DNA of 64,000 nucleotides from an uncultured Acidobacteriota bacterium. GTDB lineage: Bacteria; Acidobacteriota; G020349885; CAZDZC01. The translations under genes and the position numbers were made by a program. Of the stretch, positions 1 through 64,000 are shown one piece after another; position 1 is the first letter of the stretch; every line of letters starts with the position of its first letter. The notes beneath the pieces are model-generated. The model saw nothing but the letters and a program-made list of their open reading frames with translations, made no database searches and was not told the DNA's origin. Location of the stretch: positions 127,642 through 191,641 of the forward strand of contig CAZDZC010000003.1 of NCBI GenBank assembly GCA_964509835.1. Direction: 5' to 3'.

Positions 1-911
1 CAACGGGTTCAATAGGTTTGGACTGTGCTTTGGGTATCGGTGGATTTCCTCGGGGCAGAGTGATTGAAATCTTTGGACCTGAAGCGTCAGGGAAAACGAC
101 TCTTGCCTTGCATGTTGTTGCACAGGCTCAGAAAATGGACGGTTTGGCTGCGTTTATTGATGCCGAACATGCTATTGATCCAATTTATGCCGAAGCTCTC
201 GGAGTAAAAACAGATGATTTGCTAATCTCTCAGCCCGACAATGGAGAGCAGGCGTTGGAAATTGCTGAAATGCTTGTTCGAAGCGGAGCTCTTGATGTTC
301 TTGTAGTTGATTCTGTTGCTGCGCTGGTTCCCAGAGCAGAACTTGAGGGTGATATGGGTGATTCCCATATGGGACTCCAGGCCAGATTGATGTCTCAGGC
401 TCTCAGAAAGCTAACAGGCATTGTTTCAAAATCAAAGACGAGCCTGATTTTCATTAACCAAGTCCGTGACAAGATCGGGGTGATGTTTGGAAATCCTGAA
501 ACTACAACTGGGGGGCGGGCGTTGAAGTTCTACACTTCGGTCAGAATAGATATCAGAAGAAAAGGCTCTATAAAAGAAGGGGAAACCGTGACAGGTTCCC
601 GCACTATTGTTAAAGTGGTTAAGAATAAGCTTGCTCCTCCTTTCAAACAAACAGAATTCGATATAATTTATGGTATCGGGATTTCACGCGAAGGCGAAAT
701 GATAGATATCGGGTTGGAAAAAGGAATAATTGAAAAGAGTGGATCATGGTTTTCTTATGGGGATATGAGGCTTGGCCAGGGAAGGGCAAACGCTGTTCAG
801 TTTCTTTCTGAAAATGCTGATTTGCATAAAGAGATTCTTTCCAGGATATATGAATCTACGAAAAGCATCCAGAAACATAAGGCAGAGTCAATAGATAAAA
901 AGACAGAATAG
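1..911 (+). CDS. recA: Recombinase RecA (5'-truncated by window edge; track ORF 18..911 is an internal Met)
   Basis: Translation contains the RecA Walker A motif GPEASGKTT, the motifs [14 protein letters not shown] and SWFSYGD, and a C-terminal acidic tail. The reading frame is open to the window start. Confidence 0.95.
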
Positions 912-933
912 GTATTGACAAACCTGTTTAATG
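905..933 (+). promoter_or_regulatory. sigma70-like promoter: TTGACA(905-910)-N17-TATATT(928-933) upstream of tRNA-Phe
   Basis: A consensus -35 hexamer, a 17-nt spacer and a near-consensus -10 lie ~30 nt upstream of the tRNA 5' end. Seen directly in the sequence. Confidence 0.45.
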
Positions 934-963
934 TTTGTATATTATGAATCTTAAGTAAAAATT

Positions 964-1036
964 GCCGAGATAGCTCAGTCGGTAGAGCAGTGGACTGAAA
1001 ATCCGCGTGTCGGCGGTTCAAATCCGTCTCTCGGCA
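964..1036 (+). tRNA. tRNA-Phe (anticodon GAA), no encoded CCA
   Basis: The 7-bp acceptor stem GCCGAGA/TCTCGGC pairs cleanly. The D-arm is GCTC-AGTCGGTA-GAGC. The anticodon loop CTGAAAA gives anticodon GAA. The T-arm is GGCGG-TTCAAAT-CCGTC. Length is 73 nt. Confidence 0.93.
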
Positions 1037-1184
1037 CGAGTTTAGAAGCTTTCGACCTATCAGTGAATAACTGCCGGTTTATATCGGCGGAGCATACCAA
1101 TGGAACTCTTTCCAATATAAAGTCACACCACGATATAGGTCACACCTACTGAATCACACCTAGAAAAATGTGTCGAGAGCTGTA

Positions 1185-1210
1185 AAGGGGACCTTTAGGG
1201 TCCCCTTTTA
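1185..1210. terminator. Rho-independent terminator hairpin (GGGGACC-tttag-GGTCCCC + TTTT), A-tract on 5' side so possibly bidirectional
   Basis: A perfect 7-bp GC-rich stem at 1187-1193/1199-1205 is followed by TTTT at 1206-1209, downstream of the tRNA. Confidence 0.5.
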
Positions 1211-1269
1211 ATTTCCTGGGGGAACCTTTTTTATCATTTGTTTGACAGAGAAATTTTCGGCTGTTAAAA

Positions 1270-2346
1270 TTGAATTCGCGAAGAGAGCTGATTAAGGAGT
1301 TCTATTTGATGAAGAAAGATACCATAATATACGCAGACAGGCTATTCGGTTCCGGCGAGTGTGCAGTTGCAGAGTCGATAATCAGATTTGCTCCCGAAAG
1401 AATTGCTGCTGTTCTGGATCGTAATAATGACGGTAAATTTGTTCAGGAAATCCTCGGGTATGGCGGAGATATTCCATTTATTTCCGGGATTGATGATTTC
1501 AATGCGGAATATCTTATTCTTGGTGCTGAACTTAAACAAGAGGATAAGTTCATCAATTGGATTGAAACATCCTGTTTAGCATTGGAAAAAGGATTCAAAC
1601 TTTATAATATGAACCCCCTGAGGCATTCAGACAAGGTGAAACTGGATATTGCCGCAAAAAAGGGAAAAACAGAAATACTTGATTTTTGCTATCGGGGGAT
1701 ATCAAATTTCCCGAATGTTTTACTGCGGAAAGAATGGGAGGGGAAGGTTATCCTCACAGTAGGGACAGGTCTGGATTCCTGTAAATTGACAACCTCTATT
1801 GAAATTGTTTCCGAACTCAACAAAAGGGGTAAAAAGGCTGTATTGGCTTCTACGGGGCCTGCAGGGATTTTTCTAACCGGGAGAGGATTAGCTTTCAATT
1901 ATATTCCTTCTAATGAACTTTCAAGGGCAGCCGAAGATCTTGTCATCTCATATGTTGACAATTCCGTGGAGTTAATTATCGTGGAGGGTCAGGGAGCTCT
2001 GAATCATCCCTATTATTCCCCTGTAGCTGCAGCTTTAATACATGGGTGTAGGCCTGATGGAATGATTTTTTGCCACAGGATATCAGAGTCTTCAGTTCCT
2101 GGTTACCACAATGTAAAGATCAATGATATTCCGAAACTTGTTAAATTACATGAGCAATTCGCCTCTGCATCTGGAAATTCAACTGTTCTAGGGTTATCTC
2201 TGGATTGCAGCAGCCTGAATACGGAAGATACCAAAGGCGCAATTAAAGAATCACAGGTTCTTACAAGGCTTCCTGCTTCTGAACCGTTGAAGTTCGGGTG
2301 CTCTCAACTGGTAAGATCTATAGAAGAAATGGGATACATGGAGTAA
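1270..2346 (+). CDS. DUF1611-family protein (Rossmann-like N-domain + P-loop-like C-domain); function uncertain
   Basis: A 358-aa ORF (a start at Met 1310 is also possible). The DUF1611 assignment comes from overall pattern recall (GTGLDSCK, VLASTGPAG, IVEGQGAL motifs), not from a computed alignment. Confidence 0.5.
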   Translation: MNSRRELIKEFYLMKKDTIIYADRLFGSGECAVAESIIRFAPERIAAVLDRNNDGKFVQEILGYGGDIPFISGIDDFNAEYLILGAELKQEDKFINWIETSCLALEKGFKLYNMNPLRHSDKVKLDIAAKKGKTEILDFCYRGISNFPNVLLRKEWEGKVILTVGTGLDSCKLTTSIEIVSELNKRGKKAVLASTGPAGIFLTGRGLAFNYIPSNELSRAAEDLVISYVDNSVELIIVEGQGALNHPYYSPVAAALIHGCRPDGMIFCHRISESSVPGYHNVKINDIPKLVKLHEQFASASGNSTVLGLSLDCSSLNTEDTKGAIKESQVLTRLPASEPLKFGCSQLVRSIEEMGYME

Positions 2347-2358
2347 AAATCTGGTCTT

Positions 2359-2844
2359 CTACTTGTCTGCCTGGCGGGGATTAGTTCTAAGCCTGTTTCT
2401 GATGTTTTCATTTTTCTGCTGAAATTTTTCGATTCTTTCGGTCTGCTCATCGGTCAGTGTTTTTTCGTTATCAGGATTTTCAAGTGGCTTAACTGTTGTA
2501 TCCGCTACCGAACCAGTACTTTCATCAGAAGGGTAAATTGAGGGTTCGTTTACAGCATCTTTAGGCGGTATCCGGTCAACAGCTGGTTTTGCAAGTGATG
2601 GTTTCTGATTATTCTTCCCAGGCGGAGTGTCAGGTACCTCCGATTCCACAATTTTTTCTATCTGATCTTTCGGAACACCTATCTGTCCTTTTGCCACCCC
2701 GAAAGTGTACCAGTCGGAATTGTCCTGTTTGCTGGATACCTTAAGAACTCTGCCATTTTTAAAATAAACAAGATAAGAGGAAGAAAGGCAAACGCCTGAT
2801 GTGAAAACAAGAATAACAGCAAATATAACAATATTTCTTCTCAT
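2359..2844 (-). CDS. Hypothetical secreted/periplasmic protein with N-terminal signal peptide and Pro/Asp-rich C-terminal half
   Basis: The N-terminus MRRNIVIFAVILVFTSGVCLSS is a typical signal peptide. No recognisable catalytic motifs. Confidence 0.6.
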   Translation of the reverse strand: MRRNIVIFAVILVFTSGVCLSSSYLVYFKNGRVLKVSSKQDNSDWYTFGVAKGQIGVPKDQIEKIVESEVPDTPPGKNNQKPSLAKPAVDRIPPKDAVNEPSIYPSDESTGSVADTTVKPLENPDNEKTLTDEQTERIEKFQQKNENIRNRLRTNPRQADK

Positions 2845-2970
2845 AGCCGGAAGTATAAATCTTTTTTCTATCTATATCAAGTCTTCGATATTCTCTTTAC
2901 TAGATTAAAGCAGTATTTTATAATGAATTTTCGCGGGTCTTTCCTACTGTATTTTAGATCAGGAATAAAT

Positions 2971-4503
2971 ATGAAAGAAAAAGTCCTTGTATTAGATTTC
3001 GGCTCCCAATACACCCGGCTTATAGCACGGCGGATCAGGGAACACAATGTATATTCGGAAATAGCTAATTACAATATCTGTGCAGAAGATATAAAAAAAA
3101 TAAAACCTATAGGGATAGTGCTTTCAGGTGGTCCGGACAGTATTTATGAGAAAAACTCTCCCCAATGTGATGCGGAAATTTTTGGATTGGGTATCCCGGT
3201 GCTGGGTATATGTTATGGTATGCATCTTATGGTCAGTACTCTTGGGGGGAGAGTGGAAAGATCAGACAGCAGGGAGTACGGCAGGACAGAGCTGGAGATT
3301 ATCTGCAGAACCGGATTATTCAGAAACTTACAATCGGACAGAACTATTGTCTGGATGAGCCATGGTGACAAGGCAGCGGAACTTCCTCCTGGTTTTATGG
3401 TGACAGCCAAGACCAAATCAACCGATATTGCTTCAATATCCAATGAGAACAAAAAGCTGTTTGGCATCCAATTCCACCCTGAAGTTAACCATACTGTGAA
3501 CGGAAACATCATTATAAATTCATTTCTTTATGACATATGCGGTGCGGCTGGTGATTGGAGGATGTCCGATCTTGTTGAAGAGAAGACCGCTAAAATTGCA
3601 GACATTGTTGGAGACCGCAGAGCCATTTGCGCCTTGAGCGGAGGTGTTGATTCATCAGTAACTGCAACACTCGCATCAAAAGCAATCGGAGACAATCTGC
3701 AGTGTATATTTGTAGATACCGGCCTTCTTAGGTTCAGAGAGGCTGAAAATGTTATGAATTCATATCTAACCAGGATGAACCTGAATGTTAAGAAAATAGA
3801 CGCATCTTCGCTTTTTTTTCGCGAACTGAAGGGAGTCAAGGATCCAGAAAAAAAAAGAAAGATTATTGGAAAGCTTTTTGTGGATGTTTTTGTGGAGGAA
3901 GCAATAAAGACTGGTAATGCAGAATATTTTCTTCAGGGAACGCTGTATCCCGATGTAATTGAAAGCGCAGGTTTCAACGGGCCGTCAGCGGTAATCAAGA
4001 CACACCATAACCTTGTTCCGGAGATAATGCATCTTAATGTTATTGAACCGCTAAGGGACCTTTTTAAAGATGAAGTTCGGAAGCTTGGCCATGAGATGGG
4101 GATGGAGGATGATTTTCTGTGGCGGCATCCTTTCCCCGGACCTGGTTTGGCAGTAAGAATTCTAGGAGAAGTTACTCCTGAAAGGGTTAATGTTCTTCAG
4201 AAGGCCGATCATATATTTATTGAAGAGATAAGACATGCGGGGCTTTACCGTAAAATCTCACAGGCTTTTGCAGTGCTGCTTCCAGTCAAAAGCGTAGGTG
4301 TTATGGGTGACGGAAGAACATACGAGAATGTGTTGGCATTGAGAGCGGTTGAAACGAATGATTTTATGACAGCAGACTGGTCCAGAATACCTTTTGATGT
4401 TCTGGACAGAACAGCAACAAAAATAATCAATGATGTAAAAGGAATCAACAGGGTAGTTTATGATATCAGCACAAAACCACCGAGTACAATAGAATGGGAA
4501 TGA
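2971..4503 (+). CDS. guaA: GMP synthase (glutamine-hydrolysing), GATase1 + ATP-pyrophosphatase domains
   Basis: The sequence from MKEKVLVLDFGSQYTRLIARRIRE through the GATase region contains GICYGMHL. The PP-loop SGGVDSSV is present, and the C-terminus IEWE is the characteristic GuaA end. The track ORF starts 16 codons upstream; the Met at 2971 is the likely start. Confidence 0.95.
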   Translation: MKEKVLVLDFGSQYTRLIARRIREHNVYSEIANYNICAEDIKKIKPIGIVLSGGPDSIYEKNSPQCDAEIFGLGIPVLGICYGMHLMVSTLGGRVERSDSREYGRTELEIICRTGLFRNLQSDRTIVWMSHGDKAAELPPGFMVTAKTKSTDIASISNENKKLFGIQFHPEVNHTVNGNIIINSFLYDICGAAGDWRMSDLVEEKTAKIADIVGDRRAICALSGGVDSSVTATLASKAIGDNLQCIFVDTGLLRFREAENVMNSYLTRMNLNVKKIDASSLFFRELKGVKDPEKKRKIIGKLFVDVFVEEAIKTGNAEYFLQGTLYPDVIESAGFNGPSAVIKTHHNLVPEIMHLNVIEPLRDLFKDEVRKLGHEMGMEDDFLWRHPFPGPGLAVRILGEVTPERVNVLQKADHIFIEEIRHAGLYRKISQAFAVLLPVKSVGVMGDGRTYENVLALRAVETNDFMTADWSRIPFDVLDRTATKIINDVKGINRVVYDISTKPPSTIEWE

Positions 4504-7500
4504 TATCCAAACAGAAATTTGTGCACCTCCACAATCACAGCGATTTCAGCCTTCTGGATGGAGCCTGCAGGATTGACAAGCTTGTTAGTCTGGCTTATGA
4601 ATATGGAATGCCTGCAGTTGCGATGACTGACCATGGAAATCTATTTGGAGCTGTTAAATTTTATAATGCTGCAATGAACGCCGGGGTGAAACCGATTATA
4701 GGATGCGAAGTTTATGTTGCCCCAGGAAGCAGGAAAAATATGGACAAGAATGATGAAAGAAGATACCATCATCTTATTCTCCTGGTTGAAAATGAAATAG
4801 GATATAAAAATCTTTGCCTTCTGGTTTCCATCGGATATCTTGAGGGATTTTACTATAAACCCAGAATTGACAAGGAAATACTTGGAGAACATTCTGAAGG
4901 TTTGATTGCCCTGTCAGCATGCCTTGGAGGGGAAGTTTCATCGGAGCTTAACAAAGGTAATTACCCTGCCGCAGAGAAAGCCGCTCTTGAATACAGAAGA
5001 CTAATGGGAGAGAACAACTTTTTTTTAGAGCTTCAGAACCATGGGCTTCCTGAACAACGGTCTGTGAACATAGGTTTGAAGAAGATTTCCGAAAAAACAG
5101 GAATCCCTCTTGTGGCAACAAATGACTGCCATTTCCTCAAAAAAGATGATTTCCATGCGCATGAGGTTCTCTTATGCATTCAGACGGGCACCACCCTGGA
5201 AACGGAAAACAGGAAGTTCAGATATAACCATCAGTATTATTTTAAACCTACTGAGGAAATGACCGCTCTTTTTGAAGAGACGCCGGAAGCAATTTCAAAT
5301 ACTGTGCTGATAGCTGACCGGATTAAATTTGAACTTGATCAGAAATCGTCTCATCTTCCCGGGTTCGAAATTCCCGGGAAAATGAATGCAATGGAATATT
5401 TCAGGTCAATTGTTTTTGATGGGTTTAGCGAAAGAAAACTACTGCTTCTTGAGATGGAAAAAAGTGGTCTGCTCAGGAACGGAATTGAAAGATATGAAGA
5501 AAGGCTTGAACGGGAAATTAAAACCATTTTTGAAATGGATTACCAAGGATACTTTCTCATAGTCTGGGATTTTATTAGGTTTGCGAGAGAAAGGGGAATT
5601 CCTGTGGGCCCCGGGAGAGGTTCAGGGGTTGGAAGCCTTGTTGCGTATTGTATGAAGATTACAAATGTGAATCCCCTTCAGTATGATCTTTTGTTCGAGA
5701 GGTTCCTCAATCCTGAGAGGGTATCTCCTCCTGATTTCGATATTGATTTCTGCATTAGAGGACGGGAAGAAGTTATAAACCATGTCCGCGAGAAATATGG
5801 GAAAAACAATGTTGCTCAGATAATAACTTTCGGAACGATGGCAGCGAGGGGAGCGGTCAGGGATGTGGGGAGGGCTTTGGGAATGCCATATGGAGAAGTG
5901 GATAAAATCGCCAAGATGATCCCTTTTACCTCACCCAGCCTGGAGGATGCGCAGAACAAAGTTCCCGAGTTAAGAGAAATCAGAAAGGAAAAACCTGAAA
6001 TTGACAAATTACTAAGCATTTCAATGAAGCTCGAGGGATTATCCCGGCACGCGTCCACCCATGCAGCCGCAGTTGTAATAACTCCCCAACCGGTTGTTGA
6101 ATATACTCCTCTCTACAAAACACCGGAAGGCGAAATTACCACCCAGTACGCAAAAGATGAGGTTGAAAGAATCGGGCTACTGAAGATGGATTTTCTCGGT
6201 TTGAAGACTCTTACAAGTATAGATGATACATTAAAAAGCATTGAGCAGACTGAAGGATTTAAGCTTAATCTGGAAAAAATTCCGCTGGACGACAGAAAGA
6301 CTTTTGACGAGATATTTATAAAGGGAAACACTTTTGGAGTTTTTCAGTTTGAAAGCCAAGGCATGAGAGACACATTAAGGAGGTTTAAACCAGAGAAATT
6401 CGAAGATCTTATAGCTCTTAATGCTCTCTATCGTCCGGGACCGCTGGGCGGAGGTTATTTTGATGAGTTTATTAAACTGAAACACAGTAAATCGAAAGCT
6501 AAATTTATTTTCCCTGAACTTGAGCCGACTCTTGCAGAAACTTATGGAGTTATAGTCTATCAGGAGCAGGTTATGAAAATTGCCAGCGATATTGCGGGTT
6601 TCAGTTTAGGAGGCGCTGATTGTATGCGTCGGGCAATGGGCAAGAAAAAACCTAAAGAGATGCAGGCACTTAAAAAGGATTTTATTGAAGGAGCAAAATC
6701 AAGAGGTTTTAACGCAAAGAAAGCGGAAGAACTCTTCGAACTGCTGGAAAAATTTGCGGAGTACGGTTTTAACAAATCGCATAGTGCCGCTTATGCTCTT
6801 CTTGCCTTCCAGACCGCATATTTGAAAGCAAACTACCCAGTTCATTTCATGTGCTCTCTTCTGACAAGTGAAAGAGATAATACAGGCAAAGTTATGAGAT
6901 ATGTTATGGAATGCCGTGATATGGATATTGAGGTTCTGCCTCCGGATATCAACGAAAGCGGGAAATATTTCAAAGTTGTAAAGAATAAGATTGTATTCGG
7001 ACTATCCGCAATAAAAAATGTTGGTGAAAAAGCAATTGATTCAATCATTTAAGCAAGGGATAAAAAAGGTAAAATTGAATCTTTGTTCGATTTTTGTTCA
7101 AAGGTAGATCTCAGGCTTAACAATAAAAGAGTTCTGGAGAACCTTGTAAAGTCGGGGGCCTTCGACTCTTTAGGCAGTTTCAGATCACAGCAATACAGTT
7201 CAATTGACCGCGCCATTGAAGAAGCACAACAGAAACAAAAGGACGAGGCCATAGGACGGATTGCATTGTTCGGTGACAATGTTGTTGTCAGGGAAAACAG
7301 CAATTTGCTCCCAGATATTCCTGCCTGGCCTGAATCTGAAAGACTGGCGTACGAAAAAGAATCTCTTGGTTTCTATCTGACAGGCAATCCTCTGGAAAAA
7401 TACAGAGAGGAGATCAAGGATTTTGCTACCGCAGATGCTTCTAATCTTGCTGAAGGAAGCGATAAACGCAGAGAATCGGTAGCAGGGCTTATCTCTGCGG

Positions 7501-7973
7501 TAAGCGAAAAAATTGCGAAGAATGGTTCAAGAATGGCTTTCATTACACTTGAAGATTTAAGGGGTTCGATAGAAGTGATAGCCTTTTCTGATGTTTATGA
7601 ATCTTGCAAAACAATAATCGCTGTTGATACCCCTGTTCTTGTCCGGGGGCAGGTGGATGTGGTGGAAAATGGTGTTGAGGCAAAGATCAGGGCTGAAGAG
7701 ATAAGGCTTCTTGACAATATCCGCGGGGAGGAAGCAAAATCAATACTCATTGTAACTTCCGCGGTTGGTCTTGATGGTGATGCCATGCACAAACTCAATA
7801 ATATTCTTGAGAAAAGCAAAGGTTCCAAGACTGTTAATATAAGACTTAACTATCCTAAGAAATATTCAGTTAAAATCGCTCTCAACCCCTACATAAAAGT
7901 GAATCCCAATCCTAAACTGATTGATAGAATTAAGGATGTTTTCGGTAAGAACTCCGTAAAATACGAGTTGTAG
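4494..7973 (+). CDS. dnaE: DNA polymerase III alpha subunit DnaE, interrupted by a single in-frame TAA at 7050-7052 (track ORFs 4494..7052 and 7083..7973 are in the same frame)
   Basis: The N-terminal PHP domain (FVHLHNHSDFSLLDG) and the polymerase core are present. The sequence continues in the same frame after the TAA (..GEKAIDSII*ARDKKGKIESLFDFCSKVDLR..). Comparing with DnaE from memory, that position should carry a Glu codon (GAA). The combined length of ~1148 aa is typical for DnaE. Confidence 0.9.
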
Positions 7974-8002
7974 GTGAAATTTGAATATGCAGGCGAAGAA
8001 GT

Positions 8003-8575
8003 ATGATTACAGAAAAGCAGATTGAGCTGAAAAATGTAAGATCGCTTCTTTTGCATATCTGCTGTGCTCCGGATGCCGTATTTGTCGTAAAGGACTTTTT
8101 GAAACGGAATGACTTGGAAACCGGAGGGTTTTTTTACGATCCAAACATTCATCCGGAAGAAGAGTATGTCTTTCGCATCAGAGAGATGAAAGAGCTTTCA
8201 AGCAAGTTTGGATTCATGCTTTTTGAAGGGGAATATGATCCAGAACGATGGCACAATCTTGTGGCAGGATTTGAAAGTGCTCCTGAAAAAGGGGAACGAT
8301 GCCGAATTTGCATTGATATGAGGCTGCGCAGAACTGCTAAAAAAGCAAAAGAACTTGGATATGAAGCTTTTGCTACTGTTCTTACAAACAGCCCCAAAAA
8401 AATTATAAGTATTATCAATGAAATCGGGTATGAAGCAGCTGCAAGTTCGGGAGTGAAATATATTGAATCTGCTTTCCGAAGATCAGAAGGGTTTAAAAAT
8501 AGTGTTGCCTTATCGGAAGAATATGGTTTATACAGGCAGAATTACTGCGGATGCATTTACAGCAGAAGGGACTAA
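8003..8575 (+). CDS. queH: Epoxyqueuosine reductase QueH (DUF208)
   Basis: The N-terminal LLLHICCAPD and the C-terminal NYCGCIYS Cys motifs are characteristic of QueH. The ~190-aa size also fits. Confidence 0.7.
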   Translation: MITEKQIELKNVRSLLLHICCAPDAVFVVKDFLKRNDLETGGFFYDPNIHPEEEYVFRIREMKELSSKFGFMLFEGEYDPERWHNLVAGFESAPEKGERCRICIDMRLRRTAKKAKELGYEAFATVLTNSPKKIISIINEIGYEAAASSGVKYIESAFRRSEGFKNSVALSEEYGLYRQNYCGCIYSRRD

Positions 8576-8685
8576 AATCAAGCATTGATAGGGCTTTTGA
8601 TTATATTTCTGTTTGTTTGCCACTTGACAGGAAACTAAGAGTTTGTTATACATCCGTATGTGTTTTTATCAGAAAGGAGATAGAT

Positions 8686-9255
8686 ATGAATCAGAGAAGA
8701 TTGGTCATTTTAATCGCTTGTTCTTTGTTCCTTTTTTCCATGTGTATTTCTTTTGCCGGGGAGAGAGAAAATGACGGTGATGTTTATTTCACCAGAACGA
8801 ATATCTGGTTTGAAAAACCCGATCTGATTTATTCCACTAATTATCACAGAGGAGGGATTATCCCTGTTGCCTCGGAAGTCAAAATAATTGCGAAATCGAG
8901 AGGGAAAATCAGATTTCAATTAATAAGTGATAATTCTGAATATGTTCTTGTTCAGAATATAAAACACACAACTATAAGTTTTTCAGAGTATTTTGATACC
9001 TGCTTTACGAGAACTGATCCTACCTCAACAAAGGAATACAAAAAATTCTCAAAAATGGAAAAGGAAAACATAAAATCAGGGAAAATAGAAGTCGGAATGT
9101 CAAAAGAAGCTGTTCTGATGGCGTATGGTTATCCACCAAGCCATCAAACACCTAGACTGGAGTCCAATGTATGGAAATATTGGAGAAATAGATTTGTCAC
9201 AGATTCCATTTATTTTACAGACAATAAAGTTTCAAAAATCCAATCTGGCGCTTAG
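8686..9255 (+). CDS. Hypothetical secreted protein (signal peptide); track ORF starts at 8551 but the Met at 8686 has a good RBS (GAAAGGAG) and begins a signal peptide
   Basis: MNQRRLVILIACSLFLFSMCISFAGE is a signal peptide. No recognised domain. Confidence 0.55.
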   Translation: MNQRRLVILIACSLFLFSMCISFAGERENDGDVYFTRTNIWFEKPDLIYSTNYHRGGIIPVASEVKIIAKSRGKIRFQLISDNSEYVLVQNIKHTTISFSEYFDTCFTRTDPTSTKEYKKFSKMEKENIKSGKIEVGMSKEAVLMAYGYPPSHQTPRLESNVWKYWRNRFVTDSIYFTDNKVSKIQSGA

Positions 9256-9298
9256 GGTTTAAAATTTGGAATCACTGGTTTTTCCGGTTCACGGTTTG

Positions 9299-10030
9299 AT
9301 GAAAAAAAACATTGAAATTGCTTTGGTTGTTGGTGGCAGTAGGGGCATCGGTCGTTCAATCGCGCTGACATTGGCCGAGGATGGTTTTGATATTCTTCTT
9401 ACTTATAACAGCAGTCATTCCGAGGCAGATAAAGTAAAAGAAAGGATTGAATCCATGGGCCGAAGCTGCCAGTTATTCTGCTTTGATGTTTCAAATCTTT
9501 CACAAACAAAAAACGCTCTGGAAAAGACAGTTAATGAAAAAGCGCCATATGCAGTGATCTTTAATTCGGGAATAGCCAAAGATAATCTGATGGTATGGAT
9601 GTCTCAGAAAGAATGGGAAGATGTTATTTCTGTCAATCTTAATGGATTCTATAATGTTATGAACACAGTTCTTTTCTCCATGCTTCAGAAAAAGAAAGGA
9701 AGAATCATTGCTGTATCTTCCGTATCGGGTGAAACGGGTAATGCCGGACAGGTAAATTATTCAGCTTCAAAAGCAGGTCTTATCGGTGCTGTAAAATCAT
9801 TGGCCAGAGAAGTAGGGAAAAGGAATATTCTTGTTAATGCTGTAGCGCCTGGTATTATAGATACTGAAATGATACATGATCTTCCCAAAGATAAAATTCT
9901 TGCTAACATCCCTCTTAACAGGTTCGGAACTGAGCAGGAAGTTGCATCAGTTGTCAGCTTTCTTTGCAGTGATGGCGCCAGCTACATTCATGGTCAGGTT
10001 ATCGGTATTAATGGTGGATTGTGTATATAA
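9299..10030 (+). CDS. 3-oxoacyl-ACP reductase (FabG-like SDR ketoreductase)
   Basis: The glycine-rich NAD(P)-binding motif VVGGSRGIGRSIA is present, along with the SDR catalytic region (S...YSASKAG) and NAVAPGIIDTEM. Length and motifs are typical of FabG. Confidence 0.85.
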   Translation: MKKNIEIALVVGGSRGIGRSIALTLAEDGFDILLTYNSSHSEADKVKERIESMGRSCQLFCFDVSNLSQTKNALEKTVNEKAPYAVIFNSGIAKDNLMVWMSQKEWEDVISVNLNGFYNVMNTVLFSMLQKKKGRIIAVSSVSGETGNAGQVNYSASKAGLIGAVKSLAREVGKRNILVNAVAPGIIDTEMIHDLPKDKILANIPLNRFGTEQEVASVVSFLCSDGASYIHGQVIGINGGLCI

Positions 10031-10042
10031 AGTCTTCAGTTT

Positions 10043-11548
10043 ATGATCTACGATAACATTGTTATAGGATCGGGAATCAGCGGATTGACAATGGCAATGA
10101 TTCTGGCTATGAACGGAGAGAGTGTTTTAATTCTTGAGAAATCTGATAAAATCGGGGGACTTCTCGGGGGGTTTTACCGTAATGGTATATATTTTGATAC
10201 GGGTTTTCACTTTGCGGGAGGCTTAGCAGAGAACGAATTTTTCAGGCAGGCTTTAGATGTTCTGGGGCTCTCTGATTGTCTTGACATAAGGCTTTTCGGG
10301 TGTGAAGACACTATAGAATATTTGTTTGCCGATAAGAAAGAGGCAAACTGTTTTAATCATACGGACAGAAAGCTTGATATAGGTCTTAAAGAGCTTTTCC
10401 CAAAAGACAGCAAATCAGTATCTGATTTTTTTAAAAGGATTGAAAATATAGCGCTGAAGAGCAGACTGAACAGCCTGAACGAATTTCTTACAGGTACTGG
10501 TAAACTTTCAATGGAAGAAGATTATATATCTCTTGATAATGTCCTCTCCGGTTTATTCAAGAGTGAAAAGATTAAATCAATTCTTTCGGGCTACAATTTA
10601 TGTTACGGTGTCAAGCCATCGGAGATATCTTTTGCAGATCACTGCAGGATTTGCTACTATCTTTACAAATCACCGGGATATTTTAAATATGGCGGGAGAT
10701 CACTGCTAAAAGCGTTTGAAAATAAATTATCCAAATACCGCGTTGAAATAAAAATATCAGATTGTATTTTGGATGTAGGCACATCCGATAATGGCAGAAA
10801 TGTCAGAAATGTGACTCTTAACTCTGGAGAAATCCTTGAATGCAAGAGGTGTATTTTTACGATCCATCCCTATATGATATTGGAAACACTTAAAAATGCT
10901 AAGCTTTCTGCAGCGTTCAGAAAAAGGGTTTCCAATTTTGAGCCGTCGTTAGGGTTTTTCAGTGTTTACGGAACTCTAAAAAGTGACAGGAAATCTGTTC
11001 ACACATTCAGTCATAAAATAATATACCCGTCGGGTGAGAATATGAATAGTATGATGGGTTTCAGGAGTAAAAACAGGGCCATGGCACTTTTTATTCAACC
11101 AATTGATGAGACAACTGGAGGTGAAACCAGAAAAATCTGCGCACTGGAATCATCCTATGCTGAAGATATTTCAGATTTCATTGATCTGGATAATGGGAAA
11201 AAATCAGACAGATATTATGAGTATAAAGAGCAAAAAACATTGTCAATTAAGGACAGGGTTGACGAATATCTTTCATTAGACCGGAACGATTTCAGGGTGC
11301 TGGATTCAGCTTCCATGCTTACTTATAAACAATATTTGAATTCACCTTATGGTTGTGCTTACGGAATCAAACAGAAGATAGGTCAGTTCAATTTGCTGGG
11401 AAGGTTACCGATTAGAAATGTTTTTGCTGCCGGACAGAGTGCTGCCTTACCGGGCCTTTTGGGAGCAATGATGTCCTCATTCATTGTGGCAAAAAATATT
11501 ATCGGTGAGGATAAATTTATGCGTTTTGTTGAGGGAACAATAAACTAG
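10043..11548 (+). CDS. FAD/NAD(P)-binding oxidoreductase, phytoene-desaturase/amine-oxidase-like
   Basis: The N-terminal dinucleotide-binding fold IVIGSGISGLTMAMILAMNGESVLILEK is present. The ~500-aa size is typical of CrtI-like desaturases. Confidence 0.7.
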   Translation: MIYDNIVIGSGISGLTMAMILAMNGESVLILEKSDKIGGLLGGFYRNGIYFDTGFHFAGGLAENEFFRQALDVLGLSDCLDIRLFGCEDTIEYLFADKKEANCFNHTDRKLDIGLKELFPKDSKSVSDFFKRIENIALKSRLNSLNEFLTGTGKLSMEEDYISLDNVLSGLFKSEKIKSILSGYNLCYGVKPSEISFADHCRICYYLYKSPGYFKYGGRSLLKAFENKLSKYRVEIKISDCILDVGTSDNGRNVRNVTLNSGEILECKRCIFTIHPYMILETLKNAKLSAAFRKRVSNFEPSLGFFSVYGTLKSDRKSVHTFSHKIIYPSGENMNSMMGFRSKNRAMALFIQPIDETTGGETRKICALESSYAEDISDFIDLDNGKKSDRYYEYKEQKTLSIKDRVDEYLSLDRNDFRVLDSASMLTYKQYLNSPYGCAYGIKQKIGQFNLLGRLPIRNVFAAGQSAALPGLLGAMMSSFIVAKNIIGEDKFMRFVEGTIN

Positions 11549-12768
11549 TGAACAGAGTGGTTATTACAGGTTTAGGAGCAGTGTCGCCTGCCGGAAATGG
11601 CGTTGACAGCCTCCTGGGATGTTTGAGGAATTCAAAAAACTGTGTAAAAATCATGGATGAATGGAGCGTTTATGGCGGGTTGCTTGGGAAATTGGGTGCT
11701 CCCGCAGAATTGATCAATGAAAAGGAAGTCCCAAGAAACAGCCGAAGGTCAATGAGCCGTATGAGTATTTTTGCTTTGCAGGCTGCTAATGAAGCGATTG
11801 CATGTTCAGGACTGGATCCTGATTTTGTGAGTTCCGGAAATTTCGGTTGCATAATAGGGTCAACGATTGGAAGTTCGGTAACCCTTGAGGAAATATTCAG
11901 AAAGCTTTTACCGGAAAATGATTTGAGCCGTTTAAAATCAACAGATTTCTTTAAATGCCTTTCTCATACAGCCGCAATGAATATTGCGTCATGTTTGAAG
12001 ATCAAGGGGTGGGTAGAATCAACATCTGCGGCCTGCGCATCTGGATTGCAGGCAATAGGATGTGGATTTGATCTGGTGAGAAGCGGCAGGCAGAAGGCAG
12101 TGATCTGCGGTGGAGCGGAAGAGTTGTCTCCGCTTGCTACCGGTTCGTTTGATGTTCTTTATGCGACTTCAACAAGGTATAACACAGAACCGACTAAATC
12201 CCCGCGTCCCTTTGACGCAGAAAGGGACGGACTTGTTTGTGGAGAAGGATGCGGAATTGTCGTTCTTGAGACCCTCGAAATGGCTGAGAAGAGAAACGCA
12301 ACAATTTTCGGAGAAATTCTTGGCTATCATACATGCGGGAACGGGAGTCATATCAGTGATTCAAGCCGTGATGCTATTGTTGCCTGCATAAAAAGCGCTG
12401 TTGCGGACGCAAAGATCTCAATGAAACAGATTGATTATATCAATGCACACGCAACAGGGACAGTTCAAGGGGATCTTGAGGAAGCAATGGGATTAAAGGC
12501 TCTTTTTGGAGAATACGGAACTCCTGTAAGCTCCCTAAAGGGCCATATCGGCCATACGCTTGGGGCTTCCGGCGCATTGGAGTTGATCGCTTCGTTAATA
12601 ATGCTGAAGGAAAATACAATTTTCCCAAATTTGAATCTGGAGCGAACAGATCCTCTCTTTGAGGGAGTAAATCTTTTAAAAGACATAACTCGGGCAGAAA
12701 TAAAAACAGTGCTGAAAAACAGTTTTGCCTTTGGTGGAATAAATGCTTCCATGGTGATTTGCGGATAG
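11548..12768 (+). CDS. Beta-ketoacyl-ACP synthase (FabF/FabB-type KS) with intact Cys-His-His triad; GTG start overlapping upstream stop
   Basis: The active-site Cys sits in STSAACASGLQAIG. The two His residues sit in NAHATGT and GHIGHTLGASG. The protein ends with the KS C-terminal motif AFGGINASMVI. Confidence 0.9.
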   Translation: MNRVVITGLGAVSPAGNGVDSLLGCLRNSKNCVKIMDEWSVYGGLLGKLGAPAELINEKEVPRNSRRSMSRMSIFALQAANEAIACSGLDPDFVSSGNFGCIIGSTIGSSVTLEEIFRKLLPENDLSRLKSTDFFKCLSHTAAMNIASCLKIKGWVESTSAACASGLQAIGCGFDLVRSGRQKAVICGGAEELSPLATGSFDVLYATSTRYNTEPTKSPRPFDAERDGLVCGEGCGIVVLETLEMAEKRNATIFGEILGYHTCGNGSHISDSSRDAIVACIKSAVADAKISMKQIDYINAHATGTVQGDLEEAMGLKALFGEYGTPVSSLKGHIGHTLGASGALELIASLIMLKENTIFPNLNLERTDPLFEGVNLLKDITRAEIKTVLKNSFAFGGINASMVICG

Positions 12769-12792
12769 ACTATTTTGTGTGGAGGAAAAGCA

Positions 12793-13071
12793 ATGAATAA
12801 TGAGAAAATCAGGTCGTATGTTGATGAAATTCTTATAGAGAATTTTGAGTTGAGCAAAGACAAGCTTGATCCTGAAAAAAATCTTTTTGAAGATTTGGGA
12901 TTGGACAGCCTTGATCTTGTAGATTTAGTTGTTGTGCTGCAGGAAAAGTTCAATCTTAACATCAGAAATGATGAACGGATAAGTGCTATCCGCAAAGTGA
13001 AGGATATTTATTCTTATATTGCCGATTTAGCGAAAGAGGGGAAACTCAATTTAGAATCTGATGACCAATAA
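12793..13071 (+). CDS. Acyl carrier protein
   Basis: A ~92-aa protein. DLGLDSLDLVDLV carries the phosphopantetheine-attachment Ser (DSL). The start at 12793 follows a GGAGG RBS. Confidence 0.85.
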   Translation: MNNEKIRSYVDEILIENFELSKDKLDPEKNLFEDLGLDSLDLVDLVVVLQEKFNLNIRNDERISAIRKVKDIYSYIADLAKEGKLNLESDDQ

Positions 13072-13819
13072 GATAAAGCTAGTATTTTTTAATACTTACA
13101 TTTACACTTTATTCCTCATCTACTCAATGGTCACGATTCCTTTAATGTCGTTTGGAGGTGTTTTTGTAATAATACTTAGCACTAAGCGCAAATTTATGAA
13201 ATATTTCCGGCGCTCAATATCTATCTACGGATATATTCTTATCAAGATTGTAATATTTCCTTTCCTGAGAGTTGATTATAAAGATGAATCTCTGAAGAAA
13301 GAAAAAGGCCCGTTTATTTTTGTAGTTAATCATAGGTCGTTAACTGACGCTTTTCTTATGGCTTGTCTGCCGGTTGAGGCAATTCAGGTTGTAAAGGACT
13401 GGGCGACAAAAATACCTGTTTTGGGATTATATGCAAGATCCGCGGGTTATATCAATCTTTCAAAATTGACCTTTGAGCAGTATGAAGAGAAAGTTTCCGG
13501 TTTTTTGAAGCAGGGAGTATCCGTTATATGTTTTCCGGAGGGGACAAGGTCAAGGGGAAAAGAAATGGGACATTTTCACAGTTCAATCTTCAAAATAGCT
13601 CTGAAGGAAAGATGCCGTTTGGTGCCGTTGTGCATAGCGGGAAATGAAGATAAACCTTGCAGAGGATCTTTGGTTTTACATCCCGGTAAGGTTATAATGA
13701 GAAGACTGGAGGCGATAGATCTGGAAAAGGAGAATTTTGACAGTGCTTTCAGGCTCAAAACAGAAACTTGGGGAATTATGGACTGCAAACTCAGAGATCT
13801 TGACGAATTATTAAAATGA
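13061..13819 (+). CDS. 1-acyl-sn-glycerol-3-phosphate/lysophospholipid acyltransferase (PlsC family)
   Basis: The HX4D motif (NHRSLTD) and the FPEGTRS motif are present, with N-terminal transmembrane segments. Confidence 0.8.
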   Translation: MTNKIKLVFFNTYIYTLFLIYSMVTIPLMSFGGVFVIILSTKRKFMKYFRRSISIYGYILIKIVIFPFLRVDYKDESLKKEKGPFIFVVNHRSLTDAFLMACLPVEAIQVVKDWATKIPVLGLYARSAGYINLSKLTFEQYEEKVSGFLKQGVSVICFPEGTRSRGKEMGHFHSSIFKIALKERCRLVPLCIAGNEDKPCRGSLVLHPGKVIMRRLEAIDLEKENFDSAFRLKTETWGIMDCKLRDLDELLK

Positions 13820-15099
13820 TTAAAATTAAAAACCGACCAAGCTTTGCTTCACAAGAGGAAATTATTGAAATCCAGGAAAAGGCTTTAAAAAAACAGATAG
13901 ATTATTGTGTAAAAAATTCAAAGTATTATAAAAAAAGATTCAAAGGTGTTGATGTTTCCGCTGTTAAGCTTTCAAATTTGAGTGATTTGCCTCTGACAAG
14001 CAAATCGGACATGCAGAGGAATAACGAGAGCTTTATTGCAGTTCCGGACGAAAAAGTAACTGATATTGTTTTTACTTCCGGAAGTACCGCAACACCTTTG
14101 AAAGTTGTATTTTCCGAAAATGATTTGAAGCGATTGGCTTTAAATGAAGAAAAATCTTTTCTGACATGCGGGTTATCGTGTTCAGACACAGTTCTTTTAA
14201 CATGTACAATGGACAGATGCTTTATTGCCGGTATGGCTTATTTTCTGGGATTGAGGGCATTGAATGCTTCGGTGCTGAGAACCGGCAACAGCCCCTTGGA
14301 TGCTCAGGCCCGCATTATTGAAATAACAAAACCAACGGCGATTCTTGGTGTTCCCTCATTTCTCAAGAAACTGGCTGAGTATATTCAGGGAAATTATTCT
14401 TCAGAATTGTTTAAAAGCGTAAAACGACTTATCTGCATCGGCGAACCTCTGAGGAACAGACTTATGGAACCTCTGAAAATAACCAAATATCTTGAAAGCA
14501 TCTGGGATGCGAAAGCTTATTCAACATATGCTTCAACAGAAGTTGCTACCACTTTTTGTGAGTGCGGTGATCAGAAAGGGGGTCATCTTCTCCCCGATCT
14601 GGGTATTCTGGAAATTGTAAATGAAAATGGAACCCCACTGCCTGCCGGTGAAATCGGTGAAATTGTAATAACCCCTCTTGGTGTCGAAGCCACTCCTCTT
14701 ATAAGATATCGGACTGGAGATATGGGTTTTATGCTGACAGAACCATGCCGTTGCGGAAGAAACACATTAAGATTGGGACCTATACTGGGAAGAAAGAATC
14801 TGATGTTGAAGGTGAAAGGAACAACGGTTTTCCCCCAGGTAATATTGTCATTTCTGCAGGAAAACAACTATATTTCTGATTATTACATTTCGGTGCACGC
14901 ACTTGATAATCTTTCAGACAGAGTTAAAGTACATGTATCGTTAAAAGACGAAAATGATAAAATTATGAACGAAATTGAAAACGGACTTAAAAGTATTTTG
15001 AGGGTAAAACCGGAATTAATTCTTGAAAATGATGAAACGATGAAAACCGTTATTTACGGATCTTCAAGAAAAGCAAAGAGGATTTTTGATGATAGGTGA
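13816..15099 (+). CDS. Adenylate-forming enzyme of the phenylacetate-CoA ligase (PaaK / coenzyme F390 synthetase) family
   Basis: The ~430-aa size and the short adenylation motif FTSGSTATP match the PaaK-like architecture. Confidence 0.7.
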   Translation: MIKIKNRPSFASQEEIIEIQEKALKKQIDYCVKNSKYYKKRFKGVDVSAVKLSNLSDLPLTSKSDMQRNNESFIAVPDEKVTDIVFTSGSTATPLKVVFSENDLKRLALNEEKSFLTCGLSCSDTVLLTCTMDRCFIAGMAYFLGLRALNASVLRTGNSPLDAQARIIEITKPTAILGVPSFLKKLAEYIQGNYSSELFKSVKRLICIGEPLRNRLMEPLKITKYLESIWDAKAYSTYASTEVATTFCECGDQKGGHLLPDLGILEIVNENGTPLPAGEIGEIVITPLGVEATPLIRYRTGDMGFMLTEPCRCGRNTLRLGPILGRKNLMLKVKGTTVFPQVILSFLQENNYISDYYISVHALDNLSDRVKVHVSLKDENDKIMNEIENGLKSILRVKPELILENDETMKTVIYGSSRKAKRIFDDR

Positions 15100-15102
15100 T
15101 CT

Positions 15103-16569
15103 ATGAGCAACTGCACAGGCGATTTAGTTGATATTTCCGAGCAGGACATAAAACAGGCAATTCAGAAAAAAGGTCTTCTGACAATTGAAATTGAGCCCAG
15201 CCTGAAGTGCAATTTTAAATGTCCCTATTGCTATGTTGCGTCTGATAACAATAATGTGAAGGATTTATCGCTGAATGAGCTAAAAGATGTTATTGTTCAG
15301 GGGAAAGACCTTGGTGCCAGGAATATAATAATACTTGGCGGGGAGCCGATGATTTATCCTCATATTGTGGAGCTTATAGGGTTCATTAATTCGCTGGGCC
15401 TTAACTCGCATATATTCACAAATGGAACAAATATCAGCATGGAGACAGCGGACCTGTTGTTTCAACATGGCGTAAAGCCGATGCTCAAGTATAATTCAAA
15501 GGATAAAAATATTCAGAATTTTCTGTGCGGCAGAGAAAATGCTTTTGAGACCATACAAAATGCATTCAATAATTTACTGGAGGCAGGATATTCAAAAGAC
15601 GGACAGATAAAACTAAGTGTCAGCAGTATCATCTGCAGACAGAATCTACATGAATTACCCGATTTGTGGAGGTTTTTTAAAGGTAAGAATATCCTTCCGT
15701 ACTTTGAGATAATTACTCCCGGAAGTAAAAATACTTCCGATTTGGAGGTAAGTTCGAGTGAATTGAAGAAGCTTTTCCAGGAAATTTCGGAGATAGACAG
15801 GCTTGAGTTTGGAAATACCTGGGATCCTTTGCCTCCGATAATGGGTTACAACTGCTCAATACTCAAATATTCCTGCATTGTAAAATCAAAAGGTTTTGTG
15901 ATGCCTTGTGTAGGAGTAAGCATCAAGATTGGAGATATCAGGCAAAAAAAACTGAAGGATATTATTCATGACAGCGAAATCTTACATGAATTAAGGAATC
16001 ATGAAGATTATATAAAAGAACCGTGCAGAAGCTGTGATGCTTCGCCAAAGTGTTACGGGTGCCGCGGAGCAGCATTCAATTTGACTGGGGACTATCTTGC
16101 CGCAGATCCTTTGTGCTGGAGAAATGATGAAAGAAAAGAGGAAATTGCTTATCTGCCTTTCAAAACGGAAGGCCTTATTCCGCATTTGCCTCCGATGTCG
16201 CAGATAAAAAGGATTTTGTATATAGGTGAAAAAATCGGACATGTGGAATCTGAAATTAAGCGTGATAATATTTTTCTGGACAGCAGCGCGAATCTGGACA
16301 GATGTTTATTTGTAGAGATGGTAGCTCAGGCTGCCGGAGCGCTTGAAAGCTTCAAAGATATGAAAAATTCTCCTCGTGCTCTCAAGGGTTTTCTAGCGGA
16401 TGTAAGTAATTTTGAGTTTAGCGGAAGTGCGGGAATTGGAGATGTTTTGAAAATTGAAATAACAAAGATTGTTGATATGGATAAGATTGCATTGCTTAGG
16501 GGCGAGGTATTTAAAAATAAAGAATTAATTGCTTCCGGCAATATTAAACTATTCAGGGAAAATGGTTAA
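15103..16569 (+). CDS. Radical SAM/SPASM-domain enzyme with ~130-aa C-terminal hotdog-like extension
   Basis: CNFKCPYCY is the CX3CX2C radical-SAM cluster. The Cys-rich SPASM region is CRSCDASPKCYGCRGAA...CW. The C-terminal ~130 aa (..VLKIEITKIVDMDKIALLRGEVFKNKELIASGNIKLF) resembles a hotdog/FabZ-like fold. Confidence 0.8.
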   Translation: MSNCTGDLVDISEQDIKQAIQKKGLLTIEIEPSLKCNFKCPYCYVASDNNNVKDLSLNELKDVIVQGKDLGARNIIILGGEPMIYPHIVELIGFINSLGLNSHIFTNGTNISMETADLLFQHGVKPMLKYNSKDKNIQNFLCGRENAFETIQNAFNNLLEAGYSKDGQIKLSVSSIICRQNLHELPDLWRFFKGKNILPYFEIITPGSKNTSDLEVSSSELKKLFQEISEIDRLEFGNTWDPLPPIMGYNCSILKYSCIVKSKGFVMPCVGVSIKIGDIRQKKLKDIIHDSEILHELRNHEDYIKEPCRSCDASPKCYGCRGAAFNLTGDYLAADPLCWRNDERKEEIAYLPFKTEGLIPHLPPMSQIKRILYIGEKIGHVESEIKRDNIFLDSSANLDRCLFVEMVAQAAGALESFKDMKNSPRALKGFLADVSNFEFSGSAGIGDVLKIEITKIVDMDKIALLRGEVFKNKELIASGNIKLFRENG

Positions 16570-17245
16570 CAAACAGATGTCTGCGGTCACTCCAAAATTT
16601 CAAATAATACTTCTGCTGATTTTTATATTAGTTATCCCGGAAGCCAGCTATTGCAATGCACTGTCAGATAACGATGCGAATGCTATCTTGAAGAGGCTGG
16701 AAGGGAAAATGAGCCTGATCAAATCGTTAAGAGCTGAATTTGTTCAGGAAAAGAGCCTTAAAATGTTTGATCATATCATCCGGATTGAGGGGGTTCTGTA
16801 TATGCAGAAACCCGAAAGCTTCTCGTGGCACACTGAAAGCCCTTTGCGCTATTCTCTTATAATCAAAGATGGTTTCGCAAAGCAATGGGACTCTTCCGCC
16901 GGAAAGATTGAAAAAATATCACTGAAGGACAAGCCTGAATACAATTTCGTGGCTGCCCGAATTAAAGAATGGCTTGGAGCTGATTTTACCAAGCTTAAAG
17001 ATGATTATAAGGTGATGGTGTTTGAGCAAAACCCTCTTGTTGTTAATCTTAACTGCATGCCGGAGAGTCCGGTCTCAGATATGATTTCAACTGTCAAGCT
17101 TACATTCAGGAAAGACGAAAGCTATATTGATAAAATAGAGATATTTGACCCGGAAGGCAATCTGACAACAGTGAATTTTATTTCCGTTACAATAAATGGA
17201 GATATAGACAGGAGGGCCTGGGAGGCTGGCCAGGGTGTTCGTTAA
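16562..17245 (+). CDS. LolA-like outer-membrane lipoprotein carrier family protein (signal peptide)
   Basis: A signal peptide (FQIILLLIFILVIPEASY) is present. The ~220-aa size and its position before the MMPL gene match aryl-polyene-type clusters. The assignment rests on context and pattern, not on a strong motif. Confidence 0.55.
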   Translation: MVNKQMSAVTPKFQIILLLIFILVIPEASYCNALSDNDANAILKRLEGKMSLIKSLRAEFVQEKSLKMFDHIIRIEGVLYMQKPESFSWHTESPLRYSLIIKDGFAKQWDSSAGKIEKISLKDKPEYNFVAARIKEWLGADFTKLKDDYKVMVFEQNPLVVNLNCMPESPVSDMISTVKLTFRKDESYIDKIEIFDPEGNLTTVNFISVTINGDIDRRAWEAGQGVR

Positions 17246-19616
17246 ACCTTATCAATATTTCGCTGAATTAATTTCAAGGAACAGAAAACGGTTTCTTTAT
17301 TTGCTTACAGCTTTTTTTTTGCTTTCAATCGCCACTTTTCCGTTTTGTAAATTCAGTAATGACTTAAGAACAATCCTGCCTCAGAAAGCTAGTATTTCCA
17401 AGCAGATTGAATTTCTCGGAAACGCAGCATTTTCAAACAATATTATTATAAATCTCAGGCTGGAATCTGATAATTTTGATAAAAATGAGCTTTTCAGGGC
17501 TTCGGAATTAATAACCTCATCGCTGGACAGTCCTTTGATTACTGATGTCAAATCGGGAATCAGCGGAAAAAACATTAAGAATGATTATCTTAATTTAAGA
17601 TATCATTTACCGGCTTTTTTTGACGAAGAAGCTTTGGTTTATGCTGAGAAAGCCACCAGCTCTGAGGGTGTTCATGAAAGGCTGAAATCAATATATGATT
17701 CCGTTTTGAAATCAGCTGGAGCATTCAGCTCTTCGTTTATTGAAGCCGACCCGTTTGGACTTACCACCGGTATTCTGCAAAAAGTAAGACATGCTGCAGG
17801 CGCGACTTCTTATAACGCTAAGCTTGATGACGGCTATTTTCTCAGCAAGGACAGCAGGGAAGTAATGATAATACTCAGAACGACAGTAAAAACCACTGAT
17901 TTTGCTGAATCTAAAATACTTCTGGATTACCTTTATGAGAAACTTAAAATTCTTCCTCAACACATTCACGGAACTGTTATTTGTGCCCACAACCATACGG
18001 TCAGTAATTCCGAAGCGATAAGAAAAGATATAAATATCAATATGATTGGGATAAATATTGTCTTTTTGTTAATGATAATATTTGTTTTCAGGGATACAAG
18101 AAGCGTAATGATTTTTCTGCTTCCTTTTCTATCCTTTCCGCTCGCTATCAATGTGACATCATTAATTCATTCTGAGGTTTCGTTTTTTGTGTTGGGTCTG
18201 GGAGCTCTTATTGCAGGTATTGGTGTTGATTTCGGAATACATGCTTATGTTGCGGTCAGGTTTAACGACAATGGGAAGCACCGCTTAAGCGGGATTGTAA
18301 AACCATTGACGATAAGTGTTTTAACAACGATCTCAGCATTATTTGCCTTTTATTTTTCTTCAATTAAGGGATACCGGCAACTAGCAACATTTTCAATAAC
18401 AAGTCTCGGATTATGTTTTTTTCTTGCGTTGTTTTTTCTTCCTCAGCTATTAAGAAAGCGTTCCGGCAACCCTGATTATTTTCATAAGTTTAATCCGGAT
18501 GGTTTTTCCCGGGGGTTTAATTCATGTATATCTTTGCTCTGGCTTGTATTTATTGTCTTTTTCTTTATATTTTTTGATAAGGTTGATTATAAGGGCGACA
18601 TCAGGTTCATGGACGGGACAGAATCTCATATAATAAACGAGGAAAACAGATTTCGGGATGTCTGGATGAATGGGTTCGCAAAAGCCATGCTGGTTGTTGA
18701 AAATGAAAATTTTGAGACTGCGGTGAGGCTGAATGAAAAGTTCTATCAGAAACTTACAGCCAACATCAATACATCTGAAATATCAAGTCTTGCATCAGTC
18801 ATACCTTCCGGTGAAATTCAGAAAAACAATATTGAACGCTGGAAACGATTCTGGTCTGAAACGAGAATTGCTGAATTAAAGCGGGTGCTTTCAGTAGAAA
18901 TGCCTGTATATGGGTTTAAGGAGGGGGCTTTTTCTGATTTTTTTGGATTTATTGAGGATAAAAACATATTTAATGATAGCTCCCTGCCAGAGGTTTCAAT
19001 TTTGGAAGAATTGAAGCGTTTGTTTGTTCTGGAGAATAATGGCAAATACAATATAGTTACATTTTGTAACGATACTTCAGAAAACAGAAAACAGCTTTCT
19101 GATATAGCAGACGGAAATCCATCAGTATTTTTGGTTTCCCAGAATGAGCTTTCCAAGGGAATTCAGGAGACACTCTCTTCAGAACTGTTGCGCCTTTCGA
19201 TAATCGTTGCCACAATTATTTTTTTTGTGGTTGCTCTTCTGTTGATAAAGCCTTTTCAGGTAATGTTTTCCCTTCTTCCCGTTCTGACAGCTGTCTGCGC
19301 GACCCTCGCTGTGACAGTTTCAGATGGAATGACTCCTCCCGCGATCATGGCGCTTGTTCTTGTTATCGGGCTGTCAATTGATTATGGCGTTTTTATGGCC
19401 TTCCGGTTGAACCATGAGCGTGATAATGGAACATGTGTTGGGGTGTTTTTATCAACTTTAACTACATTTTCAGCCGCCTGTATTCTTCTTTTTTCTAATC
19501 ATCCTGTTTTATTTCAGTTCGGCATGGCACTGGCACCAGGGATTCTGGCGGGTTTTCTAACCGCTTACTTCGTTGTTCCTGCTTTGTACAATCTTTTTCA
19601 AAGAACAGGTCAATAA
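17235..19616 (+). CDS. MMPL/RND-superfamily exporter
   Basis: A 793-aa protein with two blocks of ~6 TM helices, each preceded by a large periplasmic loop. This is MMPL topology. Confidence 0.8.
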   Translation: MFVKPYQYFAELISRNRKRFLYLLTAFFLLSIATFPFCKFSNDLRTILPQKASISKQIEFLGNAAFSNNIIINLRLESDNFDKNELFRASELITSSLDSPLITDVKSGISGKNIKNDYLNLRYHLPAFFDEEALVYAEKATSSEGVHERLKSIYDSVLKSAGAFSSSFIEADPFGLTTGILQKVRHAAGATSYNAKLDDGYFLSKDSREVMIILRTTVKTTDFAESKILLDYLYEKLKILPQHIHGTVICAHNHTVSNSEAIRKDININMIGINIVFLLMIIFVFRDTRSVMIFLLPFLSFPLAINVTSLIHSEVSFFVLGLGALIAGIGVDFGIHAYVAVRFNDNGKHRLSGIVKPLTISVLTTISALFAFYFSSIKGYRQLATFSITSLGLCFFLALFFLPQLLRKRSGNPDYFHKFNPDGFSRGFNSCISLLWLVFIVFFFIFFDKVDYKGDIRFMDGTESHIINEENRFRDVWMNGFAKAMLVVENENFETAVRLNEKFYQKLTANINTSEISSLASVIPSGEIQKNNIERWKRFWSETRIAELKRVLSVEMPVYGFKEGAFSDFFGFIEDKNIFNDSSLPEVSILEELKRLFVLENNGKYNIVTFCNDTSENRKQLSDIADGNPSVFLVSQNELSKGIQETLSSELLRLSIIVATIIFFVVALLLIKPFQVMFSLLPVLTAVCATLAVTVSDGMTPPAIMALVLVIGLSIDYGVFMAFRLNHERDNGTCVGVFLSTLTTFSAACILLFSNHPVLFQFGMALAPGILAGFLTAYFVVPALYNLFQRTGQ

Positions 19617-19617
19617 T

Positions 19618-20289
19618 TTGAAAATTTATAAGCATATTGTTTTTTTCATGTTTGCTGTAATGGCCGCAACATCATGTGTTTCAATACCAAATAAAAAGCA
19701 AACTGATAATATGGCCCCAGTGAGGGATTCCGTGAAAATCAGGACGGAATTTCTAAATCTTCTTCCTGATATTTTTGAAACTGACAATACAATAGAATTC
19801 AGGTTCAAAGGGCGTTCCTTATCTGCCATAGGTCTTACAAAAGTTAATGTTCCTGACAAGTCTTATCAAGCGGTCACATTTAATCCTGCCGGTCTGGAGC
19901 TTTTCGAGATCACTTATGATAAAGAAATAATCTGCGGTTATATACATGAGAAATTGAATAAAAAAGGGGATTTGTGCACATGGGTTGCGGAGGACATAAA
20001 AAACATATATTTTGAACGCGTTCCTCCTGCGGATTCATCTGTAATACAAACAAAACGGGAATTGATATTCTCGACGGACAGCGGTGCTAAATCAATGATT
20101 TATGTTTTCAAGGGATCTCCTTGTTATCTTTTTGAAAAAAGACTGAAGGTGCAAGATCGGGTTGTGTGGAGCATCAGGTATGATGATTACTTCAAACAAA
20201 ATGAAAAAATCTATCCCAAGATGATATCACTTAAAAACTACATGTACGGTTATAAACTTGTAATAAAACTGAACGGTGTCAAGGAATGA
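19618..20289 (+). CDS. Hypothetical lipoprotein (possible DUF3261-like); probable TTG start at 19618 giving MKIYKHIVFFMFAVMAATSC lipobox signal
   Basis: An in-frame TTG sits right after the MMPL stop, followed by a lipoprotein signal peptide with the lipobox ATSC. The track ORF begins earlier, inside MMPL. Confidence 0.5.
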   Translation: MKIYKHIVFFMFAVMAATSCVSIPNKKQTDNMAPVRDSVKIRTEFLNLLPDIFETDNTIEFRFKGRSLSAIGLTKVNVPDKSYQAVTFNPAGLELFEITYDKEIICGYIHEKLNKKGDLCTWVAEDIKNIYFERVPPADSSVIQTKRELIFSTDSGAKSMIYVFKGSPCYLFEKRLKVQDRVVWSIRYDDYFKQNEKIYPKMISLKNYMYGYKLVIKLNGVKE

Positions 20290-20681
20290 AAATATTAAAA
20301 AAGGAAATAGATGAATTAGTTGTTGTAAATCCTGAAGATGCTTCTTCAACAAATATTGAAGTCACGCTGGCTTTCCCTGCTGATTTCATCGGATTCAGCG
20401 GGCATTTTCCGGATAACCCGGTTTTGCCTGGAATATGCTCTGTTCTTACCGTGGTTTCGATAGTCGAGAGATTAATATGTTCAACATTAATCCTGGAAAA
20501 AATTATCAAAGCAAAATTTTTATCGGTTATTAAACCGAACGATAATATAAAATTCACCATTGACTGCATTGATGGCTTTAAAAATATCGGTTGCATAGAA
20601 GTTCATGCCGACTTTTACAAAAGCGAACAGAAGGCAGGACATATCGAGATGGTTTTGAGATCGAATGCGGAGAAAATGTAA
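20286..20681 (+). CDS. 3-hydroxyacyl-ACP dehydratase, FabA/FabZ-like hotdog fold
   Basis: FSGHFPDNPVLPGI matches the FabZ active-site motif (HFP..P..PG). The protein is 131 aa. Confidence 0.8.
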   Translation: MKILKKEIDELVVVNPEDASSTNIEVTLAFPADFIGFSGHFPDNPVLPGICSVLTVVSIVERLICSTLILEKIIKAKFLSVIKPNDNIKFTIDCIDGFKNIGCIEVHADFYKSEQKAGHIEMVLRSNAEKM

Positions 20682-21153
20682 CATGACATCAAGAAAACAG
20701 TCTTTTTTTGAGCGTAAAAGCAGCGATCCTTCTCCGATTTCTGTCAGTGTTGAACAGGAAGTGTATTTCAGTCAGGCAGATCCTATGGGGGTTGTGTGGC
20801 ACGGAGAGTACCCCCGTTTTTTTGAAGTGGGATATTCTGCGCTGACAAAGTATTGCGGGCTGACTTTTATGGAGCTGCACAAGGCCGGGATTATGGCTCC
20901 TATTGTGAAGCATCACATTGATTATTACCAGCCGGTATTTGTGGGGGAAGTTATAAATATTGTGACATCTCTTATATGGTCTGAAGCAGCGAAAATGAAT
21001 ATTGAATATCGAATTTTCAACAGCAAAAAGGAATTGACTACATTCGGCTACAGCCAGCAGTTATTTGTTGACGCGAAGAGCAGGGAGTTGTGTTTTATAG
21101 GGCCGGGTATTCTGGAAGATTTGAGGGTCAGATGGAGAAAAAATCAAATATAA
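20665..21153 (+). CDS. Acyl-CoA/ACP thioesterase, 4HBT (YbgC-like) hotdog family
   Basis: VYFSQADPMGVVWHGEYPRFFEVG is a typical 4HBT N-terminal region. The ~160-aa size fits. Confidence 0.7.
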   Translation: MRRKCNMTSRKQSFFERKSSDPSPISVSVEQEVYFSQADPMGVVWHGEYPRFFEVGYSALTKYCGLTFMELHKAGIMAPIVKHHIDYYQPVFVGEVINIVTSLIWSEAAKMNIEYRIFNSKKELTTFGYSQQLFVDAKSRELCFIGPGILEDLRVRWRKNQI

Positions 21154-22271
21154 CTGAAAGAGCTGTTATTGTTGACAGAGGACTTTTAACCTGTTTCGGA
21201 AACGGTGTGGATATCTGCTGGGAAAAATTGAAACGGAATGAGTCAGGCATAAGGGAATTCTCCCGTTTCCCTGTGGATCATTTCATTTCACAAAGTGCTG
21301 CCTCAATAGATGGTCTTGATGTCAGTAAATCTCTTTCATATCAGATGCTGGAAATATTATTGAAAGACAGGCTCAGTAATTTGCCCGAAGATAACTGCTT
21401 GATTTTTTCTACCACAACCGGAGAAGTAGATTTGCTGGAAAAACATATCGCTTCTGAAGGAACAGCTACAGACGGTTTGGCACCTGGAGATTTCTTAATG
21501 AAGGTTCTCGAATTAACCGGCAGCAGCAAAGGATACCTTGTTTCCGCTGCCTGCGCATCATCTTCTTTGGCAATAATTAAGGGTGCGTTGATGATAGAGA
21601 AAGGGATACAGGATTGTATCCTGATAATAGGATGCGATTGTGTCAGCGAATTTGTTTTTTCAGGTTTTTCTTCCCTTCAGGCGCTTGCCAGGTATAGGGC
21701 AAAACCTTTCGATAGAGACAGGGATGGTCTTAGTCTGGGCGAAGCTGCCGGTTATGTTCTTTTGATGGGCGAGGGAAGGGCAGCGAGAGAAAATCGGGAG
21801 ATTTTGGGAAGGGTATGCGGTTGGGGTATGACTAATGATGCCAATCATATGACAGGTCCGGACAAAAACGGAGAAGGATTAAGCCGGTCAATCAGTAAAT
21901 CCCTGAGCTCAGCATTCATAACCCCTGAGCAGGTTGGTTCAATATCTGCTCATGGGACGGGCACTCGCTTTAATGATTCGATGGAGTTAAAAGCGTTTAA
22001 AACAATTTTCGGGAAACACCATGTTCCGGTTTACTCAGTTAAGGGAGGCATTGGGCATACTATGGGCGCTGCAGGTTTGGTGGAAGTTATTTTATGCTTA
22101 TGCTCATTGAAAGAAAAATTAGTCCCGCCGGTTGTCAACCTTGAAAACATTGATGAAGAGGCTGAAGGATGGGTCAGCAAAGAAAGTGTCTTTGTGGAAA
22201 AACCATATGCGCTATCAACAAATTCAGGGTTCGGTGGAGTCAATTCCGCAATTGTAATTAAATTGATTTGA
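21132..22271 (+). CDS. Beta-ketoacyl-ACP synthase (KS) with Cys-His-His triad
   Basis: The catalytic Cys is in VSAACASSSLAI. The His residues are in SAHGTGT and GHTMGAAG. A GAGGG RBS precedes the Met at 21132. Confidence 0.88.
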   Translation: MEKKSNITERAVIVDRGLLTCFGNGVDICWEKLKRNESGIREFSRFPVDHFISQSAASIDGLDVSKSLSYQMLEILLKDRLSNLPEDNCLIFSTTTGEVDLLEKHIASEGTATDGLAPGDFLMKVLELTGSSKGYLVSAACASSSLAIIKGALMIEKGIQDCILIIGCDCVSEFVFSGFSSLQALARYRAKPFDRDRDGLSLGEAAGYVLLMGEGRAARENREILGRVCGWGMTNDANHMTGPDKNGEGLSRSISKSLSSAFITPEQVGSISAHGTGTRFNDSMELKAFKTIFGKHHVPVYSVKGGIGHTMGAAGLVEVILCLCSLKEKLVPPVVNLENIDEEAEGWVSKESVFVEKPYALSTNSGFGGVNSAIVIKLI

Positions 22272-22288
22272 TTTTGATGTGAGTTGCC

Positions 22289-22933
22289 ATGACAAATATT
22301 AATGGAATAGGCTGGATATTAAAAAACGAATGTGGATGCATTAAGAAAAACCGCAACTTGATATTTGACAATATTGCGGAAGTACATGGCATTCTTTCCG
22401 ATAATTCTATCATCACTGCAAAATTTCAGGGTTATAAACGGTTTGATGATGAATCCAAAAAAACATTCTGCGCAACCGCTTTAGCAATTTATGATTCAGG
22501 GATTTCAGATTTTTCCGGATATGGAATAATCGGAACGAATCCGAACGGTTCCCTGGATTCCAATCTGCTCTACTTCAGAGATTATTTTAAAGCATCAAAA
22601 ACAATAGGCCGAGGGAATCTTTTTATTTACACTCTTCCTTCCAGTCCGCTGGCTGAAAGCTCTATCGCGTTTGGCTTAAAGGGACCTCTTTACTATTTGT
22701 GGTCCCCGGGGAATATTTATGAAGCTGTTTTAGAAGATGCAATAGCGCTGATCGAATCTGAAGAAACCGAGGGTTTGATTTTATCGCTGAGTTCGAATCA
22801 TTGTGTTTTAAGCCTGTCAATCATCAGGGGTGAGACTGAGAAATCAGGACACGTTCTGGAGAAGATCAGGAATTTTATAAAGAACAGTGACAATCTGGAA
22901 GAAATATTAAGCAATATAAGGGGTTTGGTTTGA
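22289..22933 (+). CDS. Small KS-like/thiolase-fold fragment protein lacking catalytic Cys (hypothetical; possible KS partner)
   Basis: Contains a GLKGP segment reminiscent of the KS pre-active-site motif, but has no Cys or His catalytic residues. The protein is 214 aa. The assignment is weak. Confidence 0.35.
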   Translation: MTNINGIGWILKNECGCIKKNRNLIFDNIAEVHGILSDNSIITAKFQGYKRFDDESKKTFCATALAIYDSGISDFSGYGIIGTNPNGSLDSNLLYFRDYFKASKTIGRGNLFIYTLPSSPLAESSIAFGLKGPLYYLWSPGNIYEAVLEDAIALIESEETEGLILSLSSNHCVLSLSIIRGETEKSGHVLEKIRNFIKNSDNLEEILSNIRGLV

Positions 22934-24372
22934 GCAGCAGTGGCAGGAAACCCAGGATACTGCTGATTCATCCCCTCGGTTATAACCCTGAGGGAAGGAA
23001 AACTGATATTTCAAGACTCGCGAATATAATGCCTCCGCTCGGATTGATAAGTATTGCGGCATGGATGGAAAAGCACGGTATCGAGACTGAAATAGCAGAT
23101 TGTCATGCGTATCCTCAGAGCGATGAAGACATTCGGAAAGCAGTGTCAGGATTTATGCCTGACTTTGCGGGGTTCAGCTGTACTACTTCATCCTTTCTGG
23201 ATGGAATCAGAATTGCGAATATTGTAAAAACAACAAAGTCTGACACAAAAGTTATATTCGGAGGTCCCCATGTCTCAGCTCTAAAAATGGGAATTCTGGA
23301 ATTTTTTCCGGTTGTTGATTTTGTGGTTGCCGGAGAGGGTGAAGATGCTGTAAAGGATTTAATCGAAAAATTTCCGCACATAAATGGAGTAAAAGGCCTG
23401 ATTTTCAGGGATGAAGATAAAATAATATTTAACGGAGATCAGACTGGGTTAATGGACCTTGACTCTCTTCCTTTTCCCGCTTACGAAAAATTGAAAGGTT
23501 TTCCGGAACATTATAAACTTCCGATATTCAATTATCCCAAAACCCCAAATGCAAGCATTGTGACTAGCCGCGGCTGTGTTTATGAGTGCAGTTACTGCGA
23601 CCGCTCGGTTTTCAGAAAAAGCTTCCGGTTTAATTCCGCTGAATACATTTTTGAGCATATTAAATTCTTGAAAAGAAACTACGGGATAAAGCATATCAAC
23701 TTTTATGACGATAATTTTACTTTGAATAGAAACAGGATTGATTCGCTATGCAGATTGTTAATTGATTCAGGAATCCATATTACTTTCAATTGCGCTGTCA
23801 GGCCTGAGCTTATTGATAAAGATCTCTTGAAAAACATGAAATCAGCCGGCTGCTGGATGGTAAGCATGGGAATAGAGAGCGGATCGGAGGATCTTCTTTC
23901 GAATCATCGTCAGAATGTAAAGCTTGACTCTTATGTTCAAAAAATAAAAATGACCAGGAAAGCAGGGATGCGGGTTAAGGGTTTATTTATGATTGGATTG
24001 CCCGGAGAAACGGAAAAGAGTATAAACGACACAATAAAGTTCATCAAAAAAAATCCTTTGGATGAAATCAACATTTCAAAGTTCACTCCTTTCCCCGGAT
24101 CACCCATTTACAAAAATATTTCAGAGCATGGTGATTTTGAGGAAGATTGGACTAAAATGGACTGTATGCACTTCCAATTTGTTCCTATGGGATTCACAAA
24201 GGAACGGCTTCAGGAGCTTTTTACAGAAAGCTATAAATCTTATTTCAAAAAGCCTCGCACTCTTTTCAATTATATCTCGATGATTTACCGCTCTCCGGAC
24301 AGCTGGCTGAGATTTATAGGAAATGCGGGGGACTATATTCGTTTTGCAAAAACAGACAAAAGAATTTCATGA
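22930..24372 (+). CDS. Cobalamin-binding (class B) radical SAM enzyme
   Basis: An N-terminal B12-binding Rossmann region (..KVIFGGPHVSA..) is followed by CVYECSYC (CX3CX2C) at residue ~215. The protein is ~480 aa. Confidence 0.85.
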   Translation: MSSSGRKPRILLIHPLGYNPEGRKTDISRLANIMPPLGLISIAAWMEKHGIETEIADCHAYPQSDEDIRKAVSGFMPDFAGFSCTTSSFLDGIRIANIVKTTKSDTKVIFGGPHVSALKMGILEFFPVVDFVVAGEGEDAVKDLIEKFPHINGVKGLIFRDEDKIIFNGDQTGLMDLDSLPFPAYEKLKGFPEHYKLPIFNYPKTPNASIVTSRGCVYECSYCDRSVFRKSFRFNSAEYIFEHIKFLKRNYGIKHINFYDDNFTLNRNRIDSLCRLLIDSGIHITFNCAVRPELIDKDLLKNMKSAGCWMVSMGIESGSEDLLSNHRQNVKLDSYVQKIKMTRKAGMRVKGLFMIGLPGETEKSINDTIKFIKKNPLDEINISKFTPFPGSPIYKNISEHGDFEEDWTKMDCMHFQFVPMGFTKERLQELFTESYKSYFKKPRTLFNYISMIYRSPDSWLRFIGNAGDYIRFAKTDKRIS

Positions 24373-24379
24373 TAAGGGA

Positions 24380-25423
24380 TTATTTTTCAATAACGATGCT
24401 TGCCGGGTTTCCGGAACAATCGTATCTTAAGCAGAATATCTTCTTTAAAACAGCTTCTTTCTGCGCATCGCAGATATTTAAATTGAATGGATTACGCGTG
24501 TTCGGGCACTTGAAAAGTGTCTGGTTTTTTATGCAAAGGGCACCTATTGCAGAGCTGAAAGCGCTTCCAGCCATAGTGCTTCCGTAAAGAGGTGCATAAG
24601 AAGCCAGAAGAGATTCTGATCCAACTGCTAGTTTCATATACTCACTTTCGTTTTCCAGTAGCCCGTCCGTGTCCAGAATTGTCAAATCAGGGTTGTCGCC
24701 ATGCCAATTTCCAATTGTATCAATATGAATTCCGCTGATAGAACAATAGCTTGAATCACTGTTATTGCTCAACAGAAAAAAAACACTTCCTTCTCCCGGA
24801 ACAGCAGCGCTTTTATCTGAAAAAGAGAAAGATGAGATTTCTCTGTCTTTGCTGTTTCTTGTTTTCAGCACATAACTCATTACATCGCCTATCTCTTCTG
24901 CGCTTCCGACTAAAACATATTCGCACCGCTTCTCTTTTAACCATAAATCAGCCAAAAGCAGGGCATAGTGGAATGAATGGAAAAACTGGCTTATTGTGCA
25001 GACCGGACCTCTGATACCTGTTATGGAAGAAGCATATCCGGTTGCAGCACTGTGAAGGGAGTGACCGAATCTTGTGGGGGACACAAGCTTGTCACCGTAA
25101 GTCAATATATCATCAAGAAACTCAAATGTAGTGGCATGCGGTCCCAGCCCTGTGGCTAAAATAATGCCTATATTTTCGATGTTTTCATCAACTGAAATCC
25201 CCGAGTCTTCAAGTGCTTCATACGCTGAAATAAATGCTATTTTGCTGAACCTGTCGAGCCTCCTCAGCTTTTTAAAATCAGGCGCATTTAATATTTTATC
25301 TGAAATACTATGGATATCTGCAGATGGTCTCTGAGCTGAACTAAGCAAATTTACCAGGGTGTCCGTTCCTTTTCCGCCAGAAAAAAGAACCCCCATGCCG
25401 TTTATAAAAAGATCAGTTTTCAT
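24380..25423 (-). CDS. KS-like chain-length-factor-type protein (no catalytic Cys at KS position, no His motifs), translationally coupled to upstream KS
   Basis: The N-terminus has the KS-like fold (LFINGMGVLFSGGKG). Where a KS carries GP..TACxSG, this protein has GIRGPVCTISQFFHSF, i.e. Q/F at the Cys position. It is shorter (347 aa) and overlaps the 25413..26567 KS by ~10 nt. Confidence 0.65.
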   Translation of the reverse strand: MKTDLFINGMGVLFSGGKGTDTLVNLLSSAQRPSADIHSISDKILNAPDFKKLRRLDRFSKIAFISAYEALEDSGISVDENIENIGIILATGLGPHATTFEFLDDILTYGDKLVSPTRFGHSLHSAATGYASSITGIRGPVCTISQFFHSFHYALLLADLWLKEKRCEYVLVGSAEEIGDVMSYVLKTRNSKDREISSFSFSDKSAAVPGEGSVFFLLSNNSDSSYCSISGIHIDTIGNWHGDNPDLTILDTDGLLENESEYMKLAVGSESLLASYAPLYGSTMAGSAFSSAIGALCIKNQTLFKCPNTRNPFNLNICDAQKEAVLKKIFCLRYDCSGNPASIVIEK

Positions 25424-26567
25424 ATGAAAATACCAATGCTGAATTCTGGCCTCCGAACCCCAACGAGGTTGACAGCCCCGTATTTCCTTTTAATTGTGTA
25501 ACATCTTTGGTTGGCTCAAAAGGAATATCGGGGTCTTTTTTGCTGAAACCGGCAGTTCCTGGTATCCAACCGTATTTTAGTGATATCACAGAAAACACCG
25601 CTTCAAGACCTCCCGCAGCGCCTAAAGTATGTCCGGTGAATCCTTTTGTTGATACGACAGGAATTTTCTCCCCAAAAATCCCGTTCAGAACGGCACCTTC
25701 AATCAGATCATTGTTGATTGTCGCCGTTCCGTGCGCGTTAACGAAACTAATATCGCCTGGGAGGGCATCACTTTGTTTCATTGAGTAAATAACAGCTTTT
25801 TTTAGTCCAATACCTTCAGGATGAGGAGAAGTGATATGATAAGCATCGCTGCATGTTCCGTATCCTTTTACACAAACAAAGGGAGGCGAAAGTCTCTGTT
25901 TAGCAATTTTTTCGTTTTCCAGAATTAAAATCCCTGAGCCTTCGCCAAGGTTGAGGCCGTTTCTGTCGGAATCAAAAGGACGGCAGGGTGAGTCGCTTGC
26001 TATCCCAAGAGAATTGAATCCTGACATCGGTATCAGATTGAGCTCATCCGCCCCTCCCGCAATAACTATGTCGCATATATCATTTGTAATCCAGGAATAT
26101 CCCACTCCTATAGCATCAGTTCCTGAACAGCAGGCGTTAACAATGGTCTGGCACAATCCTTTTACATTCAGGTATTTTTTAATCAGTTCAGCTATGTTTT
26201 CTTTCAGATAATCATAGACAGCCTTGAGAGAGGGGTTATCCGAATTTCGATAAGAGCGGTAGAAATCTAAATTATTCAGCTGGCTTCCCACGGTTGTCCC
26301 GATGCAGATCCCCAAACGCCTGGAAGACAGGTCGCTCAGCGAAGCGTCTTTAAGCGCTTGATCAACAGCCTCTGCTGCAAGAGAGAAAGTTCTGTTCCTG
26401 CTCCTGCAAACAAAGTTTTCAACTTCAAACACCGGTAATTTAATACCAGTATCAAGTAATGATGGCATCTTTACATTTCTGACTTTATGTCTGAAGGAAT
26501 TAATCGTCTGCTCAACACCCGTCCCGGCTGCTGAAATACATCCTGTGCCTGAGACAACAACACGCAT
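25413..26567 (-). CDS. Beta-ketoacyl-ACP synthase (KS) with Cys-His-His triad
   Basis: The catalytic Cys is in NACCSGTDAIG. The His residues are in NAHGTAT and GHTLGAAG. Confidence 0.9.
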   Translation of the reverse strand: MRVVVSGTGCISAAGTGVEQTINSFRHKVRNVKMPSLLDTGIKLPVFEVENFVCRSRNRTFSLAAEAVDQALKDASLSDLSSRRLGICIGTTVGSQLNNLDFYRSYRNSDNPSLKAVYDYLKENIAELIKKYLNVKGLCQTIVNACCSGTDAIGVGYSWITNDICDIVIAGGADELNLIPMSGFNSLGIASDSPCRPFDSDRNGLNLGEGSGILILENEKIAKQRLSPPFVCVKGYGTCSDAYHITSPHPEGIGLKKAVIYSMKQSDALPGDISFVNAHGTATINNDLIEGAVLNGIFGEKIPVVSTKGFTGHTLGAAGGLEAVFSVISLKYGWIPGTAGFSKKDPDIPFEPTKDVTQLKGNTGLSTSLGFGGQNSALVFSYEN

Positions 26568-26845
26568 TACTGTTTCATATTTTCATAAATATAATCTGCA
26601 ATCGTGCCGAGATTTATGAAAATCTCCTTGTTGTTTTGCAAATCGGCAACTTTCATCCCGAAATGCCGTTGAAGAATCACTACAATTTCCACCGCATCCA
26701 GAGAATCCAGACCCAGACCTCCGTTTTCTTCTCCGAAAAGGGGCTGATCAGCATTGATGTTTTCAGGTTTTGTATCGCCCAACGAGAGATTTGAAACAAA
26801 TAGATCTTTTAACTCGCTTATAATTTCATCTTTTGATTTTATCAT
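26567..26845 (-). CDS. Acyl carrier protein (track ORF extends to 27001 through the upstream gene; internal Met at 26845 is the likely start)
   Basis: LGLDSLDAVEIVV carries the phosphopantetheinylation Ser. The ~92-aa product is typical of ACP. Confidence 0.8.
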   Translation of the reverse strand: MIKSKDEIISELKDLFVSNLSLGDTKPENINADQPLFGEENGGLGLDSLDAVEIVVILQRHFGMKVADLQNNKEIFINLGTIADYIYENMKQ

Positions 26846-26855
26846 CACATCTCCT

Positions 26856-27758
26856 TTATTTATTGTTGTTTTCCCATATGTCTTCAAATAAAAAACACTG
26901 GTAAGGAAACCGCATTGAATATTCTTCCAAATCCCTGCAATATTCTTCAACTGAACTGTTAAAACATTTGTCTTTAAGACCTTCTCCGGTTTCCCTGTCA
27001 TTATAAATTACGGATGAAACTTCCACAACATATTTTTTAGGGGCTGTTTTCATCGAGAAAAGAACAATTACCGGACAATCTGCAGCTGTGGCAAGGTTGA
27101 AAGCACCACAGGGAAAATATGCGTATTCGCCTAGAAATCTTACTTTGCAGGTTTTGTGACCGTAATGTCTGTCACCCATAATCGACACAAGGTTGCCATC
27201 TGAAAGCACTTTCAGAATGCCAAGTATCAGGGTTGTTTTATCTTCATTGTGCAGAATATGAATTTTAGCGCTGGATTTTGTGAAATTCATGATTTTCTGG
27301 ACGGATTCATTCTGCTCTTCGTTCATAACAAGAAATATTTCCCTTCCGATGAAATCGAGCGCGCTCATTGTGACCTGCCAGCTTCCGAAATGACTGGTCA
27401 GAATAATGCAACCATTTTTGGATTCACTTATAGTATTTATCAGAGTATCTTTATTGTTTATTGTTATATCGAAAGCGACCTTCCCGGAGATAAAAGCATA
27501 TCTGTCAATAATTTGCTTTCCCTGACTCAGAAATAATCTGTAGATGTGAATGTATTTCTTAATGTTTCCGGAACCAGGAAATATGAGTGAAATATATTTT
27601 GATGCGCTTTTTACGGCTGTTCTGTCAAAGATAAGATAATAAAAACAAACCGGATAGAGGAGACTGTAGGCTCCAACCAAGCCAAAAACCGACAGCAGGA
27701 CCTTAAAACAGTTTATGCCCAGTGAATTCCCGCGCTGTTTTCCCATTGAATTATCCAA
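26856..27758 (-). CDS. LpxL/HtrB-family lipid A-type (Kdo2-lipid IVA-like) acyl-ACP acyltransferase
   Basis: A ~300-aa protein with one N-terminal TM segment. The overall LpxL-family pattern is present, including the HFGSWQ-type region (TSHFGSWQV). Confidence 0.7.
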   Translation of the reverse strand: MDNSMGKQRGNSLGINCFKVLLSVFGLVGAYSLLYPVCFYYLIFDRTAVKSASKYISLIFPGSGNIKKYIHIYRLFLSQGKQIIDRYAFISGKVAFDITINNKDTLINTISESKNGCIILTSHFGSWQVTMSALDFIGREIFLVMNEEQNESVQKIMNFTKSSAKIHILHNEDKTTLILGILKVLSDGNLVSIMGDRHYGHKTCKVRFLGEYAYFPCGAFNLATAADCPVIVLFSMKTAPKKYVVEVSSVIYNDRETGEGLKDKCFNSSVEEYCRDLEEYSMRFPYQCFLFEDIWENNNK

Positions 27759-28947
27759 AGGTTTTAATCTTCCTGTCTTTCTGGAAATGCTTTGCTATGA
27801 AAAAAACGCAGATCCAGACCAGAAACGCCAAGATAGGACCTATCATAAGCGAACCCAAAGCCCATTCCAGTAATCTGAAGTGCAACTCAGCTACAACGAC
27901 TTTAAAAGACAGTTCGGTCAACCATTTGCCGTTAAGAATAAAATAACCTGTTTCGATGCACAGGAAAGGAACAACGGGTGGCATACATATATTCTGAGCG
28001 AGAACTGCCATTAACCTGTTCATATGCAGTCTCGAAGTAACATATATTATAACAATTGTATGGACAAATAAGAGAGGCAGCGCCCCCAGAAAAACGCCTG
28101 TCGCTGCAGCGGAGCTTAACTCTTGAGGTGAATTATGTTCTTTTACCAGTTTTTTTATGAGGGTTATCGGATGAAGCAAAAGTGAAATAGCGTTTTGCCC
28201 GAAATCCCTGTGAATAAGTTTTTTATGGGGAATCGGAAGTAAGCGGCGCAATACAAGTTTAGTGTGAACTGCTGAAATTCTTAAGTTGTCGGACACTTTT
28301 CTGAAATGTGAAATCCGGTCTTCCGGGTTATCGGGATACCACACTTTTATGTCTATGGTTTTAATTTTCACTCCCCCCCATGCGAGTTTTGCTAGAACTT
28401 CTGTTTCAAAATCATATCTTTTCGCGCGGATATCAAGTTTTGACAGATGCCTGACAGGATATGCACGGAAACCGCTCTGGCAATCGGACAACATTTCACC
28501 GGTTTCAATTGTAAACCAGAAATTGGCGAACTTTCTTCCGAATTTACTTAATCCGGGGATGGTTTCATTATTGAAATCCCTTACACCCACCAAAAGAAAA
28601 TCGTCGTCACCTTGATTTAAAACCTGCAGAAATTTATTCAAATCCTCGGGCACATGCTGACCGTCCGCATCAATTGTTATCAGAAACCTTCCGTTTTGTT
28701 CTTTAATATATGCAAGCGCTGATAATATTGCAGCTCCCTTTCCCATATTGCTTTTATGGGAAATGACCTTTATCGGGGTACCGGAAAAAAGACCAGCGAT
28801 ATCTATGTCTGTGCTTCCGTCATCAACTACCAGAACATTGGGCACAAACCGGCTGCATTCCATGGCGATGCTCTCGATGGTTGATGCGTTATTGTAAACG
28901 GGTATTACACACCATATATCATTGGAGTGCAGACCGCCCTTTCTCAT
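27751..28947 (-). CDS. Family-2 glycosyltransferase with C-terminal multi-TM domain
   Basis: The GT-A N-terminus is CVIPVYNNASTIESI..VVDDGSTD, with a DxD-type region. The C-terminal half is hydrophobic. The start at the Met with an ATGA overlap on the upstream radical SAM stop. Confidence 0.8.
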   Translation of the reverse strand: MRKGGLHSNDIWCVIPVYNNASTIESIAMECSRFVPNVLVVDDGSTDIDIAGLFSGTPIKVISHKSNMGKGAAILSALAYIKEQNGRFLITIDADGQHVPEDLNKFLQVLNQGDDDFLLVGVRDFNNETIPGLSKFGRKFANFWFTIETGEMLSDCQSGFRAYPVRHLSKLDIRAKRYDFETEVLAKLAWGGVKIKTIDIKVWYPDNPEDRISHFRKVSDNLRISAVHTKLVLRRLLPIPHKKLIHRDFGQNAISLLLHPITLIKKLVKEHNSPQELSSAAATGVFLGALPLLFVHTIVIIYVTSRLHMNRLMAVLAQNICMPPVVPFLCIETGYFILNGKWLTELSFKVVVAELHFRLLEWALGSLMIGPILAFLVWICVFFIAKHFQKDRKIKTFG

Positions 28948-30266
28948 GTCAGGATCCAGTCCCAGAAAATCCCTTTGCATCCCTTGTCGTGAAATCTTTT
29001 CAAAAGTGAGTCGCAGGATCCGGGAGGGAATATGATAAGAGGATCTGATGCAAATGATTCGTTTAAATCTTTTTCCATGGCCTTAACATCAATTTCCGGG
29101 CTGAAATAATATCTTGCTTCCGAAAGGTCCTCTCCTCTCTTTATGATTCCTTCGGAAACAGCTCTATTTTCAATTCCCGTATCCGGAAGGATTCTTATGC
29201 CCATGAAGATGAAAGAAACACTCCTGGGAAGGTTTTTAATATTATCAATTCCTTCAGAAAGTGTTTTAGGAGTCTCTCCGGGGCCCCCGAAGATAAAATA
29301 ATTGGCGACAGGTATCTTAAATTCCGTAAATAATTCTATTGCTTCTACAACATCCTTGAATGAAAAACTCTTGTTTAAAGCTGAAAGGGTTGTATCCGTA
29401 GTGGCATCAGCCCCGATTTCAACCGCGCAAAGTCCGGTTTCTTTCATTAGTTCCACATCACGCTTCCTTAACTTTTCAGGTGTAAAAAAAGCAGACCATG
29501 GAACCGTCATGTTTTGTTTTTTCATATCTTTTATTAATTCCATGAATCTTCCCTGATTAAAGACCGAATCAGTGAAAACTACCTGTTTAATATCGTATCT
29601 GTGTGAAAAAAATCTGATCTCATTAATGATGTCAGATGATGATCTTAATCTCAGTGTCCTTCCTTCAAGAAGCGGATATGAACAGTAAAGACATTTTTTA
29701 GCGCAGCCTCTTTTGGTCTGAATTGAAAGGATACCGGTTTTCCTGATATAATATTCAGCCAGTTCGGAATCATGTTTTACTCCAGGAATAAGAAAACCTT
29801 CCAATGTTTTGCTGCTCTTAATCAGTTTTTCCTTAACAGGCTTCCCCTCGGAAATTTTTTCAAGAAGCTCCAGAACGGCAACTTCCCCTTCGCCAACTAT
29901 CCCGAAATCCGCGTCACTTTTGTTGAGAAATGTATCCGGGATAAGCGAAAAGCCTGATCCGCCAAGAATTACAGGAACATTAAAATCCTTTTTGACTTCA
30001 TTTATAATACTGACAATCCCATCGACATAAGACTTGTGATTTGTGCTGTCAACATTGTCAATATTGCGGATTGAGACACCTATAATATCAGGGTTGTAAT
30101 CAATCAGATCCCTTATTTTTTTATCAGGGGTCTCATTTGTAAGGCAGTCGAAATACTGAACATTGTAGCCTGCATTTTTGAGGACGGAGCCAATGATACT
30201 CATTCCTAAAGGAAAAACAGGATAAGGAAGGTCTGCTTTATTAACTGAGATCAATAAAATGTTCAT
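28944..30266 (-). CDS. Cobalamin-binding (class B) radical SAM enzyme
   Basis: A B12-domain N-terminus is followed by CAKKCLYC (CX3CX2C) at residue ~185. Confidence 0.85.
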   Translation of the reverse strand: MNILLISVNKADLPYPVFPLGMSIIGSVLKNAGYNVQYFDCLTNETPDKKIRDLIDYNPDIIGVSIRNIDNVDSTNHKSYVDGIVSIINEVKKDFNVPVILGGSGFSLIPDTFLNKSDADFGIVGEGEVAVLELLEKISEGKPVKEKLIKSSKTLEGFLIPGVKHDSELAEYYIRKTGILSIQTKRGCAKKCLYCSYPLLEGRTLRLRSSSDIINEIRFFSHRYDIKQVVFTDSVFNQGRFMELIKDMKKQNMTVPWSAFFTPEKLRKRDVELMKETGLCAVEIGADATTDTTLSALNKSFSFKDVVEAIELFTEFKIPVANYFIFGGPGETPKTLSEGIDNIKNLPRSVSFIFMGIRILPDTGIENRAVSEGIIKRGEDLSEARYYFSPEIDVKAMEKDLNESFASDPLIIFPPGSCDSLLKRFHDKGCKGIFWDWILT

Positions 30267-31534
30267 TTTTTGCTGGTTTTCCAGTTTCTGGTTTCACTGA
30301 GTTCGACCTGCCGGTATGTCCCTTTTTCCTTCTCCTTTTTCTGGACTTCAAGGTAAAGTTTAGCCATTTTAAACTCAATGCTGGCACTTTTGTAAAATGT
30401 TTCCCAAGCATAGTTGTACATTTCTTTCAGTTCTTCAGGGCTCATTTTTTTAGGCTGAAAAACCACATCTCCGCATGTGTATCTGCTCCAGTCGTTACTA
30501 AGTATTCTTTTCTCTGACTCGAACTGTTCTCTGATACGGGTGTGAGGGAACGGAGTTAAAACAGTAAATTCAGCAAGATCCAAATCAATTTCCAACAGGA
30601 AATCCACCAGCCGTTTAATATAATCCCTGTCATGGTCATCCATGCCGAGTATAATCGTGCCTTCCACGCCAATTCCTCTTTCTTTTAATCGCTTAACTCT
30701 GTTTTTTATATAATCGGAAGTGTCTACAACTGCCTGATAGACATACCAGCACCCGGCTTCAGCGGCAAGATCAAGAATCTCATCATCATCCTTTATAGGA
30801 TGTGAGATCCAGTTTTTTTTGAGCGGTTTCATTTCTCTGAACAGTTGTTTCACCCACTCTTCATCCTGCCCGAGGGAGTTGTCGACAAAAAAGAGTCTGT
30901 TGTTTTCTATGCTCTCAATTTCACCAAGTACATTTTCTATCGGCCTTGGCCTGAATTTTCTTCCTCCCAGGTATGGTGTGCAGCACGGAAAACAGTTGTA
31001 TTTGCATCCTCTCGAGGCGTGAACCAGATCAACCATCTGAATGCCTCGATAATTGTAAAGACTTCTATCCAGAATATCTCTTCTCGCGGTTTTTATCGAA
31101 GCGATATCCGGCAAAACGCTCCTATAGTTATATGTTTTCTTCATTACTCCTGATTCAAAATCTGATATTACTTCCGAAAAATGGCCTTCCACCTCTCCAA
31201 GAAATACGGAGTCCGAATGATTCCGGGTTTCTTCAGGATGCAGCGTCACAGCCAACCCTCCGCAAATAACAGGAACATTAATGGATCTGAAGGCATCTGC
31301 AATTTCCCACGCCCTCTGGATCTGGCATGTCAGCATGGAAGATATGGCTACCAGATCAGAAGATTGATCAATAACGAGATCCTGAACATTTTCATCGCAG
31401 AAAGTCACATTTATTGACGGATCCAATTCCGCAGCGAAAACAACGGGCCCGTGAGGAGGAAGGTTGAATTTAGGCTGATGCTCAAGTTTTTCCCATTTAG
31501 GGTAAATAATTTTCAGATTCATGTTATTTGTCAC
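30263..31534 (-). CDS. Cobalamin-binding (class B) radical SAM enzyme
   Basis: The B12-domain motif VICGGLAVTLHPEE is followed by CKYNCFPC (CX3CX2C) at residue ~175. Confidence 0.85.
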   Translation of the reverse strand: MTNNMNLKIIYPKWEKLEHQPKFNLPPHGPVVFAAELDPSINVTFCDENVQDLVIDQSSDLVAISSMLTCQIQRAWEIADAFRSINVPVICGGLAVTLHPEETRNHSDSVFLGEVEGHFSEVISDFESGVMKKTYNYRSVLPDIASIKTARRDILDRSLYNYRGIQMVDLVHASRGCKYNCFPCCTPYLGGRKFRPRPIENVLGEIESIENNRLFFVDNSLGQDEEWVKQLFREMKPLKKNWISHPIKDDDEILDLAAEAGCWYVYQAVVDTSDYIKNRVKRLKERGIGVEGTIILGMDDHDRDYIKRLVDFLLEIDLDLAEFTVLTPFPHTRIREQFESEKRILSNDWSRYTCGDVVFQPKKMSPEELKEMYNYAWETFYKSASIEFKMAKLYLEVQKKEKEKGTYRQVELSETRNWKTSKK

Positions 31535-31593
31535 CTTTTATTTATAAAAGCTATCCTGGTATTTTCCAAGTTCCTTCTTTTCACATATTCAGC

Positions 31594-32868
31594 TCATAGA
31601 TTCAGAAGATCGGAATAACATTTATAGAAAACATCTTCGGGAAGCAGCGTGTCTGTCACGGCGTTTGAAAATGTATAGTAGTCAAGATCTTTGACGATTA
31701 TCCTGTCTTTCATTTTTTCATAGACAGGGGTGCCCGGAATTGGTGTCAATATAGCTGAAAGAGGTAAATCTATTTTATGCTTTAAAATAAATTTTTTAAG
31801 ATCATCAAAATCCTTCTCACTATAGTCGGGTGAAATTATAAAGTCCCCGATAATTCTAACTCCGAGGGACTTTAAAATTCTTATGGCTTCCGGGATAAAT
31901 TCAGAGCTTATATTTTTGTTATAGCTCTTGAGCCTTTTGTCGCAGATATCTTCAAAGCCCACAACGGCGACTTCCAAACCTGTTCTATGCCACTCCGTGA
32001 TAAGTTCCGGATTTTTAACTATGGTGTCTGCGCGAATATTTGCGATGTATTTTTTCTTTATATTCTCCTGTCTGATCCGGTCAAGTAATTTTCTGGAGTG
32101 ATTAATATCAACAAATGTATTTGCGTCCGCAAATCTGATAACAGGGATATCATCAAGTAAACGGATTTCGGCGATTATGGATTCTATGTTCTTTATGAAA
32201 TATTTTTGTCCTGTGATTCTTTTTATTGCGCAGAAATTACAGCTACCTGTGCATCCATAGGATGACGATATCATACCCACCTTTTCCCCTATGGATTGTA
32301 TGACATAACTTCCTCTGTATTTTTCAACCAGGTCGTAACGGGGAGGTTTGTTTTCAACTATATCAGAAAAACTGTAATCAGGTAGTTCATATCGTAATGG
32401 TTTTTCATTGCTGGTCTTCAGAACTCCCCTTACGGGGGTTGCAGAATTTCTATTATCAAGATTGTCAACTAATTCACGAAAAGATTTTTTACCAAGCCCT
32501 AAAACAATGTAATCAATATCCGGGTGGTTGAAAAAATCTGGATCATGGGTGGCATGCTGACCTCCGACAACCGTTATTGCGCTTATATAAGTCTTTGCCG
32601 CCACCGCAATTTTTTTCATATAATTGGCTTCGCATGTGACGCCTGTGATTCCGACTATGTCAGGTTTAAAATTTATCAGTTCCTCTTTCAAACCATCGGG
32701 TTCTACTTTAAGATCAAGGATTTTAATCTCGTGCCCTTCGAGATTGCCTGCCAGTTCCTCCAGGCAGAGAGGTTCACCATTAAATGTGGCTTTAATGACG
32801 GTCACTCCGTAGTGCTCTTCGGGAATGCTCTTTCCGCAATTCGGGGGATTTACCAACAGAATTTTCAT
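31594..32868 (-). CDS. Cobalamin-binding (class B) radical SAM enzyme
   Basis: The B12-domain motif VVGGQHATHDPD is followed by CTGSCNFC (CX3CX2C) at residue ~205. Confidence 0.85.
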   Translation of the reverse strand: MKILLVNPPNCGKSIPEEHYGVTVIKATFNGEPLCLEELAGNLEGHEIKILDLKVEPDGLKEELINFKPDIVGITGVTCEANYMKKIAVAAKTYISAITVVGGQHATHDPDFFNHPDIDYIVLGLGKKSFRELVDNLDNRNSATPVRGVLKTSNEKPLRYELPDYSFSDIVENKPPRYDLVEKYRGSYVIQSIGEKVGMISSSYGCTGSCNFCAIKRITGQKYFIKNIESIIAEIRLLDDIPVIRFADANTFVDINHSRKLLDRIRQENIKKKYIANIRADTIVKNPELITEWHRTGLEVAVVGFEDICDKRLKSYNKNISSEFIPEAIRILKSLGVRIIGDFIISPDYSEKDFDDLKKFILKHKIDLPLSAILTPIPGTPVYEKMKDRIIVKDLDYYTFSNAVTDTLLPEDVFYKCYSDLLNL

Positions 32869-32880
32869 TTAAATTTATTG

Positions 32881-34053
32881 CTAAACAACTTCCAACAGCA
32901 TATAGCCAACTGAAAATCTGGCGCTTTCGGGAATATAACAAAGAACCTGCTGTCCTTTTTTAAGTTTTCCTGAAAAGAACAATTCTTCAAGCATAATGAA
33001 TATTGATGCGCTTCCCACATTTCCCTTATATTCAAGATTAGTAAACCATTTTTCGTACGGGATTCGGAAATCGATTTTTTCCATATGATCGTAAACCCGT
33101 TCCCTGAAATACCCCGATGAGTAATGAGGTAAAAACCAGTCGATCATCTCCGGGGTCATCTCTCTTTTACGAGCAATGGCACGCAATCCTTTTGTTATTG
33201 TTACATTCATGACTTCCCGTTTAACAAGCTCAACATCCTGTTTGACCGCAAAGTAATCATTTTTTACCGCTTCCAGAAGAGAGCCGCATTCACGCCAACC
33301 CTTGACTGAGCCGTCTTCGTTTTTTACGGCTCCTATATACATGCAGGTTTCATAATTACCTGCGTAACTGAGCATATCAATCCATTTTATTTTCAGAGAA
33401 ATTCCCGAATCATTTCTTCTGCTGGAAATGTACAGAGAACCGGCTCCGTCTGACAGCATCCACCGGAGAAAGTCAACATTGAATGCTAGATAAGGGTTAT
33501 TATCTACATCAGTGTCCTCAGGATGGGAACAATCGTGAAATCCTGAATTCATATATGAGGACGAAAGCTCTGATGCCGTCACTATTGCTGTATCCGACTG
33601 CCCTGATAAAATTCCCGTGTATGCATATTTTAAAGCCGTCATGCTTGTTAAGCAGACACCGCTTGTCGCGACGGCTTCACATGGAGGCAGTTTCAGTTCT
33701 CCCTGCACCATAAGCGCGTGATTTGGTGTTATGACATCGGGGGATGTAGTTCCGCAGCTCAGGATATCAATGCCTTCTTTTCTGATTGAATCCCAGGATT
33801 TGAGATTCATTATTGCCTGGGCGCAAAGCTGGGTATTAGTGTGGGTAAGTTTTCCGGTTTCAGGATCAATCGCGTAATACCGCTCCCTGATCCTGTTGTT
33901 CTTCAGGATTATATTACGCGTTCTTGACGTTAGATTGTGAACTTTCCCCAGCACATTTTCAATGCGCTCGTTTGACACAGGCTTATTTGGCAGAAAAATT
34001 CCAAGATCATTAATGTAAACATTTGTTTTAATATTCTCTTTCATCGTTTCCAT
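32881..34053 (-). CDS. FabH-like 3-oxoacyl-ACP synthase III (KAS III / initiation ketosynthase)
   Basis: Thiolase fold, with the active-site region ATSGVCLTSMTALKYA and the C-terminal GNVGSASIFIMLEEL typical of the FabH family. Confidence 0.75.
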   Translation of the reverse strand: METMKENIKTNVYINDLGIFLPNKPVSNERIENVLGKVHNLTSRTRNIILKNNRIRERYYAIDPETGKLTHTNTQLCAQAIMNLKSWDSIRKEGIDILSCGTTSPDVITPNHALMVQGELKLPPCEAVATSGVCLTSMTALKYAYTGILSGQSDTAIVTASELSSSYMNSGFHDCSHPEDTDVDNNPYLAFNVDFLRWMLSDGAGSLYISSRRNDSGISLKIKWIDMLSYAGNYETCMYIGAVKNEDGSVKGWRECGSLLEAVKNDYFAVKQDVELVKREVMNVTITKGLRAIARKREMTPEMIDWFLPHYSSGYFRERVYDHMEKIDFRIPYEKWFTNLEYKGNVGSASIFIMLEELFFSGKLKKGQQVLCYIPESARFSVGYMLLEVV

Positions 34054-34056
34054 TGC

Positions 34057-34335
34057 TCACATATTCTGTGGATTCCTGACATAATCCGCTAAATTCCTCA
34101 GAGAGGAAAGAACCTGCCTGCCTGTTTTTGAATCACCGATCCTTACACCATATCGTCGTTGAACAGCGACGGCAATTTCAACGACATCAAGAGAATCCAG
34201 CCCGAAGGGGGAGTTTTCCCCCACTAGAGGGGTGTCAGGAAAGATATCAGCCAAAGGATGTTTGATTTTGCATTCCTCTACGATCAATCCGAGAATTTCC
34301 TTTTCGAATTCATTCAGCTCTTCTGTTTTGTTCAT
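34057..34335 (-). CDS. Acyl carrier protein
   Basis: FGLDSLDVVEIAVAV carries the DSL Ser. The protein is 92 aa. Confidence 0.85.
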   Translation of the reverse strand: MNKTEELNEFEKEILGLIVEECKIKHPLADIFPDTPLVGENSPFGLDSLDVVEIAVAVQRRYGVRIGDSKTGRQVLSSLRNLADYVRNPQNM

Positions 34336-34349
34336 ATTTCCTGCTATGG

Positions 34350-35699
34350 TTAAGATAAATAATTCTTAAGTGAATATCCGGCAATTATAAGACACGAGGC
34401 AAAAAAAAGAATCAGACATAGTACCCAAGGTAAAACATCCGGAATGTTACCATTTCTGACGAAAATATCAAGAAATCCGTTAAGGCCCCAGGCAAGAGGA
34501 GATGCGATACTGATTTTTTTCAGCAAGTCAGGCATTACATAGACCGGAACCATTATTCCCCCAATAGCAGAAGCTATAACCACTGACAATGGTCCGAATA
34601 CTGCCGCTTGCCGGTAGCTTTTTGCAAGAGTCCCGATCAGAATCCCGTAACCCACGGCAGCAAGGGAACTGCTTATTGCCATAACCAGCAATGCGGGTCT
34701 TGATTTTCCGAGTTCAAGTGCTGGAGTCCCCAGAACAGGAAGAATATACAAGCCAACGCATATCATTATAAAGAACTGAAAAAGACACACAGCCATATAG
34801 GCAAATATTTTCCCCAGCAATAAGTTAATCTTCGGGGAGGGGGTAAGCAACAGGCGGTTAAGGGTTCCGTTGTCCCGTTCCATCAGCAGTGTCCCTCCGA
34901 GAGGTATCACGATGAAGAACATTCCAAACAGCGCCCAGGCAGGCACATTCTGTTGCACTGCAGTCGGGGAGGCAATTTTTTCTGTATTAACGGCGATAAA
35001 TCTGTCGTCATTCCAGTCAAAATTGAGGCCCGTTCCATGATCTTCTTCAGGAAGATACGGTTTCACCATATCATCAGATAAATTTCTGCTTTTGATTCCT
35101 GACTGGATCGCATGCGCGTGTCTGTTGAAATTTTCAGGCAGAATATCCATTATGAGCTTAAACTCAATGCTCAACAGCGCCAGCTTGATGCCGGATTCGA
35201 TCGCTGATCTTAGCGATCCCTGTGTTACAGGATCAAAGAAGAGGATTATTTCATTCTTGGCTCCCCTGTCTTCCGACAGTACTGATGAGCTATTAGGAAA
35301 TGCTTCGCCCTTAAATGATTTACCCATTCTTTCGTTTATGGATACCATCAGTTTCCCCGTCAGGTTTTCCGGGATGAAAATCCCAAGCTGATAATCGCCA
35401 TTATTTACAGCATCCAGAGCCATCTGTTTAGTTACAGTCCGGTTATCCAACTGTTTGAATACGGAAAAGTTGTTGTTTCCTGACGATAACCAATTTTCAA
35501 TATGAGTTCCAACTTCACCCGTATCCTCGTTCACAAGAAGCACCTCAATCTCTGTACCATCCTGCGTAAGAACATTGTTCTGTACCAGTGTCATTATGAT
35601 TACCAGAAGGACGGGCATTAAAAAAATTACAGCAAGCCCGGTTCTGTCCCTTCTCAAATGTAAAAATTCATTCAGCATTGTTGCGATAATTGAATTCAT
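34350..35699 (-). CDS. ABC-2 family transporter permease
   Basis: An N-terminal TM helix and large periplasmic loop are followed by a C-terminal block of ~5 TM helices. The gene is coupled to the downstream ATPase. Confidence 0.7.
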   Translation of the reverse strand: MNSIIATMLNEFLHLRRDRTGLAVIFLMPVLLVIIMTLVQNNVLTQDGTEIEVLLVNEDTGEVGTHIENWLSSGNNNFSVFKQLDNRTVTKQMALDAVNNGDYQLGIFIPENLTGKLMVSINERMGKSFKGEAFPNSSSVLSEDRGAKNEIILFFDPVTQGSLRSAIESGIKLALLSIEFKLIMDILPENFNRHAHAIQSGIKSRNLSDDMVKPYLPEEDHGTGLNFDWNDDRFIAVNTEKIASPTAVQQNVPAWALFGMFFIVIPLGGTLLMERDNGTLNRLLLTPSPKINLLLGKIFAYMAVCLFQFFIMICVGLYILPVLGTPALELGKSRPALLVMAISSSLAAVGYGILIGTLAKSYRQAAVFGPLSVVIASAIGGIMVPVYVMPDLLKKISIASPLAWGLNGFLDIFVRNGNIPDVLPWVLCLILFFASCLIIAGYSLKNYLS

Positions 35700-36457
35700 G
35701 TTCCGCTTCTCACTTCATGCCCGGTAAGCTTAATAAACAAATCTTCAAGATTTCGACATTCATCATTATCCTTTATAAGATCGCGAGGAGCACCGGATAA
35801 TATAATTCTGCCATAATCTATGAAACTAATTTTGTCACATAGTTTCTGTGCCTCATCCATGTAATGGCCAGTGTAAACGATTGTGAGTCCTTCCTTTACC
35901 ATGTTCTTGAGCAAATCCAGTATCATGTTTCTGGACTGGACATCAATTCCTACAGTGGGCTCATCAAGCAGCAGGATTTTTGGTTTGTGAATCAAGCCGA
36001 TAGCAAGATTAACGCGGCGTTTCATACCTCCGGACAGATTTGCCATTATCTTGTCCGAATGTGAACTTAAACACATAATTTCGCTCAGCCAATCAATTCT
36101 TGAAAGCAACAATTTTCTACTTATGCCGTACATTCTGCCGAAATATCTGAAGTTTTCAACAGCCGTAAGATCCGGATAGAAGGCAAGTTCCTGCGGGACA
36201 AGGCCTATATCTCTTTTAATCTGATCCGGGGCGGATAAGGCATCAATTTCGCGGATAATAACTTTGCCCGAATCAGGTTTCAGCAGGGTGCTGATGATTG
36301 ACATAAGAGTGGTTTTCCCCGCCCCGTTTGGCCCCAGCAATCCGTATATAATCCCCTGTTCTACAGAAAAACTTACCCCGGAAAGCGCTTTTGTACTGTT
36401 TTGCCTGTAAGTTTTAACGAGATCTTTTACTTGGATTATAGGGGATTGATTGTTCAT
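35696..36457 (-). CDS. ABC transporter ATP-binding protein
   Basis: Walker A (GLLGPNGAGKTT), ABC signature (LSGGMKRR) and Walker B (ILLLDEPT) are all present. Confidence 0.9.
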   Translation of the reverse strand: MNNQSPIIQVKDLVKTYRQNSTKALSGVSFSVEQGIIYGLLGPNGAGKTTLMSIISTLLKPDSGKVIIREIDALSAPDQIKRDIGLVPQELAFYPDLTAVENFRYFGRMYGISRKLLLSRIDWLSEIMCLSSHSDKIMANLSGGMKRRVNLAIGLIHKPKILLLDEPTVGIDVQSRNMILDLLKNMVKEGLTIVYTGHYMDEAQKLCDKISFIDYGRIILSGAPRDLIKDNDECRNLEDLFIKLTGHEVRSGT

Positions 36458-37470
36458 AACTTCACGGATTCTGCTAATTTTCTTAAGTCAAGAAAAATCT
36501 TCCTCTCTTTTTCCGCGCATTCCATAAGAATTCCGCTGAGTTTTTCATACGGCTCCTCTAAATCAATTCTGTCCTTGAGGTTTTTTGAACCAAGATACGC
36601 AAATTGCCTCCACAGATCGCCAACTCCTGTCAATTGTTCGGAAAGATTGCCGAATTCATCATTATTAAAAAGTTCTGCAGCCTCCTGCAGGAAAGCGGCA
36701 TAAATGAATCTGAAGCCTGCCCCCCCGGTGCCTATTTCTTCCTGCATTCTTATGACATTTCCGAGGTTCCTGGCAGCCTGTTTTTTACCGAAATTCTTTT
36801 CCCAGAGCAGCATACGGCCGGCAAGAAATCTGATTCCGCGAACACCCATAAAAAAAAGAGGAACAGAATTCATAACAAAACAGGTTTCCTTAATTCCTTT
36901 AATCACGGGTTTTCTCAAATCAACTTTTGCAGGGACATTAACCGGGTAGTACATTTTCCCGCTGGGTGCCATGGGGCCTTTCGCAAATCTGGCTTTAAGA
37001 AAATCATCTGTTCCGCATCTGACGGGAACCTCGATAACAGGATCGCTTATCAGATATTCATTCTTCTCTTTTCCGTAAACGACAACATTATGCGCGTTGA
37101 AGTGGAAACGCATTCCTTCCGGGAAATAAGGCACCCAGTAAATCCCGATCTGACAGCAGACAGGGCTTCCGTTTTCCAGCAGTCTGTCCAGCTTATTGAC
37201 CGCAACAGATTTATCGGAGAACTTTTCCATTTTGAAATCAATGGTCAGGCGGTTCATCGCTTTTTTGAATATACCCCCCGGTACTCCTCTGAAAGTGGTT
37301 AAAGGTATTGATCCGAATTTTATAAAGGGTGCATAGCCGAAAAAAAGCCCGGAACCTATTCCGAAAACCATTGGCTCTGATATATCAAGGCCGTGATGTC
37401 TCAGAATGCTTGATGTGACGCCATTTTCGCAGTGGGCTGACTGCCTGTGTTCATAATTTATAATCGTCAT
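36454..37470 (-). CDS. BtrH-N/DUF4872-like protein (putative ACP-dependent acyl/aminoacyl transferase, papain-like fold)
   Basis: The N-terminus SAHCENGVTSSILRHHGLDISEPMVFGIGSGLFFGY resembles the BtrH N-terminal domain family. This is recalled, not computed. Confidence 0.55.
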   Translation of the reverse strand: MTIINYEHRQSAHCENGVTSSILRHHGLDISEPMVFGIGSGLFFGYAPFIKFGSIPLTTFRGVPGGIFKKAMNRLTIDFKMEKFSDKSVAVNKLDRLLENGSPVCCQIGIYWVPYFPEGMRFHFNAHNVVVYGKEKNEYLISDPVIEVPVRCGTDDFLKARFAKGPMAPSGKMYYPVNVPAKVDLRKPVIKGIKETCFVMNSVPLFFMGVRGIRFLAGRMLLWEKNFGKKQAARNLGNVIRMQEEIGTGGAGFRFIYAAFLQEAAELFNNDEFGNLSEQLTGVGDLWRQFAYLGSKNLKDRIDLEEPYEKLSGILMECAEKERKIFLDLRKLAESVKL

Positions 37471-37985
37471 ATATTTCTGTCAGCTTTTATGTGAGCCCAT
37501 CTTGCAATGCAGTCAGGCTCATCTGGATTTTCTGGAAGTTTGTTAAGCTGATCTGCTTTTATTTGGAACAAGTCAGCATAAATCCGGATTATGTCGTCAC
37601 CAAGCGTTTTAAATTTCTCTGCCTTTAAATGTCTCTTTACACGCCATTTCGGGATTCCTGAATATTGGGACAACAAACCGACATCCATCTGATTAATGAT
37701 CATAAAATAATAAAGCGTTGATTTCGTCCCATTTCTGACTTCCTCAGCAGCATCTTTCACAAGTTTGAGCAGATCTTTCCAGAACTGTGAATTGGCAATG
37801 GTTTTGGCGTTCCAGCCAGAACTCAGCTCTTTCACATATTTCCCGTTTTTGTCCAGAGCATACTGGACTTCCTTATGTCCTGCATAAAGCGCTTCATCCT
37901 GAGGTACTTCTTTTGATCTCATCCCTACAACCTTGACATATTTAACGCCATAATAACCAGATCGATGCTTTTTTGCCAATTCCAA
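37467..37985 (-). CDS. Hypothetical protein, first gene of the minus-strand operon (overlaps next gene by 4 nt)
   Basis: A 172-aa ORF, translationally coupled to the downstream gene. No recognised motif. Confidence 0.5.
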   Translation of the reverse strand: MELAKKHRSGYYGVKYVKVVGMRSKEVPQDEALYAGHKEVQYALDKNGKYVKELSSGWNAKTIANSQFWKDLLKLVKDAAEEVRNGTKSTLYYFMIINQMDVGLLSQYSGIPKWRVKRHLKAEKFKTLGDDIIRIYADLFQIKADQLNKLPENPDEPDCIARWAHIKADRNI

Positions 37986-38305
37986 AAAGGCAGTATTCTA
38001 ACATCTGGCATTCTTTGTTGTCAAAAAAATAACTGTGGATGCATGAATTAAATTCCCTCAATAATTCAAATATGCGTAAATTCATTCTCTGAATTCGTTT
38101 TATGTATTGCCTCATCTAATTTTCTAAACGAAAACATGAATGTTGCCTCATTGAAATTCTAAATGAAATTGGTTTCATTTTCCATAGTAGTAGAGCTGTT
38201 AAACTGTGGGAAACCCTTTGGCGTTTTCCACATGTGCGTCAGTTACGGCAGTTTTAATAGCTTTCTGCTCTAACATCTCATTGCTCTTTTCATTGACCTT
38301 GTTTT

Positions 38306-38835
38306 TCATATTCTCAAATGATCGAGTTTGTTCTGCAGATCCGTGATATGCCTTTTTAGTTCCGCCGGATTTAATCTGTCGTGAGTGGTTTGCAGCTCTT
38401 TCTTTACGCTGTCTGCTACATCTGCTGACTGCATTACTCTCAGGAACAGCGTTTTGGCTTTGTCGTATTTTTTTTGTTTTCCTCTTTCTCTGGTTTTTTC
38501 AACACATTTCATCACCGGTTGAAAGAAGTTTATATACAGCCTCAGGTGGCCATACATCTCATTGAGTGCTTCCAGTTCTTTGTCTGTATCGTATCTTGCG
38601 TATCCTGCTGCTCTTCTGACAACTGAATAGTTTTTCTGTTCCACAAAGCAGTTGTCATTTTTATTACCTGTTCTTTCGTTACCGCTTTTTTTTCTCTCAT
38701 TGTCAGTCCCATTTTTTCCTCCTGGCTTATTCTATCAGGGGACCTTTCTTTTAGATTTTTATATGGCAATGTTATCATTTCATTTAGATTTTTCGTGGGT
38801 GCAATTTGTTCCCTTGACAATTGTGTAATAGCCAC
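38306..38835 (-). other. Two overlapping small ORFs in different frames (112 aa and 97 aa) within a ~1 kb AT-rich spacer; possible frameshifted gene remnant
   Basis: ORFs 38306..38644 and 38542..38835 overlap by ~100 nt in different frames. Both are Lys/Glu-rich. Neither has an evident RBS or a recognised domain. Confidence 0.2.
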
Positions 38836-39013
38836 TTATACTTAAGTATTAAATAGAAAGGTTTCCAATAGTTGAAGAGAGCTGCTGTATTTATATTCTG
38901 CACATTGTTCTTAGTACAGGTATGTTTCGGATAAGTCAAATTAGGTGTATTACAGTTATAGATGTATTTTCAGACGAAAGTTTGTTTTGAATCCATTTTT
39001 CAAGGGGTAATTT

Positions 39014-42000
39014 ATGTTTAAAAAGTATTGGTTTTTAGTTGTTGCTTTCTTCTTTTTATCTCATCCGTTATATACTGCAGAGTGGATAGAGATGAAGATT
39101 TCACAACCAGATACACCCCCTGATATTCTTGTTACAGAGGATATTTCAGGTTTAACTGTGAGTGTTCAAACGCCGGGATTTTATACTGAGAATGTAGATG
39201 TAGACAGTGTGATTTACAAGAGTATTTCTCTCCCTGCCTCAGGAGTTAATGCTGTGACCGGCGCTCCTGCAATGCCTTTTAAAGGAGTATGGATAACGGT
39301 TCCGAACGGTGTTGAAATAAGTGTCGAACTGACCAGTGAAGATCCTTCTGTTATTCTGTCAGGCATTACTATTTACCCAAGGCAGGAACCCGCTCTTGAC
39401 TGCGGTGATTGCGAACCGGAATTCTTTATTGATCAAGAATACTATACTGCTGATGAATGGTTTCCGAAAGATATTGCAAGAATCTCAGTAGATGGGATTG
39501 TGAGAGGTCGAAGGATGGTTTTCATTGAAATATCACCGCTTCAATACAATCCTGTTACTAAAGAGTTAAGAGCTTACAGTGATTTAAGTGTCAATATGAA
39601 CTTCGAGGGTGATATTAATACTCAACTCGAAACAGCAGCTGAGAACAAACGAACTCCCTTCTTTGACAGTTTTATTAATTCATTTGCTGAGAACTACAGC
39701 TTTACTGACAATATTGAGAGTAATCCTATCGGAACTGAATACCTTATAATTGCATATGATAATTTTGTAAACGAATTAACACCACTTGCTGAATGGAAGG
39801 CATTAAAGGGATATACATCGGAAATAGTTCCTTTTTCTTCCATTGGTTCAACATATGCAGATCTTCTTACTTACCTTCAGAGCAGATATAATAGTGAGGA
39901 TCTTACTTATGTGCTACTTGTTGGTGATTATAACCTGGTACCGAGTTATCCTCACAGCGGATTTGTATCTGATCTGACTTTTTCGCTTCTTGATGGTTCA
40001 GATTATCTTCCTGATGTTGTTCTGGGAAGGATCAGTGTACAGACGGATGCTGAGTGCCAGACAGTTGTTAACAAGATATTGCAGTATGACAGGAATCCTG
40101 ATACAGGTAACTGGTATGAATCAGTACTCTTTGCATCCTACCTTCAGGGCGGGTGCGAGGCACAAAGATTTTTCTTCGAAACGGCAACACATGCCATGCA
40201 TTTTCTAGAAGGGAATACTTCTTTAAATACAAGAACAGCTATGACGAGTGATTCACTTTCTTGCAGTCCTTATTACTACCGCAGTGACAATCCTACTTGG
40301 TATCCCCACAGACCGGCAGGTTACAGTGGAATGACCCCTGTACCCGCAGCCGATGCCGCTCTTATTACAGGATCTGCTCAGGCAATATCTGATGTCTCTG
40401 CAGGATTCAATGCAGGAGTTGGACTGATTCAGCATCGCGATCACGGAATGGAAACAGGCTGGGGAGATCCGTATTTTACTAATTCAAATGTTGATGCTCT
40501 GACAAATGGTGTGAAGACACCGGTAGTTTTTTCCATCAACTGTCTGACTGGTAAGTTCAATTACACAGGGGGTGATTGTTTTACAGAAAGACTCCTTAAG
40601 AAGCAGAATGGAGGAGCTGTCGCTGCTATTGGTGCATCTGAGGTCAGTTATTCCGGTTTTAATGATCTTCTTACACATGGGATTTTTGATTGTTTCTGGG
40701 ACAACTATGATACAAATGATGGAGGAAATAATTACAACCACTCATGGAAACCAGCAGAAGCTTTGCTGTACGGGAAATTCTATATGCTTACCTGGGAAGG
40801 GGACAACTCCGATACTTTGTATCAGTACAGATTATTTCACTGGTTTGGTGATCCTGAACTGACTCTCAGACTGAATTCTCCAATTACTCCTGTAATCTCA
40901 CATGATGACCCTATTCCGGTAGGAGCCACTGACATTAATGTCTTCTGCAGTGAAAACGATGCTTTAGTGGCTGTAACTGAAGGGGGAGTGTTACTTGGAA
41001 GAAATTATGTTTCAGGTGGATCAACATCTGTAAACCTCAACCCTGTACCTAACATTCCTACCTCTTTGAATATAACAGTCACTGGACGAAGTATTGATCC
41101 CTACGAGGCGATTGTGGATGTCATTGTTCCAGATGGTGCTTGGCTGAGCCATGATTCGCATACTTTGGATGATAGTACAGGAAACAGTGATGGTATTATC
41201 AACCCAGGTGAGACAGCAACAGTTACTGTAACAGTAGAAAATGTTGGAGCCGATCCAGCAACTTCGGTTACAGCGATATTGTCGGAGAATTCTTCCTACT
41301 GTAGTGTAATTGACAACTCTGCAACCTTTCCTGATATACCGGTTTCTGCATTAGCACAATCTAATCCTGATCATTTTACTTTCTCTGTTGATCCTACCGC
41401 ACCCAATGGACATGTGATTGTATTTACACTGAACTGGATTGCTAATGGAACTGACACGGGATCAACAACATTTAATGTGAGTGTCTGTGAGCAATTGGTT
41501 ATCTCAAATATTCAATATACAAATGTTACAACTGATTCTGTAGATATAACATGGACCACAAATCATCCAGCTGATTCAACTTTAACATATGGTTCAGCAG
41601 TACCACCGACAATTATAGAATCTACTTCAGGATTGGTTACGAATCATTCGATTTCTGTGTCTGGATTAATAGATTGTTCTCTTTACTATTTCATGGTCAC
41701 ATCATCTTCTCAAGGGTGCTATACAGCAATCGATGATAATGGCGGAGCATATCATCACCTGGAAACATATTCTCTCAGCTCTGCTTTTAATGATGATGTA
41801 GAGTCGGGAAATATCGGCTGGACTGCAGACAGTCCCTGGGCTATTACAACCTCCAGCTCTCATTCATCTACACACAGCTGGACTGATTCACCATCCGGTA
41901 ATTACGGCAACAGCATTGATACTTCCCTTATGTCTCCTGTCATAGATCTTACAGGATACTCCTCTGCTGAAGTATCATTCTGGCACCGCTATTATACTGA

Positions 42001-45000
42001 AAGCTGCTGTGACAGAGCTTACTTTCAGATATCGGTGAACAACGGTGCATCCTGGACTACTCTTGGATCTTATGCCGGGATTAATACAACCTGGCATGAA
42101 GTGAATTTTGACCTGACACCTTATGTAGGGACATCCCAGTTCAGGATGCGGTTCCGTTTAGATACAGACAGCAGTATAGTTTATGACGGGTGGTATGTAG
42201 ATGATATTCAGATATCAACACCAACACCATGTCATGCCGGAGTTCTGACAATGGACAGCAGTATTTACTCATGTTCAGGAGATACAATCAGTTTTGAATT
42301 ATTGGATATGGATCTGAACCTTAATCCATCAGTAATAGAGAATGTTTCTATTGAGCTGAACAGTACAACAGAGAATGTTCCTGAGACAATAATATTAATT
42401 GAGGATGGGGTCAATTCAGCATATTTTTATGGGTCAGCTCAGACAACAGATTTATCGCCAATACCTGGAGATGGTATTATTTCAGTAATTGACCAGGATA
42501 CCATAACCACTGTTTATAATGATGCAAACAATGGCGGAGGGATTCCTGCCTCTGTTATAACCACCGCAACTACGAACTGTGTTCCTCCTGTAATATCGGG
42601 AGTATATGTATCTGGTTTGACCGGATATTCTGTAGTTATCAACTGGGTAACAGATATAGATTCAGACAGCGTAGTCAATTATGGCACTGTTTTCCCGCCA
42701 ACAGAACAGTCATCTTCAGCAAGCCTTGTCACTTCTCACTCTCATATGTTGACAGGCCTTCAACCCTGTACAATTTATTATTTCAGTATACAGTCTTCAG
42801 ATGAATATGGAAACACAGCTATCGATGATAATGGAGGTAGTTATTATCAGTTTGAAACTTTCAGCCAGACCATATACATTCAGGAAGACTTCGAAACAAC
42901 TCCTTCTGGATGGAGCCATGGAGGATACTACGATGAATGGGAATGGGGGACTCCTACGCTTGGTCCTCCGGGAGCACATTCCGGCAACAATGTATATGCA
43001 ACCGATCTTGATTCAAACTATAAGAAATCGGGTGGTACTGGCGATGTAGAATGCTATCTGACAACACCTTCAATTGATCTGACAGCAGCGTCGGGAAATG
43101 TCTCCCTGAGCTTCTGGCATTATTATGAAATATGGAATGATGCTGCACCGAACGGACTTGACGATGGTGCATGGCTGGAGATTTCAACAAATGGTGGTTC
43201 AACATGGTCTGTTTTGACTCCTGATGAAGGTTATAATAATACGCTTGATAGCAGTGCACCAAGGCCAAGCGGTTCCTGCTTTTCCGGAGACAGCGGAGGA
43301 TGGATCGAATCAACGACATCGCTGAATTCCTACATTGGTTACAATGTAAGTATCAGGTTCTGGTTCTTTTCTGATGATAGCCAGGGAACAGCTTTGCCTG
43401 GCTGGTACATAGATGATGTTACGGTTCTGGGAGATTCAGGGCCCTGCGGTCCATATGTATTGTATGAATCATGTACAATTAATGATTATCCGATCGGAAA
43501 CAACGACGGGGGAATAGATCCCGGTGAAAGTATTACTCTACCAGTGGCGTTTATAAATACAGGAGTTGAAGAAGCAGGAAATGTTACTGCTCTTCTTACA
43601 TCAACCACATCGGGAATAACAGTAATTACTGGAAGTACAGATTTCCCGGATATTCCTTCTTCAGGCTCTGGACAGTCAGTATCTCCACACTTCAGCTTCA
43701 GAGTTGACAGCTCTGTTCCCTGCGGTACAACTATTGAGTTCAGTCTTGTTATTGATTATACAGATCCTGGTGGAAATCCAGGGCAAAATACAGATTCATT
43801 TAGTTTAAGAATAGATGGGAGTTTGCTAGCGCCTGCAAATGTGGCTATATTTCAAGACACTAACCCATGGGGTAGAACATCAAATCAGGATATCTTAACT
43901 GCCAACAACATTCCTTTTACATTTTTTAATACTTCCGGCATCGCTTCAGTTGATCTATCACCTTTTGACAAAGTAGTGATCTCCTCTGCACAGAGTTTGA
44001 CATTCTACCAGACGATTGCAAATAATCTTTCCTTGTTTGAATCATGGATACAGAACGGTGGTGTTTTTGAAATGCATGGAGCATGTCAATCTTCTAGTAA
44101 CTGGAGTGGTTTGACGATGCCCGGAGACTGGACGAGTATTTACAGAACCTCAGACACTTTGGGAATCAGTGATATATTGCACCCAATAGTTACGGATCCG
44201 ACATTGATATCGGATAGTGAAATTGATAACTGGAGCGCAAGTACGCATGGGTATATTTCAGTTCATCCTGTTACTGCTGATCTCCTTATATTCGATGAGA
44301 CTTATATACCAAATCAGCCAGTTACTATGGAGTGGAATCTGGGAAGCGGAGCAGTAATTGCCTCAATGCAAACACTGGAGTTCGGATATGATAATCAGTA
44401 TTCTGATATTCTAGAGAATATACTTCTCTATATGCCCGTCGGCACAGCAGGATGTGAACCCTTTAGTGAAATACATTTGGATGGTACTGACTACTCTTGC
44501 GAAGATGTGATCGAAGTTAGAGTTATAGATGATGATCTGAATACAGACCCGGGAACTGCTGAAACTGTTGATGTGGAGATGACATCTTCTACTGAAACTG
44601 TACCAGAGATCCTTACACTGACGGAAAACGGTCCAGATACAGGAATTTTCATGGGAACAATAGCTGTTTCGCTGACAGACAGTCCCGGTGTTCTTCAGAT
44701 ATCGCAGGGGGATACTGTTTACGGTCTTTACCACGATGATGATGCATTCGGAACAGGTCCTCAGGATTTTACTGCAGAAGCATTTATCCAGAGTGACTGT
44801 ACCCCTCCTGTAATTTCGAATGTTGCTGTTACAAATATTACTGGAAGTACAGCCTTAGTGACATGGACCACAGATGAACCAGCTGACTCTTTTGTAGAAT
44901 ATGGTGCAGATCCCATGCTGGGTTCAATGACTTCACTTAGTGGATTTGTTACAAACCACAGTATTTTACTGTCAGGTTTGACTCCATGCAGTGGCTATGT

Positions 45001-46531
45001 TTTTAAAGTTGGCTCTACTGATGGCGCAGGTAATGTCTCTATTGATGACAATGCAGGAATTTTGTGGTCTTTTGAGACTTACGGAAGTACAGTTTACCTT
45101 GATACTGACTTTGAGAGCGGTGCATCCGGCTGGACCCATACAGGTGTGTATGACCAATGGCAGCTGGGATATCCTTCATACGGTCCATCTGGGGCACACA
45201 GCGGAAGTAATGTTTATGCAATAAACCTGACTGGAAACTATACGAAGAACAACGGTTCAACAAACGGAAGCAACTGGCTTATAACCCCATCATTAGATCT
45301 GACAAGTGCTACAGGTGCGGAACTTTCATTCTGGCACTGGTATTATATATATACCGACAACCTTACAAACGGAACTGATGATGGCATCTGGCTGGAAATT
45401 TCAACTAATGGCGGTGCCTCCTGGCAGGTGCTTACACCGGACAATGGATACAATAATACCCTTGATGATGAAGCACCGTATCCTTACGGCCCCTGCTGGG
45501 CAGGTCTCAGTACAGTCTGGGAGGAAGTGACGGTTGACCTTTCAGCATATTCTGGAAACACTGTTAACTTAAGGTTCAGGTTTTTCGAAGATGATAATTT
45601 CGGAACTGCACGTGCAGGATGGTATATAGACGATGTTCTTGTTAATGTTGATGCACCGTGCACGCAAAGCTGTTCACCTGTTATTGCATCAATAGATGTG
45701 ATCAATCCTGATCCTGAAGTATGTCTGGGCACTGAACAGACTCTCTATGGCAGCGGAAAGGGAGAAGGAGCTCTAACTTATGAATGGGATCTTGATTATG
45801 ACGGGTTCACATTTAATGTTGATGCAGTTGGTGAAGTAATAAGCCATATGTTCCCTGTTGCGAATATTGATTTTGCCCTGAGAGTGACGGATTCCTGCAG
45901 TGACCCGGGACCGCAGCAGGATATTGACATTGTCAGTCTGAACCTTTATGGTCAAATATCAGCTTCATTCAACTGGAGTCCAACAGACTGCTCAGTTCAG
46001 TTTACAGATACATCTACAGGGGGAGCAGCTCCGTTCATTTATCAATGGGACTTCGGAGATGGCAGCGGGATTTCTACAGCATCGAACCCTCAGTATACCT
46101 ACTCCCTGTCAGGTACCTACACAGTTGAGCTCACCCTTACTTCAGCTGATGGTTGTCAGGACTCGCATTCAGAGTCTATTACCTGTACAACTGGTGTCAG
46201 GATACCTGAAATTATTACAGTTGAGAAATCTGTAACAGGAATAACCTTCAGCATTGATAATCAGAGAACAAACTCATTTCACAATCTTTACAGAGGTGAA
46301 CTGGGAAACTGGTACTCCCACAATAATAAAGTATCAACTGCTGAGTGTCCAGGTAGTCCTGCAGGCTTACTATCAGATGATACTTCAGTAACGAAAGATA
46401 GTGATAATTACTATTACATAATAAGTTATTCTGACGGTTTCTGTGAAACAGGATTCGGATACAACAGTGATATGGTTGACAGGTCAACGGTGTTTCTGCC
46501 TTCTGAGATGTGCACAGAGCTATGTCCTTAA
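39014..46531 (+). CDS. Giant secreted peptidase C25 (gingipain-family cysteine protease) with FN3-like, MAM/jelly-roll-like and PKD modules, and a C-terminal Cys-containing tail
   Basis: A signal peptide is followed by a C25 propeptide and catalytic domain (YLIIAYDNFVNELTPLAEWK..VLLVGDYNLVP). The catalytic His is in IQHRDHG and the Cys in FSINCLTG. Three FN3-like units (..ITWTT..TYG..) alternate with MAM-like units. A PKD unit (WDFGDGSG) lies near the C-terminus. Confidence 0.9.
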   Translation: MFKKYWFLVVAFFFLSHPLYTAEWIEMKISQPDTPPDILVTEDISGLTVSVQTPGFYTENVDVDSVIYKSISLPASGVNAVTGAPAMPFKGVWITVPNGVEISVELTSEDPSVILSGITIYPRQEPALDCGDCEPEFFIDQEYYTADEWFPKDIARISVDGIVRGRRMVFIEISPLQYNPVTKELRAYSDLSVNMNFEGDINTQLETAAENKRTPFFDSFINSFAENYSFTDNIESNPIGTEYLIIAYDNFVNELTPLAEWKALKGYTSEIVPFSSIGSTYADLLTYLQSRYNSEDLTYVLLVGDYNLVPSYPHSGFVSDLTFSLLDGSDYLPDVVLGRISVQTDAECQTVVNKILQYDRNPDTGNWYESVLFASYLQGGCEAQRFFFETATHAMHFLEGNTSLNTRTAMTSDSLSCSPYYYRSDNPTWYPHRPAGYSGMTPVPAADAALITGSAQAISDVSAGFNAGVGLIQHRDHGMETGWGDPYFTNSNVDALTNGVKTPVVFSINCLTGKFNYTGGDCFTERLLKKQNGGAVAAIGASEVSYSGFNDLLTHGIFDCFWDNYDTNDGGNNYNHSWKPAEALLYGKFYMLTWEGDNSDTLYQYRLFHWFGDPELTLRLNSPITPVISHDDPIPVGATDINVFCSENDALVAVTEGGVLLGRNYVSGGSTSVNLNPVPNIPTSLNITVTGRSIDPYEAIVDVIVPDGAWLSHDSHTLDDSTGNSDGIINPGETATVTVTVENVGADPATSVTAILSENSSYCSVIDNSATFPDIPVSALAQSNPDHFTFSVDPTAPNGHVIVFTLNWIANGTDTGSTTFNVSVCEQLVISNIQYTNVTTDSVDITWTTNHPADSTLTYGSAVPPTIIESTSGLVTNHSISVSGLIDCSLYYFMVTSSSQGCYTAIDDNGGAYHHLETYSLSSAFNDDVESGNIGWTADSPWAITTSSSHSSTHSWTDSPSGNYGNSIDTSLMSPVIDLTGYSSAEVSFWHRYYTESCCDRAYFQISVNNGASWTTLGSYAGINTTWHEVNFDLTPYVGTSQFRMRFRLDTDSSIVYDGWYVDDIQISTPTPCHAGVLTMDSSIYSCSGDTISFELLDMDLNLNPSVIENVSIELNSTTENVPETIILIEDGVNSAYFYGSAQTTDLSPIPGDGIISVIDQDTITTVYNDANNGGGIPASVITTATTNCVPPVISGVYVSGLTGYSVVINWVTDIDSDSVVNYGTVFPPTEQSSSASLVTSHSHMLTGLQPCTIYYFSIQSSDEYGNTAIDDNGGSYYQFETFSQTIYIQEDFETTPSGWSHGGYYDEWEWGTPTLGPPGAHSGNNVYATDLDSNYKKSGGTGDVECYLTTPSIDLTAASGNVSLSFWHYYEIWNDAAPNGLDDGAWLEISTNGGSTWSVLTPDEGYNNTLDSSAPRPSGSCFSGDSGGWIESTTSLNSYIGYNVSIRFWFFSDDSQGTALPGWYIDDVTVLGDSGPCGPYVLYESCTINDYPIGNNDGGIDPGESITLPVAFINTGVEEAGNVTALLTSTTSGITVITGSTDFPDIPSSGSGQSVSPHFSFRVDSSVPCGTTIEFSLVIDYTDPGGNPGQNTDSFSLRIDGSLLAPANVAIFQDTNPWGRTSNQDILTANNIPFTFFNTSGIASVDLSPFDKVVISSAQSLTFYQTIANNLSLFESWIQNGGVFEMHGACQSSSNWSGLTMPGDWTSIYRTSDTLGISDILHPIVTDPTLISDSEIDNWSASTHGYISVHPVTADLLIFDETYIPNQPVTMEWNLGSGAVIASMQTLEFGYDNQYSDILENILLYMPVGTAGCEPFSEIHLDGTDYSCEDVIEVRVIDDDLNTDPGTAETVDVEMTSSTETVPEILTLTENGPDTGIFMGTIAVSLTDSPGVLQISQGDTVYGLYHDDDAFGTGPQDFTAEAFIQSDCTPPVISNVAVTNITGSTALVTWTTDEPADSFVEYGADPMLGSMTSLSGFVTNHSILLSGLTPCSGYVFKVGSTDGAGNVSIDDNAGILWSFETYGSTVYLDTDFESGASGWTHTGVYDQWQLGYPSYGPSGAHSGSNVYAINLTGNYTKNNGSTNGSNWLITPSLDLTSATGAELSFWHWYYIYTDNLTNGTDDGIWLEISTNGGASWQVLTPDNGYNNTLDDEAPYPYGPCWAGLSTVWEEVTVDLSAYSGNTVNLRFRFFEDDNFGTARAGWYIDDVLVNVDAPCTQSCSPVIASIDVINPDPEVCLGTEQTLYGSGKGEGALTYEWDLDYDGFTFNVDAVGEVISHMFPVANIDFALRVTDSCSDPGPQQDIDIVSLNLYGQISASFNWSPTDCSVQFTDTSTGGAAPFIYQWDFGDGSGISTASNPQYTYSLSGTYTVELTLTSADGCQDSHSESITCTTGVRIPEIITVEKSVTGITFSIDNQRTNSFHNLYRGELGNWYSHNNKVSTAECPGSPAGLLSDDTSVTKDSDNYYYIISYSDGFCETGFGYNSDMVDRSTVFLPSEMCTELCP

Positions 46532-46596
46532 CCCAAGGAGAGGTTGAGAATATGTATATGAGAAGAGCAGGAAAAAACTAAAAGGGGAGACAGTAT

Positions 46597-49500
46597 ATGC
46601 TTAAGAACAGAGTAACAGACTTCGTGATAATAGTTTTACTGGCAATTATTTTGTCAGTATGTTTCATTGGTAATAAGGTATTAACCGCTGCGGATAAGGA
46701 ATTTGAAAGGATTTATGAACTTAGGGATCCTGGTCTGAATGCTGACAGTTATGAAGAAGATGATAATTGTACGGGGGTTTTATCAAACATTATCGAAGAT
46801 AGCGAAACCCAATCACATGATTTCTCAGATGACGGCGAAGACTGGATTGCCTTTAACGGATGTGCCGGGACCACATATACAATTTCAACTTCCAATTTAG
46901 GCCTGTTTGCTGATACTCTGATAGAGCTTTATGACAGGGACTGTTCCATATTACTCACATGGGATGATAACAGTGGTGGTGGTTTAGCATCCCTGCTTTC
47001 ATGGACCGTTACTGCATCAGGTCTGTATCATATAAAAGTTCTTCAAGCGGATGCGACTTTTGGAGCAGAAAGGGAATACGATCTGAACCTTTCAGGAAGC
47101 ACTGCAAGCTGTCTTTCTTGGATAAAAGCTTATGGAGGAACTGCTGATGATGCCGGAAGTTCAGTTTGTTCGACATATGATGGAGGTTATATTGTTTCAG
47201 GTAAGACATATAGCTTCGGTGCTTTAGCAAATGATATGTGGTTCCTAAAACTGGATGCCTATGGATCAATCGTATGGGAAGAAAGGATAGATGGAAACTC
47301 AGAGGATATTCCAGAGGAAATAATCCCGACTTCTGATGGTGGGTATATAGCAATGGGTTATACATTCTCACAAGGTGTCGGAGGGTACGATATATGGATT
47401 TTAAAACTGAACAGCTCCGGTAGTATTATTTGGCAGAAAACTATCGGATCATCAAGTGACGATGTAGGGTATGACATGGAGAACACTGCTGATGGAGGCT
47501 TTATTATTTCCGGTTATACCTTGAGTTCAGGCAGTTCAGATGCTTTGATCATCAAATTAAGTTCAGACGGTTTGATTGAATGGGAGATAAGAGCCGGAGG
47601 GACAGGTTATGATAATGGTGCATCAGTTGTACAGACATCTGACGGTGGATATTTTGTGACGGGACAGACCTCTTCATATGGTGCTGGTGGTTATGACTGT
47701 TGGCTGCTGAAGCTGAATTCCTCCGGTAATATTTTGTGGTGTAAGACATATGGAGGTTCTTTTACAGACAGGGGAAATCATGTAATAGAAACTTCTGATG
47801 GCGGTATCCTCATTACAGGATATACCAGTTCATATGGGGCAGGTAATGGTGATTTCTGGGTAATTAAAACGGACTCATCAGGTTCAGTGGATTGGCAGAA
47901 AACATATGGGGGAGCACTGAATGACATTGCATCAGGTTGCATAGAAGTTTCAGATGGATTTATAATCTCGGGAATGTTAACAGGTCTGGGAAACGGCAAC
48001 CAGGATTCCTGGTTCATAAAACTGGATTTAACAGGATCTGTGGTGTGGCAAAAAGCATACGGCCTTGACCTATATGAAACAATTGGATTTATAGCACCAA
48101 CACCTGATAAAGGAATAGTTGCTGCTGGAATCTGCAATTCAATTGGTTCTGGTGGAAATGATCTTTGGATAATGAAGTTTGATGAAACAGGGAGTCTCAG
48201 CAGTGATTGCGGTTTTGAAACAATCACTTCCACCGCAGGTTCAGATTCAACCGCATCAGTTAGTAATCCATCTGTTTCAGCAGTTTCAACATCCCTGCTT
48301 GTACTTGCCTCAACTGCCACTGTTCAACCATCAACAGCTCTCATTACAAATCCATGTCCTGACAGTGACGGAGATGGGTTATCGGACGATCTGGACAACT
48401 GTCCCTTTGACTTCAACCCTGTCCAGGCTGACTCTGACACTGATGATGTTGGAGATATTTGTGATGTATGTCCAGATGATCCCGATCCCGGTCAGGAGGA
48501 TCAGGATACAGATGGAGTTGGAGATACCTGTGATAACTGTCCTGCCGTGAGTAATCCTGGCCAGGAGGATACAGATGGGGACGGAATTGGAGATGTCTGT
48601 GATCTGGACGCCGATGGTGATGGGATTGATGATGATATTGATAACTGTCCATCGGTTCCGAACCCTGGACAGAATGACACAGATGGGGATACCGTTGGCG
48701 ATGAATGCGATGCCTGTCCCGGAGGAGATGACAGAATAGACTCCGATATAGATGGTGTTCCGGATGTATGCGACAATTGTGAATTCACTATTAACCCTTT
48801 GCAGGAGGATGTTGATGCCGACTACATGGGAGATGTCTGCGATAACTGCCCGACAACTTATAATCCCGGGCAGGAGGATGCTGACCTGGATGGTGTTGGA
48901 GATGCTTGTGATTTGTGCGCAGGATTTGACGATGCTTTAGATGTTGATATGGATTTAATTCCTGACGGATGCGACAATTGCCCGTCGGTTGCAAATCCAT
49001 CTCAGCTTGACAGTGACGGAGACGGTTATGGCGATTCCTGCGATGTCTGTGTCGGAGGGGATGATAACCTGGATGCCGATGGTGACACGGTTCCTGATGA
49101 ATGTGATAACTGCCCTGATATTCCAAACCCTGACCAGGAGGACGAAAATGCAAACGGCGTTGGTGATGTTTGTGATCTTGATGACTGTATAGGAGCCATA
49201 CCGATAGATGTTACACCATTTTCAGACAGTTATAATGTAACATCAGCAACTCATGCTGTTACGGATCCTGTTTCAGTATGTCCCTCCTCATGTCCTTCTG
49301 ATGACCACAGCGTATGGTTCCGGTATGAAGCCACCACCAGTGTTTCGGTCATTGTAGATTCTGTGGGAAGCAATTATGACACCATCATGACCGTTTACAG
49401 TACTGACCCGGTTCTTGGCTGTGATTCACTGACTTATCACAGCTGTAATGATGACTATAGCGGAACCCAGTCACAGGTGATGTTCACAACATGTCCCGGG

Positions 49501-52500
49501 GATGTTTACTATGTTATGGTGACTTCCTATGATTGCTCAGGAGGAACTCTGGTCCTCAATGCCAGCACTGCCGCACTTAAGGACAAAGACGGTGACGGTG
49601 TGGGTGATATCTGTGACAACTGCATGAACACTCCCAATTCCGGTCAGGAAGATGTGGATGGCGACGGTGTCGGTGACGCTTGCGACAACTGTGTATCAGA
49701 TCCTAATGCAGACCAGTCTGATGTGGATAGTGATGGTATTGGCGATGTCTGCGATACATGCCCTGATGATCCCGATAACGATATAGACGGTGACGGAGTT
49801 TGCGGTGACATAGACAACTGCCCGTTTGATGCAAATACAAACCAGAGTGATGTGGATACTGACACTATCGGCGATGTATGTGACAATTGCCAGGATGATG
49901 CTAATACTACCCAGGATGATGGCGATTCGGACAATGTTGGAGATGTATGTGACAATTGTCACTCCGATGCCAATACAGACCAGTCGGATATTGACGGTGA
50001 CGGGATCGGCGATGTATGTGATATATGTCCTGGTGATCCATGGAATGATATCGATGGTGACGGGGTCTGTGGTGATATTGATAACTGTCCAACCACTGCC
50101 AATCCTCTTCAGGAGGATGCCGACAGTGACGGTGTTGGGGATATATGTGATAACTGCGTAAATACATTAAATCCGACACAGGATGATACAGACTCTGATG
50201 GTGCTGGAGATGCATGTGACAATTGTGTGAACATTCCTAATACCGATCAGGAGGATATCGACAGCGATACTGTTGGAGATGTTTGCGACAATTGTCCTAA
50301 TGATCCGAATACTGATCAGGCTGATGCTGACGGAGACGGCACTGGCGATGTATGTGATATCTGCCCGTTGGATCCCGATGATGACATTGACGGCGACATG
50401 CTCTGCGCTGATGTGGATCATTGCCCGGAGCTTTATAATCCGATCGTTGACTACTCATATGATGATACGGTCACATACAGTTTCATTGATGCAACATCGG
50501 GAGATCTTGTTCTGGATATCGGAGATGATGCCCAGGCACTAATCCCGATCGGATTTGATTTTGTTTTGTACGATGGAGTTTACAGCCAGCTGAATGTCAG
50601 TAGTAATGGATACATTACTTTGTCATCTGATGGACTTGAGCCTTACAATATATGTATTCCTGACATATCAACTCCTGATCTGTTGATAACCCCTTTCTGG
50701 GATGATCTTAATATTACAGGAGATGCTGCTATCTACAGTATTCTCGAAGGAACTGCCCCCTACAGAAGGTTTACGGTTGAGTGGTATCATCTCAGACATT
50801 ATCCTGGAATAGGAAGCATTACATTCGAAGTTACTTTCTATGAATCTAATAACGAAATAAGAATGCAGTATCAGGATACTGACTTCGGAGATGTGACCTT
50901 TGATCTTGGAGCATCGGCAACATCAGGGATTGAGGGACCGGGGGGAACAGTCGGAACGGACTACTCATGTGACAGCCCTGTTCTAACAGATATGCTTGCT
51001 GTTCACTATACTCCAATAGTATCCAATGATGATACGGACATTGATACGGTCGGAGATCTGTGCGATAACTGCCCGATTGATGCCAATACAGATCAGTCTG
51101 ATGTTGATTCAGATATCTTCGGTGATGTCTGTGATAACTGTCCTTTAGATAATAATCCGGGTCAGGAGGATGTGGATAGTGACGGTTTAGGTGATATCTG
51201 TGACAACTGCATGGATATAAGTAATCCAACTCAACAGGATTATGACGGAGACGGACTCGGTGATGACTGTGACAACTGTCCTGATTATGCAAATGCCGGT
51301 CAGGAGGATGTTGACGGAGACGGTATCGGTGATGTTTGTGACAACTGTCCCGATGAACCCAACTCTGACCAGTCTGATGTGGATGCAGACGGTATAGGAG
51401 ATGTCTGTGACCTGTGTCCTGGTACTCCATATCCGGGCGTTGGTTATAACTATGATGAAACAGCGGCTTTTTCTTACATTGACACTTCTTTGGCAGGTAT
51501 AATCGCTATAAGCAGCGGAGATGATACTTCGACGGATATTTCCATAGGATTTGACTTCGAGTTCTACGGCAATATCTATAATTCGATAAAGGTCAGCAGT
51601 AATGGATATGCCACATTCGGAAGCGATGGGGATGACTACTCCAATGACTGCCTGCCCTACAGTCTTGATCCCAATGATCTTATTGCTGTGCACTGGGATG
51701 ACATGTCTGTTCCTCTGACAGGTATGGTCAGTTATTTTCTGGAAGGCACAGCGCCGGACAGACAGCTTACGATAGAATGGTATCATGTTGAACGGCTTGG
51801 AAGTTCAGGGGACATGACTTTTGAGGTCACATTATACGAAACTACAAATGAAATAAAAATGCAGTTTCTTGATGTCGTTGTCGATGTACCTTCCTACAGT
51901 TACGGAGAGGGAGCAACAACAGGACTGGAGAACATAGATGGGACCGAAGATGTGTCCTTTTCGTGCAATGTACCGTTCCTGTCAAACGGGCTTGCCATTA
52001 TGTTCTCACCCAGGGTCCCCAACAGTGACTTCGATGGAGACACTATCGGAGATATCTGCGACAACTGTCCCAGAACACCAAACACTGATCAGTCTGATGT
52101 GGATGGCGACGGAGTAGGTGATGTCTGTGACAACTGTATTGATACTCCGAATGAGGATCAGGAGGATGTAGACAGTGACGGTGTGGGTGATGATTGCGAT
52201 AACTGCCACGATAACAGTAATTCCGATCAGAGTGATATCGACACCGATAATGTTGGAGATGTCTGTGATAACTGTATAGATACACCAAACGAATTTCAGG
52301 AGGATGCTGATACCGACGGCGCTGGTGATGTTTGTGATAACTGTGTTGACGGGTTCAATACCGGTCAGGAGGATGGTGATGTTGACGGTGTGGGAGATAT
52401 TTGCGATAACTGTACAGTAGATGCAAACAGTGGCCAGGAGGATGCCGATTCTGACATAGTAGGTGATGTATGTGACAACTGCCCGTTGGATGCCAATCCT

Positions 52501-53652
52501 GACCAGTCCGATGTTGATACTGATACATACGGTGATGTCTGTGACAACTGCCCATTGGACACGAACACCGACCAGTCTGATGTTGATACCGATACAGTGG
52601 GAGATGTCTGCGATAACTGTCCAGATGATGCGAACACACTTCAAGAGGATGTTGATACAGATGGTGTGGGTGATGTTTGCGATAACTGTCCGGCAGATTT
52701 CAACAGTGATCAGAGTGATGTTGACGGTGACACTGTGGGAGATGTCTGTGACAACTGTCCAGATGATGCAAATACACTTCAGGAGGATGTGGACGGTGAC
52801 GGGATTGGAGATGTATGTGATGTCTGCCCAGATGATCCCGATAATGATATTGACGGTGACGGAGTCTGCGGGGATGTGGACAACTGTCCGGCAACATCAA
52901 ACAGCGGTCAGGAGGATGCTGATACAGACGGTGTTGGGGATGTATGTGACAACTGTATTGATGATGCAAATACCCTTCAGGAGGATGTTGACGGTGACGG
53001 TGTCGGAGATGTCTGTGACAACTGTCCTCTAATAATTAATATTATCCAGCAGGATGAAGATCTCGACCTAGTAGGGGACTTCTGTGATAACTGTCCCTCA
53101 GTTGCCAATCCTTCTCAAGTCGATGTTGACGGTGACGGTGTCGGTGATGTATGCGATGTCTGTCCCAATGATTTTAATAACGATATAGATAGCGACGGAT
53201 TCTGTGCTGATGTTGACAATTGTCCTCTCATCTCCAATCCCAAGCAGAAGGATTTCGATGGAGACGGCATTGGTGACGACTGTGATGATGATGTTGATGG
53301 CGATCTTGTGAACAATGAAATTGACTGTGAACCCTGGAACCCTGCAGTATGGGCACCTCCCGGTCCGGCTTCTGACCTGATGCTTTCAGGCGGTGCCAAC
53401 ACCGTTATGGAGTGGACAACTGCAGGTATAACCGGAGGATCAGCTTTTACATTTGATCTTATCTGCAGTGAGGACCCGTCCGATTTCAGTGCCTGTAAGT
53501 GCATTGAATCAGACGACAACGATACAACAGCATCAGATCCTGCAATACCAGCTAACTGTTTCTTCTATCTTGTAAGGACCAGGAATGGCTGTGGCGAAGA
53601 ACTGGGAACAGACTCCAACCTTGTTTCAAGGAGTGCATCATCTTGCCCGTAA
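46597..53652 (+). CDS. Giant extracellular calcium-binding protein: signal anchor, SBBP-type beta-propeller repeats, >40 thrombospondin type-3 repeats, two internal ~190-aa paralogous domains, shared C-terminal tail
   Basis: The N-terminus is hydrophobic. Eight ~50-aa repeats follow (YGG..D.G..V..T.DGGY...G.T.S.G.G..D.W..KL...G...W) at ~47.1-48.2 kb. Long arrays of DxDxDGxGDxCDNCP (TSP3) repeats follow. Two related domains sit at ~50.44-51.03 and ~51.43-52.02 kb. Confidence 0.9.
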   Translation: MLKNRVTDFVIIVLLAIILSVCFIGNKVLTAADKEFERIYELRDPGLNADSYEEDDNCTGVLSNIIEDSETQSHDFSDDGEDWIAFNGCAGTTYTISTSNLGLFADTLIELYDRDCSILLTWDDNSGGGLASLLSWTVTASGLYHIKVLQADATFGAEREYDLNLSGSTASCLSWIKAYGGTADDAGSSVCSTYDGGYIVSGKTYSFGALANDMWFLKLDAYGSIVWEERIDGNSEDIPEEIIPTSDGGYIAMGYTFSQGVGGYDIWILKLNSSGSIIWQKTIGSSSDDVGYDMENTADGGFIISGYTLSSGSSDALIIKLSSDGLIEWEIRAGGTGYDNGASVVQTSDGGYFVTGQTSSYGAGGYDCWLLKLNSSGNILWCKTYGGSFTDRGNHVIETSDGGILITGYTSSYGAGNGDFWVIKTDSSGSVDWQKTYGGALNDIASGCIEVSDGFIISGMLTGLGNGNQDSWFIKLDLTGSVVWQKAYGLDLYETIGFIAPTPDKGIVAAGICNSIGSGGNDLWIMKFDETGSLSSDCGFETITSTAGSDSTASVSNPSVSAVSTSLLVLASTATVQPSTALITNPCPDSDGDGLSDDLDNCPFDFNPVQADSDTDDVGDICDVCPDDPDPGQEDQDTDGVGDTCDNCPAVSNPGQEDTDGDGIGDVCDLDADGDGIDDDIDNCPSVPNPGQNDTDGDTVGDECDACPGGDDRIDSDIDGVPDVCDNCEFTINPLQEDVDADYMGDVCDNCPTTYNPGQEDADLDGVGDACDLCAGFDDALDVDMDLIPDGCDNCPSVANPSQLDSDGDGYGDSCDVCVGGDDNLDADGDTVPDECDNCPDIPNPDQEDENANGVGDVCDLDDCIGAIPIDVTPFSDSYNVTSATHAVTDPVSVCPSSCPSDDHSVWFRYEATTSVSVIVDSVGSNYDTIMTVYSTDPVLGCDSLTYHSCNDDYSGTQSQVMFTTCPGDVYYVMVTSYDCSGGTLVLNASTAALKDKDGDGVGDICDNCMNTPNSGQEDVDGDGVGDACDNCVSDPNADQSDVDSDGIGDVCDTCPDDPDNDIDGDGVCGDIDNCPFDANTNQSDVDTDTIGDVCDNCQDDANTTQDDGDSDNVGDVCDNCHSDANTDQSDIDGDGIGDVCDICPGDPWNDIDGDGVCGDIDNCPTTANPLQEDADSDGVGDICDNCVNTLNPTQDDTDSDGAGDACDNCVNIPNTDQEDIDSDTVGDVCDNCPNDPNTDQADADGDGTGDVCDICPLDPDDDIDGDMLCADVDHCPELYNPIVDYSYDDTVTYSFIDATSGDLVLDIGDDAQALIPIGFDFVLYDGVYSQLNVSSNGYITLSSDGLEPYNICIPDISTPDLLITPFWDDLNITGDAAIYSILEGTAPYRRFTVEWYHLRHYPGIGSITFEVTFYESNNEIRMQYQDTDFGDVTFDLGASATSGIEGPGGTVGTDYSCDSPVLTDMLAVHYTPIVSNDDTDIDTVGDLCDNCPIDANTDQSDVDSDIFGDVCDNCPLDNNPGQEDVDSDGLGDICDNCMDISNPTQQDYDGDGLGDDCDNCPDYANAGQEDVDGDGIGDVCDNCPDEPNSDQSDVDADGIGDVCDLCPGTPYPGVGYNYDETAAFSYIDTSLAGIIAISSGDDTSTDISIGFDFEFYGNIYNSIKVSSNGYATFGSDGDDYSNDCLPYSLDPNDLIAVHWDDMSVPLTGMVSYFLEGTAPDRQLTIEWYHVERLGSSGDMTFEVTLYETTNEIKMQFLDVVVDVPSYSYGEGATTGLENIDGTEDVSFSCNVPFLSNGLAIMFSPRVPNSDFDGDTIGDICDNCPRTPNTDQSDVDGDGVGDVCDNCIDTPNEDQEDVDSDGVGDDCDNCHDNSNSDQSDIDTDNVGDVCDNCIDTPNEFQEDADTDGAGDVCDNCVDGFNTGQEDGDVDGVGDICDNCTVDANSGQEDADSDIVGDVCDNCPLDANPDQSDVDTDTYGDVCDNCPLDTNTDQSDVDTDTVGDVCDNCPDDANTLQEDVDTDGVGDVCDNCPADFNSDQSDVDGDTVGDVCDNCPDDANTLQEDVDGDGIGDVCDVCPDDPDNDIDGDGVCGDVDNCPATSNSGQEDADTDGVGDVCDNCIDDANTLQEDVDGDGVGDVCDNCPLIINIIQQDEDLDLVGDFCDNCPSVANPSQVDVDGDGVGDVCDVCPNDFNNDIDSDGFCADVDNCPLISNPKQKDFDGDGIGDDCDDDVDGDLVNNEIDCEPWNPAVWAPPGPASDLMLSGGANTVMEWTTAGITGGSAFTFDLICSEDPSDFSACKCIESDDNDTTASDPAIPANCFFYLVRTRNGCGEELGTDSNLVSRSASSCP
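48340..53330 (+). repeat. Coding tandem-repeat arrays of thrombospondin type-3 Ca-binding motifs (4 blocks: ~48.35-49.19, 49.59-50.44, 51.04-51.42, 52.03-53.30 kb)
   Basis: The ~36-45-nt-periodic repeat gatgtctgtgacaactg... recurs throughout. It generates numerous spurious antisense His/Pro-rich ORFs. Confidence 0.85.
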
Positions 53653-53684
53653 GATGAGAAATATGCTCACCACATGAGATCGAT

Positions 53685-54329
53685 TTACAGGAGGAACAAT
53701 GTTGAGCAGCGCTGAATGTTTAATTGGCAGAGGTGGTACATTTTTATTCCGGCGATTACACTTATTCCTTTGAACATTTCAGCCATTTGTTCCGGCGTGG
53801 GTGGATTATAACTTTTGTCGAACATGGAATGAACGGGCCTGAAGAAATGGAACCTTCCTCCGCTCACTTTTGCCAGAAGCTTACAGAGCTTCTCTCCCGG
53901 AAGAGTTCCCTCTTCACTTCTGAAGCAGGGATTAAGCACAAAGAGAAGGGTCTTATGTCTCCTGTATTGAGATGCTGTCTGAATTGCATCCTTATAGGCA
54001 GGCTCATCAAATACATCTTTAAACTTATGGGTCAGAGGTTCGGGGTAGAAATCACTTATGGCAAGAACAATATTTCTGGAACCGGGTTTCCTGAACCTTT
54101 CCAGGCGACACATTTCCAGTCCTTTCCTCAGTCCGTCAGCGATCGGTGTTTCCCCGTCTACAGCAAGTTCTGAAAGATGTCGCAATATAACCCTGAAATT
54201 ATGAGTGGGGTTATTAATAATCTGAGCCTGCTTCCCCTGAATGGAGACAAGTCCGACCCTGTCATTGCTCCGTTTGAAATAACCTGTCAGGTTCTTCAGA
54301 AGTTCAGTGAACACCTTCACAAAAGGCAT
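53685..54329 (-). CDS. von Willebrand factor A (VWA) domain protein, ChlD-like C-terminal part; ORF as listed lacks its MIDAS motif, which lies upstream in the same frame (open to 54812 with no start codon) - likely frameshift-separated from the ChlI-like ORF
   Basis: The same-frame translation upstream of the first ATG reads ..LTLVLAVDVSRSTM, a DxSxS MIDAS motif. No ATG/GTG/TTG occurs between 54329 and the frame's upstream stop at 54813-54815. Confidence 0.65.
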   Translation of the reverse strand: MPFVKVFTELLKNLTGYFKRSNDRVGLVSIQGKQAQIINNPTHNFRVILRHLSELAVDGETPIADGLRKGLEMCRLERFRKPGSRNIVLAISDFYPEPLTHKFKDVFDEPAYKDAIQTASQYRRHKTLLFVLNPCFRSEEGTLPGEKLCKLLAKVSGGRFHFFRPVHSMFDKSYNPPTPEQMAEMFKGISVIAGIKMYHLCQLNIQRCSTLFLL

Positions 54330-54787
54330 GGTGGACCGGCTGACATCAACAGCAAGAACAAGAGTAAGGCTCTGAGGTTCAGACTTCTCCCAGCCCAGAA
54401 TATCCTCTCTGCCTATCCTGAACTTTCTGTCAGTGAAGCTGTACTTTCCATTGAAAAGAGCTTTATTGAGAGTAGGAAGAAAGGCTGGATTATTAAGGGA
54501 TTCATTATATTTAACAGCCCTGATATTCCTGCCTGTAACAGATGAAGAGGAATATGTTTTCTTAACTTTGTTCCTGCTCCTTCTTCCCGAACTCTTTCTG
54601 AGCTTTTTGAAAATATTGTGGAGAAAATTCCTGGCATTAAAAACAGACTGGAGTCCTCTGTAAACAGGAAGTTTGTCCTCTGTTTCTCCTGGCGAACTGT
54701 CGGGAAGGGTCTTTCCCGGTTTTCTCTTACTTTCAGGATTTGATATTACAGATTTAATACTGTTCTTAATTGACTTTGTCAGTCTTC

Positions 54788-55912
54788 TTAAGACAGAGGG
54801 CTTTTTTTTTCCTCAGAGACACCTTCTTTGGTGTAAGAAACATCTCCCGGGGATGACGGCGGAACTGTGCCTTCCAAGGCCGGTTTCTTTCCCGGTTTCA
54901 ATCCAAGGTACTTCGAAAACACTTCGTATATCTCTTCTTTAGTTGGAGGTTCAAGAAGTCCTCCGTCCCTCACTCTGTGAACAAGGGCAAGTTCGGCACT
55001 CATAAGAACATGGCTGTCTTCTGCAACAGTCTTTCCGTCAAGAGCTGCAAGAGTTCCTGCTGTCTTTGTGATGACAATATCAGGCCGCTGGCCGTCAACC
55101 TTAAGCTCTGCACATCCCGATGAGATGGCAAGAATAAGACTGTCGCCTATTGTTATATCCGGAAGGAGCGATTTTGCTTTTATAATTTTTTTGGCTGTCT
55201 GTCTTTCCTCTTCTTCAAACTTTTTTGCGAAAGCATCAGGATCATCTTCAAAAAGAATGTTCCTCTTGACAATTTCCACTCTCAATGAAGGATCTGATAC
55301 AGTTTCAGGTTTAACACAAAGAGGAAACCTGTCCAGGATCTGAGGCCGCAGTTCTCCTTCTTCGGGATTCATGGTCCCCACAAGAATGAACTCGGCAGGA
55401 TGGGAAACTGATAAACCTTCCCGTTCGATAGTATTCCAGCCAGATGCAGCAACATCAAGGATATCGTCAATAAGATGATCGGGAAGAAGGTTCACCTCAT
55501 CAATATAAAGGATATTCCCGTTGGCATCACCAAGTATACCGGGTTGGACCTTCTTCTCTCCGTCCTTAAGAAGCTTCTCAATATCAACAGTTCCGATAAG
55601 CCTGTCCTCTGTGCAGCTGAGAGGAAGATTCACCACCCTCATTGATCTGCTTACAGGTTCACCCAGAGGGGATTCACCACAGAAGGAACAGAGCTTTTTC
55701 GGATTTAGGGGAGAACATGAAAAAGGACATTCACTGTAACTTTCTCTATCAGGAAGAATGGAAGTGACGGAATGAACAACAGTGCTCTTGCCCGTTCCCT
55801 TGGGGCCGCTGATCAAAAGACCGCCCAGACGGGGATTCACAATATTGGCAAGATAGGCAGTCTTAAGCCTGTCCTGTCCAACTATGGCACTGAAAACAAA
55901 ATGTCCTCGCAT
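54788..55912 (-). CDS. Mg-chelatase ChlI/BchI-like AAA+ ATPase
   Basis: Walker A (LISGPKGTGKST), a Cys cluster (CPFSCSPLNPKKLCSFCGE), Walker B (ILYIDEVNLL) and the sensor/arginine finger region are all present, as in the ChlI family. Confidence 0.85.
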   Translation of the reverse strand: MRGHFVFSAIVGQDRLKTAYLANIVNPRLGGLLISGPKGTGKSTVVHSVTSILPDRESYSECPFSCSPLNPKKLCSFCGESPLGEPVSRSMRVVNLPLSCTEDRLIGTVDIEKLLKDGEKKVQPGILGDANGNILYIDEVNLLPDHLIDDILDVAASGWNTIEREGLSVSHPAEFILVGTMNPEEGELRPQILDRFPLCVKPETVSDPSLRVEIVKRNILFEDDPDAFAKKFEEEERQTAKKIIKAKSLLPDITIGDSLILAISSGCAELKVDGQRPDIVITKTAGTLAALDGKTVAEDSHVLMSAELALVHRVRDGGLLEPPTKEEIYEVFSKYLGLKPGKKPALEGTVPPSSPGDVSYTKEGVSEEKKSPLS

Positions 55913-56071
55913 AAAAACTTCTCCCGTAATTACACTCCAACAGAATAGCTTTATGGTTCGATGATGTCAACAGTTCTGAGCAATGCCGAAGTATGCTGTC
56001 GCAGGCAATTCGTTTTATTGATATTTCTCCTGTTTTTGCTAAAATGCGCTCGTTTCTGCTACAATTAACAA

Positions 56072-56091
56072 GTGTCCGCTTATGAGGACAC
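56072..56091. promoter_or_regulatory. Perfect palindrome GTGTCC-N8-GGACAC 37 nt upstream of rmuC start; candidate operator
   Basis: The inverted repeat is seen directly in the sequence. A regulatory role is inference. Confidence 0.3.
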
Positions 56092-56127
56092 AAGATATAG
56101 TCTGAACTGTTAAGCGCAGGTGAAATA

Positions 56128-57402
56128 ATGGAAACGGCAATAATCGCCAGCATCGGTATAATACTGATACTTCAGTTGATCAATATGATTATCCTGAATA
56201 AATCAAGCAGGGCTTCTGCCAATGCCGAACTTAAGAAATACCTGATGGATCAGTTCACTCAAATAAGGGACGAATCAAGAAAATCCTCCAAAGAAAACAG
56301 AGAGGAGCTTTCCGGCAATCTTCAGCTTTATCAGGACGCTGTTTTAAAGAGAATGTCCGAGTCTTCCGGATACCAGAAAGAGCAGCTTGAGACTTTCACC
56401 AAGCTGCTTGCTCAGTTGACAGAGGGAAATGAAAAAAAGCTGGAGCAGATGCGGACAACGATTGAGTGCAAAGTGAGAGAGCTTCAGGAAGGCAATGAGA
56501 AAAAGCTTGACGAAATGCGCAGGATCGTTGACGAGAAACTTCAGGAGACCCTTCAGAAACGCATCGGGGAATCCTTCAAGCTTGTGAGCGATAATCTGGA
56601 AAGGGTTCAGAAAGGTCTCGGCGAGATGCAGAACCTTGCAACCAGCGTTGGGGGCCTGAAAAGGGTTCTTGAAGATGTCAGGGCAAGAGGAGCATGGGGT
56701 GAAATCCAACTTGGAAGTCTCCTTGAAGAATTGCTGATAAAAGACCAGTATGAGGAAAATGTCGTCACAAAACCAGGCTCGTCCCAAAGAGTTGAATTTG
56801 CTCTCAAACTCCCAGGATATGATGAGGAAACACCAGTCAGGCTTCCCATTGATGCAAAATTTCCGCTCGAAAAATACAGTCAGGTTCTTGAGGCATACAA
56901 CAATGCGGACAACGCTGCGCTTGATGAGAGTATTAAAGAGCTTGCCAACGCCGTTAAAAAATCTGCAAAGGACATTTCTGAAAAATACATATCGCCGCCC
57001 GACACGACAAACTTCGCGATAATGTTCCTTCCCATCGAAGGGCTTTATGCTGAAGTGTTAAGGATTCCAGGTCTTGTGGAAAAGCTGCAACATGATTTCA
57101 GAGTGGTCGTCTCCGGTCCTACAACGCTGGCGGCTCTGCTAAACAGCCTCCAAATGGGGTTCAGGACCCTTGCAATCGAAAAACGCTCCGGCGAAGTATG
57201 GAAACTGCTGGGCGCAGTCAGAACGGATTTTGACAAATTCGGTGAAATGCTTGACAAGGTTGATAAAAACCTTCAGGCAGCCGGGAACAATCTCAGAGCA
57301 GTCACCGGAAAAACCTCAACCATAAAACGGAAACTAAAAGATGTTCAGGAACTCCCGGTAAATGAAGCAGCAGGAATGCTTGGGGATGGTGAGGACGATT
57401 AG
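56128..57402 (+). CDS. rmuC: DNA recombination protein RmuC
   Basis: An N-terminal TM helix is followed by a long coiled coil and a C-terminal RmuC nuclease-like domain (..LPIDAKFPLEKY..FAIMFLPIEGLY..). Confidence 0.8.
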   Translation: METAIIASIGIILILQLINMIILNKSSRASANAELKKYLMDQFTQIRDESRKSSKENREELSGNLQLYQDAVLKRMSESSGYQKEQLETFTKLLAQLTEGNEKKLEQMRTTIECKVRELQEGNEKKLDEMRRIVDEKLQETLQKRIGESFKLVSDNLERVQKGLGEMQNLATSVGGLKRVLEDVRARGAWGEIQLGSLLEELLIKDQYEENVVTKPGSSQRVEFALKLPGYDEETPVRLPIDAKFPLEKYSQVLEAYNNADNAALDESIKELANAVKKSAKDISEKYISPPDTTNFAIMFLPIEGLYAEVLRIPGLVEKLQHDFRVVVSGPTTLAALLNSLQMGFRTLAIEKRSGEVWKLLGAVRTDFDKFGEMLDKVDKNLQAAGNNLRAVTGKTSTIKRKLKDVQELPVNEAAGMLGDGEDD

Positions 57403-58883
57403 TTCTCGGTTTCTTCTTCGTCAGGGATAAGAGACAACCTGTATAAAGCCCATTCAGCTGTTGCTCTGACAGCAGGATCACTGTCTTTCCTTGACTTTTC
57501 AAGATAAGGCTTAGCACTCTTAAACTCTGCTCTTCCAAGGGTTTCAACGGCCTTTTGACGGACATAGGCTTTATAAGCATTTGATAACACATGGACCATA
57601 TGTTCATATGTAATTTCAGGGGGAAATTGCTCTAATGCTCTAATTGCATCACAAGCGACCCATTCATCAAGTTCAGTAAACTTTGCGATTACAGGAATTG
57701 CTTCAGGTTCCCCTATATTTACTAAAATCTCGAAAGCATCGTTAACAATACTGTAGTCCAGTTCGGGTTGAGATATCATCTTGCATAGAGGTTTTACTAA
57801 TGCATCACGACTGCTTGTCCCGGATAGTGCTTTCGCTGCTGAAATAGCGATATCAGAATTGTTTGAATCAAGGCAATAAAAAAGGAACTGGATTGAATCC
57901 ACATTATTCATTATTCCCAGTGTTTTAACAGCAGTTTCCATTAAATCATATTCATCACTCCAACTTCTGTATGCTTCACTGTTTTTTTCATAGTCAATCA
58001 CAGCAGATTTCAGTATTTCGATATCAATGGATACGCCTCGTTCCGTCAATTCCTTAACGACCCATGCCCTTAGATTAGGTTCAGGCCTGTTCACCAGACT
58101 CATCAGAATATTTGTAGATTCTTCTGTCTTGATATAATACAGTTTTGCTATAGCAGATTGCACAGTTTCGAAGCTGCTTGACTTAACCATCTTTTTAAGT
58201 ATTTCTACTTCTTCAGTAGCTTCTTTGGCTAGATACCAGTCCGGATCAAACTTATTTAAAGCTTCAGCAATCTTATAGCTGCTATATTTTTTATCGAAGT
58301 ATTTTTGCTTAAGGATATCCGTTGATTCTGAATAGTCTGTTTCAATCAAACAATCAACATAATCATTAATGTCATACTCACCAAATAATTCCCATCTGTT
58401 CAGAAAGAATTCAGCTGTTGCTCTCGGGTTAATTTTCTTCATCAGATTGAATATAGTACGATTATCTCCTCTAGATTCAATGATTTGAAACTTCAAATCT
58501 TCATACATTCGTTGTGCCTGTGCACTGTTAACCCAGTCCGGATCAATGTTGTCCAGAATCCACATTATGTAATAATAGTCGGCACTGACATTAAGTAACT
58601 TAATTAACGGTTCCACGGCAGATTTATCATTGAAGTGAAGGAGGGCTTCGTAGCATAAGTCATCCAAACTTATGTTTTGGTTTTTTGAACTGGAACTATT
58701 TTGAAGAATTGTAATTATCGTTCTGATGGCTCTTTTATCCCCAAGTTTTTTAAGGTTCAGAACTGCTTTGCATTGTTCAACCTCGTTGTCACTATTTAGC
58801 TTTTTGATAAGTTCCTCGTATTCTCCAGCAAATGACATAACAGAAAAAAGAAGAAATATAACTGTAAATAATTTCAGTTTCAT
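57399..58883 (-). CDS. Secreted HEAT/PBS-lyase-like repeat protein (paralog of 59785..61248)
   Basis: A signal peptide is followed by repeated ~30-aa alpha-helical units. The N-terminus (YEELIKKLNSDNEVEQCKAVLNLKKLGDKRA) and C-terminus (DPAVRATAEWALYRLSL) match the paralog. Confidence 0.7.
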   Translation of the reverse strand: MKLKLFTVIFLLFSVMSFAGEYEELIKKLNSDNEVEQCKAVLNLKKLGDKRAIRTIITILQNSSSSKNQNISLDDLCYEALLHFNDKSAVEPLIKLLNVSADYYYIMWILDNIDPDWVNSAQAQRMYEDLKFQIIESRGDNRTIFNLMKKINPRATAEFFLNRWELFGEYDINDYVDCLIETDYSESTDILKQKYFDKKYSSYKIAEALNKFDPDWYLAKEATEEVEILKKMVKSSSFETVQSAIAKLYYIKTEESTNILMSLVNRPEPNLRAWVVKELTERGVSIDIEILKSAVIDYEKNSEAYRSWSDEYDLMETAVKTLGIMNNVDSIQFLFYCLDSNNSDIAISAAKALSGTSSRDALVKPLCKMISQPELDYSIVNDAFEILVNIGEPEAIPVIAKFTELDEWVACDAIRALEQFPPEITYEHMVHVLSNAYKAYVRQKAVETLGRAEFKSAKPYLEKSRKDSDPAVRATAEWALYRLSLIPDEEETEN

Positions 58884-59707
58884 TTATCCTCCAGTACTTC
58901 AGGGAACTCTCTCTGAACCCACATAATAAAGTCCTCGACCTGTTCTTCCAGGAGCTTTCTGGACTGTTTCCTAGCTTCTTCCATAGGAATTGCTTCCTGT
59001 ATAATAGGGTCATAGAAGAGGGCTATGTTTGCTTCACAGTCTTTTCCAAGATCCTCTTTTATCTGCTGTGCATCCCCGATTAGGTTATAACTTTGAACGC
59101 TTGATGTATTTTCAATGCTCTTCTTGTTCAATACTTCAACATTAGTATGAGTAATATACTTTATCCCAAGATTGATATCGTCTCTGTAACCGTCAAACAC
59201 AAAATCGTGTTCCTCGGTAATTTCTATGTCTTTCTTGTAATCAACGAAGTACAAGTGTCTTTTGGTGCTGTTATAATTTTCCTTGAACAGATAATCCCTG
59301 GATTCGAATTTAATGCCTGCATTTTCCAGTTTTTTTAGGATGATCTCCTTCGCATCAGATTCTGAAATGAAACAGGGGGGTGTCATAACTATACATCCTG
59401 TAGATCCTCGCCCATCACCGTGAATGAATATGGGGGCAATCTTGCAGTTAATATTTTCATTAATTTCCATTGTGAATTGCTCTTTTACCGGTTTTCGAGG
59501 TGTAACGACTACTGTGTCGTCAGGTGTATCGATATTTTCTGCTGAGCAGTTACCTCCAAAAACAAACGCTGTCAAAGCACTTGCGACAATACTGCTTTTA
59601 AGCCATTTTGCGGGGACATACCTCAAAAGCATCTCCGGGTTGTTTTCATAGACAAACCGTTCAGGATACTTCGGACTTTGGTATTTCCTTTCTGCCTTTA
59701 TCTTCAT
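58880..59707 (-). CDS. Membrane-anchored protein of unrecognised family X (paralog B) with conserved FIHGDGRGSTGCIVMTPPCF motif
   Basis: An N-terminal cytosolic motif (K.YQSPKYPERFVYE) is followed by one TM helix and a periplasmic domain. It shows ~45% identity by eye to 62372..63205 and 63382..>64000. Confidence 0.7.
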   Translation of the reverse strand: MKIKAERKYQSPKYPERFVYENNPEMLLRYVPAKWLKSSIVASALTAFVFGGNCSAENIDTPDDTVVVTPRKPVKEQFTMEINENINCKIAPIFIHGDGRGSTGCIVMTPPCFISESDAKEIILKKLENAGIKFESRDYLFKENYNSTKRHLYFVDYKKDIEITEEHDFVFDGYRDDINLGIKYITHTNVEVLNKKSIENTSSVQSYNLIGDAQQIKEDLGKDCEANIALFYDPIIQEAIPMEEARKQSRKLLEEQVEDFIMWVQREFPEVLEDK

Positions 59708-59784
59708 TTCTATACCTCTAAAAAGAGTAAATACAAATTTGACAACGAAATACTATGATCAAAAACATATTAAGTCAAATAAAG

Positions 59785-61248
59785 TCAGTTTTCTAAAAGG
59801 GATAATCTGTACAATGCCCACTCTGTTGTGGCGCGAACTATTGCGTCTTCGCTCTGCATTTGTTTTCGGAGATATTTGACAGCATCTTTTCTCCCAATTC
59901 TCCCCAATATTTCCGTAGCTTTCGCTTTTACATCTCTGTTTTCACTTTCTTCAAGAGATTTGAATATGTAATATTTAATTTTATCATAAGTGAAACATGA
60001 AAGTGCTTCCAAAGCATCACAGGCTACATATTGATCTGAAAAGGGATTGATGTCAGTGCTGGAAAGGAATTCTGCAATAGATGGAATACTTCTATCATCA
60101 CCGATTTCACTGAGTATATGAAGCAAGTCTCCAGTTCTGTGATCAAGTGGTCCTTTCGCTTTGAGCAATTCACAGATTAAAGGAGCAGCCTCTTCACAAT
60201 CTCTTTCAGTAAAAGTTTTAGCAGCTTCAAAAGCGATTTCGGGAACCGTTTTATCAGAAAGGCACTTTAGAAGCAGTTGTGTGGACTGTTCACTGCGGTC
60301 ATCGTTGAGGATTGTTATAACTGCGCAGATTAATTGCTTGATATTATTCTGTCTTCTGTCTGCTCTAAGTTCTCCATTATTTTTCAGAACGAACTTTCTA
60401 AGATCGTCGAATGAGAATGATTCTCCTCTCCTGTAGAGTTCTTTAAGAGCATCGGCTTTATGAACACAATCGCTTTTAATAATAATTTTGAGAAGATCGG
60501 TAGCTTCTTCTGATTTGATCTCCAACAGCCTGTTGAGAGTATCATTATCATATTTGTTTGCATGAATGCTTTTTTCAAACTCTGCGAGAGCACTGATAAC
60601 CGTATCTGATTTATACCAGTTTTCGTCAAGTCTATACAGTGTTTCAGCCATTGGGGTAAAACAACAGTCTTTTTTAAGAAATATAGAAGTCAATATCTGC
60701 ACTGCTTCAGGATTATTTGAGTCAGAAATGCATTTAAGGATACTTGGCAGCTCTTTTTCTAAAAGATCGGATTTGGCAAGGAAATATGAAGCAGTCTGTT
60801 CTGGATTAATACTGATTAGAATTTCAAGATATCCGGCCTTGACCATGCCCTCTCTTTCAACATCTTTAACGATACTTTCGAATAACTTGGAAGCTTCATC
60901 CGTCTTTGTCCAATTCTTGTCCAGAGAGTTCAGAATCGGGACTAACCAGTACGGCTCCCTTGTTTCCTTAAGAGACTTGATCAACGGTTTTACTGCTATA
61001 GGATCGTTAAGCTTCTCTAAAGTATCCCAGATCTCTCTAACAAAATTACTTCTCCAGTTTCTACTTTCCATAGCATTGATCAAGTGCGGTACAGCCCTCT
61101 TATCGCCAAGTTCACGAAGCTTCAAAACAGCCTTGTACTGCGTTTCAATGTTATCACTCTTGAGATCATTGATAAGGGTTTCATAATCTGAGGAAAAGGA
61201 AACAACAGGAAGGAACAGCAGCATCAAAATTATAATTCTTATTCTCAT
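59785..61248 (-). CDS. Secreted HEAT/PBS-lyase-like repeat protein (paralog of 57399..58883)
   Basis: Same architecture as its paralog, with conserved N- and C-terminal segments (DYETLINDLKSDNIETQYKAVLKLRELGDKRA ... RATTEWALYRLSLLEN). Confidence 0.7.
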   Translation of the reverse strand: MRIRIIILMLLFLPVVSFSSDYETLINDLKSDNIETQYKAVLKLRELGDKRAVPHLINAMESRNWRSNFVREIWDTLEKLNDPIAVKPLIKSLKETREPYWLVPILNSLDKNWTKTDEASKLFESIVKDVEREGMVKAGYLEILISINPEQTASYFLAKSDLLEKELPSILKCISDSNNPEAVQILTSIFLKKDCCFTPMAETLYRLDENWYKSDTVISALAEFEKSIHANKYDNDTLNRLLEIKSEEATDLLKIIIKSDCVHKADALKELYRRGESFSFDDLRKFVLKNNGELRADRRQNNIKQLICAVITILNDDRSEQSTQLLLKCLSDKTVPEIAFEAAKTFTERDCEEAAPLICELLKAKGPLDHRTGDLLHILSEIGDDRSIPSIAEFLSSTDINPFSDQYVACDALEALSCFTYDKIKYYIFKSLEESENRDVKAKATEILGRIGRKDAVKYLRKQMQSEDAIVRATTEWALYRLSLLEN

Positions 61249-62372
61249 GTTACATCCTCAAGATAGGAAAGCATCGGATACATGACATTGTAATGTTTCT
61301 GAATAAACAGGGCGTTGCGTTTTTTAAACAATCGTTCTGCGAGTCTGTCTGCAATCGGAATAAGCAATCTCTCTGTTTCACAAAGGAGCGGAGAAACCTT
61401 TCCAATATTGCCCGTAGTTTGCCAATTAAGACATCCGCATCTGTGTTCACATCTCAGATTAAAAGCACACTCAGTACATTCACTTCCACATGATTGTGAT
61501 TGTTCATAAAGAGCATTAACTTTGTCAGTGTCTATACCTGAAGAAATATGGCCGATCGAGTATTCAGTATTTGAAACTCCGTCCTGAACAAACTGAACAC
61601 AGGGATAAATGCTGCCGTTCGGTGCGATGGAGACCTGCTTTTTCCCAAGCTGGCACTGGATGCAGACAGCTTCCTCTCCCCGGATATGAGAAGCAATCTT
61701 CTTTTCAAAAGGGCTGAAATAGAATTTGACATTGTTCTCTGTAAGTCTTTCATATTCCTTGGCCATCAGTCCGTATTGTTTTTTCAATACAGTCAGATCC
61801 TTGTCAGTCCATTCGGCTGAATGATCCAGTGAAGTCACAATATATCGAAAACCTTTATCGAGCATATTTAAAAAGGATGAATGGAAATCCTGCACTGTGT
61901 CCGGTGAGATAACCATGTATGCTTGCGCATAAGGTTGGAATTTAAGAAGAAGCTTTGCACGGTTTGAAACAATGCCGTAAGAACCTTCCCCTGCTGAATT
62001 TTTTCGATGGGAATTGTGAGCTTTCTCTGTACCGTCAATACTCAAAGCTACCGTGAGCCTTGATGCAGAAGCATATTTCAAGAAGGTCTCATCCATAAGA
62101 AGGCCATTAGTTGTGACTTTATGATGAAAAGAAATCCCTTTGCTTCTTGCGAGTTCAGAAGAATATTCTATCGCTTCGGAAATCAGTTCCTTTTTAAGAA
62201 GAGGTTCCCCGCCGAAGTATATTAGTCCAGTGTCGGGAGATGAGAAGGTTGTTGTAAAATCAATTGCCTGCCTGAGAGTTTCAGGTGACATATCTATCCT
62301 GTCTGAATGGGGCGCATAGCAGTAATCACAATTTAGATTGCAGCCTGTCGTTAGATGGAGAGTTATGTGCAT
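61245..62372 (-). CDS. Radical SAM/SPASM-domain maturase (anSME-like)
   Basis: CNLNCDYCY is the CX3CX2C cluster. The C-terminal SPASM Cys cluster is CIQCQLG...CGSECTECAFNLRCEHRCGC. The gene overlaps both neighbours by 1-4 nt. Confidence 0.85.
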   Translation of the reverse strand: MHITLHLTTGCNLNCDYCYAPHSDRIDMSPETLRQAIDFTTTFSSPDTGLIYFGGEPLLKKELISEAIEYSSELARSKGISFHHKVTTNGLLMDETFLKYASASRLTVALSIDGTEKAHNSHRKNSAGEGSYGIVSNRAKLLLKFQPYAQAYMVISPDTVQDFHSSFLNMLDKGFRYIVTSLDHSAEWTDKDLTVLKKQYGLMAKEYERLTENNVKFYFSPFEKKIASHIRGEEAVCIQCQLGKKQVSIAPNGSIYPCVQFVQDGVSNTEYSIGHISSGIDTDKVNALYEQSQSCGSECTECAFNLRCEHRCGCLNWQTTGNIGKVSPLLCETERLLIPIADRLAERLFKKRNALFIQKHYNVMYPMLSYLEDVT

Positions 62373-63205
62373 CAGATTCCTTTCTTATCAGCATATGCAG
62401 GGAACTCTCTTCTTAACCAATGAAGAAAATCATCAACTTGTTCAGCCAACAGCTTCCGGGACAGAGTCCTTGCTTTTTCCATATCATAGTTACCATCCAT
62501 CTTAGTCATAGGATCATAAAATAGCGCCATGTTGATGTGAACCTCATTTTTCATTTTCTCTCTGAATTCCTGGGCTTCACCTAAAATATTCGTGTAACCC
62601 ACACTTATCCACACCTTATCTTCCGACTCTTCAATGTCCCTAAGTTTTCTGACATTATCATGCGAGATAAACTTAATTGCCAGGTTAATGTCTTCAATTA
62701 AACCGTCAAAAACAAGATCGTTAGTTGTTTCGATTAAGAAGCTGTGATTCCCGGTGATATTGTGTTTCAGAATGTGTTTTGTGAAGTTCTTTCTATGAAC
62801 ATAGTTTCTTGAGTCAAACTTAAGACCATATCCTTCCAATTTGCTGAAAATGATCTCCTTTGCATCAGCTTCAGTAAGAAAGCAGGGAGGGTTCATTACA
62901 ATGCAGCCCGTACTGCCCCTTCCATCACCATGAATGAAAAGCGGCGCTATAGAGTAGTTCTTTTTTAAATTGATCTTATCTGGATGGTCAAATTCACCGT
63001 CTGTGATCGCTACATCTGAATTACCGTCTGATGAGCAACTCAATGTAAATCCAGAAAGTACAAAAACTGATAAAGCCCCGGTGATGACCCGGTTTTTCAG
63101 CCATCCATAAGGGATGTGCTCCAAAATAAGTTCCGGATGCTTTTCATAAACTAATCTGACAGGATAAGAAGGTGTTTTATAATTTTTCTTTGCTTTCAGC
63201 TTCAT
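62372..63205 (-). CDS. Membrane-anchored protein of unrecognised family X (paralog A) with conserved FIHGDGRGSTGCIVMNPPCF motif
   Basis: First gene of the minus-strand operon. It has the N-terminal KNYKTPSYPVRLVYE motif, one TM helix, and the conserved C-terminal region (ALFYDP...RKLLAEQVDDF). Confidence 0.7.
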   Translation of the reverse strand: MKLKAKKNYKTPSYPVRLVYEKHPELILEHIPYGWLKNRVITGALSVFVLSGFTLSCSSDGNSDVAITDGEFDHPDKINLKKNYSIAPLFIHGDGRGSTGCIVMNPPCFLTEADAKEIIFSKLEGYGLKFDSRNYVHRKNFTKHILKHNITGNHSFLIETTNDLVFDGLIEDINLAIKFISHDNVRKLRDIEESEDKVWISVGYTNILGEAQEFREKMKNEVHINMALFYDPMTKMDGNYDMEKARTLSRKLLAEQVDDFLHWLRREFPAYADKKGI

Positions 63206-63381
63206 TCATGTACCTACCAGAGTATGCAAGTCGAACTGCGTTTTATACAATCTGATACTAACTTATGTCCAATCAGCAGTCAATCAATATTTGTAATTTT
63301 CAAAGGTCTCTGTTGGAGAAGAACCAGTTATTGTGTTATCATTCGCGAGAAGGGGAATTCGTATTTATTCAGGAGGTTAAA

Positions 63382-64000
63382 ATGCAGGTCAGACCGGTTA
63401 AGAAGTATAAACTGCCGAAATATCCCGATCAGGAGCTGTTTTTTGATAAACCGGAACTTCTGCTTTCCAATGCCCCTGCGGATTGGTTCAAAAAGAAAAC
63501 AGTCATTGCAGCTTTGACGGCATTTACTGTTGGCAGTTCATATGCTGAAAGTCCGGTTGATAAACCCGTAGTTGAGCAGGTCGAACCTTCGGAGTTGAAG
63601 GAACAAGCCGTTTCTGAATCTGAGATTAAAATAGAAGATAAGCGATGTAAAATAGCTCCATTGTTTATTCACGGTGAAGGCAGAGGAGCTACGGGGTGTG
63701 TCGTAATATCACCTCCATGCTTTATGTCGGAAGTTGAAGCTTTCGAGATCATAGTTACAGAACTCCGGAAAGCTGGAATCGAATTTCCTGAGTTCAATTA
63801 TCACTGGAAGGACGATTTTTCTAAATTCAAAGGCTATGATAGCTATGATGCTGACGAACCTGTCACCATTAAATCATCACTTGTCTTTGATGCATTTAAT
63901 GAAGAAAAAAATCTGGGTATAAAGTTTGTTTCAATATTAAACCATAACAGATTGACCGATAAAGACACATCAGAAGAAATGCGAAGTTCTGTTCAGAGCT
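63382..64000 (+). CDS. Membrane-anchored protein of family X (paralog C), 3'-truncated by window end; not in ORF track because unterminated
   Basis: A strong RBS (AGGAGG) precedes the ATG at 63382. The frame is open to 64000. It encodes MQVRPVKKYKLPKYP...IAPLFIHGEGRGATGCVVISPPCFMSE, with no stop in frame. Confidence 0.65.
   Translation, partial: MQVRPVKKYKLPKYPDQELFFDKPELLLSNAPADWFKKKTVIAALTAFTVGSSYAESPVDKPVVEQVEPSELKEQAVSESEIKIEDKRCKIAPLFIHGEGRGATGCVVISPPCFMSEVEAFEIIVTELRKAGIEFPEFNYHWKDDFSKFKGYDSYDADEPVTIKSSLVFDAFNEEKNLGIKFVSILNHNRLTDKDTSEEMRSSVQS

What the first reader, a model, noticed from the sequence alone, without database searches (positions are those of the whole stretch)
9299..37985. 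~29 kb convergent two-operon lipid/polyketide-type cluster combining an aryl-polyene-like FAS-II core with five radical SAM enzymes (four cobalamin-dependent)
**What is present.** Within 29 kb the cluster encodes:
- 4 catalytic KS, plus one CLF-like and one KS-like fragment protein
- FabH-like KAS III
- 3 stand-alone ACPs
- FabG-like KR, FabZ-like DH, 4HBT thioesterase
- PaaK-like adenylating enzyme and an FAD desaturase-like oxidoreductase
- LolA-like carrier and MMPL exporter
- LpxL-like and PlsC-like acyltransferases, a GT2 and an ABC-2 exporter
- four class-B (B12) radical SAMs, three of them consecutive, and one SPASM radical SAM

**What is absent.** There is no enoyl reductase, no ammonia lyase and no methyltransferase.

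**Interpretation.** The core set (KS/CLF, ACPs, KR, DH, TE, LolA, MMPL, LpxL-like, GT) is what aryl-polyene clusters use to build and export an outer-membrane-anchored unsaturated acyl chain. B12-radical SAMs are known from other lipid pathways to methylate or form C-C bonds at unactivated carbons; the GDGT ring synthases GrsA/B are an example. From memory, a similar combination (FabF-like KS, ACP, FabZ, a phytoene-desaturase-like enzyme, and several radical SAMs) has been proposed for ladderane lipid biosynthesis in anammox Planctomycetes. I am recalling that, not verifying it.

The product is therefore most likely a radical-SAM-modified polyunsaturated or polycyclic fatty-acyl glycolipid. 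The pathway chemistry is not established.
Basis: partly seen in the sequence, partly recalled or inferred. Interest (0 to 1): 0.85.

Follow-up and report, generated by a model that had tools for sequence, protein, structure and literature searches.

The report
Orphan radical-SAM polyene/resorcinol lipid gene cluster
This is a real 29-kb gene cluster for an unknown outer-membrane lipid: pigment-type (aryl-polyene/flexirubin) fatty-acid machinery plus five radical-SAM enzymes, belonging to a widespread orphan family first noticed in anammox and sulfate-reducing bacteria, so it is a new member of a known but unsolved kind.

Summary
About 31 tightly packed genes (8551-37985) encode the listed families. 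All five radical SAM (rSAM) enzymes have intact CxxxCxxC motifs.

- There are three, not four, Cys-His-His ketosynthases.
- The "FabH-like" gene is a DarB/StlD-type cyclising ketosynthase.
- No DarA aromatase is present.

The two convergent operons are one cluster. Of 35 related loci with enough flank, 29 carry genes of both operons, usually collinear on one strand.

The family occurs in hundreds of species, mostly named as Desulfobacterota, with Holophagae, Planctomycetota and others. It matches the "extended FAS-II / ladderane-like" loci of Kuenenia and Desulfotalea (Rattray 2009). Its product is still unknown.

The source organism is not an anammox bacterium.

New points:
- The cobalamin-type rSAM B12d and DarA occupy the same slot beside DarB and never co-occur (51 vs 19 loci, 0 with both).
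- The rSAM of the anammox-exclusive ladderane candidate cluster (Kuste3608) is a divergent sister of B12c.
- The SPASM rSAM is fused here to a FabZ/ApeP-like dehydratase domain.

Verdict: new member of a known orphan family; chemistry unresolved.

The parts
8551..9255 (+). Secreted or lipoprotein-like 234-aa protein, probably the first gene of the cluster
   Evidence: No Pfam hit. Homologues (30-39% identity) lie inside related clusters in L001, L019, L067, L070 and L075.
9266..10030 (+). FabG-type 3-oxoacyl-ACP reductase (KR; FlxB-like)
   Evidence: Passes NF004200 FabG (304 bits, cut-off 273). FlxB scores 297, below its cut-off of 340. Pfam adh_short_C2.
10043..11548 (+). CrtI/amine-oxidase-family flavoprotein ('phytoene-desaturase-like')
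   Evidence: Pfam Amino_oxidase and NAD_binding_8. CrtD/CrtI-family hits are below cut-off. 23-27% identical to Kuste3336 and Kuste3607.
11548..12768 (+). FabF/FabB-like ketosynthase KS03, catalytic (Cys-His-His)
   Evidence: Pfam ketoacyl-synt N and C domains. AACASG, HATGT and GHTLGASG motifs present.
12775..13071 (+). Acyl carrier protein
   Evidence: Pfam PP-binding. DSL motif.
13061..13819 (+). PlsC-type acyltransferase (ApeD-like)
   Evidence: Pfam Acyltransferase.
13816..15099 (+). PaaK/FlxY-like acyl-adenylate ligase (starter activation)
   Evidence: Pfam AMP-binding and AMP-binding_C_2. The best NCBIfam hit is FlxY at 441.6 bits, below its cut-off of 520.
15103..16569 (+). rSAM/SPASM enzyme (residues 1-340) fused in frame to a FabZ/ApeP-like hotdog domain (residues 351-486)
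   Evidence: Pfam Radical_SAM and SPASM. CNFKCPYC motif. 38% identical to Kuste3343, E 2e-92. No stop codon between the two parts. The C-terminal domain family profile hits FabZ/FabA structures, best 6qsr_B at E 1.8e-14. The two parts are separate genes in relatives.
16529..17245 (+). LolA-like periplasmic lipid carrier
   Evidence: Pfam LolA. LolA2_flexi scores 85, below its cut-off of 125.
17235..19616 (+). RND/MMPL-like membrane exporter (ApeM-like)
   Evidence: No Pfam hit at 1e-3. Weak NCBIfam HpnN, MMPL and HAE3 hits, E 4e-18. Syntenic in 32 related loci.
19573..20289 (+). DUF3261 protein (ApeN-like)
   Evidence: Pfam DUF3261, 23.1 bits.
20286..20681 (+). ApeI/FabZ-like dehydratase subunit carrying the GHFP histidine motif
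   Evidence: Weak Pfam ApeI-like and FabA hits. The family alignment has an invariant F.GHFP motif.
20665..21153 (+). 4HBT-type thioesterase (ApeK-like)
   Evidence: Pfam 4HBT_2 and 4HBT.
21090..22271 (+). Ketosynthase KS13, catalytic (Cys-His-His), AmcF-like
   Evidence: Pfam. Triad present. AmcF scores 208 bits, below its cut-off.
22289..22933 (+). KS-N-terminal-like fragment, presumed CLF-type partner of KS13
   Evidence: No Pfam hit. 27% identical over 108 aa to the CLF-like protein, E 3e-6. Longer KS-N-terminal-like ORFs recur in 22 related loci; the example scanned lies in this slot and matches both this gene and the CLF-like gene.
22930..24372 (+). B12-binding rSAM 'B12a'
   Evidence: Pfam B12-binding and Radical_SAM. 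CVYECSYC motif. Orthologues are about 55% identical across phyla. No NCBIfam cut-off is met; HpnJ, P-methylase and BchE are the best hits.
24380..25423 (-). CLF-like non-catalytic KS homologue (Phe at the Cys position, both His lost)
   Evidence: Pfam ketoacyl-synt N domain only. Alignment. Same Phe163 feature as Kuste2805 and Geobacter NP_951518 in Table 2 of PMC2649909.
25413..26567 (-). Ketosynthase KS18, catalytic (Cys-His-His), partner of the CLF-like protein
   Evidence: Pfam. Triad present. Adjacent to the CLF-like gene in 31 of 32 loci.
26567..27001 (-). Acyl carrier protein; the true start is probably the internal Met at about 26845
   Evidence: Pfam PP-binding. DSL motif. The ORF overlaps the LpxL-like gene.
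26856..27758 (-). LpxL-like lipid A-type acyltransferase (ApeA-like)
   Evidence: Pfam Lip_A_acyltrans.
27751..28980 (-). GT2 glycosyltransferase fused to DUF2062
   Evidence: Pfam Glycos_transf_2 and DUF2062.
28944..30266 (-). B12-binding rSAM 'B12b', TIGR04072 family, homologue of Kuste3342
   Evidence: TIGR04072 scores 523.7, above its cut-off of 360. 34% identical to Kuste3342, E 2e-77. CAKKCLYC motif.
30263..31534 (-). B12-binding rSAM 'B12c', the most conserved protein of the family; sister group of Kuste3608 and Kuste2803
   Evidence: Weak Pfam hits. CKYNCFPC motif. Median 59% identity to orthologues. 32% and 29% identical to Kuste3608 and Kuste2803; NJ tree.
31594..32868 (-). B12-binding rSAM 'B12d', always next to DarB; occupies the DarA slot
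   Evidence: Pfam. CTGSCNFC motif. HpnR and BchE are the best hits, below cut-off. Adjacency to DarB: 51 loci with B12d, 19 with DarA, 0 with both.
32881..34053 (-). StlD/DarB-family cyclising ketosynthase
   Evidence: NF005293 scores 521, above its cut-off of 450. The DarB exception model scores 447.5, below 550. Cys, His and Asn motifs are visible in the sequence.
34057..34335 (-). Acyl carrier protein (DarC position)
   Evidence: Pfam PP-binding. DSL motif.
34350..35699 (-). ABC-2 permease (DarJ position)
   Evidence: Pfam ABC2_membrane_3.
35696..36457 (-). ABC transporter ATPase (DarI position)
   Evidence: Pfam ABC_tran.
36454..37470 (-). BtrH-related acyltransferase DarH
   Evidence: NF053550 scores 446, above its cut-off of 300. 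Pfam BtrH_N and DUF4872.
37467..37985 (-). DarG-family protein (function unknown); the true start is probably about 21 codons downstream
   Evidence: NF053536 scores 141, above its cut-off of 70; the profile aligns from residue 22.
37995..38024 (-). Promoter-like site upstream of the minus-strand operon
   Evidence: TTGACA-18-TAGAAT with an extended TG, 11 of 12 matches. This is a consensus match only.

Best explanation
The region 8551-37985 is one biosynthesis-and-export cluster. It belongs to a widespread orphan family whose named members are mostly from anaerobic lineages, the 'extended FAS-II / ladderane-like' loci of Rattray 2009. Its architecture is flexirubin-like: an aryl-polyene-type type-II synthase joined to a dialkylresorcinol-type module, with five rSAM enzymes added.

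**Inferred pathway (by homology; none of it is shown experimentally)**
1. The FlxY/PaaK-like ligase activates a carboxylic-acid starter onto an ACP.
2. KS03 and the two KS/CLF-type pairs (KS13 with its fragment, KS18 with the Phe-variant CLF) elongate it. They work with the FabG-type KR and a split FabZ-type dehydratase. In that dehydratase the GHFP histidine comes from the 131-aa subunit and the E..AQ glutamate from the hotdog domain fused to the SPASM enzyme. No enoyl reductase is encoded, so the chain should be unsaturated.
3. DarB condenses two acyl thioesters into a cyclohexanedione-type ring.
4. B12d sits where the DarA aromatase sits in other members, so it either replaces DarA or processes the ring differently.
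5. DarH, a BtrH-type ACP-dependent acyltransferase, joins the acyl moieties.
6. The PlsC-like, LpxL-like and GT2 enzymes attach a lipid or sugar anchor.
7. The ABC-2 transporter, MMPL, LolA and DUF3261 proteins move the product to the outer membrane.
8. The SPASM rSAM, B12a, B12b and B12c modify the ACP-bound carbon chain by C-methylation, C-C bond formation or desaturation. Which of these they do is unknown.
For: **Gene families and motifs.**

**One cluster.**
- 29 of 35 loci with at least 8 kb on each side of B12a carry at least two genes from each of the window's operons, mostly collinear.
- Conserved adjacencies: B12c-B12b in 32 of 35 loci, B12b-B12a in 36 of 39, KS18-CLF in 31 of 32, DarH-DarG in 12 of 12.

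**Family identity.**
- B12b passes TIGR04072.
- Kuste3343 and Kuste3342 are homologous to the SPASM enzyme and to B12b.
- Rattray's description of the Kuenenia and Desulfotalea loci matches the gene content.

**Flexirubin/DAR architecture.**
- The DarB-family, DarH and DarG models are passed.
- The published flexirubin and arcuflavin gene lists have the same DarG/H/I/J/C/B set (the arcuflavin table uses other letters for some genes). The flexirubin list also holds LolA, MMPL, DUF2062, a phytoene-desaturase-like gene and a PaaK-like gene.

**B12d in the DarA slot.** 51 DarB genes are adjacent to B12d, 19 to DarA and 0 to both. The DarA identity rests on NCBI names of 56-58% identical proteins.

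**rSAM acting on thioester-bound chains.**
- In-frame SPASM-hotdog fusion.
- SPASM fused to an alpha/beta-hydrolase in 5 related loci.
- The His and Glu motifs are split between the two hotdog families.

**Strong selection.** B12a and B12c are the most conserved proteins of the family (55% and 59% median identity, against 25-45% for most others).
Against: - No product is known for any member. D. psychrophila lipid extracts showed no ladderanes, and the polyunsaturated hydrocarbons found there were only tentatively tied to its homologous clusters (PMC2649909). Heterologous expression of the Kuenenia genes gave no new fatty acid (PMC4790861).
- Most flexirubin-specific NCBIfam models score below their cut-offs (FlxY, FlxB, LolA2, the DarB exception model).
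- No ammonia lyase or chorismate-derived starter gene is present, so an aryl head group is not established.
- DarA also occurs in anaerobic Thermodesulfobacteriota. 'B12d is the anaerobic substitute for DarA' is therefore not the only reading; B12d may give a different ring product.
- Some relatives lack B12b and B12c, or hold B12d-DarB as an isolated pair, so the family is modular.
- The SPASM-hotdog fusion is seen only in this window and could come from an assembly error. The same contig has an in-frame stop in dnaE.
- The trees are simple neighbour-joining trees without support values.
Confidence: 0.6

Rival explanations
1. It is a ladderane (concatenated cyclobutane) lipid pathway, as in anammox bacteria.
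For: - Homologues of Kuste3342 and Kuste3343 are present, and B12b passes TIGR04072.
- The cluster has KS/CLF-like pairs, a PDH-like enzyme and B12-rSAMs, the same ingredients as the anammox candidate clusters.
- B12c is the closest relative of Kuste3608 found here.
Against: - GuaA is at most 73% identical to anything in the database, and the named hits are Acidobacteriota-like, not Brocadiales.
- The family occurs in hundreds of non-anammox species. D. psychrophila, which has the homologous clusters, makes no ladderanes (PMC2649909).
- The cluster now regarded as exclusive to ladderane producers is kuste3603-3608 (PMC10139942). Its rSAM is only 32% identical to B12c, whereas B12c orthologues are about 59% identical across phyla and Kuste3608 and Kuste2803 are 56% identical to each other.
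Confidence: 0.04
2. It is an ordinary flexirubin or aryl-polyene-dialkylresorcinol pigment cluster. The rSAM enzymes only add peripheral methyl groups, replacing the SAM methyltransferase ApeB/FlxI-type step.
For: - Near-complete Flx/Dar/Ape gene content.
- No conventional methyltransferase in the window, while some relatives carry a deacetylase-methyltransferase fusion.
- Most characterised class-B rSAMs are methylases. B12b's nearest characterised relatives are TsrM and BzaD.
Against: - Four different, deeply separated B12-rSAM families plus a SPASM enzyme are far more than peripheral methylation needs.
- B12a and B12c are the most conserved proteins of the whole family.
- B12d excludes DarA rather than a methyltransferase.
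- No ammonia lyase or other aryl-starter gene is present.
- The flexirubin equivalog cut-offs are not met.
Confidence: 0.2
3. It is an oxygen-independent route to polyunsaturated fatty acids or hydrocarbons (Rattray's proposal). The PDH-like enzyme and the rSAMs would act as desaturases, and the product would enter ordinary membrane lipids.
For: - D. psychrophila, which carries homologous clusters, makes C31:8 and C31:9 hydrocarbons.
- No enoyl reductase is encoded.
- A PlsC-type acyltransferase is present.
Against: - The cluster carries dedicated outer-membrane export genes (LolA, MMPL, DUF3261), an LpxL-like acyltransferase, a GT2 and a DarB ring-forming module. A bulk membrane PUFA pathway needs none of these.
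- The Kuenenia PDH homologues showed no phytoene-desaturase (CrtI-type) activity and no new fatty acids appeared on expression.
- From my own knowledge, not tested here: such hydrocarbons are generally attributed to Pfa and Ole genes.
Confidence: 0.08
4. Two unrelated clusters (an APE-like one and a DAR/rSAM one) merely lie next to each other.
For: - The family is modular. B12d-DarB pairs and B12a occur alone in some loci.
- Gene order differs between the window and its relatives.
Against: - 29 of 35 informative loci hold genes from both window operons.
- The window's operon boundary does not coincide with the module boundary. B12b and B12c sit with B12a in relatives but on the other operon here.
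Confidence: 0.03

Closest known systems
Extended FAS-II loci of Kuenenia stuttgartiensis (kuste3335-3352, kuste2802-2805), Desulfotalea psychrophila, Geobacter and Pelobacter (Rattray et al. 2009). antiSMASH's 'ladderane lipids' class cites that paper as its basis.
   Same: - Kuste3343-type SPASM rSAM (38% identity).
- Kuste3342-type B12-rSAM (34%, TIGR04072).
- PDH-like flavoprotein, PaaK-like ligase, MMPL-like protein, GT, FabG, FabZ-like DH and several FabF paralogues, including one with Phe in place of the catalytic Cys.
- The product is unknown in both.
   Different: - The window adds the full DarB/DarG/DarH/ABC module and four distinct B12-rSAMs in one locus.
- It lacks the SAM methyltransferase and polysaccharide-deacetylase genes of Kuenenia.
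- It is arranged as two convergent operons.
- It has a SPASM-hotdog fusion.
Flexirubin (flx/dar) cluster of Chitinophaga pinensis and Flavobacterium johnsoniae, and the arcuflavin cluster of Azoarcus
   Same: - The DarB, DarC(ACP), DarG, DarH(BtrH-like), DarI and DarJ(ABC) set.
- With the flexirubin cluster only: KS plus KS-N-terminal-like partner, LolA, MMPL, DUF2062, a phytoene-desaturase-like gene, a PaaK-like ligase and an SDR.
   Different: - No DarA aromatase and no tyrosine ammonia lyase.
- Five rSAM enzymes are present; none is listed in the published flexirubin or arcuflavin gene tables read here.
- Most Flx equivalog models score below cut-off.
- Named members of the window's family are mostly from anaerobic lineages, not Bacteroidota or Betaproteobacteria.
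Aryl-polyene (ape) clusters of E. coli and Xenorhabdus
   Same: - KS:CLF-type pairs.
- Split ApeI/ApeP-type dehydratase. The best solved match, 6qsr, is deposited as a FabA/FabZ dehydratase; I believe it is the ApeI:ApeP complex, from memory.
- KR, 4HBT thioesterase, adenylating enzyme, PlsC-like, LpxL-like, GT2, LolA, MMPL and DUF3261.
   Different: - No ApeB methyltransferase.
- Added DarB module, PDH-like enzyme and five rSAMs.
- The starter unit is unknown.
Anammox 'Cluster I' (kuste3603-3608), the ladderane candidate exclusive to anammox bacteria
   Same: - ACP, FabZ-like DH, a KS plus inactive-KS heterodimer, a PDH-like enzyme and one B12-rSAM.
- Kuste3608 groups as sister to the window's B12c family.
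   Different: - Kuste3608 is only 32% identical to B12c.
- The inactive KS has Val, not Phe, at the Cys position.
- Cluster I has no export, Dar or acyltransferase genes.
- It is restricted to ladderane producers.
darABC dialkylresorcinol module (Pseudomonas, Chitinophaga; Fuchs et al. 2013)
   Same: A DarB-family ketosynthase with an adjacent ACP, and a tightly linked second gene beside darB.
   Different: The linked gene is a B12-binding rSAM (B12d) instead of the roughly 307-aa DarA. The two are mutually exclusive across 70 loci.
Cispentacin AmcF/AmcG type-II PKS-like pair
   Same: KS13 and KS18 give sub-threshold hits to AmcF. The CLF-like protein gives a sub-threshold hit to the truncated partner AmcG.
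   Different: Scores are well below cut-off (about 210 against 325). There are no other amc genes. The resemblance is limited to the KS plus truncated-partner architecture.

Membership tests
Rattray-type extended FAS-II / 'ladderane-like' orphan cluster family | Kuste3342-type B12-binding rSAM (TIGR04072) | tested here: met
   B12b scores 523.7 bits against a cut-off of 360. 34% identical to Kuste3342, E 2e-77.
Rattray-type extended FAS-II / 'ladderane-like' orphan cluster family | Kuste3343-type rSAM/SPASM enzyme | tested here: met
   38% identity over 346 aa, E 2e-92.
Rattray-type extended FAS-II / 'ladderane-like' orphan cluster family | Non-canonical FabF/FabB paralogue lacking the catalytic Cys, next to a canonical one | tested here: met
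   The protein at 24380-25423 has Phe at the Cys site and has lost both His. This matches Kuste2805 and Geobacter NP_951518 in Table 2.
Rattray-type extended FAS-II / 'ladderane-like' orphan cluster family | Synteny with the Desulfobacterota clusters (PDH-like, PaaK-like, MMPL-like, GT) | tested here: met
   29 of 35 informative loci share genes of both operons.
Anammox Cluster I (ladderane candidate, kuste3603-3608) | Orthologue of the Kuste3608 B12-rSAM | tested here: not met
   The closest window protein is B12c at 32%. Kuste3608 and Kuste2803 are 56% identical to each other, and B12c orthologues are about 59% identical. Kuste3608 is a sister group, not a member.
Anammox Cluster I (ladderane candidate, kuste3603-3608) | Found only in anammox (Brocadiales) genomes | tested here: not met
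   The best GuaA hit is 73% to an unnamed MAG. Other hits are 61% or lower, and the named ones are Acidobacteriota or Thermoanaerobaculia.
Anammox Cluster I (ladderane candidate, kuste3603-3608) | amxACP (long 3-10 helix) and short-chain-specific amxFabZ | not tested
   No amxACP or amxFabZ sequences were compared.
Anammox Cluster I (ladderane candidate, kuste3603-3608) | Organism produces ladderane lipids | not testable with these tools
   Needs lipid analysis.
Flexirubin / dialkylresorcinol (flx-dar) clusters | DarB cyclising ketosynthase | tested here: met
   The StlD/DarB family model NF005293 scores 521, above 450. The narrower DarB exception model scores 447.5, below 550. Cys, His and Asn are present.
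Flexirubin / dialkylresorcinol (flx-dar) clusters | DarA aromatase next to DarB | tested here: not met
   No DarA-like sequence is in the window (tblastn at E<=10 gives noise only). B12d occupies the position.
Flexirubin / dialkylresorcinol (flx-dar) clusters | DarG, DarH (BtrH-like) and the ABC transporter pair | tested here: met
   DarH scores 446 (cut-off 300) and the DarG family model 141 (cut-off 70). ABC ATPase and ABC-2 permease are present.
Flexirubin / dialkylresorcinol (flx-dar) clusters | Tyrosine ammonia lyase FlxA and 4-coumarate ligase FlxY (aryl starter) | tested here: not met
   No ammonia lyase is in the cluster or flanks. The FlxY-like ligase scores 441.6, below its cut-off of 520.
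Aryl-polyene (ape) clusters | KS with a CLF-type partner | tested here: met
   Two pairs: KS13 with its fragment, and KS18 with the CLF-like protein.
Aryl-polyene (ape) clusters | ApeI:ApeP-type split dehydratase | tested here: met
   The g11 family has the GHFP motif. The C-terminal hotdog family hits 6qsr_B at E 1.8e-14. The Pfam ApeI-like and ApeP-like hits are weak.
Aryl-polyene (ape) clusters | LolA, MMPL and DUF3261 export set, with LpxL-like, PlsC-like and GT2 anchoring enzymes | tested here: met
Aryl-polyene (ape) clusters | SAM methyltransferase (ApeB) and an aryl-acid starter | tested here: not met
   No methyltransferase domain was found. The starter cannot be determined from sequence.
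Class B (cobalamin-dependent) rSAM enzymes | N-terminal B12-binding domain plus a CxxxCxxC rSAM core | tested here: met
   All four proteins have both. B12c's Pfam rSAM score is below cut-off, but the motif is intact.
Class B (cobalamin-dependent) rSAM enzymes | Membership of a characterised subfamily (HpnR, HpnJ, BchE, TsrM, BzaD, PhpK, AprD4, TokK and others) | tested here: not met
   All such NCBIfam models score far below their cut-offs. The best PDB matches are remote, E >= 1e-27.
Class B (cobalamin-dependent) rSAM enzymes | Cobalamin binding and the reaction catalysed | not testable with these tools
   Needs biochemistry.

The most novel reading that the evidence does not exclude
The family makes a class of lipid not yet described: an unsaturated type-II-synthase acyl chain joined to a DarB-derived carbocycle, with its skeleton rebuilt by rSAM chemistry on ACP-bound intermediates. 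That chemistry could be C-C bond formation, ring formation or C-methylation. B12d would be a cobalamin/rSAM alternative to the DarA aromatase. B12c would carry out the ancestral reaction from which the anammox Kuste3608 enzyme, and possibly cyclobutane formation, evolved. Cultured non-anammox carriers could then serve as the missing experimental model for ladderane-type rSAM chemistry.
Probability: 0.3. Interest if true: 0.85.

Novelty: new member of a known kind. Interest (0 to 1): 0.55.

Why it matters
A 2026 review states that ladderanes and the jawsamycin product are the only fatty-acyl (non-isoprenoid) lipids even proposed to be modified by radical-SAM enzymes (PMC13459092). This cluster family places five such enzymes in a type-II fatty-acid/polyketide pathway. 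It occurs in hundreds of species-level genomes, and the 'ladderane-type' clusters that antiSMASH calls in non-anammox phyla are transcribed in nature (PMC9902471). No product is known.

Three results here make the problem easier to attack:
- One rSAM (B12d) can be tied to a specific step, the fate of the DarB cyclohexanedione, because it and DarA exclude each other.
- The SPASM enzyme can be tied to the dehydratase and the ACP-bound chain through gene fusions.
- The rSAM of the anammox-exclusive ladderane candidate cluster is related to B12c. B12c-type genes lie in loci titled as cultured non-anammox strains (for example Desulfurivibrio dismutans, L076). Anammox bacteria have no genetic system (PMC10139942).

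For this particular window the message is more modest. It is a well-preserved, rearranged member of that family in a deep-branching uncultured bacterium.

Tried and rejected
- **Exact-sequence look-ups of window proteins** found no contig record. The source organism could only be placed roughly, through GuaA homologues.
- **Wrong guess corrected.** I first assumed B12a was the Kuste2803 orthologue, from synteny in a Brocadiaceae MAG (L036). Direct comparison with the Kuenenia sequences in the S6 table of PMC4790861 showed this is wrong. Kuste2803 and Kuste3608 are closest to B12c, and B12a is only 27% identical over 225 aa.
- **NCBIfam and Pfam did not recognise the ~307-aa gene beside DarB** in the 16 metagenomic loci that lack B12d (only a weak flavodoxin-like N-terminus). 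Its identity as DarA came from source names of homologues.
- **Profile-profile comparison of the two hotdog families** (A4 against A5) was uninformative, with probability 4%. The profile-against-PDB search settled the fold instead.
- **Literature searches linking DarB or dialkylresorcinol with radical SAM, TIGR04072, or Geobacter with aryl polyene** returned nothing. The library is incomplete, so this is weak evidence of absence.
- **No riboswitch or other Rfam element** lies in or near the cluster.
- **Recent horizontal transfer was considered.** GC content of the cluster (0.38-0.42) matches the flanks, and no integrase or tRNA lies at the edges. However, the nearest relative has queH and rmuC adjacent where the window holds about 47 kb.
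- **Structure prediction was not used.** Only window sequences could be supplied, and a class-B rSAM fold would not discriminate between reactions.

Full report

Yes. ORF listing and Pfam/NCBIfam scans show about 31 tightly packed genes in two convergent operons.

The plus-strand operon (9266-24372, probably starting at 8551) encodes:
- a FabG-type ketoreductase (KR);
- a CrtI/amine-oxidase-like flavoprotein (PDH-like);
- a ketosynthase (KS03), an ACP and a PlsC-type acyltransferase;
- a PaaK-like ligase;
- an rSAM/SPASM enzyme;
- LolA, an RND/MMPL-like protein and a DUF3261 protein;
- an ApeI/FabZ-like dehydratase and a 4HBT thioesterase;
- a second ketosynthase (KS13) with a 214-aa KS-N-terminal-like fragment;
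- a B12-binding rSAM (B12a).

The minus-strand operon (37985-24380), in transcription order, encodes:
- a DarG-family protein and a BtrH-related DarH;
- an ABC ATPase and an ABC-2 permease;
- an ACP and a StlD/DarB-family ketosynthase;
- three consecutive B12-rSAMs (B12d, B12c, B12b);
- a GT2-DUF2062 protein and an LpxL-like acyltransferase;
- an ACP, a third ketosynthase (KS18) and a CLF-like KS homologue.

All five rSAMs have CxxxCxxC and all three ACPs have DSL. KS03, KS13 and KS18 keep Cys-His-His. The CLF-like protein has Phe at the Cys position and has lost both His. No enoyl reductase, ammonia lyase or SAM methyltransferase is present in the cluster or in the rest of the window.

There are three, not four, catalytic FabF-type KS. 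The 'FabH-like' gene was too loosely named. DarH and DarG were omitted.

**2. One cluster or two?**

I used the junction gene B12a as an anchor, because it lets 10-kb flanks reach into both operons. It has thousands of homologues at about 55% identity. Their titles name Desulfobacterota (Geobacter, Geomonas, Desulfuromonadales, Desulfobacterales, Desulfurivibrio), Holophagae, Brocadiia, Phycisphaerae, Lentisphaerae, Nitrospirota, Elusimicrobia, Rokubacteria and others.

Mapping all window proteins onto the 80 retrieved loci gives a recurrent, mostly collinear order:

hotdog-LolA-MMPL-DUF3261-DH-TE-KS13-fragment-B12c-B12b-B12a-GT2-LpxL-ACP-KS18-CLF-DarG-DarH-ABC-ABC2-ACP

This block converges on KS03-PlsC-PaaK-SPASM-B12d-DarB.

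Of 35 loci with at least 8 kb on both sides of B12a, 29 contain at least two genes from each of the window's operons. The window is thus a rearranged copy of a single conserved cluster. In the window, B12b and B12c have moved to the other strand from B12a.

**3. What family is it?**

The gene set matches the 'extended FAS-II' loci that Rattray et al. described in Kuenenia stuttgartiensis (kuste3335-3352, kuste2802-2805) and found syntenic in Desulfotalea psychrophila, Geobacter and Pelobacter (PMC2649909). The 'ladderane lipids' class of antiSMASH cites that paper as its basis (PMC4489286).

I tested the match directly with Kuenenia protein sequences from the S6 table of PMC4790861. The results are:

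| Kuenenia protein | Closest window protein | Identity | E-value |
|---|---|---|---|
| Kuste3343 | SPASM rSAM | 38% | 2e-92 |
| Kuste3342 | B12b | 34% | 2e-77 |
| Kuste3608 | B12c | 32% | 9e-50 |
| Kuste2803 | B12c | 29% | 6e-41 |
| Kuste3336, Kuste3607 | PDH-like flavoprotein | 23-27% | about 1e-13 |

- B12b also passes TIGR04072, 'lipid biosynthesis B12-binding/radical SAM protein'.
- Kuste3608 is the rSAM of 'Cluster I', now regarded as exclusive to ladderane producers (PMC10139942; bioRxiv 2026.05.19.726425). It is 56% identical to its paralogue Kuste2803.
- B12c orthologues across phyla are about 59% identical to the window's B12c.
- In a neighbour-joining tree, Kuste3608 and Kuste2803 form the sister group of the B12c clade. 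B12a, B12b (with Kuste3342) and B12d form three other clean clades.

The window therefore belongs to the family shared with non-ladderane bacteria, not to the anammox-specific cluster.

The organism is not an anammox bacterium. Its GuaA is 73% identical to one unnamed MAG and 61% or less to everything else, and the named hits are Acidobacteriota or Thermoanaerobaculia.

As of 2023-2026, the literature states that such clusters in non-anammox phyla have unknown function and are expressed in nature (PMC9902471). It also states that rSAM modification of fatty-acyl lipids is otherwise proposed only for ladderanes and jawsamycin (PMC13459092).

**4.

NCBIfam places the 'KAS III' in the StlD/DarB family (521 bits, cut-off 450). 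It places the BtrH-like protein in DarH (446, cut-off 300) and the 172-aa protein in the DarG family (141, cut-off 70).

Together with the ABC pair and the ACP, this is the DarG/H/I/J/C/B set of the flexirubin and arcuflavin clusters (PMC12968099 and PMC3949708). The flexirubin gene list also contains LolA, an MMPL fusion, DUF2062, a 'phytoene desaturase', a PaaK-like ligase, an SDR and a KS plus KS-N-terminal-like pair.

The best NCBIfam hits of the window's ligase and LolA are FlxY and LolA2, and FlxB is the KR's second-best hit after FabG. All three score below their cut-offs. The architecture is thus flexirubin-like: a polyene acid plus a DarB-derived ring. It lacks DarA and the ammonia lyase, and it has five added rSAMs.

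**5. B12d sits in DarA's place.**

In the window and in all five GTDB loci where it could be judged, B12d is adjacent to DarB. I widened the sample with a metagenome scan seeded on DarB.

- Of 59 metagenomic loci with room upstream of DarB, 43 have B12d immediately upstream on the same strand. The other 16 have a roughly 307-aa ORF there.
- That ORF is DarA. Homologues 56-58% identical to it are named 'dialkylresorcinol condensing enzyme DarA' in NCBI records of Thermodesulfobacteriota.
- Over all loci, 51 DarB genes are adjacent to B12d, 19 to DarA, none to both, 2 to neither, and 14 lie at a contig edge.
- DarA-associated DarBs are nested at several places among B12d-associated ones in a neighbour-joining tree.
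- The window contains no DarA-like sequence.
- B12d-DarB pairs also occur with no other cluster gene within 6 kb, like darAB modules.

What is shown is mutual exclusion at one conserved position. What is inferred is that B12d acts on the DarB product, either as a non-homologous substitute for the aromatase or by diverting the cyclohexanedione to another product. DarA is itself present in anaerobic lineages, so a simple 'anaerobic replacement' story is not required.

**6. The SPASM enzyme is tied to the dehydratase.**

The 488-aa ORF at 15103-16569 has two parts: an rSAM/SPASM core (residues 1-340, the full length of Kuste3343) and a 135-aa C-terminal domain. They are joined without a stop codon.

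- In relatives that domain is a separate gene upstream of LolA.
- A profile of the domain family hits solved FabA/FabZ dehydratases, best 6qsr_B at E 1.8e-14.
- It keeps the LIPHRPPM and E..AQ motifs but has no GHFP histidine.
- The 131-aa dehydratase family (20286-20681) has an invariant GHFP.

This is the complementary arrangement expected for an ApeI:ApeP-type heterodimer. That interpretation rests on established FabZ active-site knowledge and was not tested here.

In five other loci the SPASM enzyme is fused to an alpha/beta-hydrolase or thioesterase domain. Both fusions point to an ACP- or thioester-bound acyl chain as the rSAM substrate. The fusion in this window could be an assembly artefact, since the contig also has an in-frame TAA in dnaE.

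**7. How it most likely works.**

Steps inferred by homology to the APE and flexirubin systems:
1. The ligase loads a starter onto an ACP.
2. KS03 and the two KS/CLF-type pairs elongate it with the KR and the split DH. There is no enoyl reductase, so the chain should be unsaturated.
3. DarB makes a six-membered ring from two acyl thioesters, and B12d processes it.
4. DarH joins the acyl moieties.
5. The PlsC-like, LpxL-like and GT2 enzymes add an anchor.
6. The ABC-2, MMPL, LolA and DUF3261 proteins export the product to the outer membrane.

The reactions of B12a, B12b, B12c and the SPASM enzyme are unknown. None reaches the cut-off of any characterised subfamily, and their closest solved structures (AprD4, TsrM, TokK, 9ccb) are remote. 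B12a and B12c are the most conserved proteins of the family, which argues for core rather than decorative roles.

**8. Genomic setting.**

The nearest relative has guaA-dnaE-queH-rmuC contiguous (L081). The window has about 47 kb between queH (8003-8575) and rmuC (56128-57402). That stretch holds the lipid cluster, two giant surface proteins, and VWA and MoxR genes. GC content does not differ from the flanks, and no integrase or flanking tRNA was seen. The region is variable, but it is not an obvious recent island.

**9. Novelty and score.**

The cluster type has been in the literature since 2006-2009, has a TIGRFAM, and resembles the loci behind an antiSMASH class. The window is a new member of a known kind.

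The family itself remains an unsolved problem with potentially new chemistry. Three observations here appear not to be in the searchable literature and make it more testable:
- the DarA/B12d exclusion;
- Kuste3608 as sister of B12c;
- the rSAM fusions.

The locus is real and the underlying biology is unresolved, but this locus is not unique or unprecedented.

Noticed in passing
window 4494-7973 (stop at 7050-7052): dnaE is split by a single in-frame TAA. The closest relative has GAA (Glu) in an otherwise conserved stretch (DSII*ARDKKGKIESLFDF against DSIIEARNSKGKIESIFDF). This is probably a sequencing or assembly error or a minority variant in a MAG. It is a caution for other single-base features of this contig.
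   Followed up: partly
window 8003-57402, compared with L081:15035-16920: queH and rmuC are adjacent in the nearest relative (GuaA 73% identical). In the window they are separated by about 47 kb holding the lipid cluster, two giant secreted proteins, and VWA and MoxR genes. The region is variable, with no integrase, no tRNA at the edges and no GC anomaly.
   Followed up: partly
window 39014-46531 and 46597-53652: Two giant ORFs lie directly downstream of the cluster. One is 2505 aa, with gingipain-like peptidase C25, MAM, PKD and FN3 domains. The other is 2351 aa, with many thrombospondin type-3 repeats and higher GC (0.45-0.47).
   Followed up: no
window 57399-63205 (minus strand): A second small gene group lies here: two paralogous HEAT-repeat proteins of about 490 aa, two proteins with no Pfam hit, and another rSAM/SPASM enzyme (61245-62372). 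It is unrelated to the lipid cluster by position.
   Followed up: no
L002-L077 (for example L032:15827-16630, L024:16167-17648, L020:711-2555, L054:12342-14441): Related clusters often carry genes the window lacks: a PagL-like outer-membrane deacylase (16 loci), a polysaccharide-deacetylase plus SAM-methyltransferase fusion (6), an AMP-ligase plus ApeP-like dehydratase fusion (5), and an alpha/beta-hydrolase plus rSAM/SPASM fusion (5).
   Followed up: partly
L098, L107, L108, L121, L125, L133: In these loci, B12d-DarB pairs have no other cluster gene recognisable in the flanking sequence retrieved (up to 6 kb per side). This suggests a self-contained two-gene module analogous to darAB.
   Followed up: no
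window 24369-24587 (+): A 72-aa ORF has no family hit. It overlaps the 3' end of the convergent CLF-like gene and is most likely not a gene.
   Followed up: no
window 964-1037 and 18-911: tRNA-Phe(GAA) lies just downstream of a recA gene that is truncated by the window edge.
   Followed up: no

Follow-up and report, generated by a model that had tools for sequence, protein, structure and literature searches.

Why should a radical SAM/SPASM enzyme end in a hotdog-like domain, and does the combination mean that the radical chemistry is directed at an acyl-ACP? The question is raised by a single gene in a lipid cluster of an uncultured Acidobacteriota bacterium, within a stretch of 64,000 nucleotides that was analyzed as a whole (the window). 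To address it, we consider the domains of the encoded protein, the genes that surround it, and the distribution of the fusion among other bacteria.

Domain layout of the fusion protein

The gene and its parts, as identified in the window, are as follows.

15103..16569, + strand: radical SAM - SPASM - ApeP-type hotdog fusion (open reading frame with ATG start, 488 aa; Pfam and NCBIfam)
15193..15654, + strand: radical SAM core, residues 31-184 (PF04055, invariant columns, fold matches)
15208..15231, + strand: CX3CX2C motif C36/C40/C43 (with a GGEP SAM-binding motif at residues 79-82)
15853..16116, + strand: SPASM domain, residues 251-338 (PF13186, eight invariant Cys)
16117..16155, + strand: linker, helix 339-347 and then an LP motif (pLDDT, conserved residues)
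16156..16560, + strand: ApeP/FabZ-type hotdog domain, residues 352-486 (Foldseek, phmmer, family statistics)

The initial annotation, made from the sequence, described a 488-aa protein with a CX3CX2C cluster and a Cys-rich SPASM region, and the open reading frame, the Pfam matches, and the invariant Cys all agree with it. The Radical_SAM family (PF04055) covers residues 31-184 (E 7.9e-19, 68.9 bits vs. a cut-off of 29.5) and SPASM (PF13186) covers residues 251-312 (E 2.1e-8, 34.7 bits vs. a cut-off of 21.5). Neither C36-X3-C40-X2-C43 nor G79-G80-E81-P82 varies among 60 family members, and the eight Cys of the SPASM domain (C251, C258, C269, C308, C311, C317, C320, and C338) are likewise all invariant (n = 60). 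Their spacing (C251-X12-G264-X4-C269; C308-X2-C311-X5-C317-X2-C320; C338; and an extra C258) matches the seven-Cys SPASM motif (CX9-15GX4C...CX2CX5CX3C...C), with a single spacing of X2 where X3 is expected, and the C-terminal motif aligns with that of PqqE (6c8v). Eight Cys are enough for full ligation of two predicted auxiliary [4Fe-4S] clusters.

The AlphaFold2 (AF2) model of the whole protein (pLDDT 88.5, pTM 0.87) is matched by Foldseek to radical SAM structures with a probability of 1.00, the best structural matches of its N-terminal part being SkfB, SuiB, PqqE, and anSME. The nearest curated radical SAM families in NCBIfam are NirJ2, AhbD, and PqqE, which are distant and chemically diverse; the AhbD/NirJ equivalog models score 121 and 115 bits, below the cut-off of 500. 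Pfam and NCBIfam scans found no RRE/PqqD-like or peptide-binding domain in the fusion protein, and no heme-pathway genes among the neighbors of its gene.

The SPASM domain had been placed as ending near residue 340 with about 140 residues to follow, a boundary that is borne out by the NCBIfam SPASM-family alignments, which stop at residues 339-343 and leave approximately 145 residues beyond. AF2 and Foldseek together speak against a disordered linker or a non-hotdog fold. Modeled alone (pLDDT 89.2), this tail is ordered over about 135 residues, and the whole-protein model places a helix at 401-418 and strands at 370-384, 428-439, 448-458, 462-471, and 474-486. The segments GDVLKIEITKI and ALLRGEVFKNKELIASGNIKLF, whose pattern had first suggested a hotdog domain, account for three strands (448-458, 462-471, and 474-486) in the sheet of the hotdog model. 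The top Foldseek match in the PDB is 6qsr_B, the ApeP chain of the ApeI:P heterocomplex (TM 0.84/0.82, rmsd 2.1 A, ~21% identity), and the 50 fold matches listed for the tail consist of this chain followed by 49 FabZ structures (TM 0.79-0.84 to ApeP/FabZ); a fold search with the whole protein recovers the same hotdog matches.

In sequence comparisons, the tail matches 6qsr_B by phmmer with an E-value of 1.2e-4, and the profile search against hotdog families yielded FabZ, FabA, and ApeP-like matches, all of them sub-threshold (ApeP-like 15.3 bits vs. 27; FabA 15.4 vs. 23; FabZ TIGR01750 of NCBIfam 27 vs. 155). Because the Pfam scores lie below the gathering thresholds, the predicted family assignment of the tail rests mainly on the structure model; a precomputed Pfam table assigns PF22817 to the fusion protein and to all 119 homologs listed. 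The initial annotation had left the choice between an acyl-ACP dehydratase and a thioesterase, and the first half of this proposal is the one supported: a dehydratase-type hotdog, not a 4HBT thioesterase type.

The linker region between the two halves (residues 341-370) has a pLDDT of ~91 in the whole-protein model, and N341, I348, L351, and P352 are conserved. Since the linker is ordered and the pTM is 0.87, the model suggests a fixed inter-domain arrangement.

The operon and a predicted dehydratase partner

The fusion gene stands between two operon halves on the same strand, and a second operon converges on them.

9266..15099, + strand: upstream operon half (Pfam; collinear in related loci)
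9266..10030, + strand: SDR ketoreductase, KR (Pfam)
10043..11548, + strand: CrtD/phytoene-desaturase-like FAD enzyme (Pfam)
11548..12768, + strand: KS (Pfam)
12775..13071, + strand: acyl carrier protein (ACP), 98 aa, DSL motif (open reading frame, sequence; homolog in 62 of 80 loci)
13061..13819, + strand: PlsC-type acyltransferase (Pfam)
13816..15099, + strand: FlxY/PaaK-like AMP-ligase (NCBIfam FlxY, 441.6 bits, near and below the cut-off of 520)
16529..24372, + strand: downstream operon half (Pfam, NCBIfam; collinear in related loci)
20286..20681, + strand: ApeI-like hotdog protein, 131 aa, predicted partner (Pfam ApeI-like and FabA matches)
20665..21153, + strand: 4HBT thioesterase (Pfam)
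22930..24372, + strand: B12-binding radical SAM (Pfam/NCBIfam)
24380..37985, - strand: convergent second lipid operon (Pfam)

The downstream half runs in the order LolA-like, RND/MMPL-like (793 aa), DUF3261, ApeI-like, 4HBT thioesterase, KS, a 214-aa protein, and B12-binding radical SAM. The second operon comprises a KS-like pair, an ACP, an LpxL-type acyltransferase, a GT2+DUF2062 gene, three B12-radical SAM genes, a FabH-like gene, an ABC-2 transporter, and a BtrH_N/DUF4872 protein. The operon of the fusion gene also contains one ACP gene, two KS genes, and genes for a KR, a thioesterase, and an ApeI-like protein, which upholds its placement inside a lipid cluster, and the acyl-ACP reading of the fusion fits this context. 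Indeed, the APE/flexirubin-type set is complete in this operon (ligase, KS pair, KR, ApeI/P, ACP, thioesterase, acyltransferase, and LolA/RND/DUF3261), with no enoyl reductase found in it. The ACP, KS, KR, thioesterase, and aryl-acid-type AMP-ligase show that chains are assembled on an ACP and that no enoyl reductase takes part; the ACP encoded at 12775..13071 likely carries the chain that serves as substrate. The extra radical SAM, B12-radical SAM, and CrtD-like genes suggest, from gene content, a modified product. No precursor-peptide or RiPP-type protease/exporter context was seen among the neighbors of the fusion gene, and an Rfam scan found no riboswitch, cobalamin included, associated with the cluster.

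The residues of the tail bear on what the hotdog domain does in such a pathway. Both E405 (16315..16317) and Q409, located on the central helix 401-418, are invariant in 60 sequences with a mean column identity of 63%. When the tail is aligned to FabZ of C. jejuni, E405 coincides with the catalytic Glu, and the position of the catalytic His is taken by Ser; the catalytic-His motif HFPxxPxxPG is absent from the fusion tail both in its sequence and in this alignment. The same layout is widespread in the family, with an E..(A/S)Q helix in 77 of 80 tails; in 71 of these 77, the 22 residues that precede the helix include no His. Because the catalytic His is absent, the tail alone cannot be a dehydratase. 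The ApeI-like protein encoded at 20286..20681, which matches the ApeI-type PDB chains 3esi_A and 6qsr_A, carries the catalytic-His motif (GHFPDNPVLPG) and a Leu at the FabZ-Glu position. Among such partner proteins, the GHF..PG His motif is found in 58 of 58, and Glu/Asp is missing at the FabZ-Glu position in 53 of 58 (the residue is Gln in 42 of the 58). Strict His/Glu complementarity is not universal, since five of the 58 partners have Glu at the acid position and the ApeI of Xenorhabdus, as aligned, appears to have Asp; the catalytic roles of the ApeI and ApeP residues are assigned here from alignments.

The two genes also travel together. An ApeI-like gene occurs in 53 of the 54 loci whose flank extends that far, and no further ApeP-like/FabZ-like gene was found in the window cluster or in 79 of 80 related loci. 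In addition, the relatives of the tail include double hotdogs of ~300 aa in sister clusters, in which ApeP-like and ApeI-like halves are joined with an equal Glu-half/His-half layout; at one such locus (L084), the downstream thioesterase, KS, and B12-radical SAM context is as in the fusion cluster. Overall, the tail appears to supply one of the two catalytic halves of a split dehydratase, which goes beyond the acyl-binding module that was first envisaged.

Distribution of the fusion and its proposed role

The fusion was initially considered unusual, which holds for characterized enzymes, among which it is rare, but not for nature at large, where it is common and defines a large conserved family. 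A search at E<=1e-5 returned 843 fusion homologs, and relatives are present in at least 437 species-representative genomes, which places the conservation of the fusion far beyond chance. The 120 homologs listed are 476-519 aa long, cover 94-100% of the query, and all have the three-domain architecture. The hotdog tail is accordingly standard for the fusion family and is not a standard part of SPASM enzymes generally. The possibility that homologs encode the two parts as separate genes was not borne out, as both parts are joined in a single open reading frame in all 80 fetched loci. These loci always contain a collinear aryl-polyene/"ladderane-like" operon of ~16 genes, found in Nitrospirota, Omnitrophota, Geobacteraceae, Brocadiaceae, and the PVC group, with its order collinear across at least six phyla, and the fusion is retained across deep divergence (~42-47% identity). 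We found no description of a radical SAM/SPASM-hotdog fusion in the open-access literature searched, where absence is not proof.

A standalone ApeP-like protein is encoded in one cluster variant (L081), and the occurrence of such proteins in cluster variants indicates that the fusion is not obligatory for dehydratase function; three further standalone ApeP-like proteins (P0125, P0127, and P0128) lie on contigs of just 0.8-1.7 kb. A 402-aa radical SAM gene at L084 was considered as a split N-terminal part and rejected as not orthologous, its similarity being confined to the cluster motif (E 2e-4). Two family members, P0210 and P0137, are fused with neighbors (LolA and acyltransferase), and these may be gene-calling artefacts.

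In the reading that we favor, with a probability of roughly 0.6, the tail makes up one half of a heterodimeric 3-hydroxyacyl-ACP dehydratase, contributes the Glu, and docks the radical SAM domain on an ACP-tethered chain. The fusion would then belong, as an enzyme of three domains, to a lipid pathway of the aryl-polyene type (type II PKS/FAS-like) in anaerobes, and its hotdog domain would be the ApeP equivalent of the cluster, pairing with the separately encoded ApeI-like protein (20286..20681). The predicted heterodimer would have a single composite active site, to which the ApeI-like subunit contributes the His and the fused tail Glu405. As the dehydratase half is covalently joined to the radical SAM/SPASM domain, a growing ACP-tethered chain that visits the dehydratase tunnel could come straight within reach of the radical SAM active site. 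There it may undergo an oxygen-independent radical modification, e.g., abstraction of H and then C-C bond formation, desaturation, or oxidation, with the two auxiliary clusters serving as a putative electron conduit.

Other readings account for parts of the evidence. The missing His would also be expected if the tail were a catalytically inert, RRE-like module that recruits the acyl chain or the ACP, with dehydration left to the ApeI-like protein alone or to a housekeeping FabZ; hotdog folds are generic acyl binders, and the five partners that have both His and Glu could work as homodimers. We consider this possible but unlikely, given that pure binding would not need an invariant E405 and Q409, that most partners lack the acid, that the cluster has no other ApeP-like or FabZ-like gene to replace the tail, and that sister clusters link ApeP and ApeI halves covalently. 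Alternatively, the fusion may serve co-expression or stoichiometry only, and the radical SAM substrate may lie elsewhere, such as an aromatic starter acid, a released lipid, or a head group. Free small molecules are the substrates of the nearest curated families (NirJ2 and AhbD), standalone ApeP-like proteins do exist, and fusions to neighboring genes occur, possibly as artefacts of gene calling. This is decidedly unlikely in our view, because the fusion persists in every fetched locus despite the low identity, and this conservation, together with the ordered, conserved linker and the high pTM, argues for functional coupling over a neutral fusion.

It is highly improbable that the protein is a peptide- or protein-modifying SPASM maturase of RiPP or anSME type with an incidental tail. 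The structural proximity of its N-terminal part to SkfB, SuiB, PqqE, and anSME would be consistent with such a function, but the fusion has no RRE/PqqD-like domain, its neighbors are all lipid/polyketide genes conserved across phyla, with no RiPP-typical context, and the NCBIfam RiPP-maturase models all score far under their cut-offs; on these grounds, a RiPP-maturase identity was rejected. To a hotdog thioesterase releasing the product after the radical step we attach next to no probability. It was listed in the initial annotation, and thioesterases do share the hotdog fold; against it, all 50 listed fold matches of the tail are ApeP or FabZ dehydratases, none being 4HBT or TesB, its Pfam/NCBIfam matches include FabZ, FabA, and ApeP-like families and no 4HBT/TesB thioesterase, and the cluster already has a 4HBT thioesterase. 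A thioesterase identity of the tail was rejected accordingly.

Within the preferred reading of a Glu-donating dehydratase half, a bolder and rather improbable extension is that every round of chain growth includes a turn of the radical SAM domain, which would form a C-C bond (ring closure or cross-link) after each dehydration and before the next elongation. In such a cycle, the split dehydratase would make an enoyl- or polyenoyl-ACP, from which the radical SAM domain would abstract H to form the bond, and elongation would then resume. A stepwise, ACP-bound mechanism for ladderane rings has been proposed, but never demonstrated (Dietl 2023, type c; Fig. 11C, PMC13459092). If repeated action were true, anaerobes with this operon would make polyene lipids of a new class, carbocyclic or cross-linked, and the Geobacteraceae and an apparent isolate genome of Pontiellaceae might give a tractable model of ladderane-type radical cyclization.

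Radical SAM enzymes that form an integral part of a type II fatty-acid/polyketide assembly line are almost unknown. Here, half of a predicted chain-elongation dehydratase appears to reside physically within a SPASM radical SAM enzyme that is conserved in hundreds of anaerobic species from several phyla, and the fusion probably gives radical chemistry direct access to a lipid chain that is bound to its carrier protein. It would then be a natural example of targeting a radical enzyme to such a lipid, with the hotdog half-site in a proposed RRE-like role, and the split His/Glu site of the predicted heterodimer would be a further clear example of a hotdog dehydratase that is obligately heterodimeric. 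The fusion also opens to concrete tests an orphan cluster to which genome-mining tools give the label "ladderane" in many bacteria outside the anammox group, and the Geobacteraceae and Pontiellaceae are possibly a tractable entry to radical SAM modification of growing acyl-ACP chains, as proposed for ladderanes.

Comparison with known systems

The nearest known counterpart is the ApeI:ApeP pair of Xenorhabdus doucetiae (PDB 6qsr; PF22817/PF22818), with the tail best matching ApeP and the neighboring protein matching ApeI. However, ApeP is free-standing (~150-180 aa), whereas here its counterpart forms the C-terminal part of a radical SAM/SPASM enzyme, and the acid residue that seems to be present in Xenorhabdus ApeI is missing from the partner in the window. 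To our knowledge, canonical APE clusters contain no radical SAM enzymes. With the roles of Ape genes taken as described (PMC8253772), the window shares with these clusters an ApeH-like ligase, an ApeD-like acyltransferase, ApeL (LolA), ApeM (RND), ApeN (DUF3261), and ApeK (thioesterase), as well as a KS pair, KR, and ACP. Four B12-radical SAM genes and one for a CrtD-like FAD enzyme come in addition to this shared set.

The tail shares its hotdog fold (TM ~0.8) and a conserved catalytic-Glu helix with FabZ/FabA (3d6x, 6n3p, 8ayb, 7qv0), including the anammox amxFabZ. The active sites of FabZ span the dimer interface, with His from one subunit and Glu from the other (PMC10139942). Every chain of the FabZ homodimer (usually a hexamer), however, contains both residues, whereas here His and Glu lie on two different polypeptides.

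A radical SAM core with a full SPASM domain and two auxiliary clusters (predicted here) is shared with PqqE, SuiB, SkfB, anSME, and AhbD/NirJ, but none of these families has a C-terminal hotdog. Unlike RiPP-type SPASM maturases, the fusion lacks an RRE and a peptide context, and the best score with curated models is 121 bits vs. 500. The premise that SPASM enzymes usually act on peptides or proteins is too narrow, as the substrates of AhbD and NirJ are tetrapyrroles. Lipids are also among the substrates of such enzymes, as in the archaeal tetraether synthases Tes and Gms (PMC13459092), which thus resemble the proposed enzyme in working on lipid chains rather than peptides. Tes and Gms differ in acting on finished membrane lipids and in having no carrier-protein/hotdog module, and no specific sequence relationship of the fusion to either was seen.

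Most hosts of the fusion operon are not known as ladderane makers. Clusters called "ladderane" by antiSMASH have been reported in non-anammox phyla (PMC9902471). The anammox Cluster I that is now favored for ladderanes (amxACP, amxFabZ, FabF pair, PDH, B12-radical SAM) is a different, smaller cluster; the window has PDH-like, KS, and B12-radical SAM genes in a different, APE-like organization, and amxFabZ is a match at the fold level only. The host of the window is not evidently anammox: the search with its GuaA gave a 73% relative, followed by matches of about 60% in Acidobacteriota and Thermoanaerobaculia. Related in gene content are the "ladderane-type" clusters described earlier in Kuenenia stuttgartiensis (kuste3335-3352), Desulfotalea psychrophila (DP1853-1860), and Geobacter (Rattray 2009, PMC2649909). 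The papers searched on these clusters describe radical SAM genes and do not mention a hotdog domain. The window shares with them radical SAM enzymes, phenylacetyl-CoA-ligase-like and phytoene-desaturase-like genes, several KS, an ACP, and a membrane protein, a likeness at the level of gene content, and MAGs of both Brocadiaceae and Geobacteraceae carry the fusion within the collinear operon.

Architecture and distribution of the fusion protein

The gene at 15103..16569 (+) opens with an ATG, four bases after the upstream ligase gene terminates. In its 488-aa product, a Pfam scan placed a Radical_SAM domain (residues 31-184, E 7.9e-19) and a SPASM domain (residues 251-312, E 2.1e-8), both over their gathering scores. 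Aligning 60 family members showed no variation in the cluster motif C36-X3-C40-X2-C43, in the GGEP motif that binds SAM (residues 79-82), or in eight Cys of the SPASM region (C251, C258, C269, C308, C311, C317, C320, and C338), and these eight Cys would be enough for full ligation of two auxiliary [4Fe-4S] clusters. The initial annotation had noticed the CX3CX2C motif and a Cys-rich SPASM region ending near residue 340 with about 140 residues beyond it, and both are borne out, as the SPASM-family model alignments end at residues 339-343. The N-terminal 340 residues of the predicted structure match SkfB, SuiB, PqqE, and anSME (Foldseek against the PDB). No NCBIfam model reaches its own cut-off on the fusion protein, and the nearest curated radical SAM families (NirJ2, 121 bits; AhbD, 115; PqqE, 104), all far under their cut-offs, are too distant for a reaction to be transferred from them. 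Ahead of the radical SAM core, a low-confidence N-terminus (15103..15135, residues 1-11) holds Cys4, Glu10, and Phe11, each with 90% or higher conservation in the family; they may provide one more ligand or make contact with the ACP or a partner.

The AlphaFold2 model of the whole protein, built with a 60-sequence alignment, has a mean pLDDT of 88.5 and a pTM of 0.87. The linker is ordered (pLDDT ~91 over residues 341-370), and beyond it come a pair of short strands, the long helix 401-418, and an antiparallel set of four long strands; the tail modelled alone (pLDDT 89.2) behaves in the same way. The best PDB match of the tail is the ApeP chain of the ApeI:P dehydratase heterocomplex from the aryl-polyene pathway of Xenorhabdus doucetiae (6qsr_B; E 5e-11, TM 0.84/0.82, rmsd 2.1 Å, 144 columns), the remaining 49 listed matches are FabZ structures, including the anammox amxFabZ, and the whole-protein search returned the same hotdog matches. 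The signal by sequence alone is weak and consistent: 6qsr_B at E 1.2e-4, C. jejuni FabZ at E 0.034, the NCBIfam FabZ model TIGR01750 at E 3.2e-6, and FabA and ApeP-like at about E 0.015, under the Pfam thresholds. Thioesterase families are absent from the Pfam, NCBIfam, sequence, and listed Foldseek matches of the tail. On predicted structure and these scores, the tail is a dehydratase-type hotdog domain. The hotdog fold proposed initially thus stands, and neither a disordered linker nor a non-hotdog fold, the outcomes set beforehand as contradicting it, was found; of the two functions then suggested, the ApeP and FabZ matches favor dehydratase over thioesterase.

At E<=1e-5, 843 homologs were recovered from 5.8 billion protein clusters. 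Among the matches listed, the 119 non-self proteins have 476-519 aa, a query cover of 94-100%, and identities of 42-47% (47% being the best for the window protein), and in the precomputed Pfam table all 119 carry Radical_SAM, SPASM, and PF22817 (ApeP-like). Scanning one genome per species identified relatives in at least 437 genomes. The best 80 belong to Nitrospirota/Thermodesulfovibrionia, Omnitrophota, Geobacteraceae and other Desulfobacterota, Brocadiaceae and other Planctomycetota, Lentisphaerota, Kiritimatiellia, Verrucomicrobiota, and Deferribacteres, which are mostly anaerobic lineages. As judged from these comparisons, the window copy is one divergent member of a large, widespread, and conserved fusion family. 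For the host, the closest GuaA match is 73% identical, and those ranking after it, at about 60%, belong to Acidobacteriota and Thermoanaerobaculia. The search with the tail described below also gave occasional longer proteins, including P0210 (720 aa, radical SAM-SPASM-hotdog-LolA) and P0137 (717 aa, acyltransferase-…-SPASM-hotdog). These may be genuine extended fusions, or neighboring genes may have been called as one; in the window, the 3' end of the fusion gene and the LolA-like ORF overlap by 41 nt.

Operon context

Genes of the operon in order, with the convergent operon
Gene 1, +, SDR ketoreductase
Gene 2, +, CrtD/phytoene-desaturase-like FAD enzyme
Gene 3, +, KS
Gene 4, 12775..13071, +, ACP
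Gene 5, +, PlsC-type acyltransferase
Gene 6, +, AMP-ligase (441.6 bits, flexirubin ligase FlxY model)
Gene 7, 15103..16569, +, fusion protein
Gene 8, +, LolA-like
Gene 9, +, RND/MMPL-like
Gene 10, +, DUF3261
Gene 11, 20286..20681, +, ApeI-like hotdog
Gene 12, +, 4HBT thioesterase
Gene 13, +, second KS
Gene 14, 22289..22933, +, 214-aa protein without a Pfam match
Gene 15, +, B12-binding radical SAM
24380..37985, -, convergent second lipid operon

The gene set matches that known from aryl-polyene clusters (ApeH, D, L, M, N, I, K, O, Q; PMC8253772), and the absence of an enoyl reductase from the annotated operon implies that the chain is unsaturated. When the window proteins were compared with the 80 loci by BLASTP, each gene kept its place in the order on contigs of sufficient length; most related loci have two B12-radical SAM genes directly downstream on the same strand, and the window has one. 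The convergent operon contains a KS-like pair, an ACP, an LpxL-type acyltransferase, GT2+DUF2062, three B12-binding radical SAM enzymes, a FabH-like gene, an ABC-2 transporter pair, and a BtrH_N/DUF4872 protein, so that the whole cluster of ~30 kb has four B12-radical SAM enzymes plus the SPASM fusion. An Rfam scan of the window identified no cobalamin or other riboswitch near the B12-dependent genes.

Clusters combining radical SAM, phenylacetyl-CoA-ligase-like, phytoene-desaturase-like, and multiple KS genes have been flagged since 2009, when those of Kuenenia, Desulfotalea, and Geobacter were put forward as possibly serving the synthesis of ladderanes or polyunsaturated lipids (Rattray et al., 2009, PMC2649909). 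The same combination is labeled "ladderane" by antiSMASH in many non-anammox phyla, where it is expressed (PMC9902471), and radical SAM genes of this cluster type resisted expression in E. coli (PMC4790861).

Several further observations concern individual loci. The 214-aa gene of the window lies between the second KS and the B12-radical SAM gene; the gene at the equivalent position in a sister cluster (L084:6635-7348) gives a weak ketoacyl-synt N-terminal match, and the 214-aa protein may be a degenerate KS or chain-length-factor remnant. Pontiellaceae bacterium B12227 (L060, JAROAZ010000004.1), whose record bears no "MAG" label, has nearly the entire collinear operon and may be a cultured organism fit for genetics and lipidomics. 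The sole locus with a rearranged operon, from a Nitrospirota MAG (L053, CAVVUN010000001.1), has an extra standalone ApeP-like ORF, the RND gene relocated upstream of the ligase, and no ORF with the ApeI-like gene as best match.

Elsewhere in the window, dnaE (DNA polymerase III alpha subunit, 4494..7973) has a single in-frame TAA at 7050..7052 (…GEKAIDSII*ARDKKGK…) that divides the Pfam HHH_6 domain between two ORFs, and may stem from faulty sequencing or assembly or, alternatively, from a GAA-to-TAA mutation of an essential gene. A giant ORF at 39014..46531 (+; 2505 aa) has a gingipain-type Peptidase_C25 domain with propeptide, followed by fn3, purple-acid-phosphatase-N, MAM/reelin-like, and PKD repeats, and its product is probably a secreted or surface protease. 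The sole Rfam match is a single tRNA gene at 964..1036 (+), between recA and a DUF1611 gene.

Complementary halves of a proposed dehydratase site

In FabZ and FabA, the catalytic His and acid are supplied by opposite subunits. The FabZ active site lies at the dimer interface, where one conserved residue, His, removes the C2 proton and another, Glu or Asp, positions the substrate (PMC10139942). In the tail, E405 (in EMVAQAAG) is invariant and aligned with the FabZ catalytic Glu, and Q409 is invariant too; alignment to FabZ found no HFPxxPxxPG His motif in the tail, with a Ser aligned to the His. The ApeI-like neighbor has the opposite pattern, with GHFPDNPVLPG aligned with the His motif and a Leu at the Glu position. 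This complementarity recurs: an E..(A/S)Q helix is present in 77 of 80 tails, 71 of these 77 having no His in the 22 residues upstream, while all 58 partners carry the GHF..PG motif and in 53 of them the acid position is occupied by a residue other than Glu or Asp (Gln in 42). The partner gene is present in 53 of the 54 loci reaching far enough downstream, and neither the window cluster nor 79 of the 80 loci has a further ApeP-like or FabZ-like gene.

When 1.84 billion representatives were searched exhaustively by phmmer, the tail had 578 matches at E<=1e-3 and 140 at E<=1e-10. Apart from fused proteins, some are standalone ApeP-like proteins (128-171 aa) whose identity of 33-38% equals that of other fused tails, one of them (L081) encoded directly 3' of an acyltransferase gene. 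Others are double hotdogs of ~300 aa, ApeP-like plus ApeI-like, with a Glu helix lacking the His in the N-terminal half and a GHFP motif in the C-terminal half; one, in L084, lies upstream of the same thioesterase-KS-B12-radical SAM series as in the window operon. Such covalent fusions are Rosetta-stone evidence for the two halves working together. These matches show that the ApeP module occurs free, joined to ApeI, or joined to a radical SAM enzyme. As to whether the two parts are separate genes elsewhere, the radical SAM and hotdog parts form a single ORF in all 80 loci, and it is the ApeP-like module that is also found on its own. A 402-aa radical SAM gene in L084 was considered as a split-off N-terminal part and rejected, as it is not orthologous to the N-terminus of the window protein.

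Proposed mechanism and comparison with known systems

The analysis establishes domain composition, fold, motif complementarity, strict co-occurrence, and Rosetta-stone fusions; the mechanism we consider most likely is a split dehydratase docking the ACP-bound chain onto the radical SAM site. The tail and the ApeI-like protein would form a heterodimeric 3-hydroxyacyl-ACP dehydratase with a single composite site, His coming from the ApeI-like protein and Glu405 from the tail, that would serve chain elongation by KS, KR, and ACP. On this reading the tail is held rigidly to the SPASM domain, so that the ACP-bound chain would be handed on to the radical SAM site for an oxygen-independent modification, which might be H-abstraction followed by C-C bond formation, a two-electron oxidation or desaturation via the auxiliary clusters, or another reaction.

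It is unlikely that the tail is only an inert recruitment module, given its invariant Glu/Gln and partners without the acid. That the fusion merely ensures co-expression, the radical SAM enzyme acting on a different substrate, seems quite doubtful, since the ordered fusion is universally retained across deep divergence. A RiPP or protein maturase, for which neither an RRE nor a peptide context was found, is highly improbable, and a thioesterase tail is scarcely credible, having no thioesterase similarity in an operon that already has a 4HBT thioesterase.

In databases, the family is named only "radical SAM protein". The open-access papers searched make no mention of a hotdog-fused SPASM enzyme, or of a radical SAM domain attached to a split ApeI/ApeP site, and a description may exist in other literature; term searches of a 2026 review of lipid-modifying radical SAM enzymes (PMC13459092), and its ladderane section, likewise gave neither. 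We read the finding as a predicted dehydratase heterodimer of the aryl-polyene type in which a radical SAM enzyme incorporates one of the two halves. A similar arrangement appears in the unproven "stepwise" proposal for ladderanes, where the enoyl intermediate, linked to ACP, is the substrate of a radical SAM enzyme from one round of elongation to the next (PMC13459092). No result here points to ring formation, however, and most hosts are not known ladderane producers. If the split-dehydratase mechanism holds, the hotdog half would be for acyl-ACP what the RRE domains of RiPP SPASM maturases are for peptides.

What the first reader, a model, noticed from the sequence alone, without database searches (positions are those of the whole stretch)
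46229..46531. Shared cysteine-containing C-terminal module on both giant surface proteins (second copy at ~53350-53652), not matching known sorting signals
The last ~70-100 residues of the two otherwise unrelated giant proteins align as follows:
- ..ECPGSPAGLLSDDTSVTKDSDNYYYIISYSDGFCETGFGYNSDMVDRS..CTELCP*
- ..ACKCIESDDNDTTASDPAIPANCFFYLVRTRNGCGEELGTDSNLVSRSASSCP*

The core N[YC][YF][YF][IY][IL]....[GN].C[EG].......S..V.RS and a terminal C-P are conserved. This does not look like a T9SS CTD, LPXTG, PEP-CTERM or GlyGly-CTERM signal. A short conserved tail shared by adjacent giant secreted proteins suggests a dedicated sorting, anchoring or processing signal.
Basis: seen in the sequence. Interest (0 to 1): 0.6.

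Follow-up and report, generated by a model that had tools for sequence, protein, structure and literature searches.

The report
Cysteine-stapled Fn3 end-domain on surface proteins
Both giant secreted proteins end in an uncatalogued, disulfide-braced fibronectin-III-type domain of about 110 residues that almost always finishes a protein with Cys-Pro, and it sits where related proteins in other bacteria carry known surface-sorting tags, so it may be a new surface-targeting module, though this is unproven.

Summary
The two tails read exactly as quoted. Pairwise similarity is weak, but each tail belongs to a clear sub-family, and the two sub-families are homologous over about 92 columns (hhalign 94%, E 1e-7).

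It is not a short linear signal. It is a complete domain of about 110 residues with a fibronectin type III (Fn3) fold (AlphaFold pLDDT 92; the 50 best Foldseek PDB matches listed are nearly all Fn3; the profile hits titin Fn3 at E 6e-12).

No Pfam or NCBIfam model covers the domain. There is no T9SS-CTD match, no transmembrane helix and no basic tail.

In 122 loci from other genomes and metagenomes:
- 87% of 132 copies sit at the extreme C-terminus, and 99 end in "CP".
- The four cysteines are 96-100% conserved.
- The Pro is kept only when the domain is terminal.

The cargo is very diverse (47 Pfam families in 53 proteins). It includes M36 peptidases, MtsC-like TSP3 proteins and choice-of-anchor proteins, which elsewhere end in MYXO-CTERM, GlyGly-CTERM or T9SS CTDs.

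That placement makes a surface-targeting or anchoring role plausible (about 0.45). No partner enzyme, cleavage or localisation evidence was found.

The parts
39014..46531 (+). Gene A: 2505-aa secreted giant protein. Domains: C25 propeptide and Peptidase_C25 with its Ig-like C-terminal domain, fn3/PurAcPhosph_N-like domains, three InhA-like MAM / choice-of-anchor J domains, PKD, and finally the A-type CP-terminal Fn3 domain.
   Evidence: ORF list. Translation. Pfam: Peptidase_C25 5e-65, Propeptide_C25 1.4e-17, InhA-like_MAM 8.6e-28, PKD_4 3.4e-15. NCBIfam choice_anch_J 89.5 bits against a cut-off of 30. Identical to library protein P0001.
39014..39079 (+). Probable Sec signal peptide of protein A (MFKKYWFLVVAFFFLSHPLYTA).
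   Evidence: Read directly from the translation: a KK n-region, a hydrophobic core and an A-x-A-like end. No predictor was run, so this is an inference.
46196..46528 (+). A-type CP-terminal Fn3-like domain of protein A (111 aa, 4 Cys, ends ...CTELCP).
   Evidence: The A-type HMM built without window sequences scores it at 110 bits, E 4e-36. Six homologues all end in C-x3-C-P at the stop. hhalign to the B-type gives 94%, E 1e-7. The AF2 model for this sub-family is poor (pLDDT 50), so the fold is inferred by homology.
46597..53652 (+). Gene B: 2351-aa secreted giant protein. Domains: N-terminal beta-propeller-like region, at least 29 thrombospondin type 3 repeats, two NIDO-like inserts, and finally the B-type CP-terminal Fn3 domain. 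It starts 65 nt after gene A, with a GGGGAG Shine-Dalgarno-like motif upstream.
   Evidence: ORF list. Translation. Pfam TSP_3 5e-122 with 29 stretches, NIDO 0.0024. NCBIfam MtsC-like 730 bits. Intergenic sequence.
46597..46689 (+). Probable signal peptide or N-terminal anchor of protein B (MLKNRVTDFVIIVLLAIILSVCFIGNKVLTA).
   Evidence: Read from the translation. No predictor was run, so this is an inference.
53323..53649 (+). B-type CP-terminal Fn3 domain of protein B (109 aa). The family-invariant Cys are at domain positions 2, 60, 90 and 108, and the chain ends in ...SSCP.
   Evidence: The B-type HMM built without window sequences scores it at 131 bits, E 1e-42, end to end. AF2 gives pLDDT 92.2, pTM 0.84 and 7 strands. 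Nearly all of the 50 best Foldseek PDB matches listed are Fn3 domains. The profile hits titin Fn3 at E 6e-12.
53563..53631 (+). It corresponds to Fn3 strand F (tyrosine corner), the FG loop with its invariant Cys, and strand G.
   Evidence: DSSP strands at residues 81-88 and 91-93 of the model. Column conservation: Y84 100%, R87 99%, N90 94%, C92 100%, G97 94%, S100 88%, R105 84% in 116 unique sequences.

Best explanation
Each giant protein ends in a complete domain of about 110 residues with a fibronectin type III fold. The domain belongs to an uncatalogued family that I call the CP-terminal Fn3. It has two divergent sub-families: the A-type on the C25 peptidase and the B-type on the TSP3 protein.

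The proteins carry what look like Sec signal peptides. The domain would fold outside the cytoplasm, where its four near-invariant cysteines can form two disulfides. The chain stops one residue after the last cysteine, nearly always with Pro.

I think its most likely job is that of a folded C-terminal targeting or retention domain. It would keep very diverse secreted enzymes and adhesins on or at the cell surface of diderm bacteria. In logic it resembles a T9SS C-terminal domain or a non-covalent anchor domain, not a motif-helix-basic sortase signal.

What is shown:
- Homology of the two tails.
- The Fn3 fold, for the B-type.
- The cysteine pattern.
- The extreme C-terminal bias.
- The cargo diversity.
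- The occupation of the slot that known sorting signals occupy on the same cargo families.

What is inferred:
- Disulfide formation.
- Surface targeting or anchoring.
- Whether the domain is recognised by a machine or binds a surface polymer.
- The role of the terminal Pro. One possibility is protection of the free end against carboxypeptidases.
For: - Homology: hhalign of A-type against B-type gives 94.2%, E 1.1e-7, with or without the window sequences, and the cross-HMM scores are significant.
- Fold: AF2 pLDDT 92.2, pTM 0.84, seven strands. The 50 best Foldseek PDB matches listed are nearly all Fn3 domains, with TM around 0.6. hmmsearch against PDB hits titin Fn3 at 6e-12 and 3lpw at 9e-6.
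- Family features: the four Cys are 96-100% conserved in 116 unique sequences.
- Position: 115 of 132 copies (87%) lie within 3 residues of the stop, and 99 end in CP. The search patterns lay inside the domain, so this is not an ascertainment artefact. All 7 A-type copies are terminal and end in CP.
- Terminal Pro: internal copies keep the last Cys but not the Pro (2 of 15 have CP).
- Several per genome and in neighbouring genes: up to 3 loci per MAG with a pattern that matches only about one fifth of the B-type members (my hand count, no tool run). Nine loci hold two tail-bearing ORFs. P0002 and P0008 each sit on a contig of 128,196 bp, probably the same one.
- Cargo diversity: 47 Pfam families in 53 proteins, including Kelch, FG-GAP, TSP3, LamG, S8, M36 and sortilin/BNR.
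- Secretion: 54 of 64 complete ORFs have a signal-peptide-like N-terminus by a crude test.
- Slot equivalence: three tail-bearing M36 peptidases match the 'myxosortase-dependent' model (1562, 1554 and 1430 bits; cut-off 1500; profile positions up to about 1186 of 1604). They also match the 'rhombosortase-dependent' and 'T9SS-dependent' M36 models up to the point where those models' C-terminal parts begin. Seven proteins are MtsC-like (a MYXO-CTERM family) and one is choice-of-anchor B. Protein A carries choice-of-anchor J domains.
Against: - No direct evidence of localisation, cleavage or a partner exists.
- No recurrent neighbour gene appears in 122 loci. The best is a generic histidine-kinase cluster in 17 loci.
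- No C25 peptidase lies in any flank.
- No sortase-like gene lies in the part of the window scanned, about 26.8-63.2 kb.
- About 8% of copies are internal or N-terminal (P0012 at 26-125 of 784; P0042; L001; L010). The domain therefore functions without a free C-terminus in some proteins.
- Fn3 domains are common spacer and binding modules, so a purely structural role cannot be excluded.
- The A-type fold is not independently confirmed (pLDDT 50).
- Other tail-bearing proteins in the window's own genome could not be looked for.
Confidence: 0.45

Rival explanations
1. It is an ordinary structural or ligand-binding Fn3 module with no sorting role. It would act as a disulfide-stapled, protease-resistant 'end cap' or adhesive tip on extracellular proteins. 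The terminal Cys ties down the last strand, and the terminal Pro blocks carboxypeptidases.
For: - The fold and the profile similarity to classical Fn3.
- The last Cys is retained in internal copies, so it is structural, whereas the Pro is terminal-specific.
- No partner gene was found.
- Some copies are N-terminal or internal.
- Many invariant polar residues (D47, R50, D74, R87, N90, R105) could form a ligand site.
Against: - Generic Fn3 domains are typically internal and tandem. Here 87% of copies sit exactly at the C-terminus as a single copy.
- The cargo is too diverse for a substrate-specific binding module.
- The domain replaces known sorting signals on the M36, MtsC-like and choice-of-anchor cargo families.
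Confidence: 0.35
2. It is a linear C-terminal sorting or processing signal. A dedicated sortase-, exosortase- or rhombosortase-like enzyme would recognise the conserved core or the terminal Cys-Pro, then cleave or attach the protein.
For: - The C-terminus is extremely conserved: CP in 99 of 115 terminal copies and in both sub-families.
- The tail occupies the same slot as MYXO-CTERM and GlyGly-CTERM on M36 peptidases.
Against: - The conserved 'core' is the F strand, FG loop and G strand of a folded domain.
- There is no transmembrane helix (maximum 19-residue Kyte-Doolittle mean 0.72-0.76) and no basic cluster.
- No sortase-like gene lies in the part of the window scanned or in the flanks of the 122 loci.
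- No NCBIfam sorting-signal model matches.
Confidence: 0.08
3. It is a highly divergent T9SS C-terminal domain, exported and processed by a type IX-like system. The neighbouring C25 peptidase (protein A) would play a PorU-like role.
For: - It shares with T9SS CTDs the size, the beta-sandwich nature, the extreme C-terminal position and the diverse cargo, including a gingipain-family C25 peptidase and M36 and M6-like proteases.
- Protein A has weak PorU similarity (54.6 bits) through its C25 domain.
Against: - Neither tail and none of the 26 members hits the T9SS CTD models at E<=1.
- The PorU score is far below the cut-off of 420.
- Most genomes found are Acidobacteriota. To my knowledge this phylum lacks T9SS.
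- No C25 peptidase lies in any of the 122 flanks.
- The best structural matches are Fn3, not T9SS CTDs.
Confidence: 0.05
4. The similarity of the two tails is chance or compositional.
For: BLASTP finds nothing. The pairwise Smith-Waterman p-value is only about 0.005-0.01.
Against: Profile-profile comparison gives E 1.1e-7 without the window sequences, and the cross-HMM hits are significant. Both sub-families also share four Cys, the terminal CP, the YxxxR(G/S) C strand and the YYLV F strand.
Confidence: 0.02

Closest known systems
Fibronectin type III domain superfamily (Pfam fn3 PF00041 and relatives; titin, neogenin and bacterial Fn3-like modules)
   Same: - Seven-strand beta-sandwich.
- Conserved Trp in strand B, Tyr in strand C and the tyrosine-corner 'YYLV' in strand F.
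- The profile hits titin and ephrin-receptor Fn3 domains by sequence, and Fn3 dominates the structural matches.
   Different: - Four near-invariant cysteines.
- Many invariant polar residues.
- A single copy at the extreme C-terminus, ending in Cys-Pro.
- Not detected by Pfam fn3: 1 of 26 members at E 0.019, below the gathering score.
T9SS C-terminal domains (type A, TIGR04183/PF18962; type B, TIGR04131)
   Same: - A folded beta-sandwich of about 80-110 residues at the very end of many unrelated secreted proteins in one genome.
- Overlapping cargo: C25 gingipain-family and M36 peptidases.
   Different: - No sequence-model match.
- Cysteine-stapled.
- Found mainly in Acidobacteriota MAGs.
- No evidence of cleavage or of a T9SS.
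Tripartite C-terminal sorting signals: MYXO-CTERM/myxosortase, GlyGly-CTERM/rhombosortase, PEP-CTERM/exosortase, LPXTG/sortase
   Same: It occupies the same position on the same cargo families: M36 metallopeptidases, MtsC-like TSP3 proteins and choice-of-anchor proteins.
   Different: - No signature motif, transmembrane helix or basic tail.
- About 110 folded residues instead of about 30.
- No cognate sorting-enzyme gene seen.
Non-covalent surface-anchoring domains (for example SLH; recalled from general knowledge, not tested)
   Same: Folded terminal modules that hold diverse exoproteins on the envelope without cleavage. This is compatible with the invariant polar patch and the minority of N-terminal copies.
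   Different: A different fold and no sequence relation. Binding to an envelope polymer is pure conjecture here.

Membership tests
Fibronectin type III superfamily | Seven-strand Ig-like beta-sandwich with Fn3 topology | tested here: met
   For tail B: AF2 pLDDT 92.2, pTM 0.84, 7 strands. The 50 best Foldseek PDB matches listed are nearly all Fn3 domains, with probability 1.00 and TM 0.58-0.64. For tail A this holds only by homology, because its own model is poor.
Fibronectin type III superfamily | Sequence-profile similarity to recognised Fn3 domains | tested here: met
   The B-type profile against PDB sequences hits titin at 6e-12 and 6e-11, 3lpw at 9e-6 and EphB6 at 9.5e-4. The Pfam fn3 model itself detects only 1 of 26 members at E 0.019, so this is superfamily-level membership, not membership of PF00041.
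T9SS C-terminal domain (type A or type B) | Match to the curated CTD models (TIGR04183/PF18962, TIGR04131/PF13585) | tested here: not met
   No such hit at E<=1 for either tail or for any of the 26 B-type members in Pfam or NCBIfam.
T9SS C-terminal domain (type A or type B) | The genome encodes the T9SS core (PorK/L/M/N, Sov, PorV, PorU) | not testable with these tools
   Only the 64-kb window and flanks of up to 10 kb were available. Nothing of the kind was seen in them.
Tripartite sorting signals (LPXTG, PEP-CTERM, GlyGly-CTERM, MYXO-CTERM) | Signature motif followed by a hydrophobic transmembrane helix and a basic cluster at the extreme C-terminus | tested here: not met
   The maximum 19-residue Kyte-Doolittle mean in the last 120 residues is 0.72 (A) and 0.76 (B). 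There are 0-1 K/R in the last 10 residues. No NCBIfam sorting-signal model matches.
Tripartite sorting signals (LPXTG, PEP-CTERM, GlyGly-CTERM, MYXO-CTERM) | A cognate sorting enzyme encoded in the genome | not testable with these tools
   None lies in the part of the window scanned, about 26.8-63.2 kb, and no recurrent neighbour appears in 122 loci. Such enzymes are usually encoded far from their substrates, and whole genomes could not be scanned.
Cargo class 'choice-of-anchor' / sorting-signal-dependent exoproteins (NCBIfam) | The cargo domain belongs to families that NCBIfam defines by alternative C-terminal anchors | tested here: met
   Protein A scores 89.5 bits for choice_anch_J against a cut-off of 30. 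Tail-bearing relatives score 1562 and 1554 bits for myxo_dep_M36 against a cut-off of 1500. They also match rhom_dep_M36, T9SSA_dep_M36, choice_anch_B (2.3e-159) and MtsC-like models. The meaning of 'choice-of-anchor' is from my knowledge of the NCBIfam descriptions.
CP-terminal Fn3 family (defined here) | An Fn3 of about 110 residues with four conserved Cys, a YxxxR(S/G) C strand, a (F/Y)Y(Y)L(V/I) F strand followed by x3-4-C-(G/E), S-x-G-x-x-R, and a chain end of Cys-Pro | tested here: met
   Tail A scores 110 bits against the A-type HMM. Tail B scores 131 bits against the B-type HMM, end to end. Both HMMs were built without the window sequences.

The most novel reading that the evidence does not exclude
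The CP-terminal Fn3 domain may be the recognition module of a not-yet-described surface-sorting or outer-membrane export pathway. That pathway would operate in Acidobacteriota, Gemmatimonadota and the window's unidentified 41%-GC lineage. It would be a fourth solution, beside myxosortase, rhombosortase and T9SS, for displaying the same M36, TSP3 and choice-of-anchor cargo. The free ...Cys-Pro-COOH end would be part of what is recognised.
Probability: 0.25. Interest if true: 0.8.

Novelty: new variant of a known kind. Interest (0 to 1): 0.55.

Why it matters
- How Acidobacteriota and many uncultured diderm lineages display large enzymes and adhesins on their surface is poorly known. A domain that marks such proteins would give a handle for predicting their surface proteomes and for finding the machinery involved.
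- Even if the domain is only structural, it is a widespread family that neither Pfam nor NCBIfam models. At least 141 relatives turned up in JGI metagenomes with two narrow patterns.
- Its absence from the libraries already misleads annotation. Tail-bearing M36 peptidases pass the NCBIfam cut-off for 'myxosortase-dependent' although they have no MYXO-CTERM.
- A family HMM would be easy to build from the alignments made here.

Tried and rejected
- **BLASTP of the two tails:** no alignment.
- **Word-index homologue searches with each tail:** nothing.
- **PDB search with the two-tail profile:** nothing.
- **Other copies in the window, all six frames:** none.
- **False positives of the first profile:** FG-GAP/VCBS-like tandem repeats and MopE-like repeats. 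I discarded them because they are multi-copy, internal and lack the cysteine pattern.
- **The search for related loci:** The A-type search of metagenome contigs found no relative.
- **Source and taxonomy of the window:** The look-up of encoding contigs had no record for protein A, protein B or P0002. Cluster look-up showed only unnamed NCBI singletons, so the window's taxon stays unknown.
- **AF2 of tail A with 7 sequences:** too poor to use.
- **Neighbourhood clustering of 122 loci:** no recurrent partner.
- **C25 peptidase as a conserved partner:** rejected.
- **Disulfide pairing from co-loss of cysteines:** uninformative, because 108 of 116 sequences have all four.
- **Literature searches for a described equivalent:** nothing relevant.
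Full report
**What is there.** The window carries two adjacent, co-directional giant genes.
- ORF A (39014..46531, 2505 aa) is a gingipain-family protein. It has a C25 propeptide, Peptidase_C25 (E 5e-65), fn3-like domains, three InhA-like MAM / choice-of-anchor J domains and a PKD domain.
- ORF B (46597..53652, 2351 aa) has a propeller-like N-terminal region and at least 29 thrombospondin type 3 repeats.
- Both begin with signal-peptide-like sequences, read by eye.

**Is the similarity real?** As a pair it is marginal.
- BLASTP gives no alignment at E<=100.
- The Smith-Waterman score is 45, against 26-28 +/- 5 for shuffles.
- Word-index searches with either tail found nothing. No third copy exists in the window.

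An exhaustive HMMER search of 1.84 billion representatives with the two-tail profile returned 48 proteins. After reading them they fall into three groups.
- Six 'A-type' proteins resemble tail A. Protein A itself also came back as P0001, identical to the window protein.
- Twenty-six 'B-type' proteins resemble tail B.
- The rest are false positives: FG-GAP/VCBS-like and MopE-like tandem repeats.

Alignments A2 (A-type) and A3 (B-type) show two sharply defined sub-families. With the window sequences left out:
- The two profiles align at 94.2% probability, E 1.1e-7, over 92 columns.
- The A-type HMM scores tail A at 110 bits and tail B at 19.4 bits (E 5.6e-8).
- The B-type HMM scores tail B at 131 bits and tail A at 10.3 bits (E 3.4e-5).

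So the shared module is genuine. It is about 110 residues long (46196-46528 and 53323-53649), and the two genes carry different sub-families of it.

**What it is.** AlphaFold2 on tail B with the 26-sequence alignment gives a confident all-beta model: pLDDT 92.2, pTM 0.84, seven strands.
- The 50 best Foldseek PDB matches listed are nearly all fibronectin type III domains (neogenin, titin, Robo3, a Clostridium thermocellum Fn3-like protein; TM about 0.6).
- The B-type profile also hits titin Fn3 domains by sequence alone (E 6e-12; 3lpw 9e-6).
G-x-C-E ... S-x-x-V-x-R-S) is the F strand with its tyrosine corner, the FG loop and the G strand.
- The A-type model was poor (pLDDT 50 with 7 sequences), so its fold rests on the homology.

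At family level the domain is uncatalogued.
- Neither tail nor any of the 26 B-type members reaches a Pfam or NCBIfam model. The best hits are stray Ig/Fn3-like ones: SusE at 0.003, and fn3 at 0.019 in one member.
- The 68 extra homologues from the word-index search are all 'hypothetical protein', with no Pfam domain over the tail.

**Family properties.**
- A genome scan with one narrow peptide pattern (F[FY]YLVR[AT][RKQ]N) gave 42 loci. Nearly all are Acidobacteriota MAGs (Polarisedimenticolia, Terriglobia), with one Gemmatimonadota. Up to three loci came from one MAG.
- A metagenome scan gave 141 relatives, of which 80 were kept.
- Both taxonomic pictures are biased by the patterns used. The window's own lineage (41% GC, an NCBI contig of 203 kb) could not be named.
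- Across the 122 loci there are 132 domain copies. Of these, 115 (87%) lie within three residues of the stop codon, 99 end in exactly Cys-Pro, and 10 are internal. The search patterns lay inside the domain, so this positional bias is not built in.
- The four cysteines are 96-100% conserved in 116 unique sequences, as are W33, Y46-D47, R50, D74, P78, Y84, R87, N90, G97 and R105.
- Internal copies keep the last Cys but replace the Pro (CP in 2 of 15). The Cys is therefore structural, and the Pro is tied to being the chain end.
- All A-type copies are terminal and end in C-x3-C-P.
- Nine loci carry two tail-bearing ORFs, mostly side by side as in the window. Two A-type proteins, P0002 and P0008, each sit on a contig of 128,196 bp, probably the same one.

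**Bearing on function.**
- The carriers look secreted: 54 of 64 complete ORFs pass a crude signal-peptide test.
- They are very diverse: 47 Pfam families in 53 proteins, including Kelch and FG-GAP propellers, TSP3, LamG, S8 and M36 peptidases and sortilin/BNR.
- The most telling result concerns three tail-bearing M36 peptidases. They match the NCBIfam model 'myxosortase-dependent M36 metallopeptidase' at 1562, 1554 and 1430 bits (cut-off 1500) over profile positions up to about 1186 of 1604. They also match the 'rhombosortase-dependent' and 'T9SS-dependent' M36 models.
- Seven carriers are MtsC-like (a MYXO-CTERM family) and one is a choice-of-anchor B protein. Protein A itself carries choice-of-anchor J domains.
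- In other words, the CP-terminal Fn3 sits in the slot where the same cargo families carry three different known sorting signals in other phyla.

Against a dedicated system:
- No sortase-like gene lies in the part of the window scanned, about 26.8-63.2 kb.
- No gene family recurs beside the 122 loci beyond generic kinases.
- No C25 peptidase lies in any flank.
- A minority of copies are N-terminal or internal.
- The tails have no hydrophobic helix or basic end, which excludes the LPXTG, PEP-CTERM, GlyGly-CTERM and MYXO-CTERM type of signal.

**Verdict.**
- The 'short tail' is a whole Fn3-superfamily domain of a family not yet modelled. It is characterised by two probable disulfides and a Cys-Pro chain end.
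- My best reading (0.45) is a folded C-terminal targeting or retention domain for surface display.
- The main rival (0.35) is a structural or ligand-binding end cap with no sorting role.
- A linear sortase-type signal (0.08), a divergent T9SS CTD (0.05) and chance (0.02) are unlikely.
- The disulfide pairing (a guess from Fn3 topology: Cys2-Cys90 and Cys60-Cys108 in B-type numbering), the role of the Pro and any machinery are inferences. None of these was tested.
- No paper describing this domain was found.

Noticed in passing
window 4494-7973 (stop at 7050-7052): dnaE (DNA polymerase III alpha) is interrupted by a single in-frame TAA ('...GEKAIDSII*ARDKKGKIESLFDF'). The two ORFs are in the same frame and together cover the whole NCBIfam profile. 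This is a nonsense mutation or an assembly or sequencing error in an essential gene.
   Followed up: partly
window ~8000-37500: A large lipid-type biosynthetic cluster. It holds two beta-ketoacyl-ACP synthases, a CrtD-like desaturase, an HpnN-like RND transporter, at least four B12-binding radical SAM enzymes (one near the 'lipid biosynthesis B12/rSAM' ladderane-type model), an ACP, a GT2, a lipid A-type acyltransferase, an ABC-2 exporter and a BtrH_N/DUF4872 protein. Its product is unknown.
   Followed up: no
proteins P0004, P0011, P0016-19, P0027, P0029, P0031, P0034, P0035, P0037, P0041, P0043: The two-tail profile also pulled tandem FG-GAP/VCBS-like repeats ('DFDGDGKxDxAVFRPxxGxWYLLxSxxGFxxxQFGxxxDxPVPxDYDGDG'). 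The 'WYLL..S..GF...FG' stretch mimics the Fn3 F-G region. I treated these as convergent false positives and did not test them further.
   Followed up: partly
L048:587-4633, L099:6380-10321 (Acidobacteriota-type metagenome and genome loci): M36 peptidases ending in the CP-terminal Fn3 score above the NCBIfam cut-off for 'myxosortase-dependent M36 family metallopeptidase' (1562 and 1554 bits against 1500), although they have no MYXO-CTERM. Automatic annotation would probably name them wrongly.
   Followed up: yes
P0012, P0042, L001:4555-7515, L055, L118: A minority architecture has the B-type Fn3 right after the signal peptide, followed by a cysteine-rich module ('C..G.CCGG.C.DL..D...CG.CG..C'). 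This shows the domain can work away from the C-terminus.
   Followed up: partly
window 53685-55912 (minus strand): A VWA-domain protein and a MoxR-type AAA+ ATPase lie immediately downstream of gene B, convergent with it. No link to the giant proteins was examined.
   Followed up: no
window 53323-53649 (tail B): Tail B has three extra cysteines (domain positions 48, 58 and 79) beyond the four family-invariant ones. It also replaces the family's 'YDLLRS' with 'FDLICS'. The resulting odd cysteine count is unexplained.
   Followed up: no
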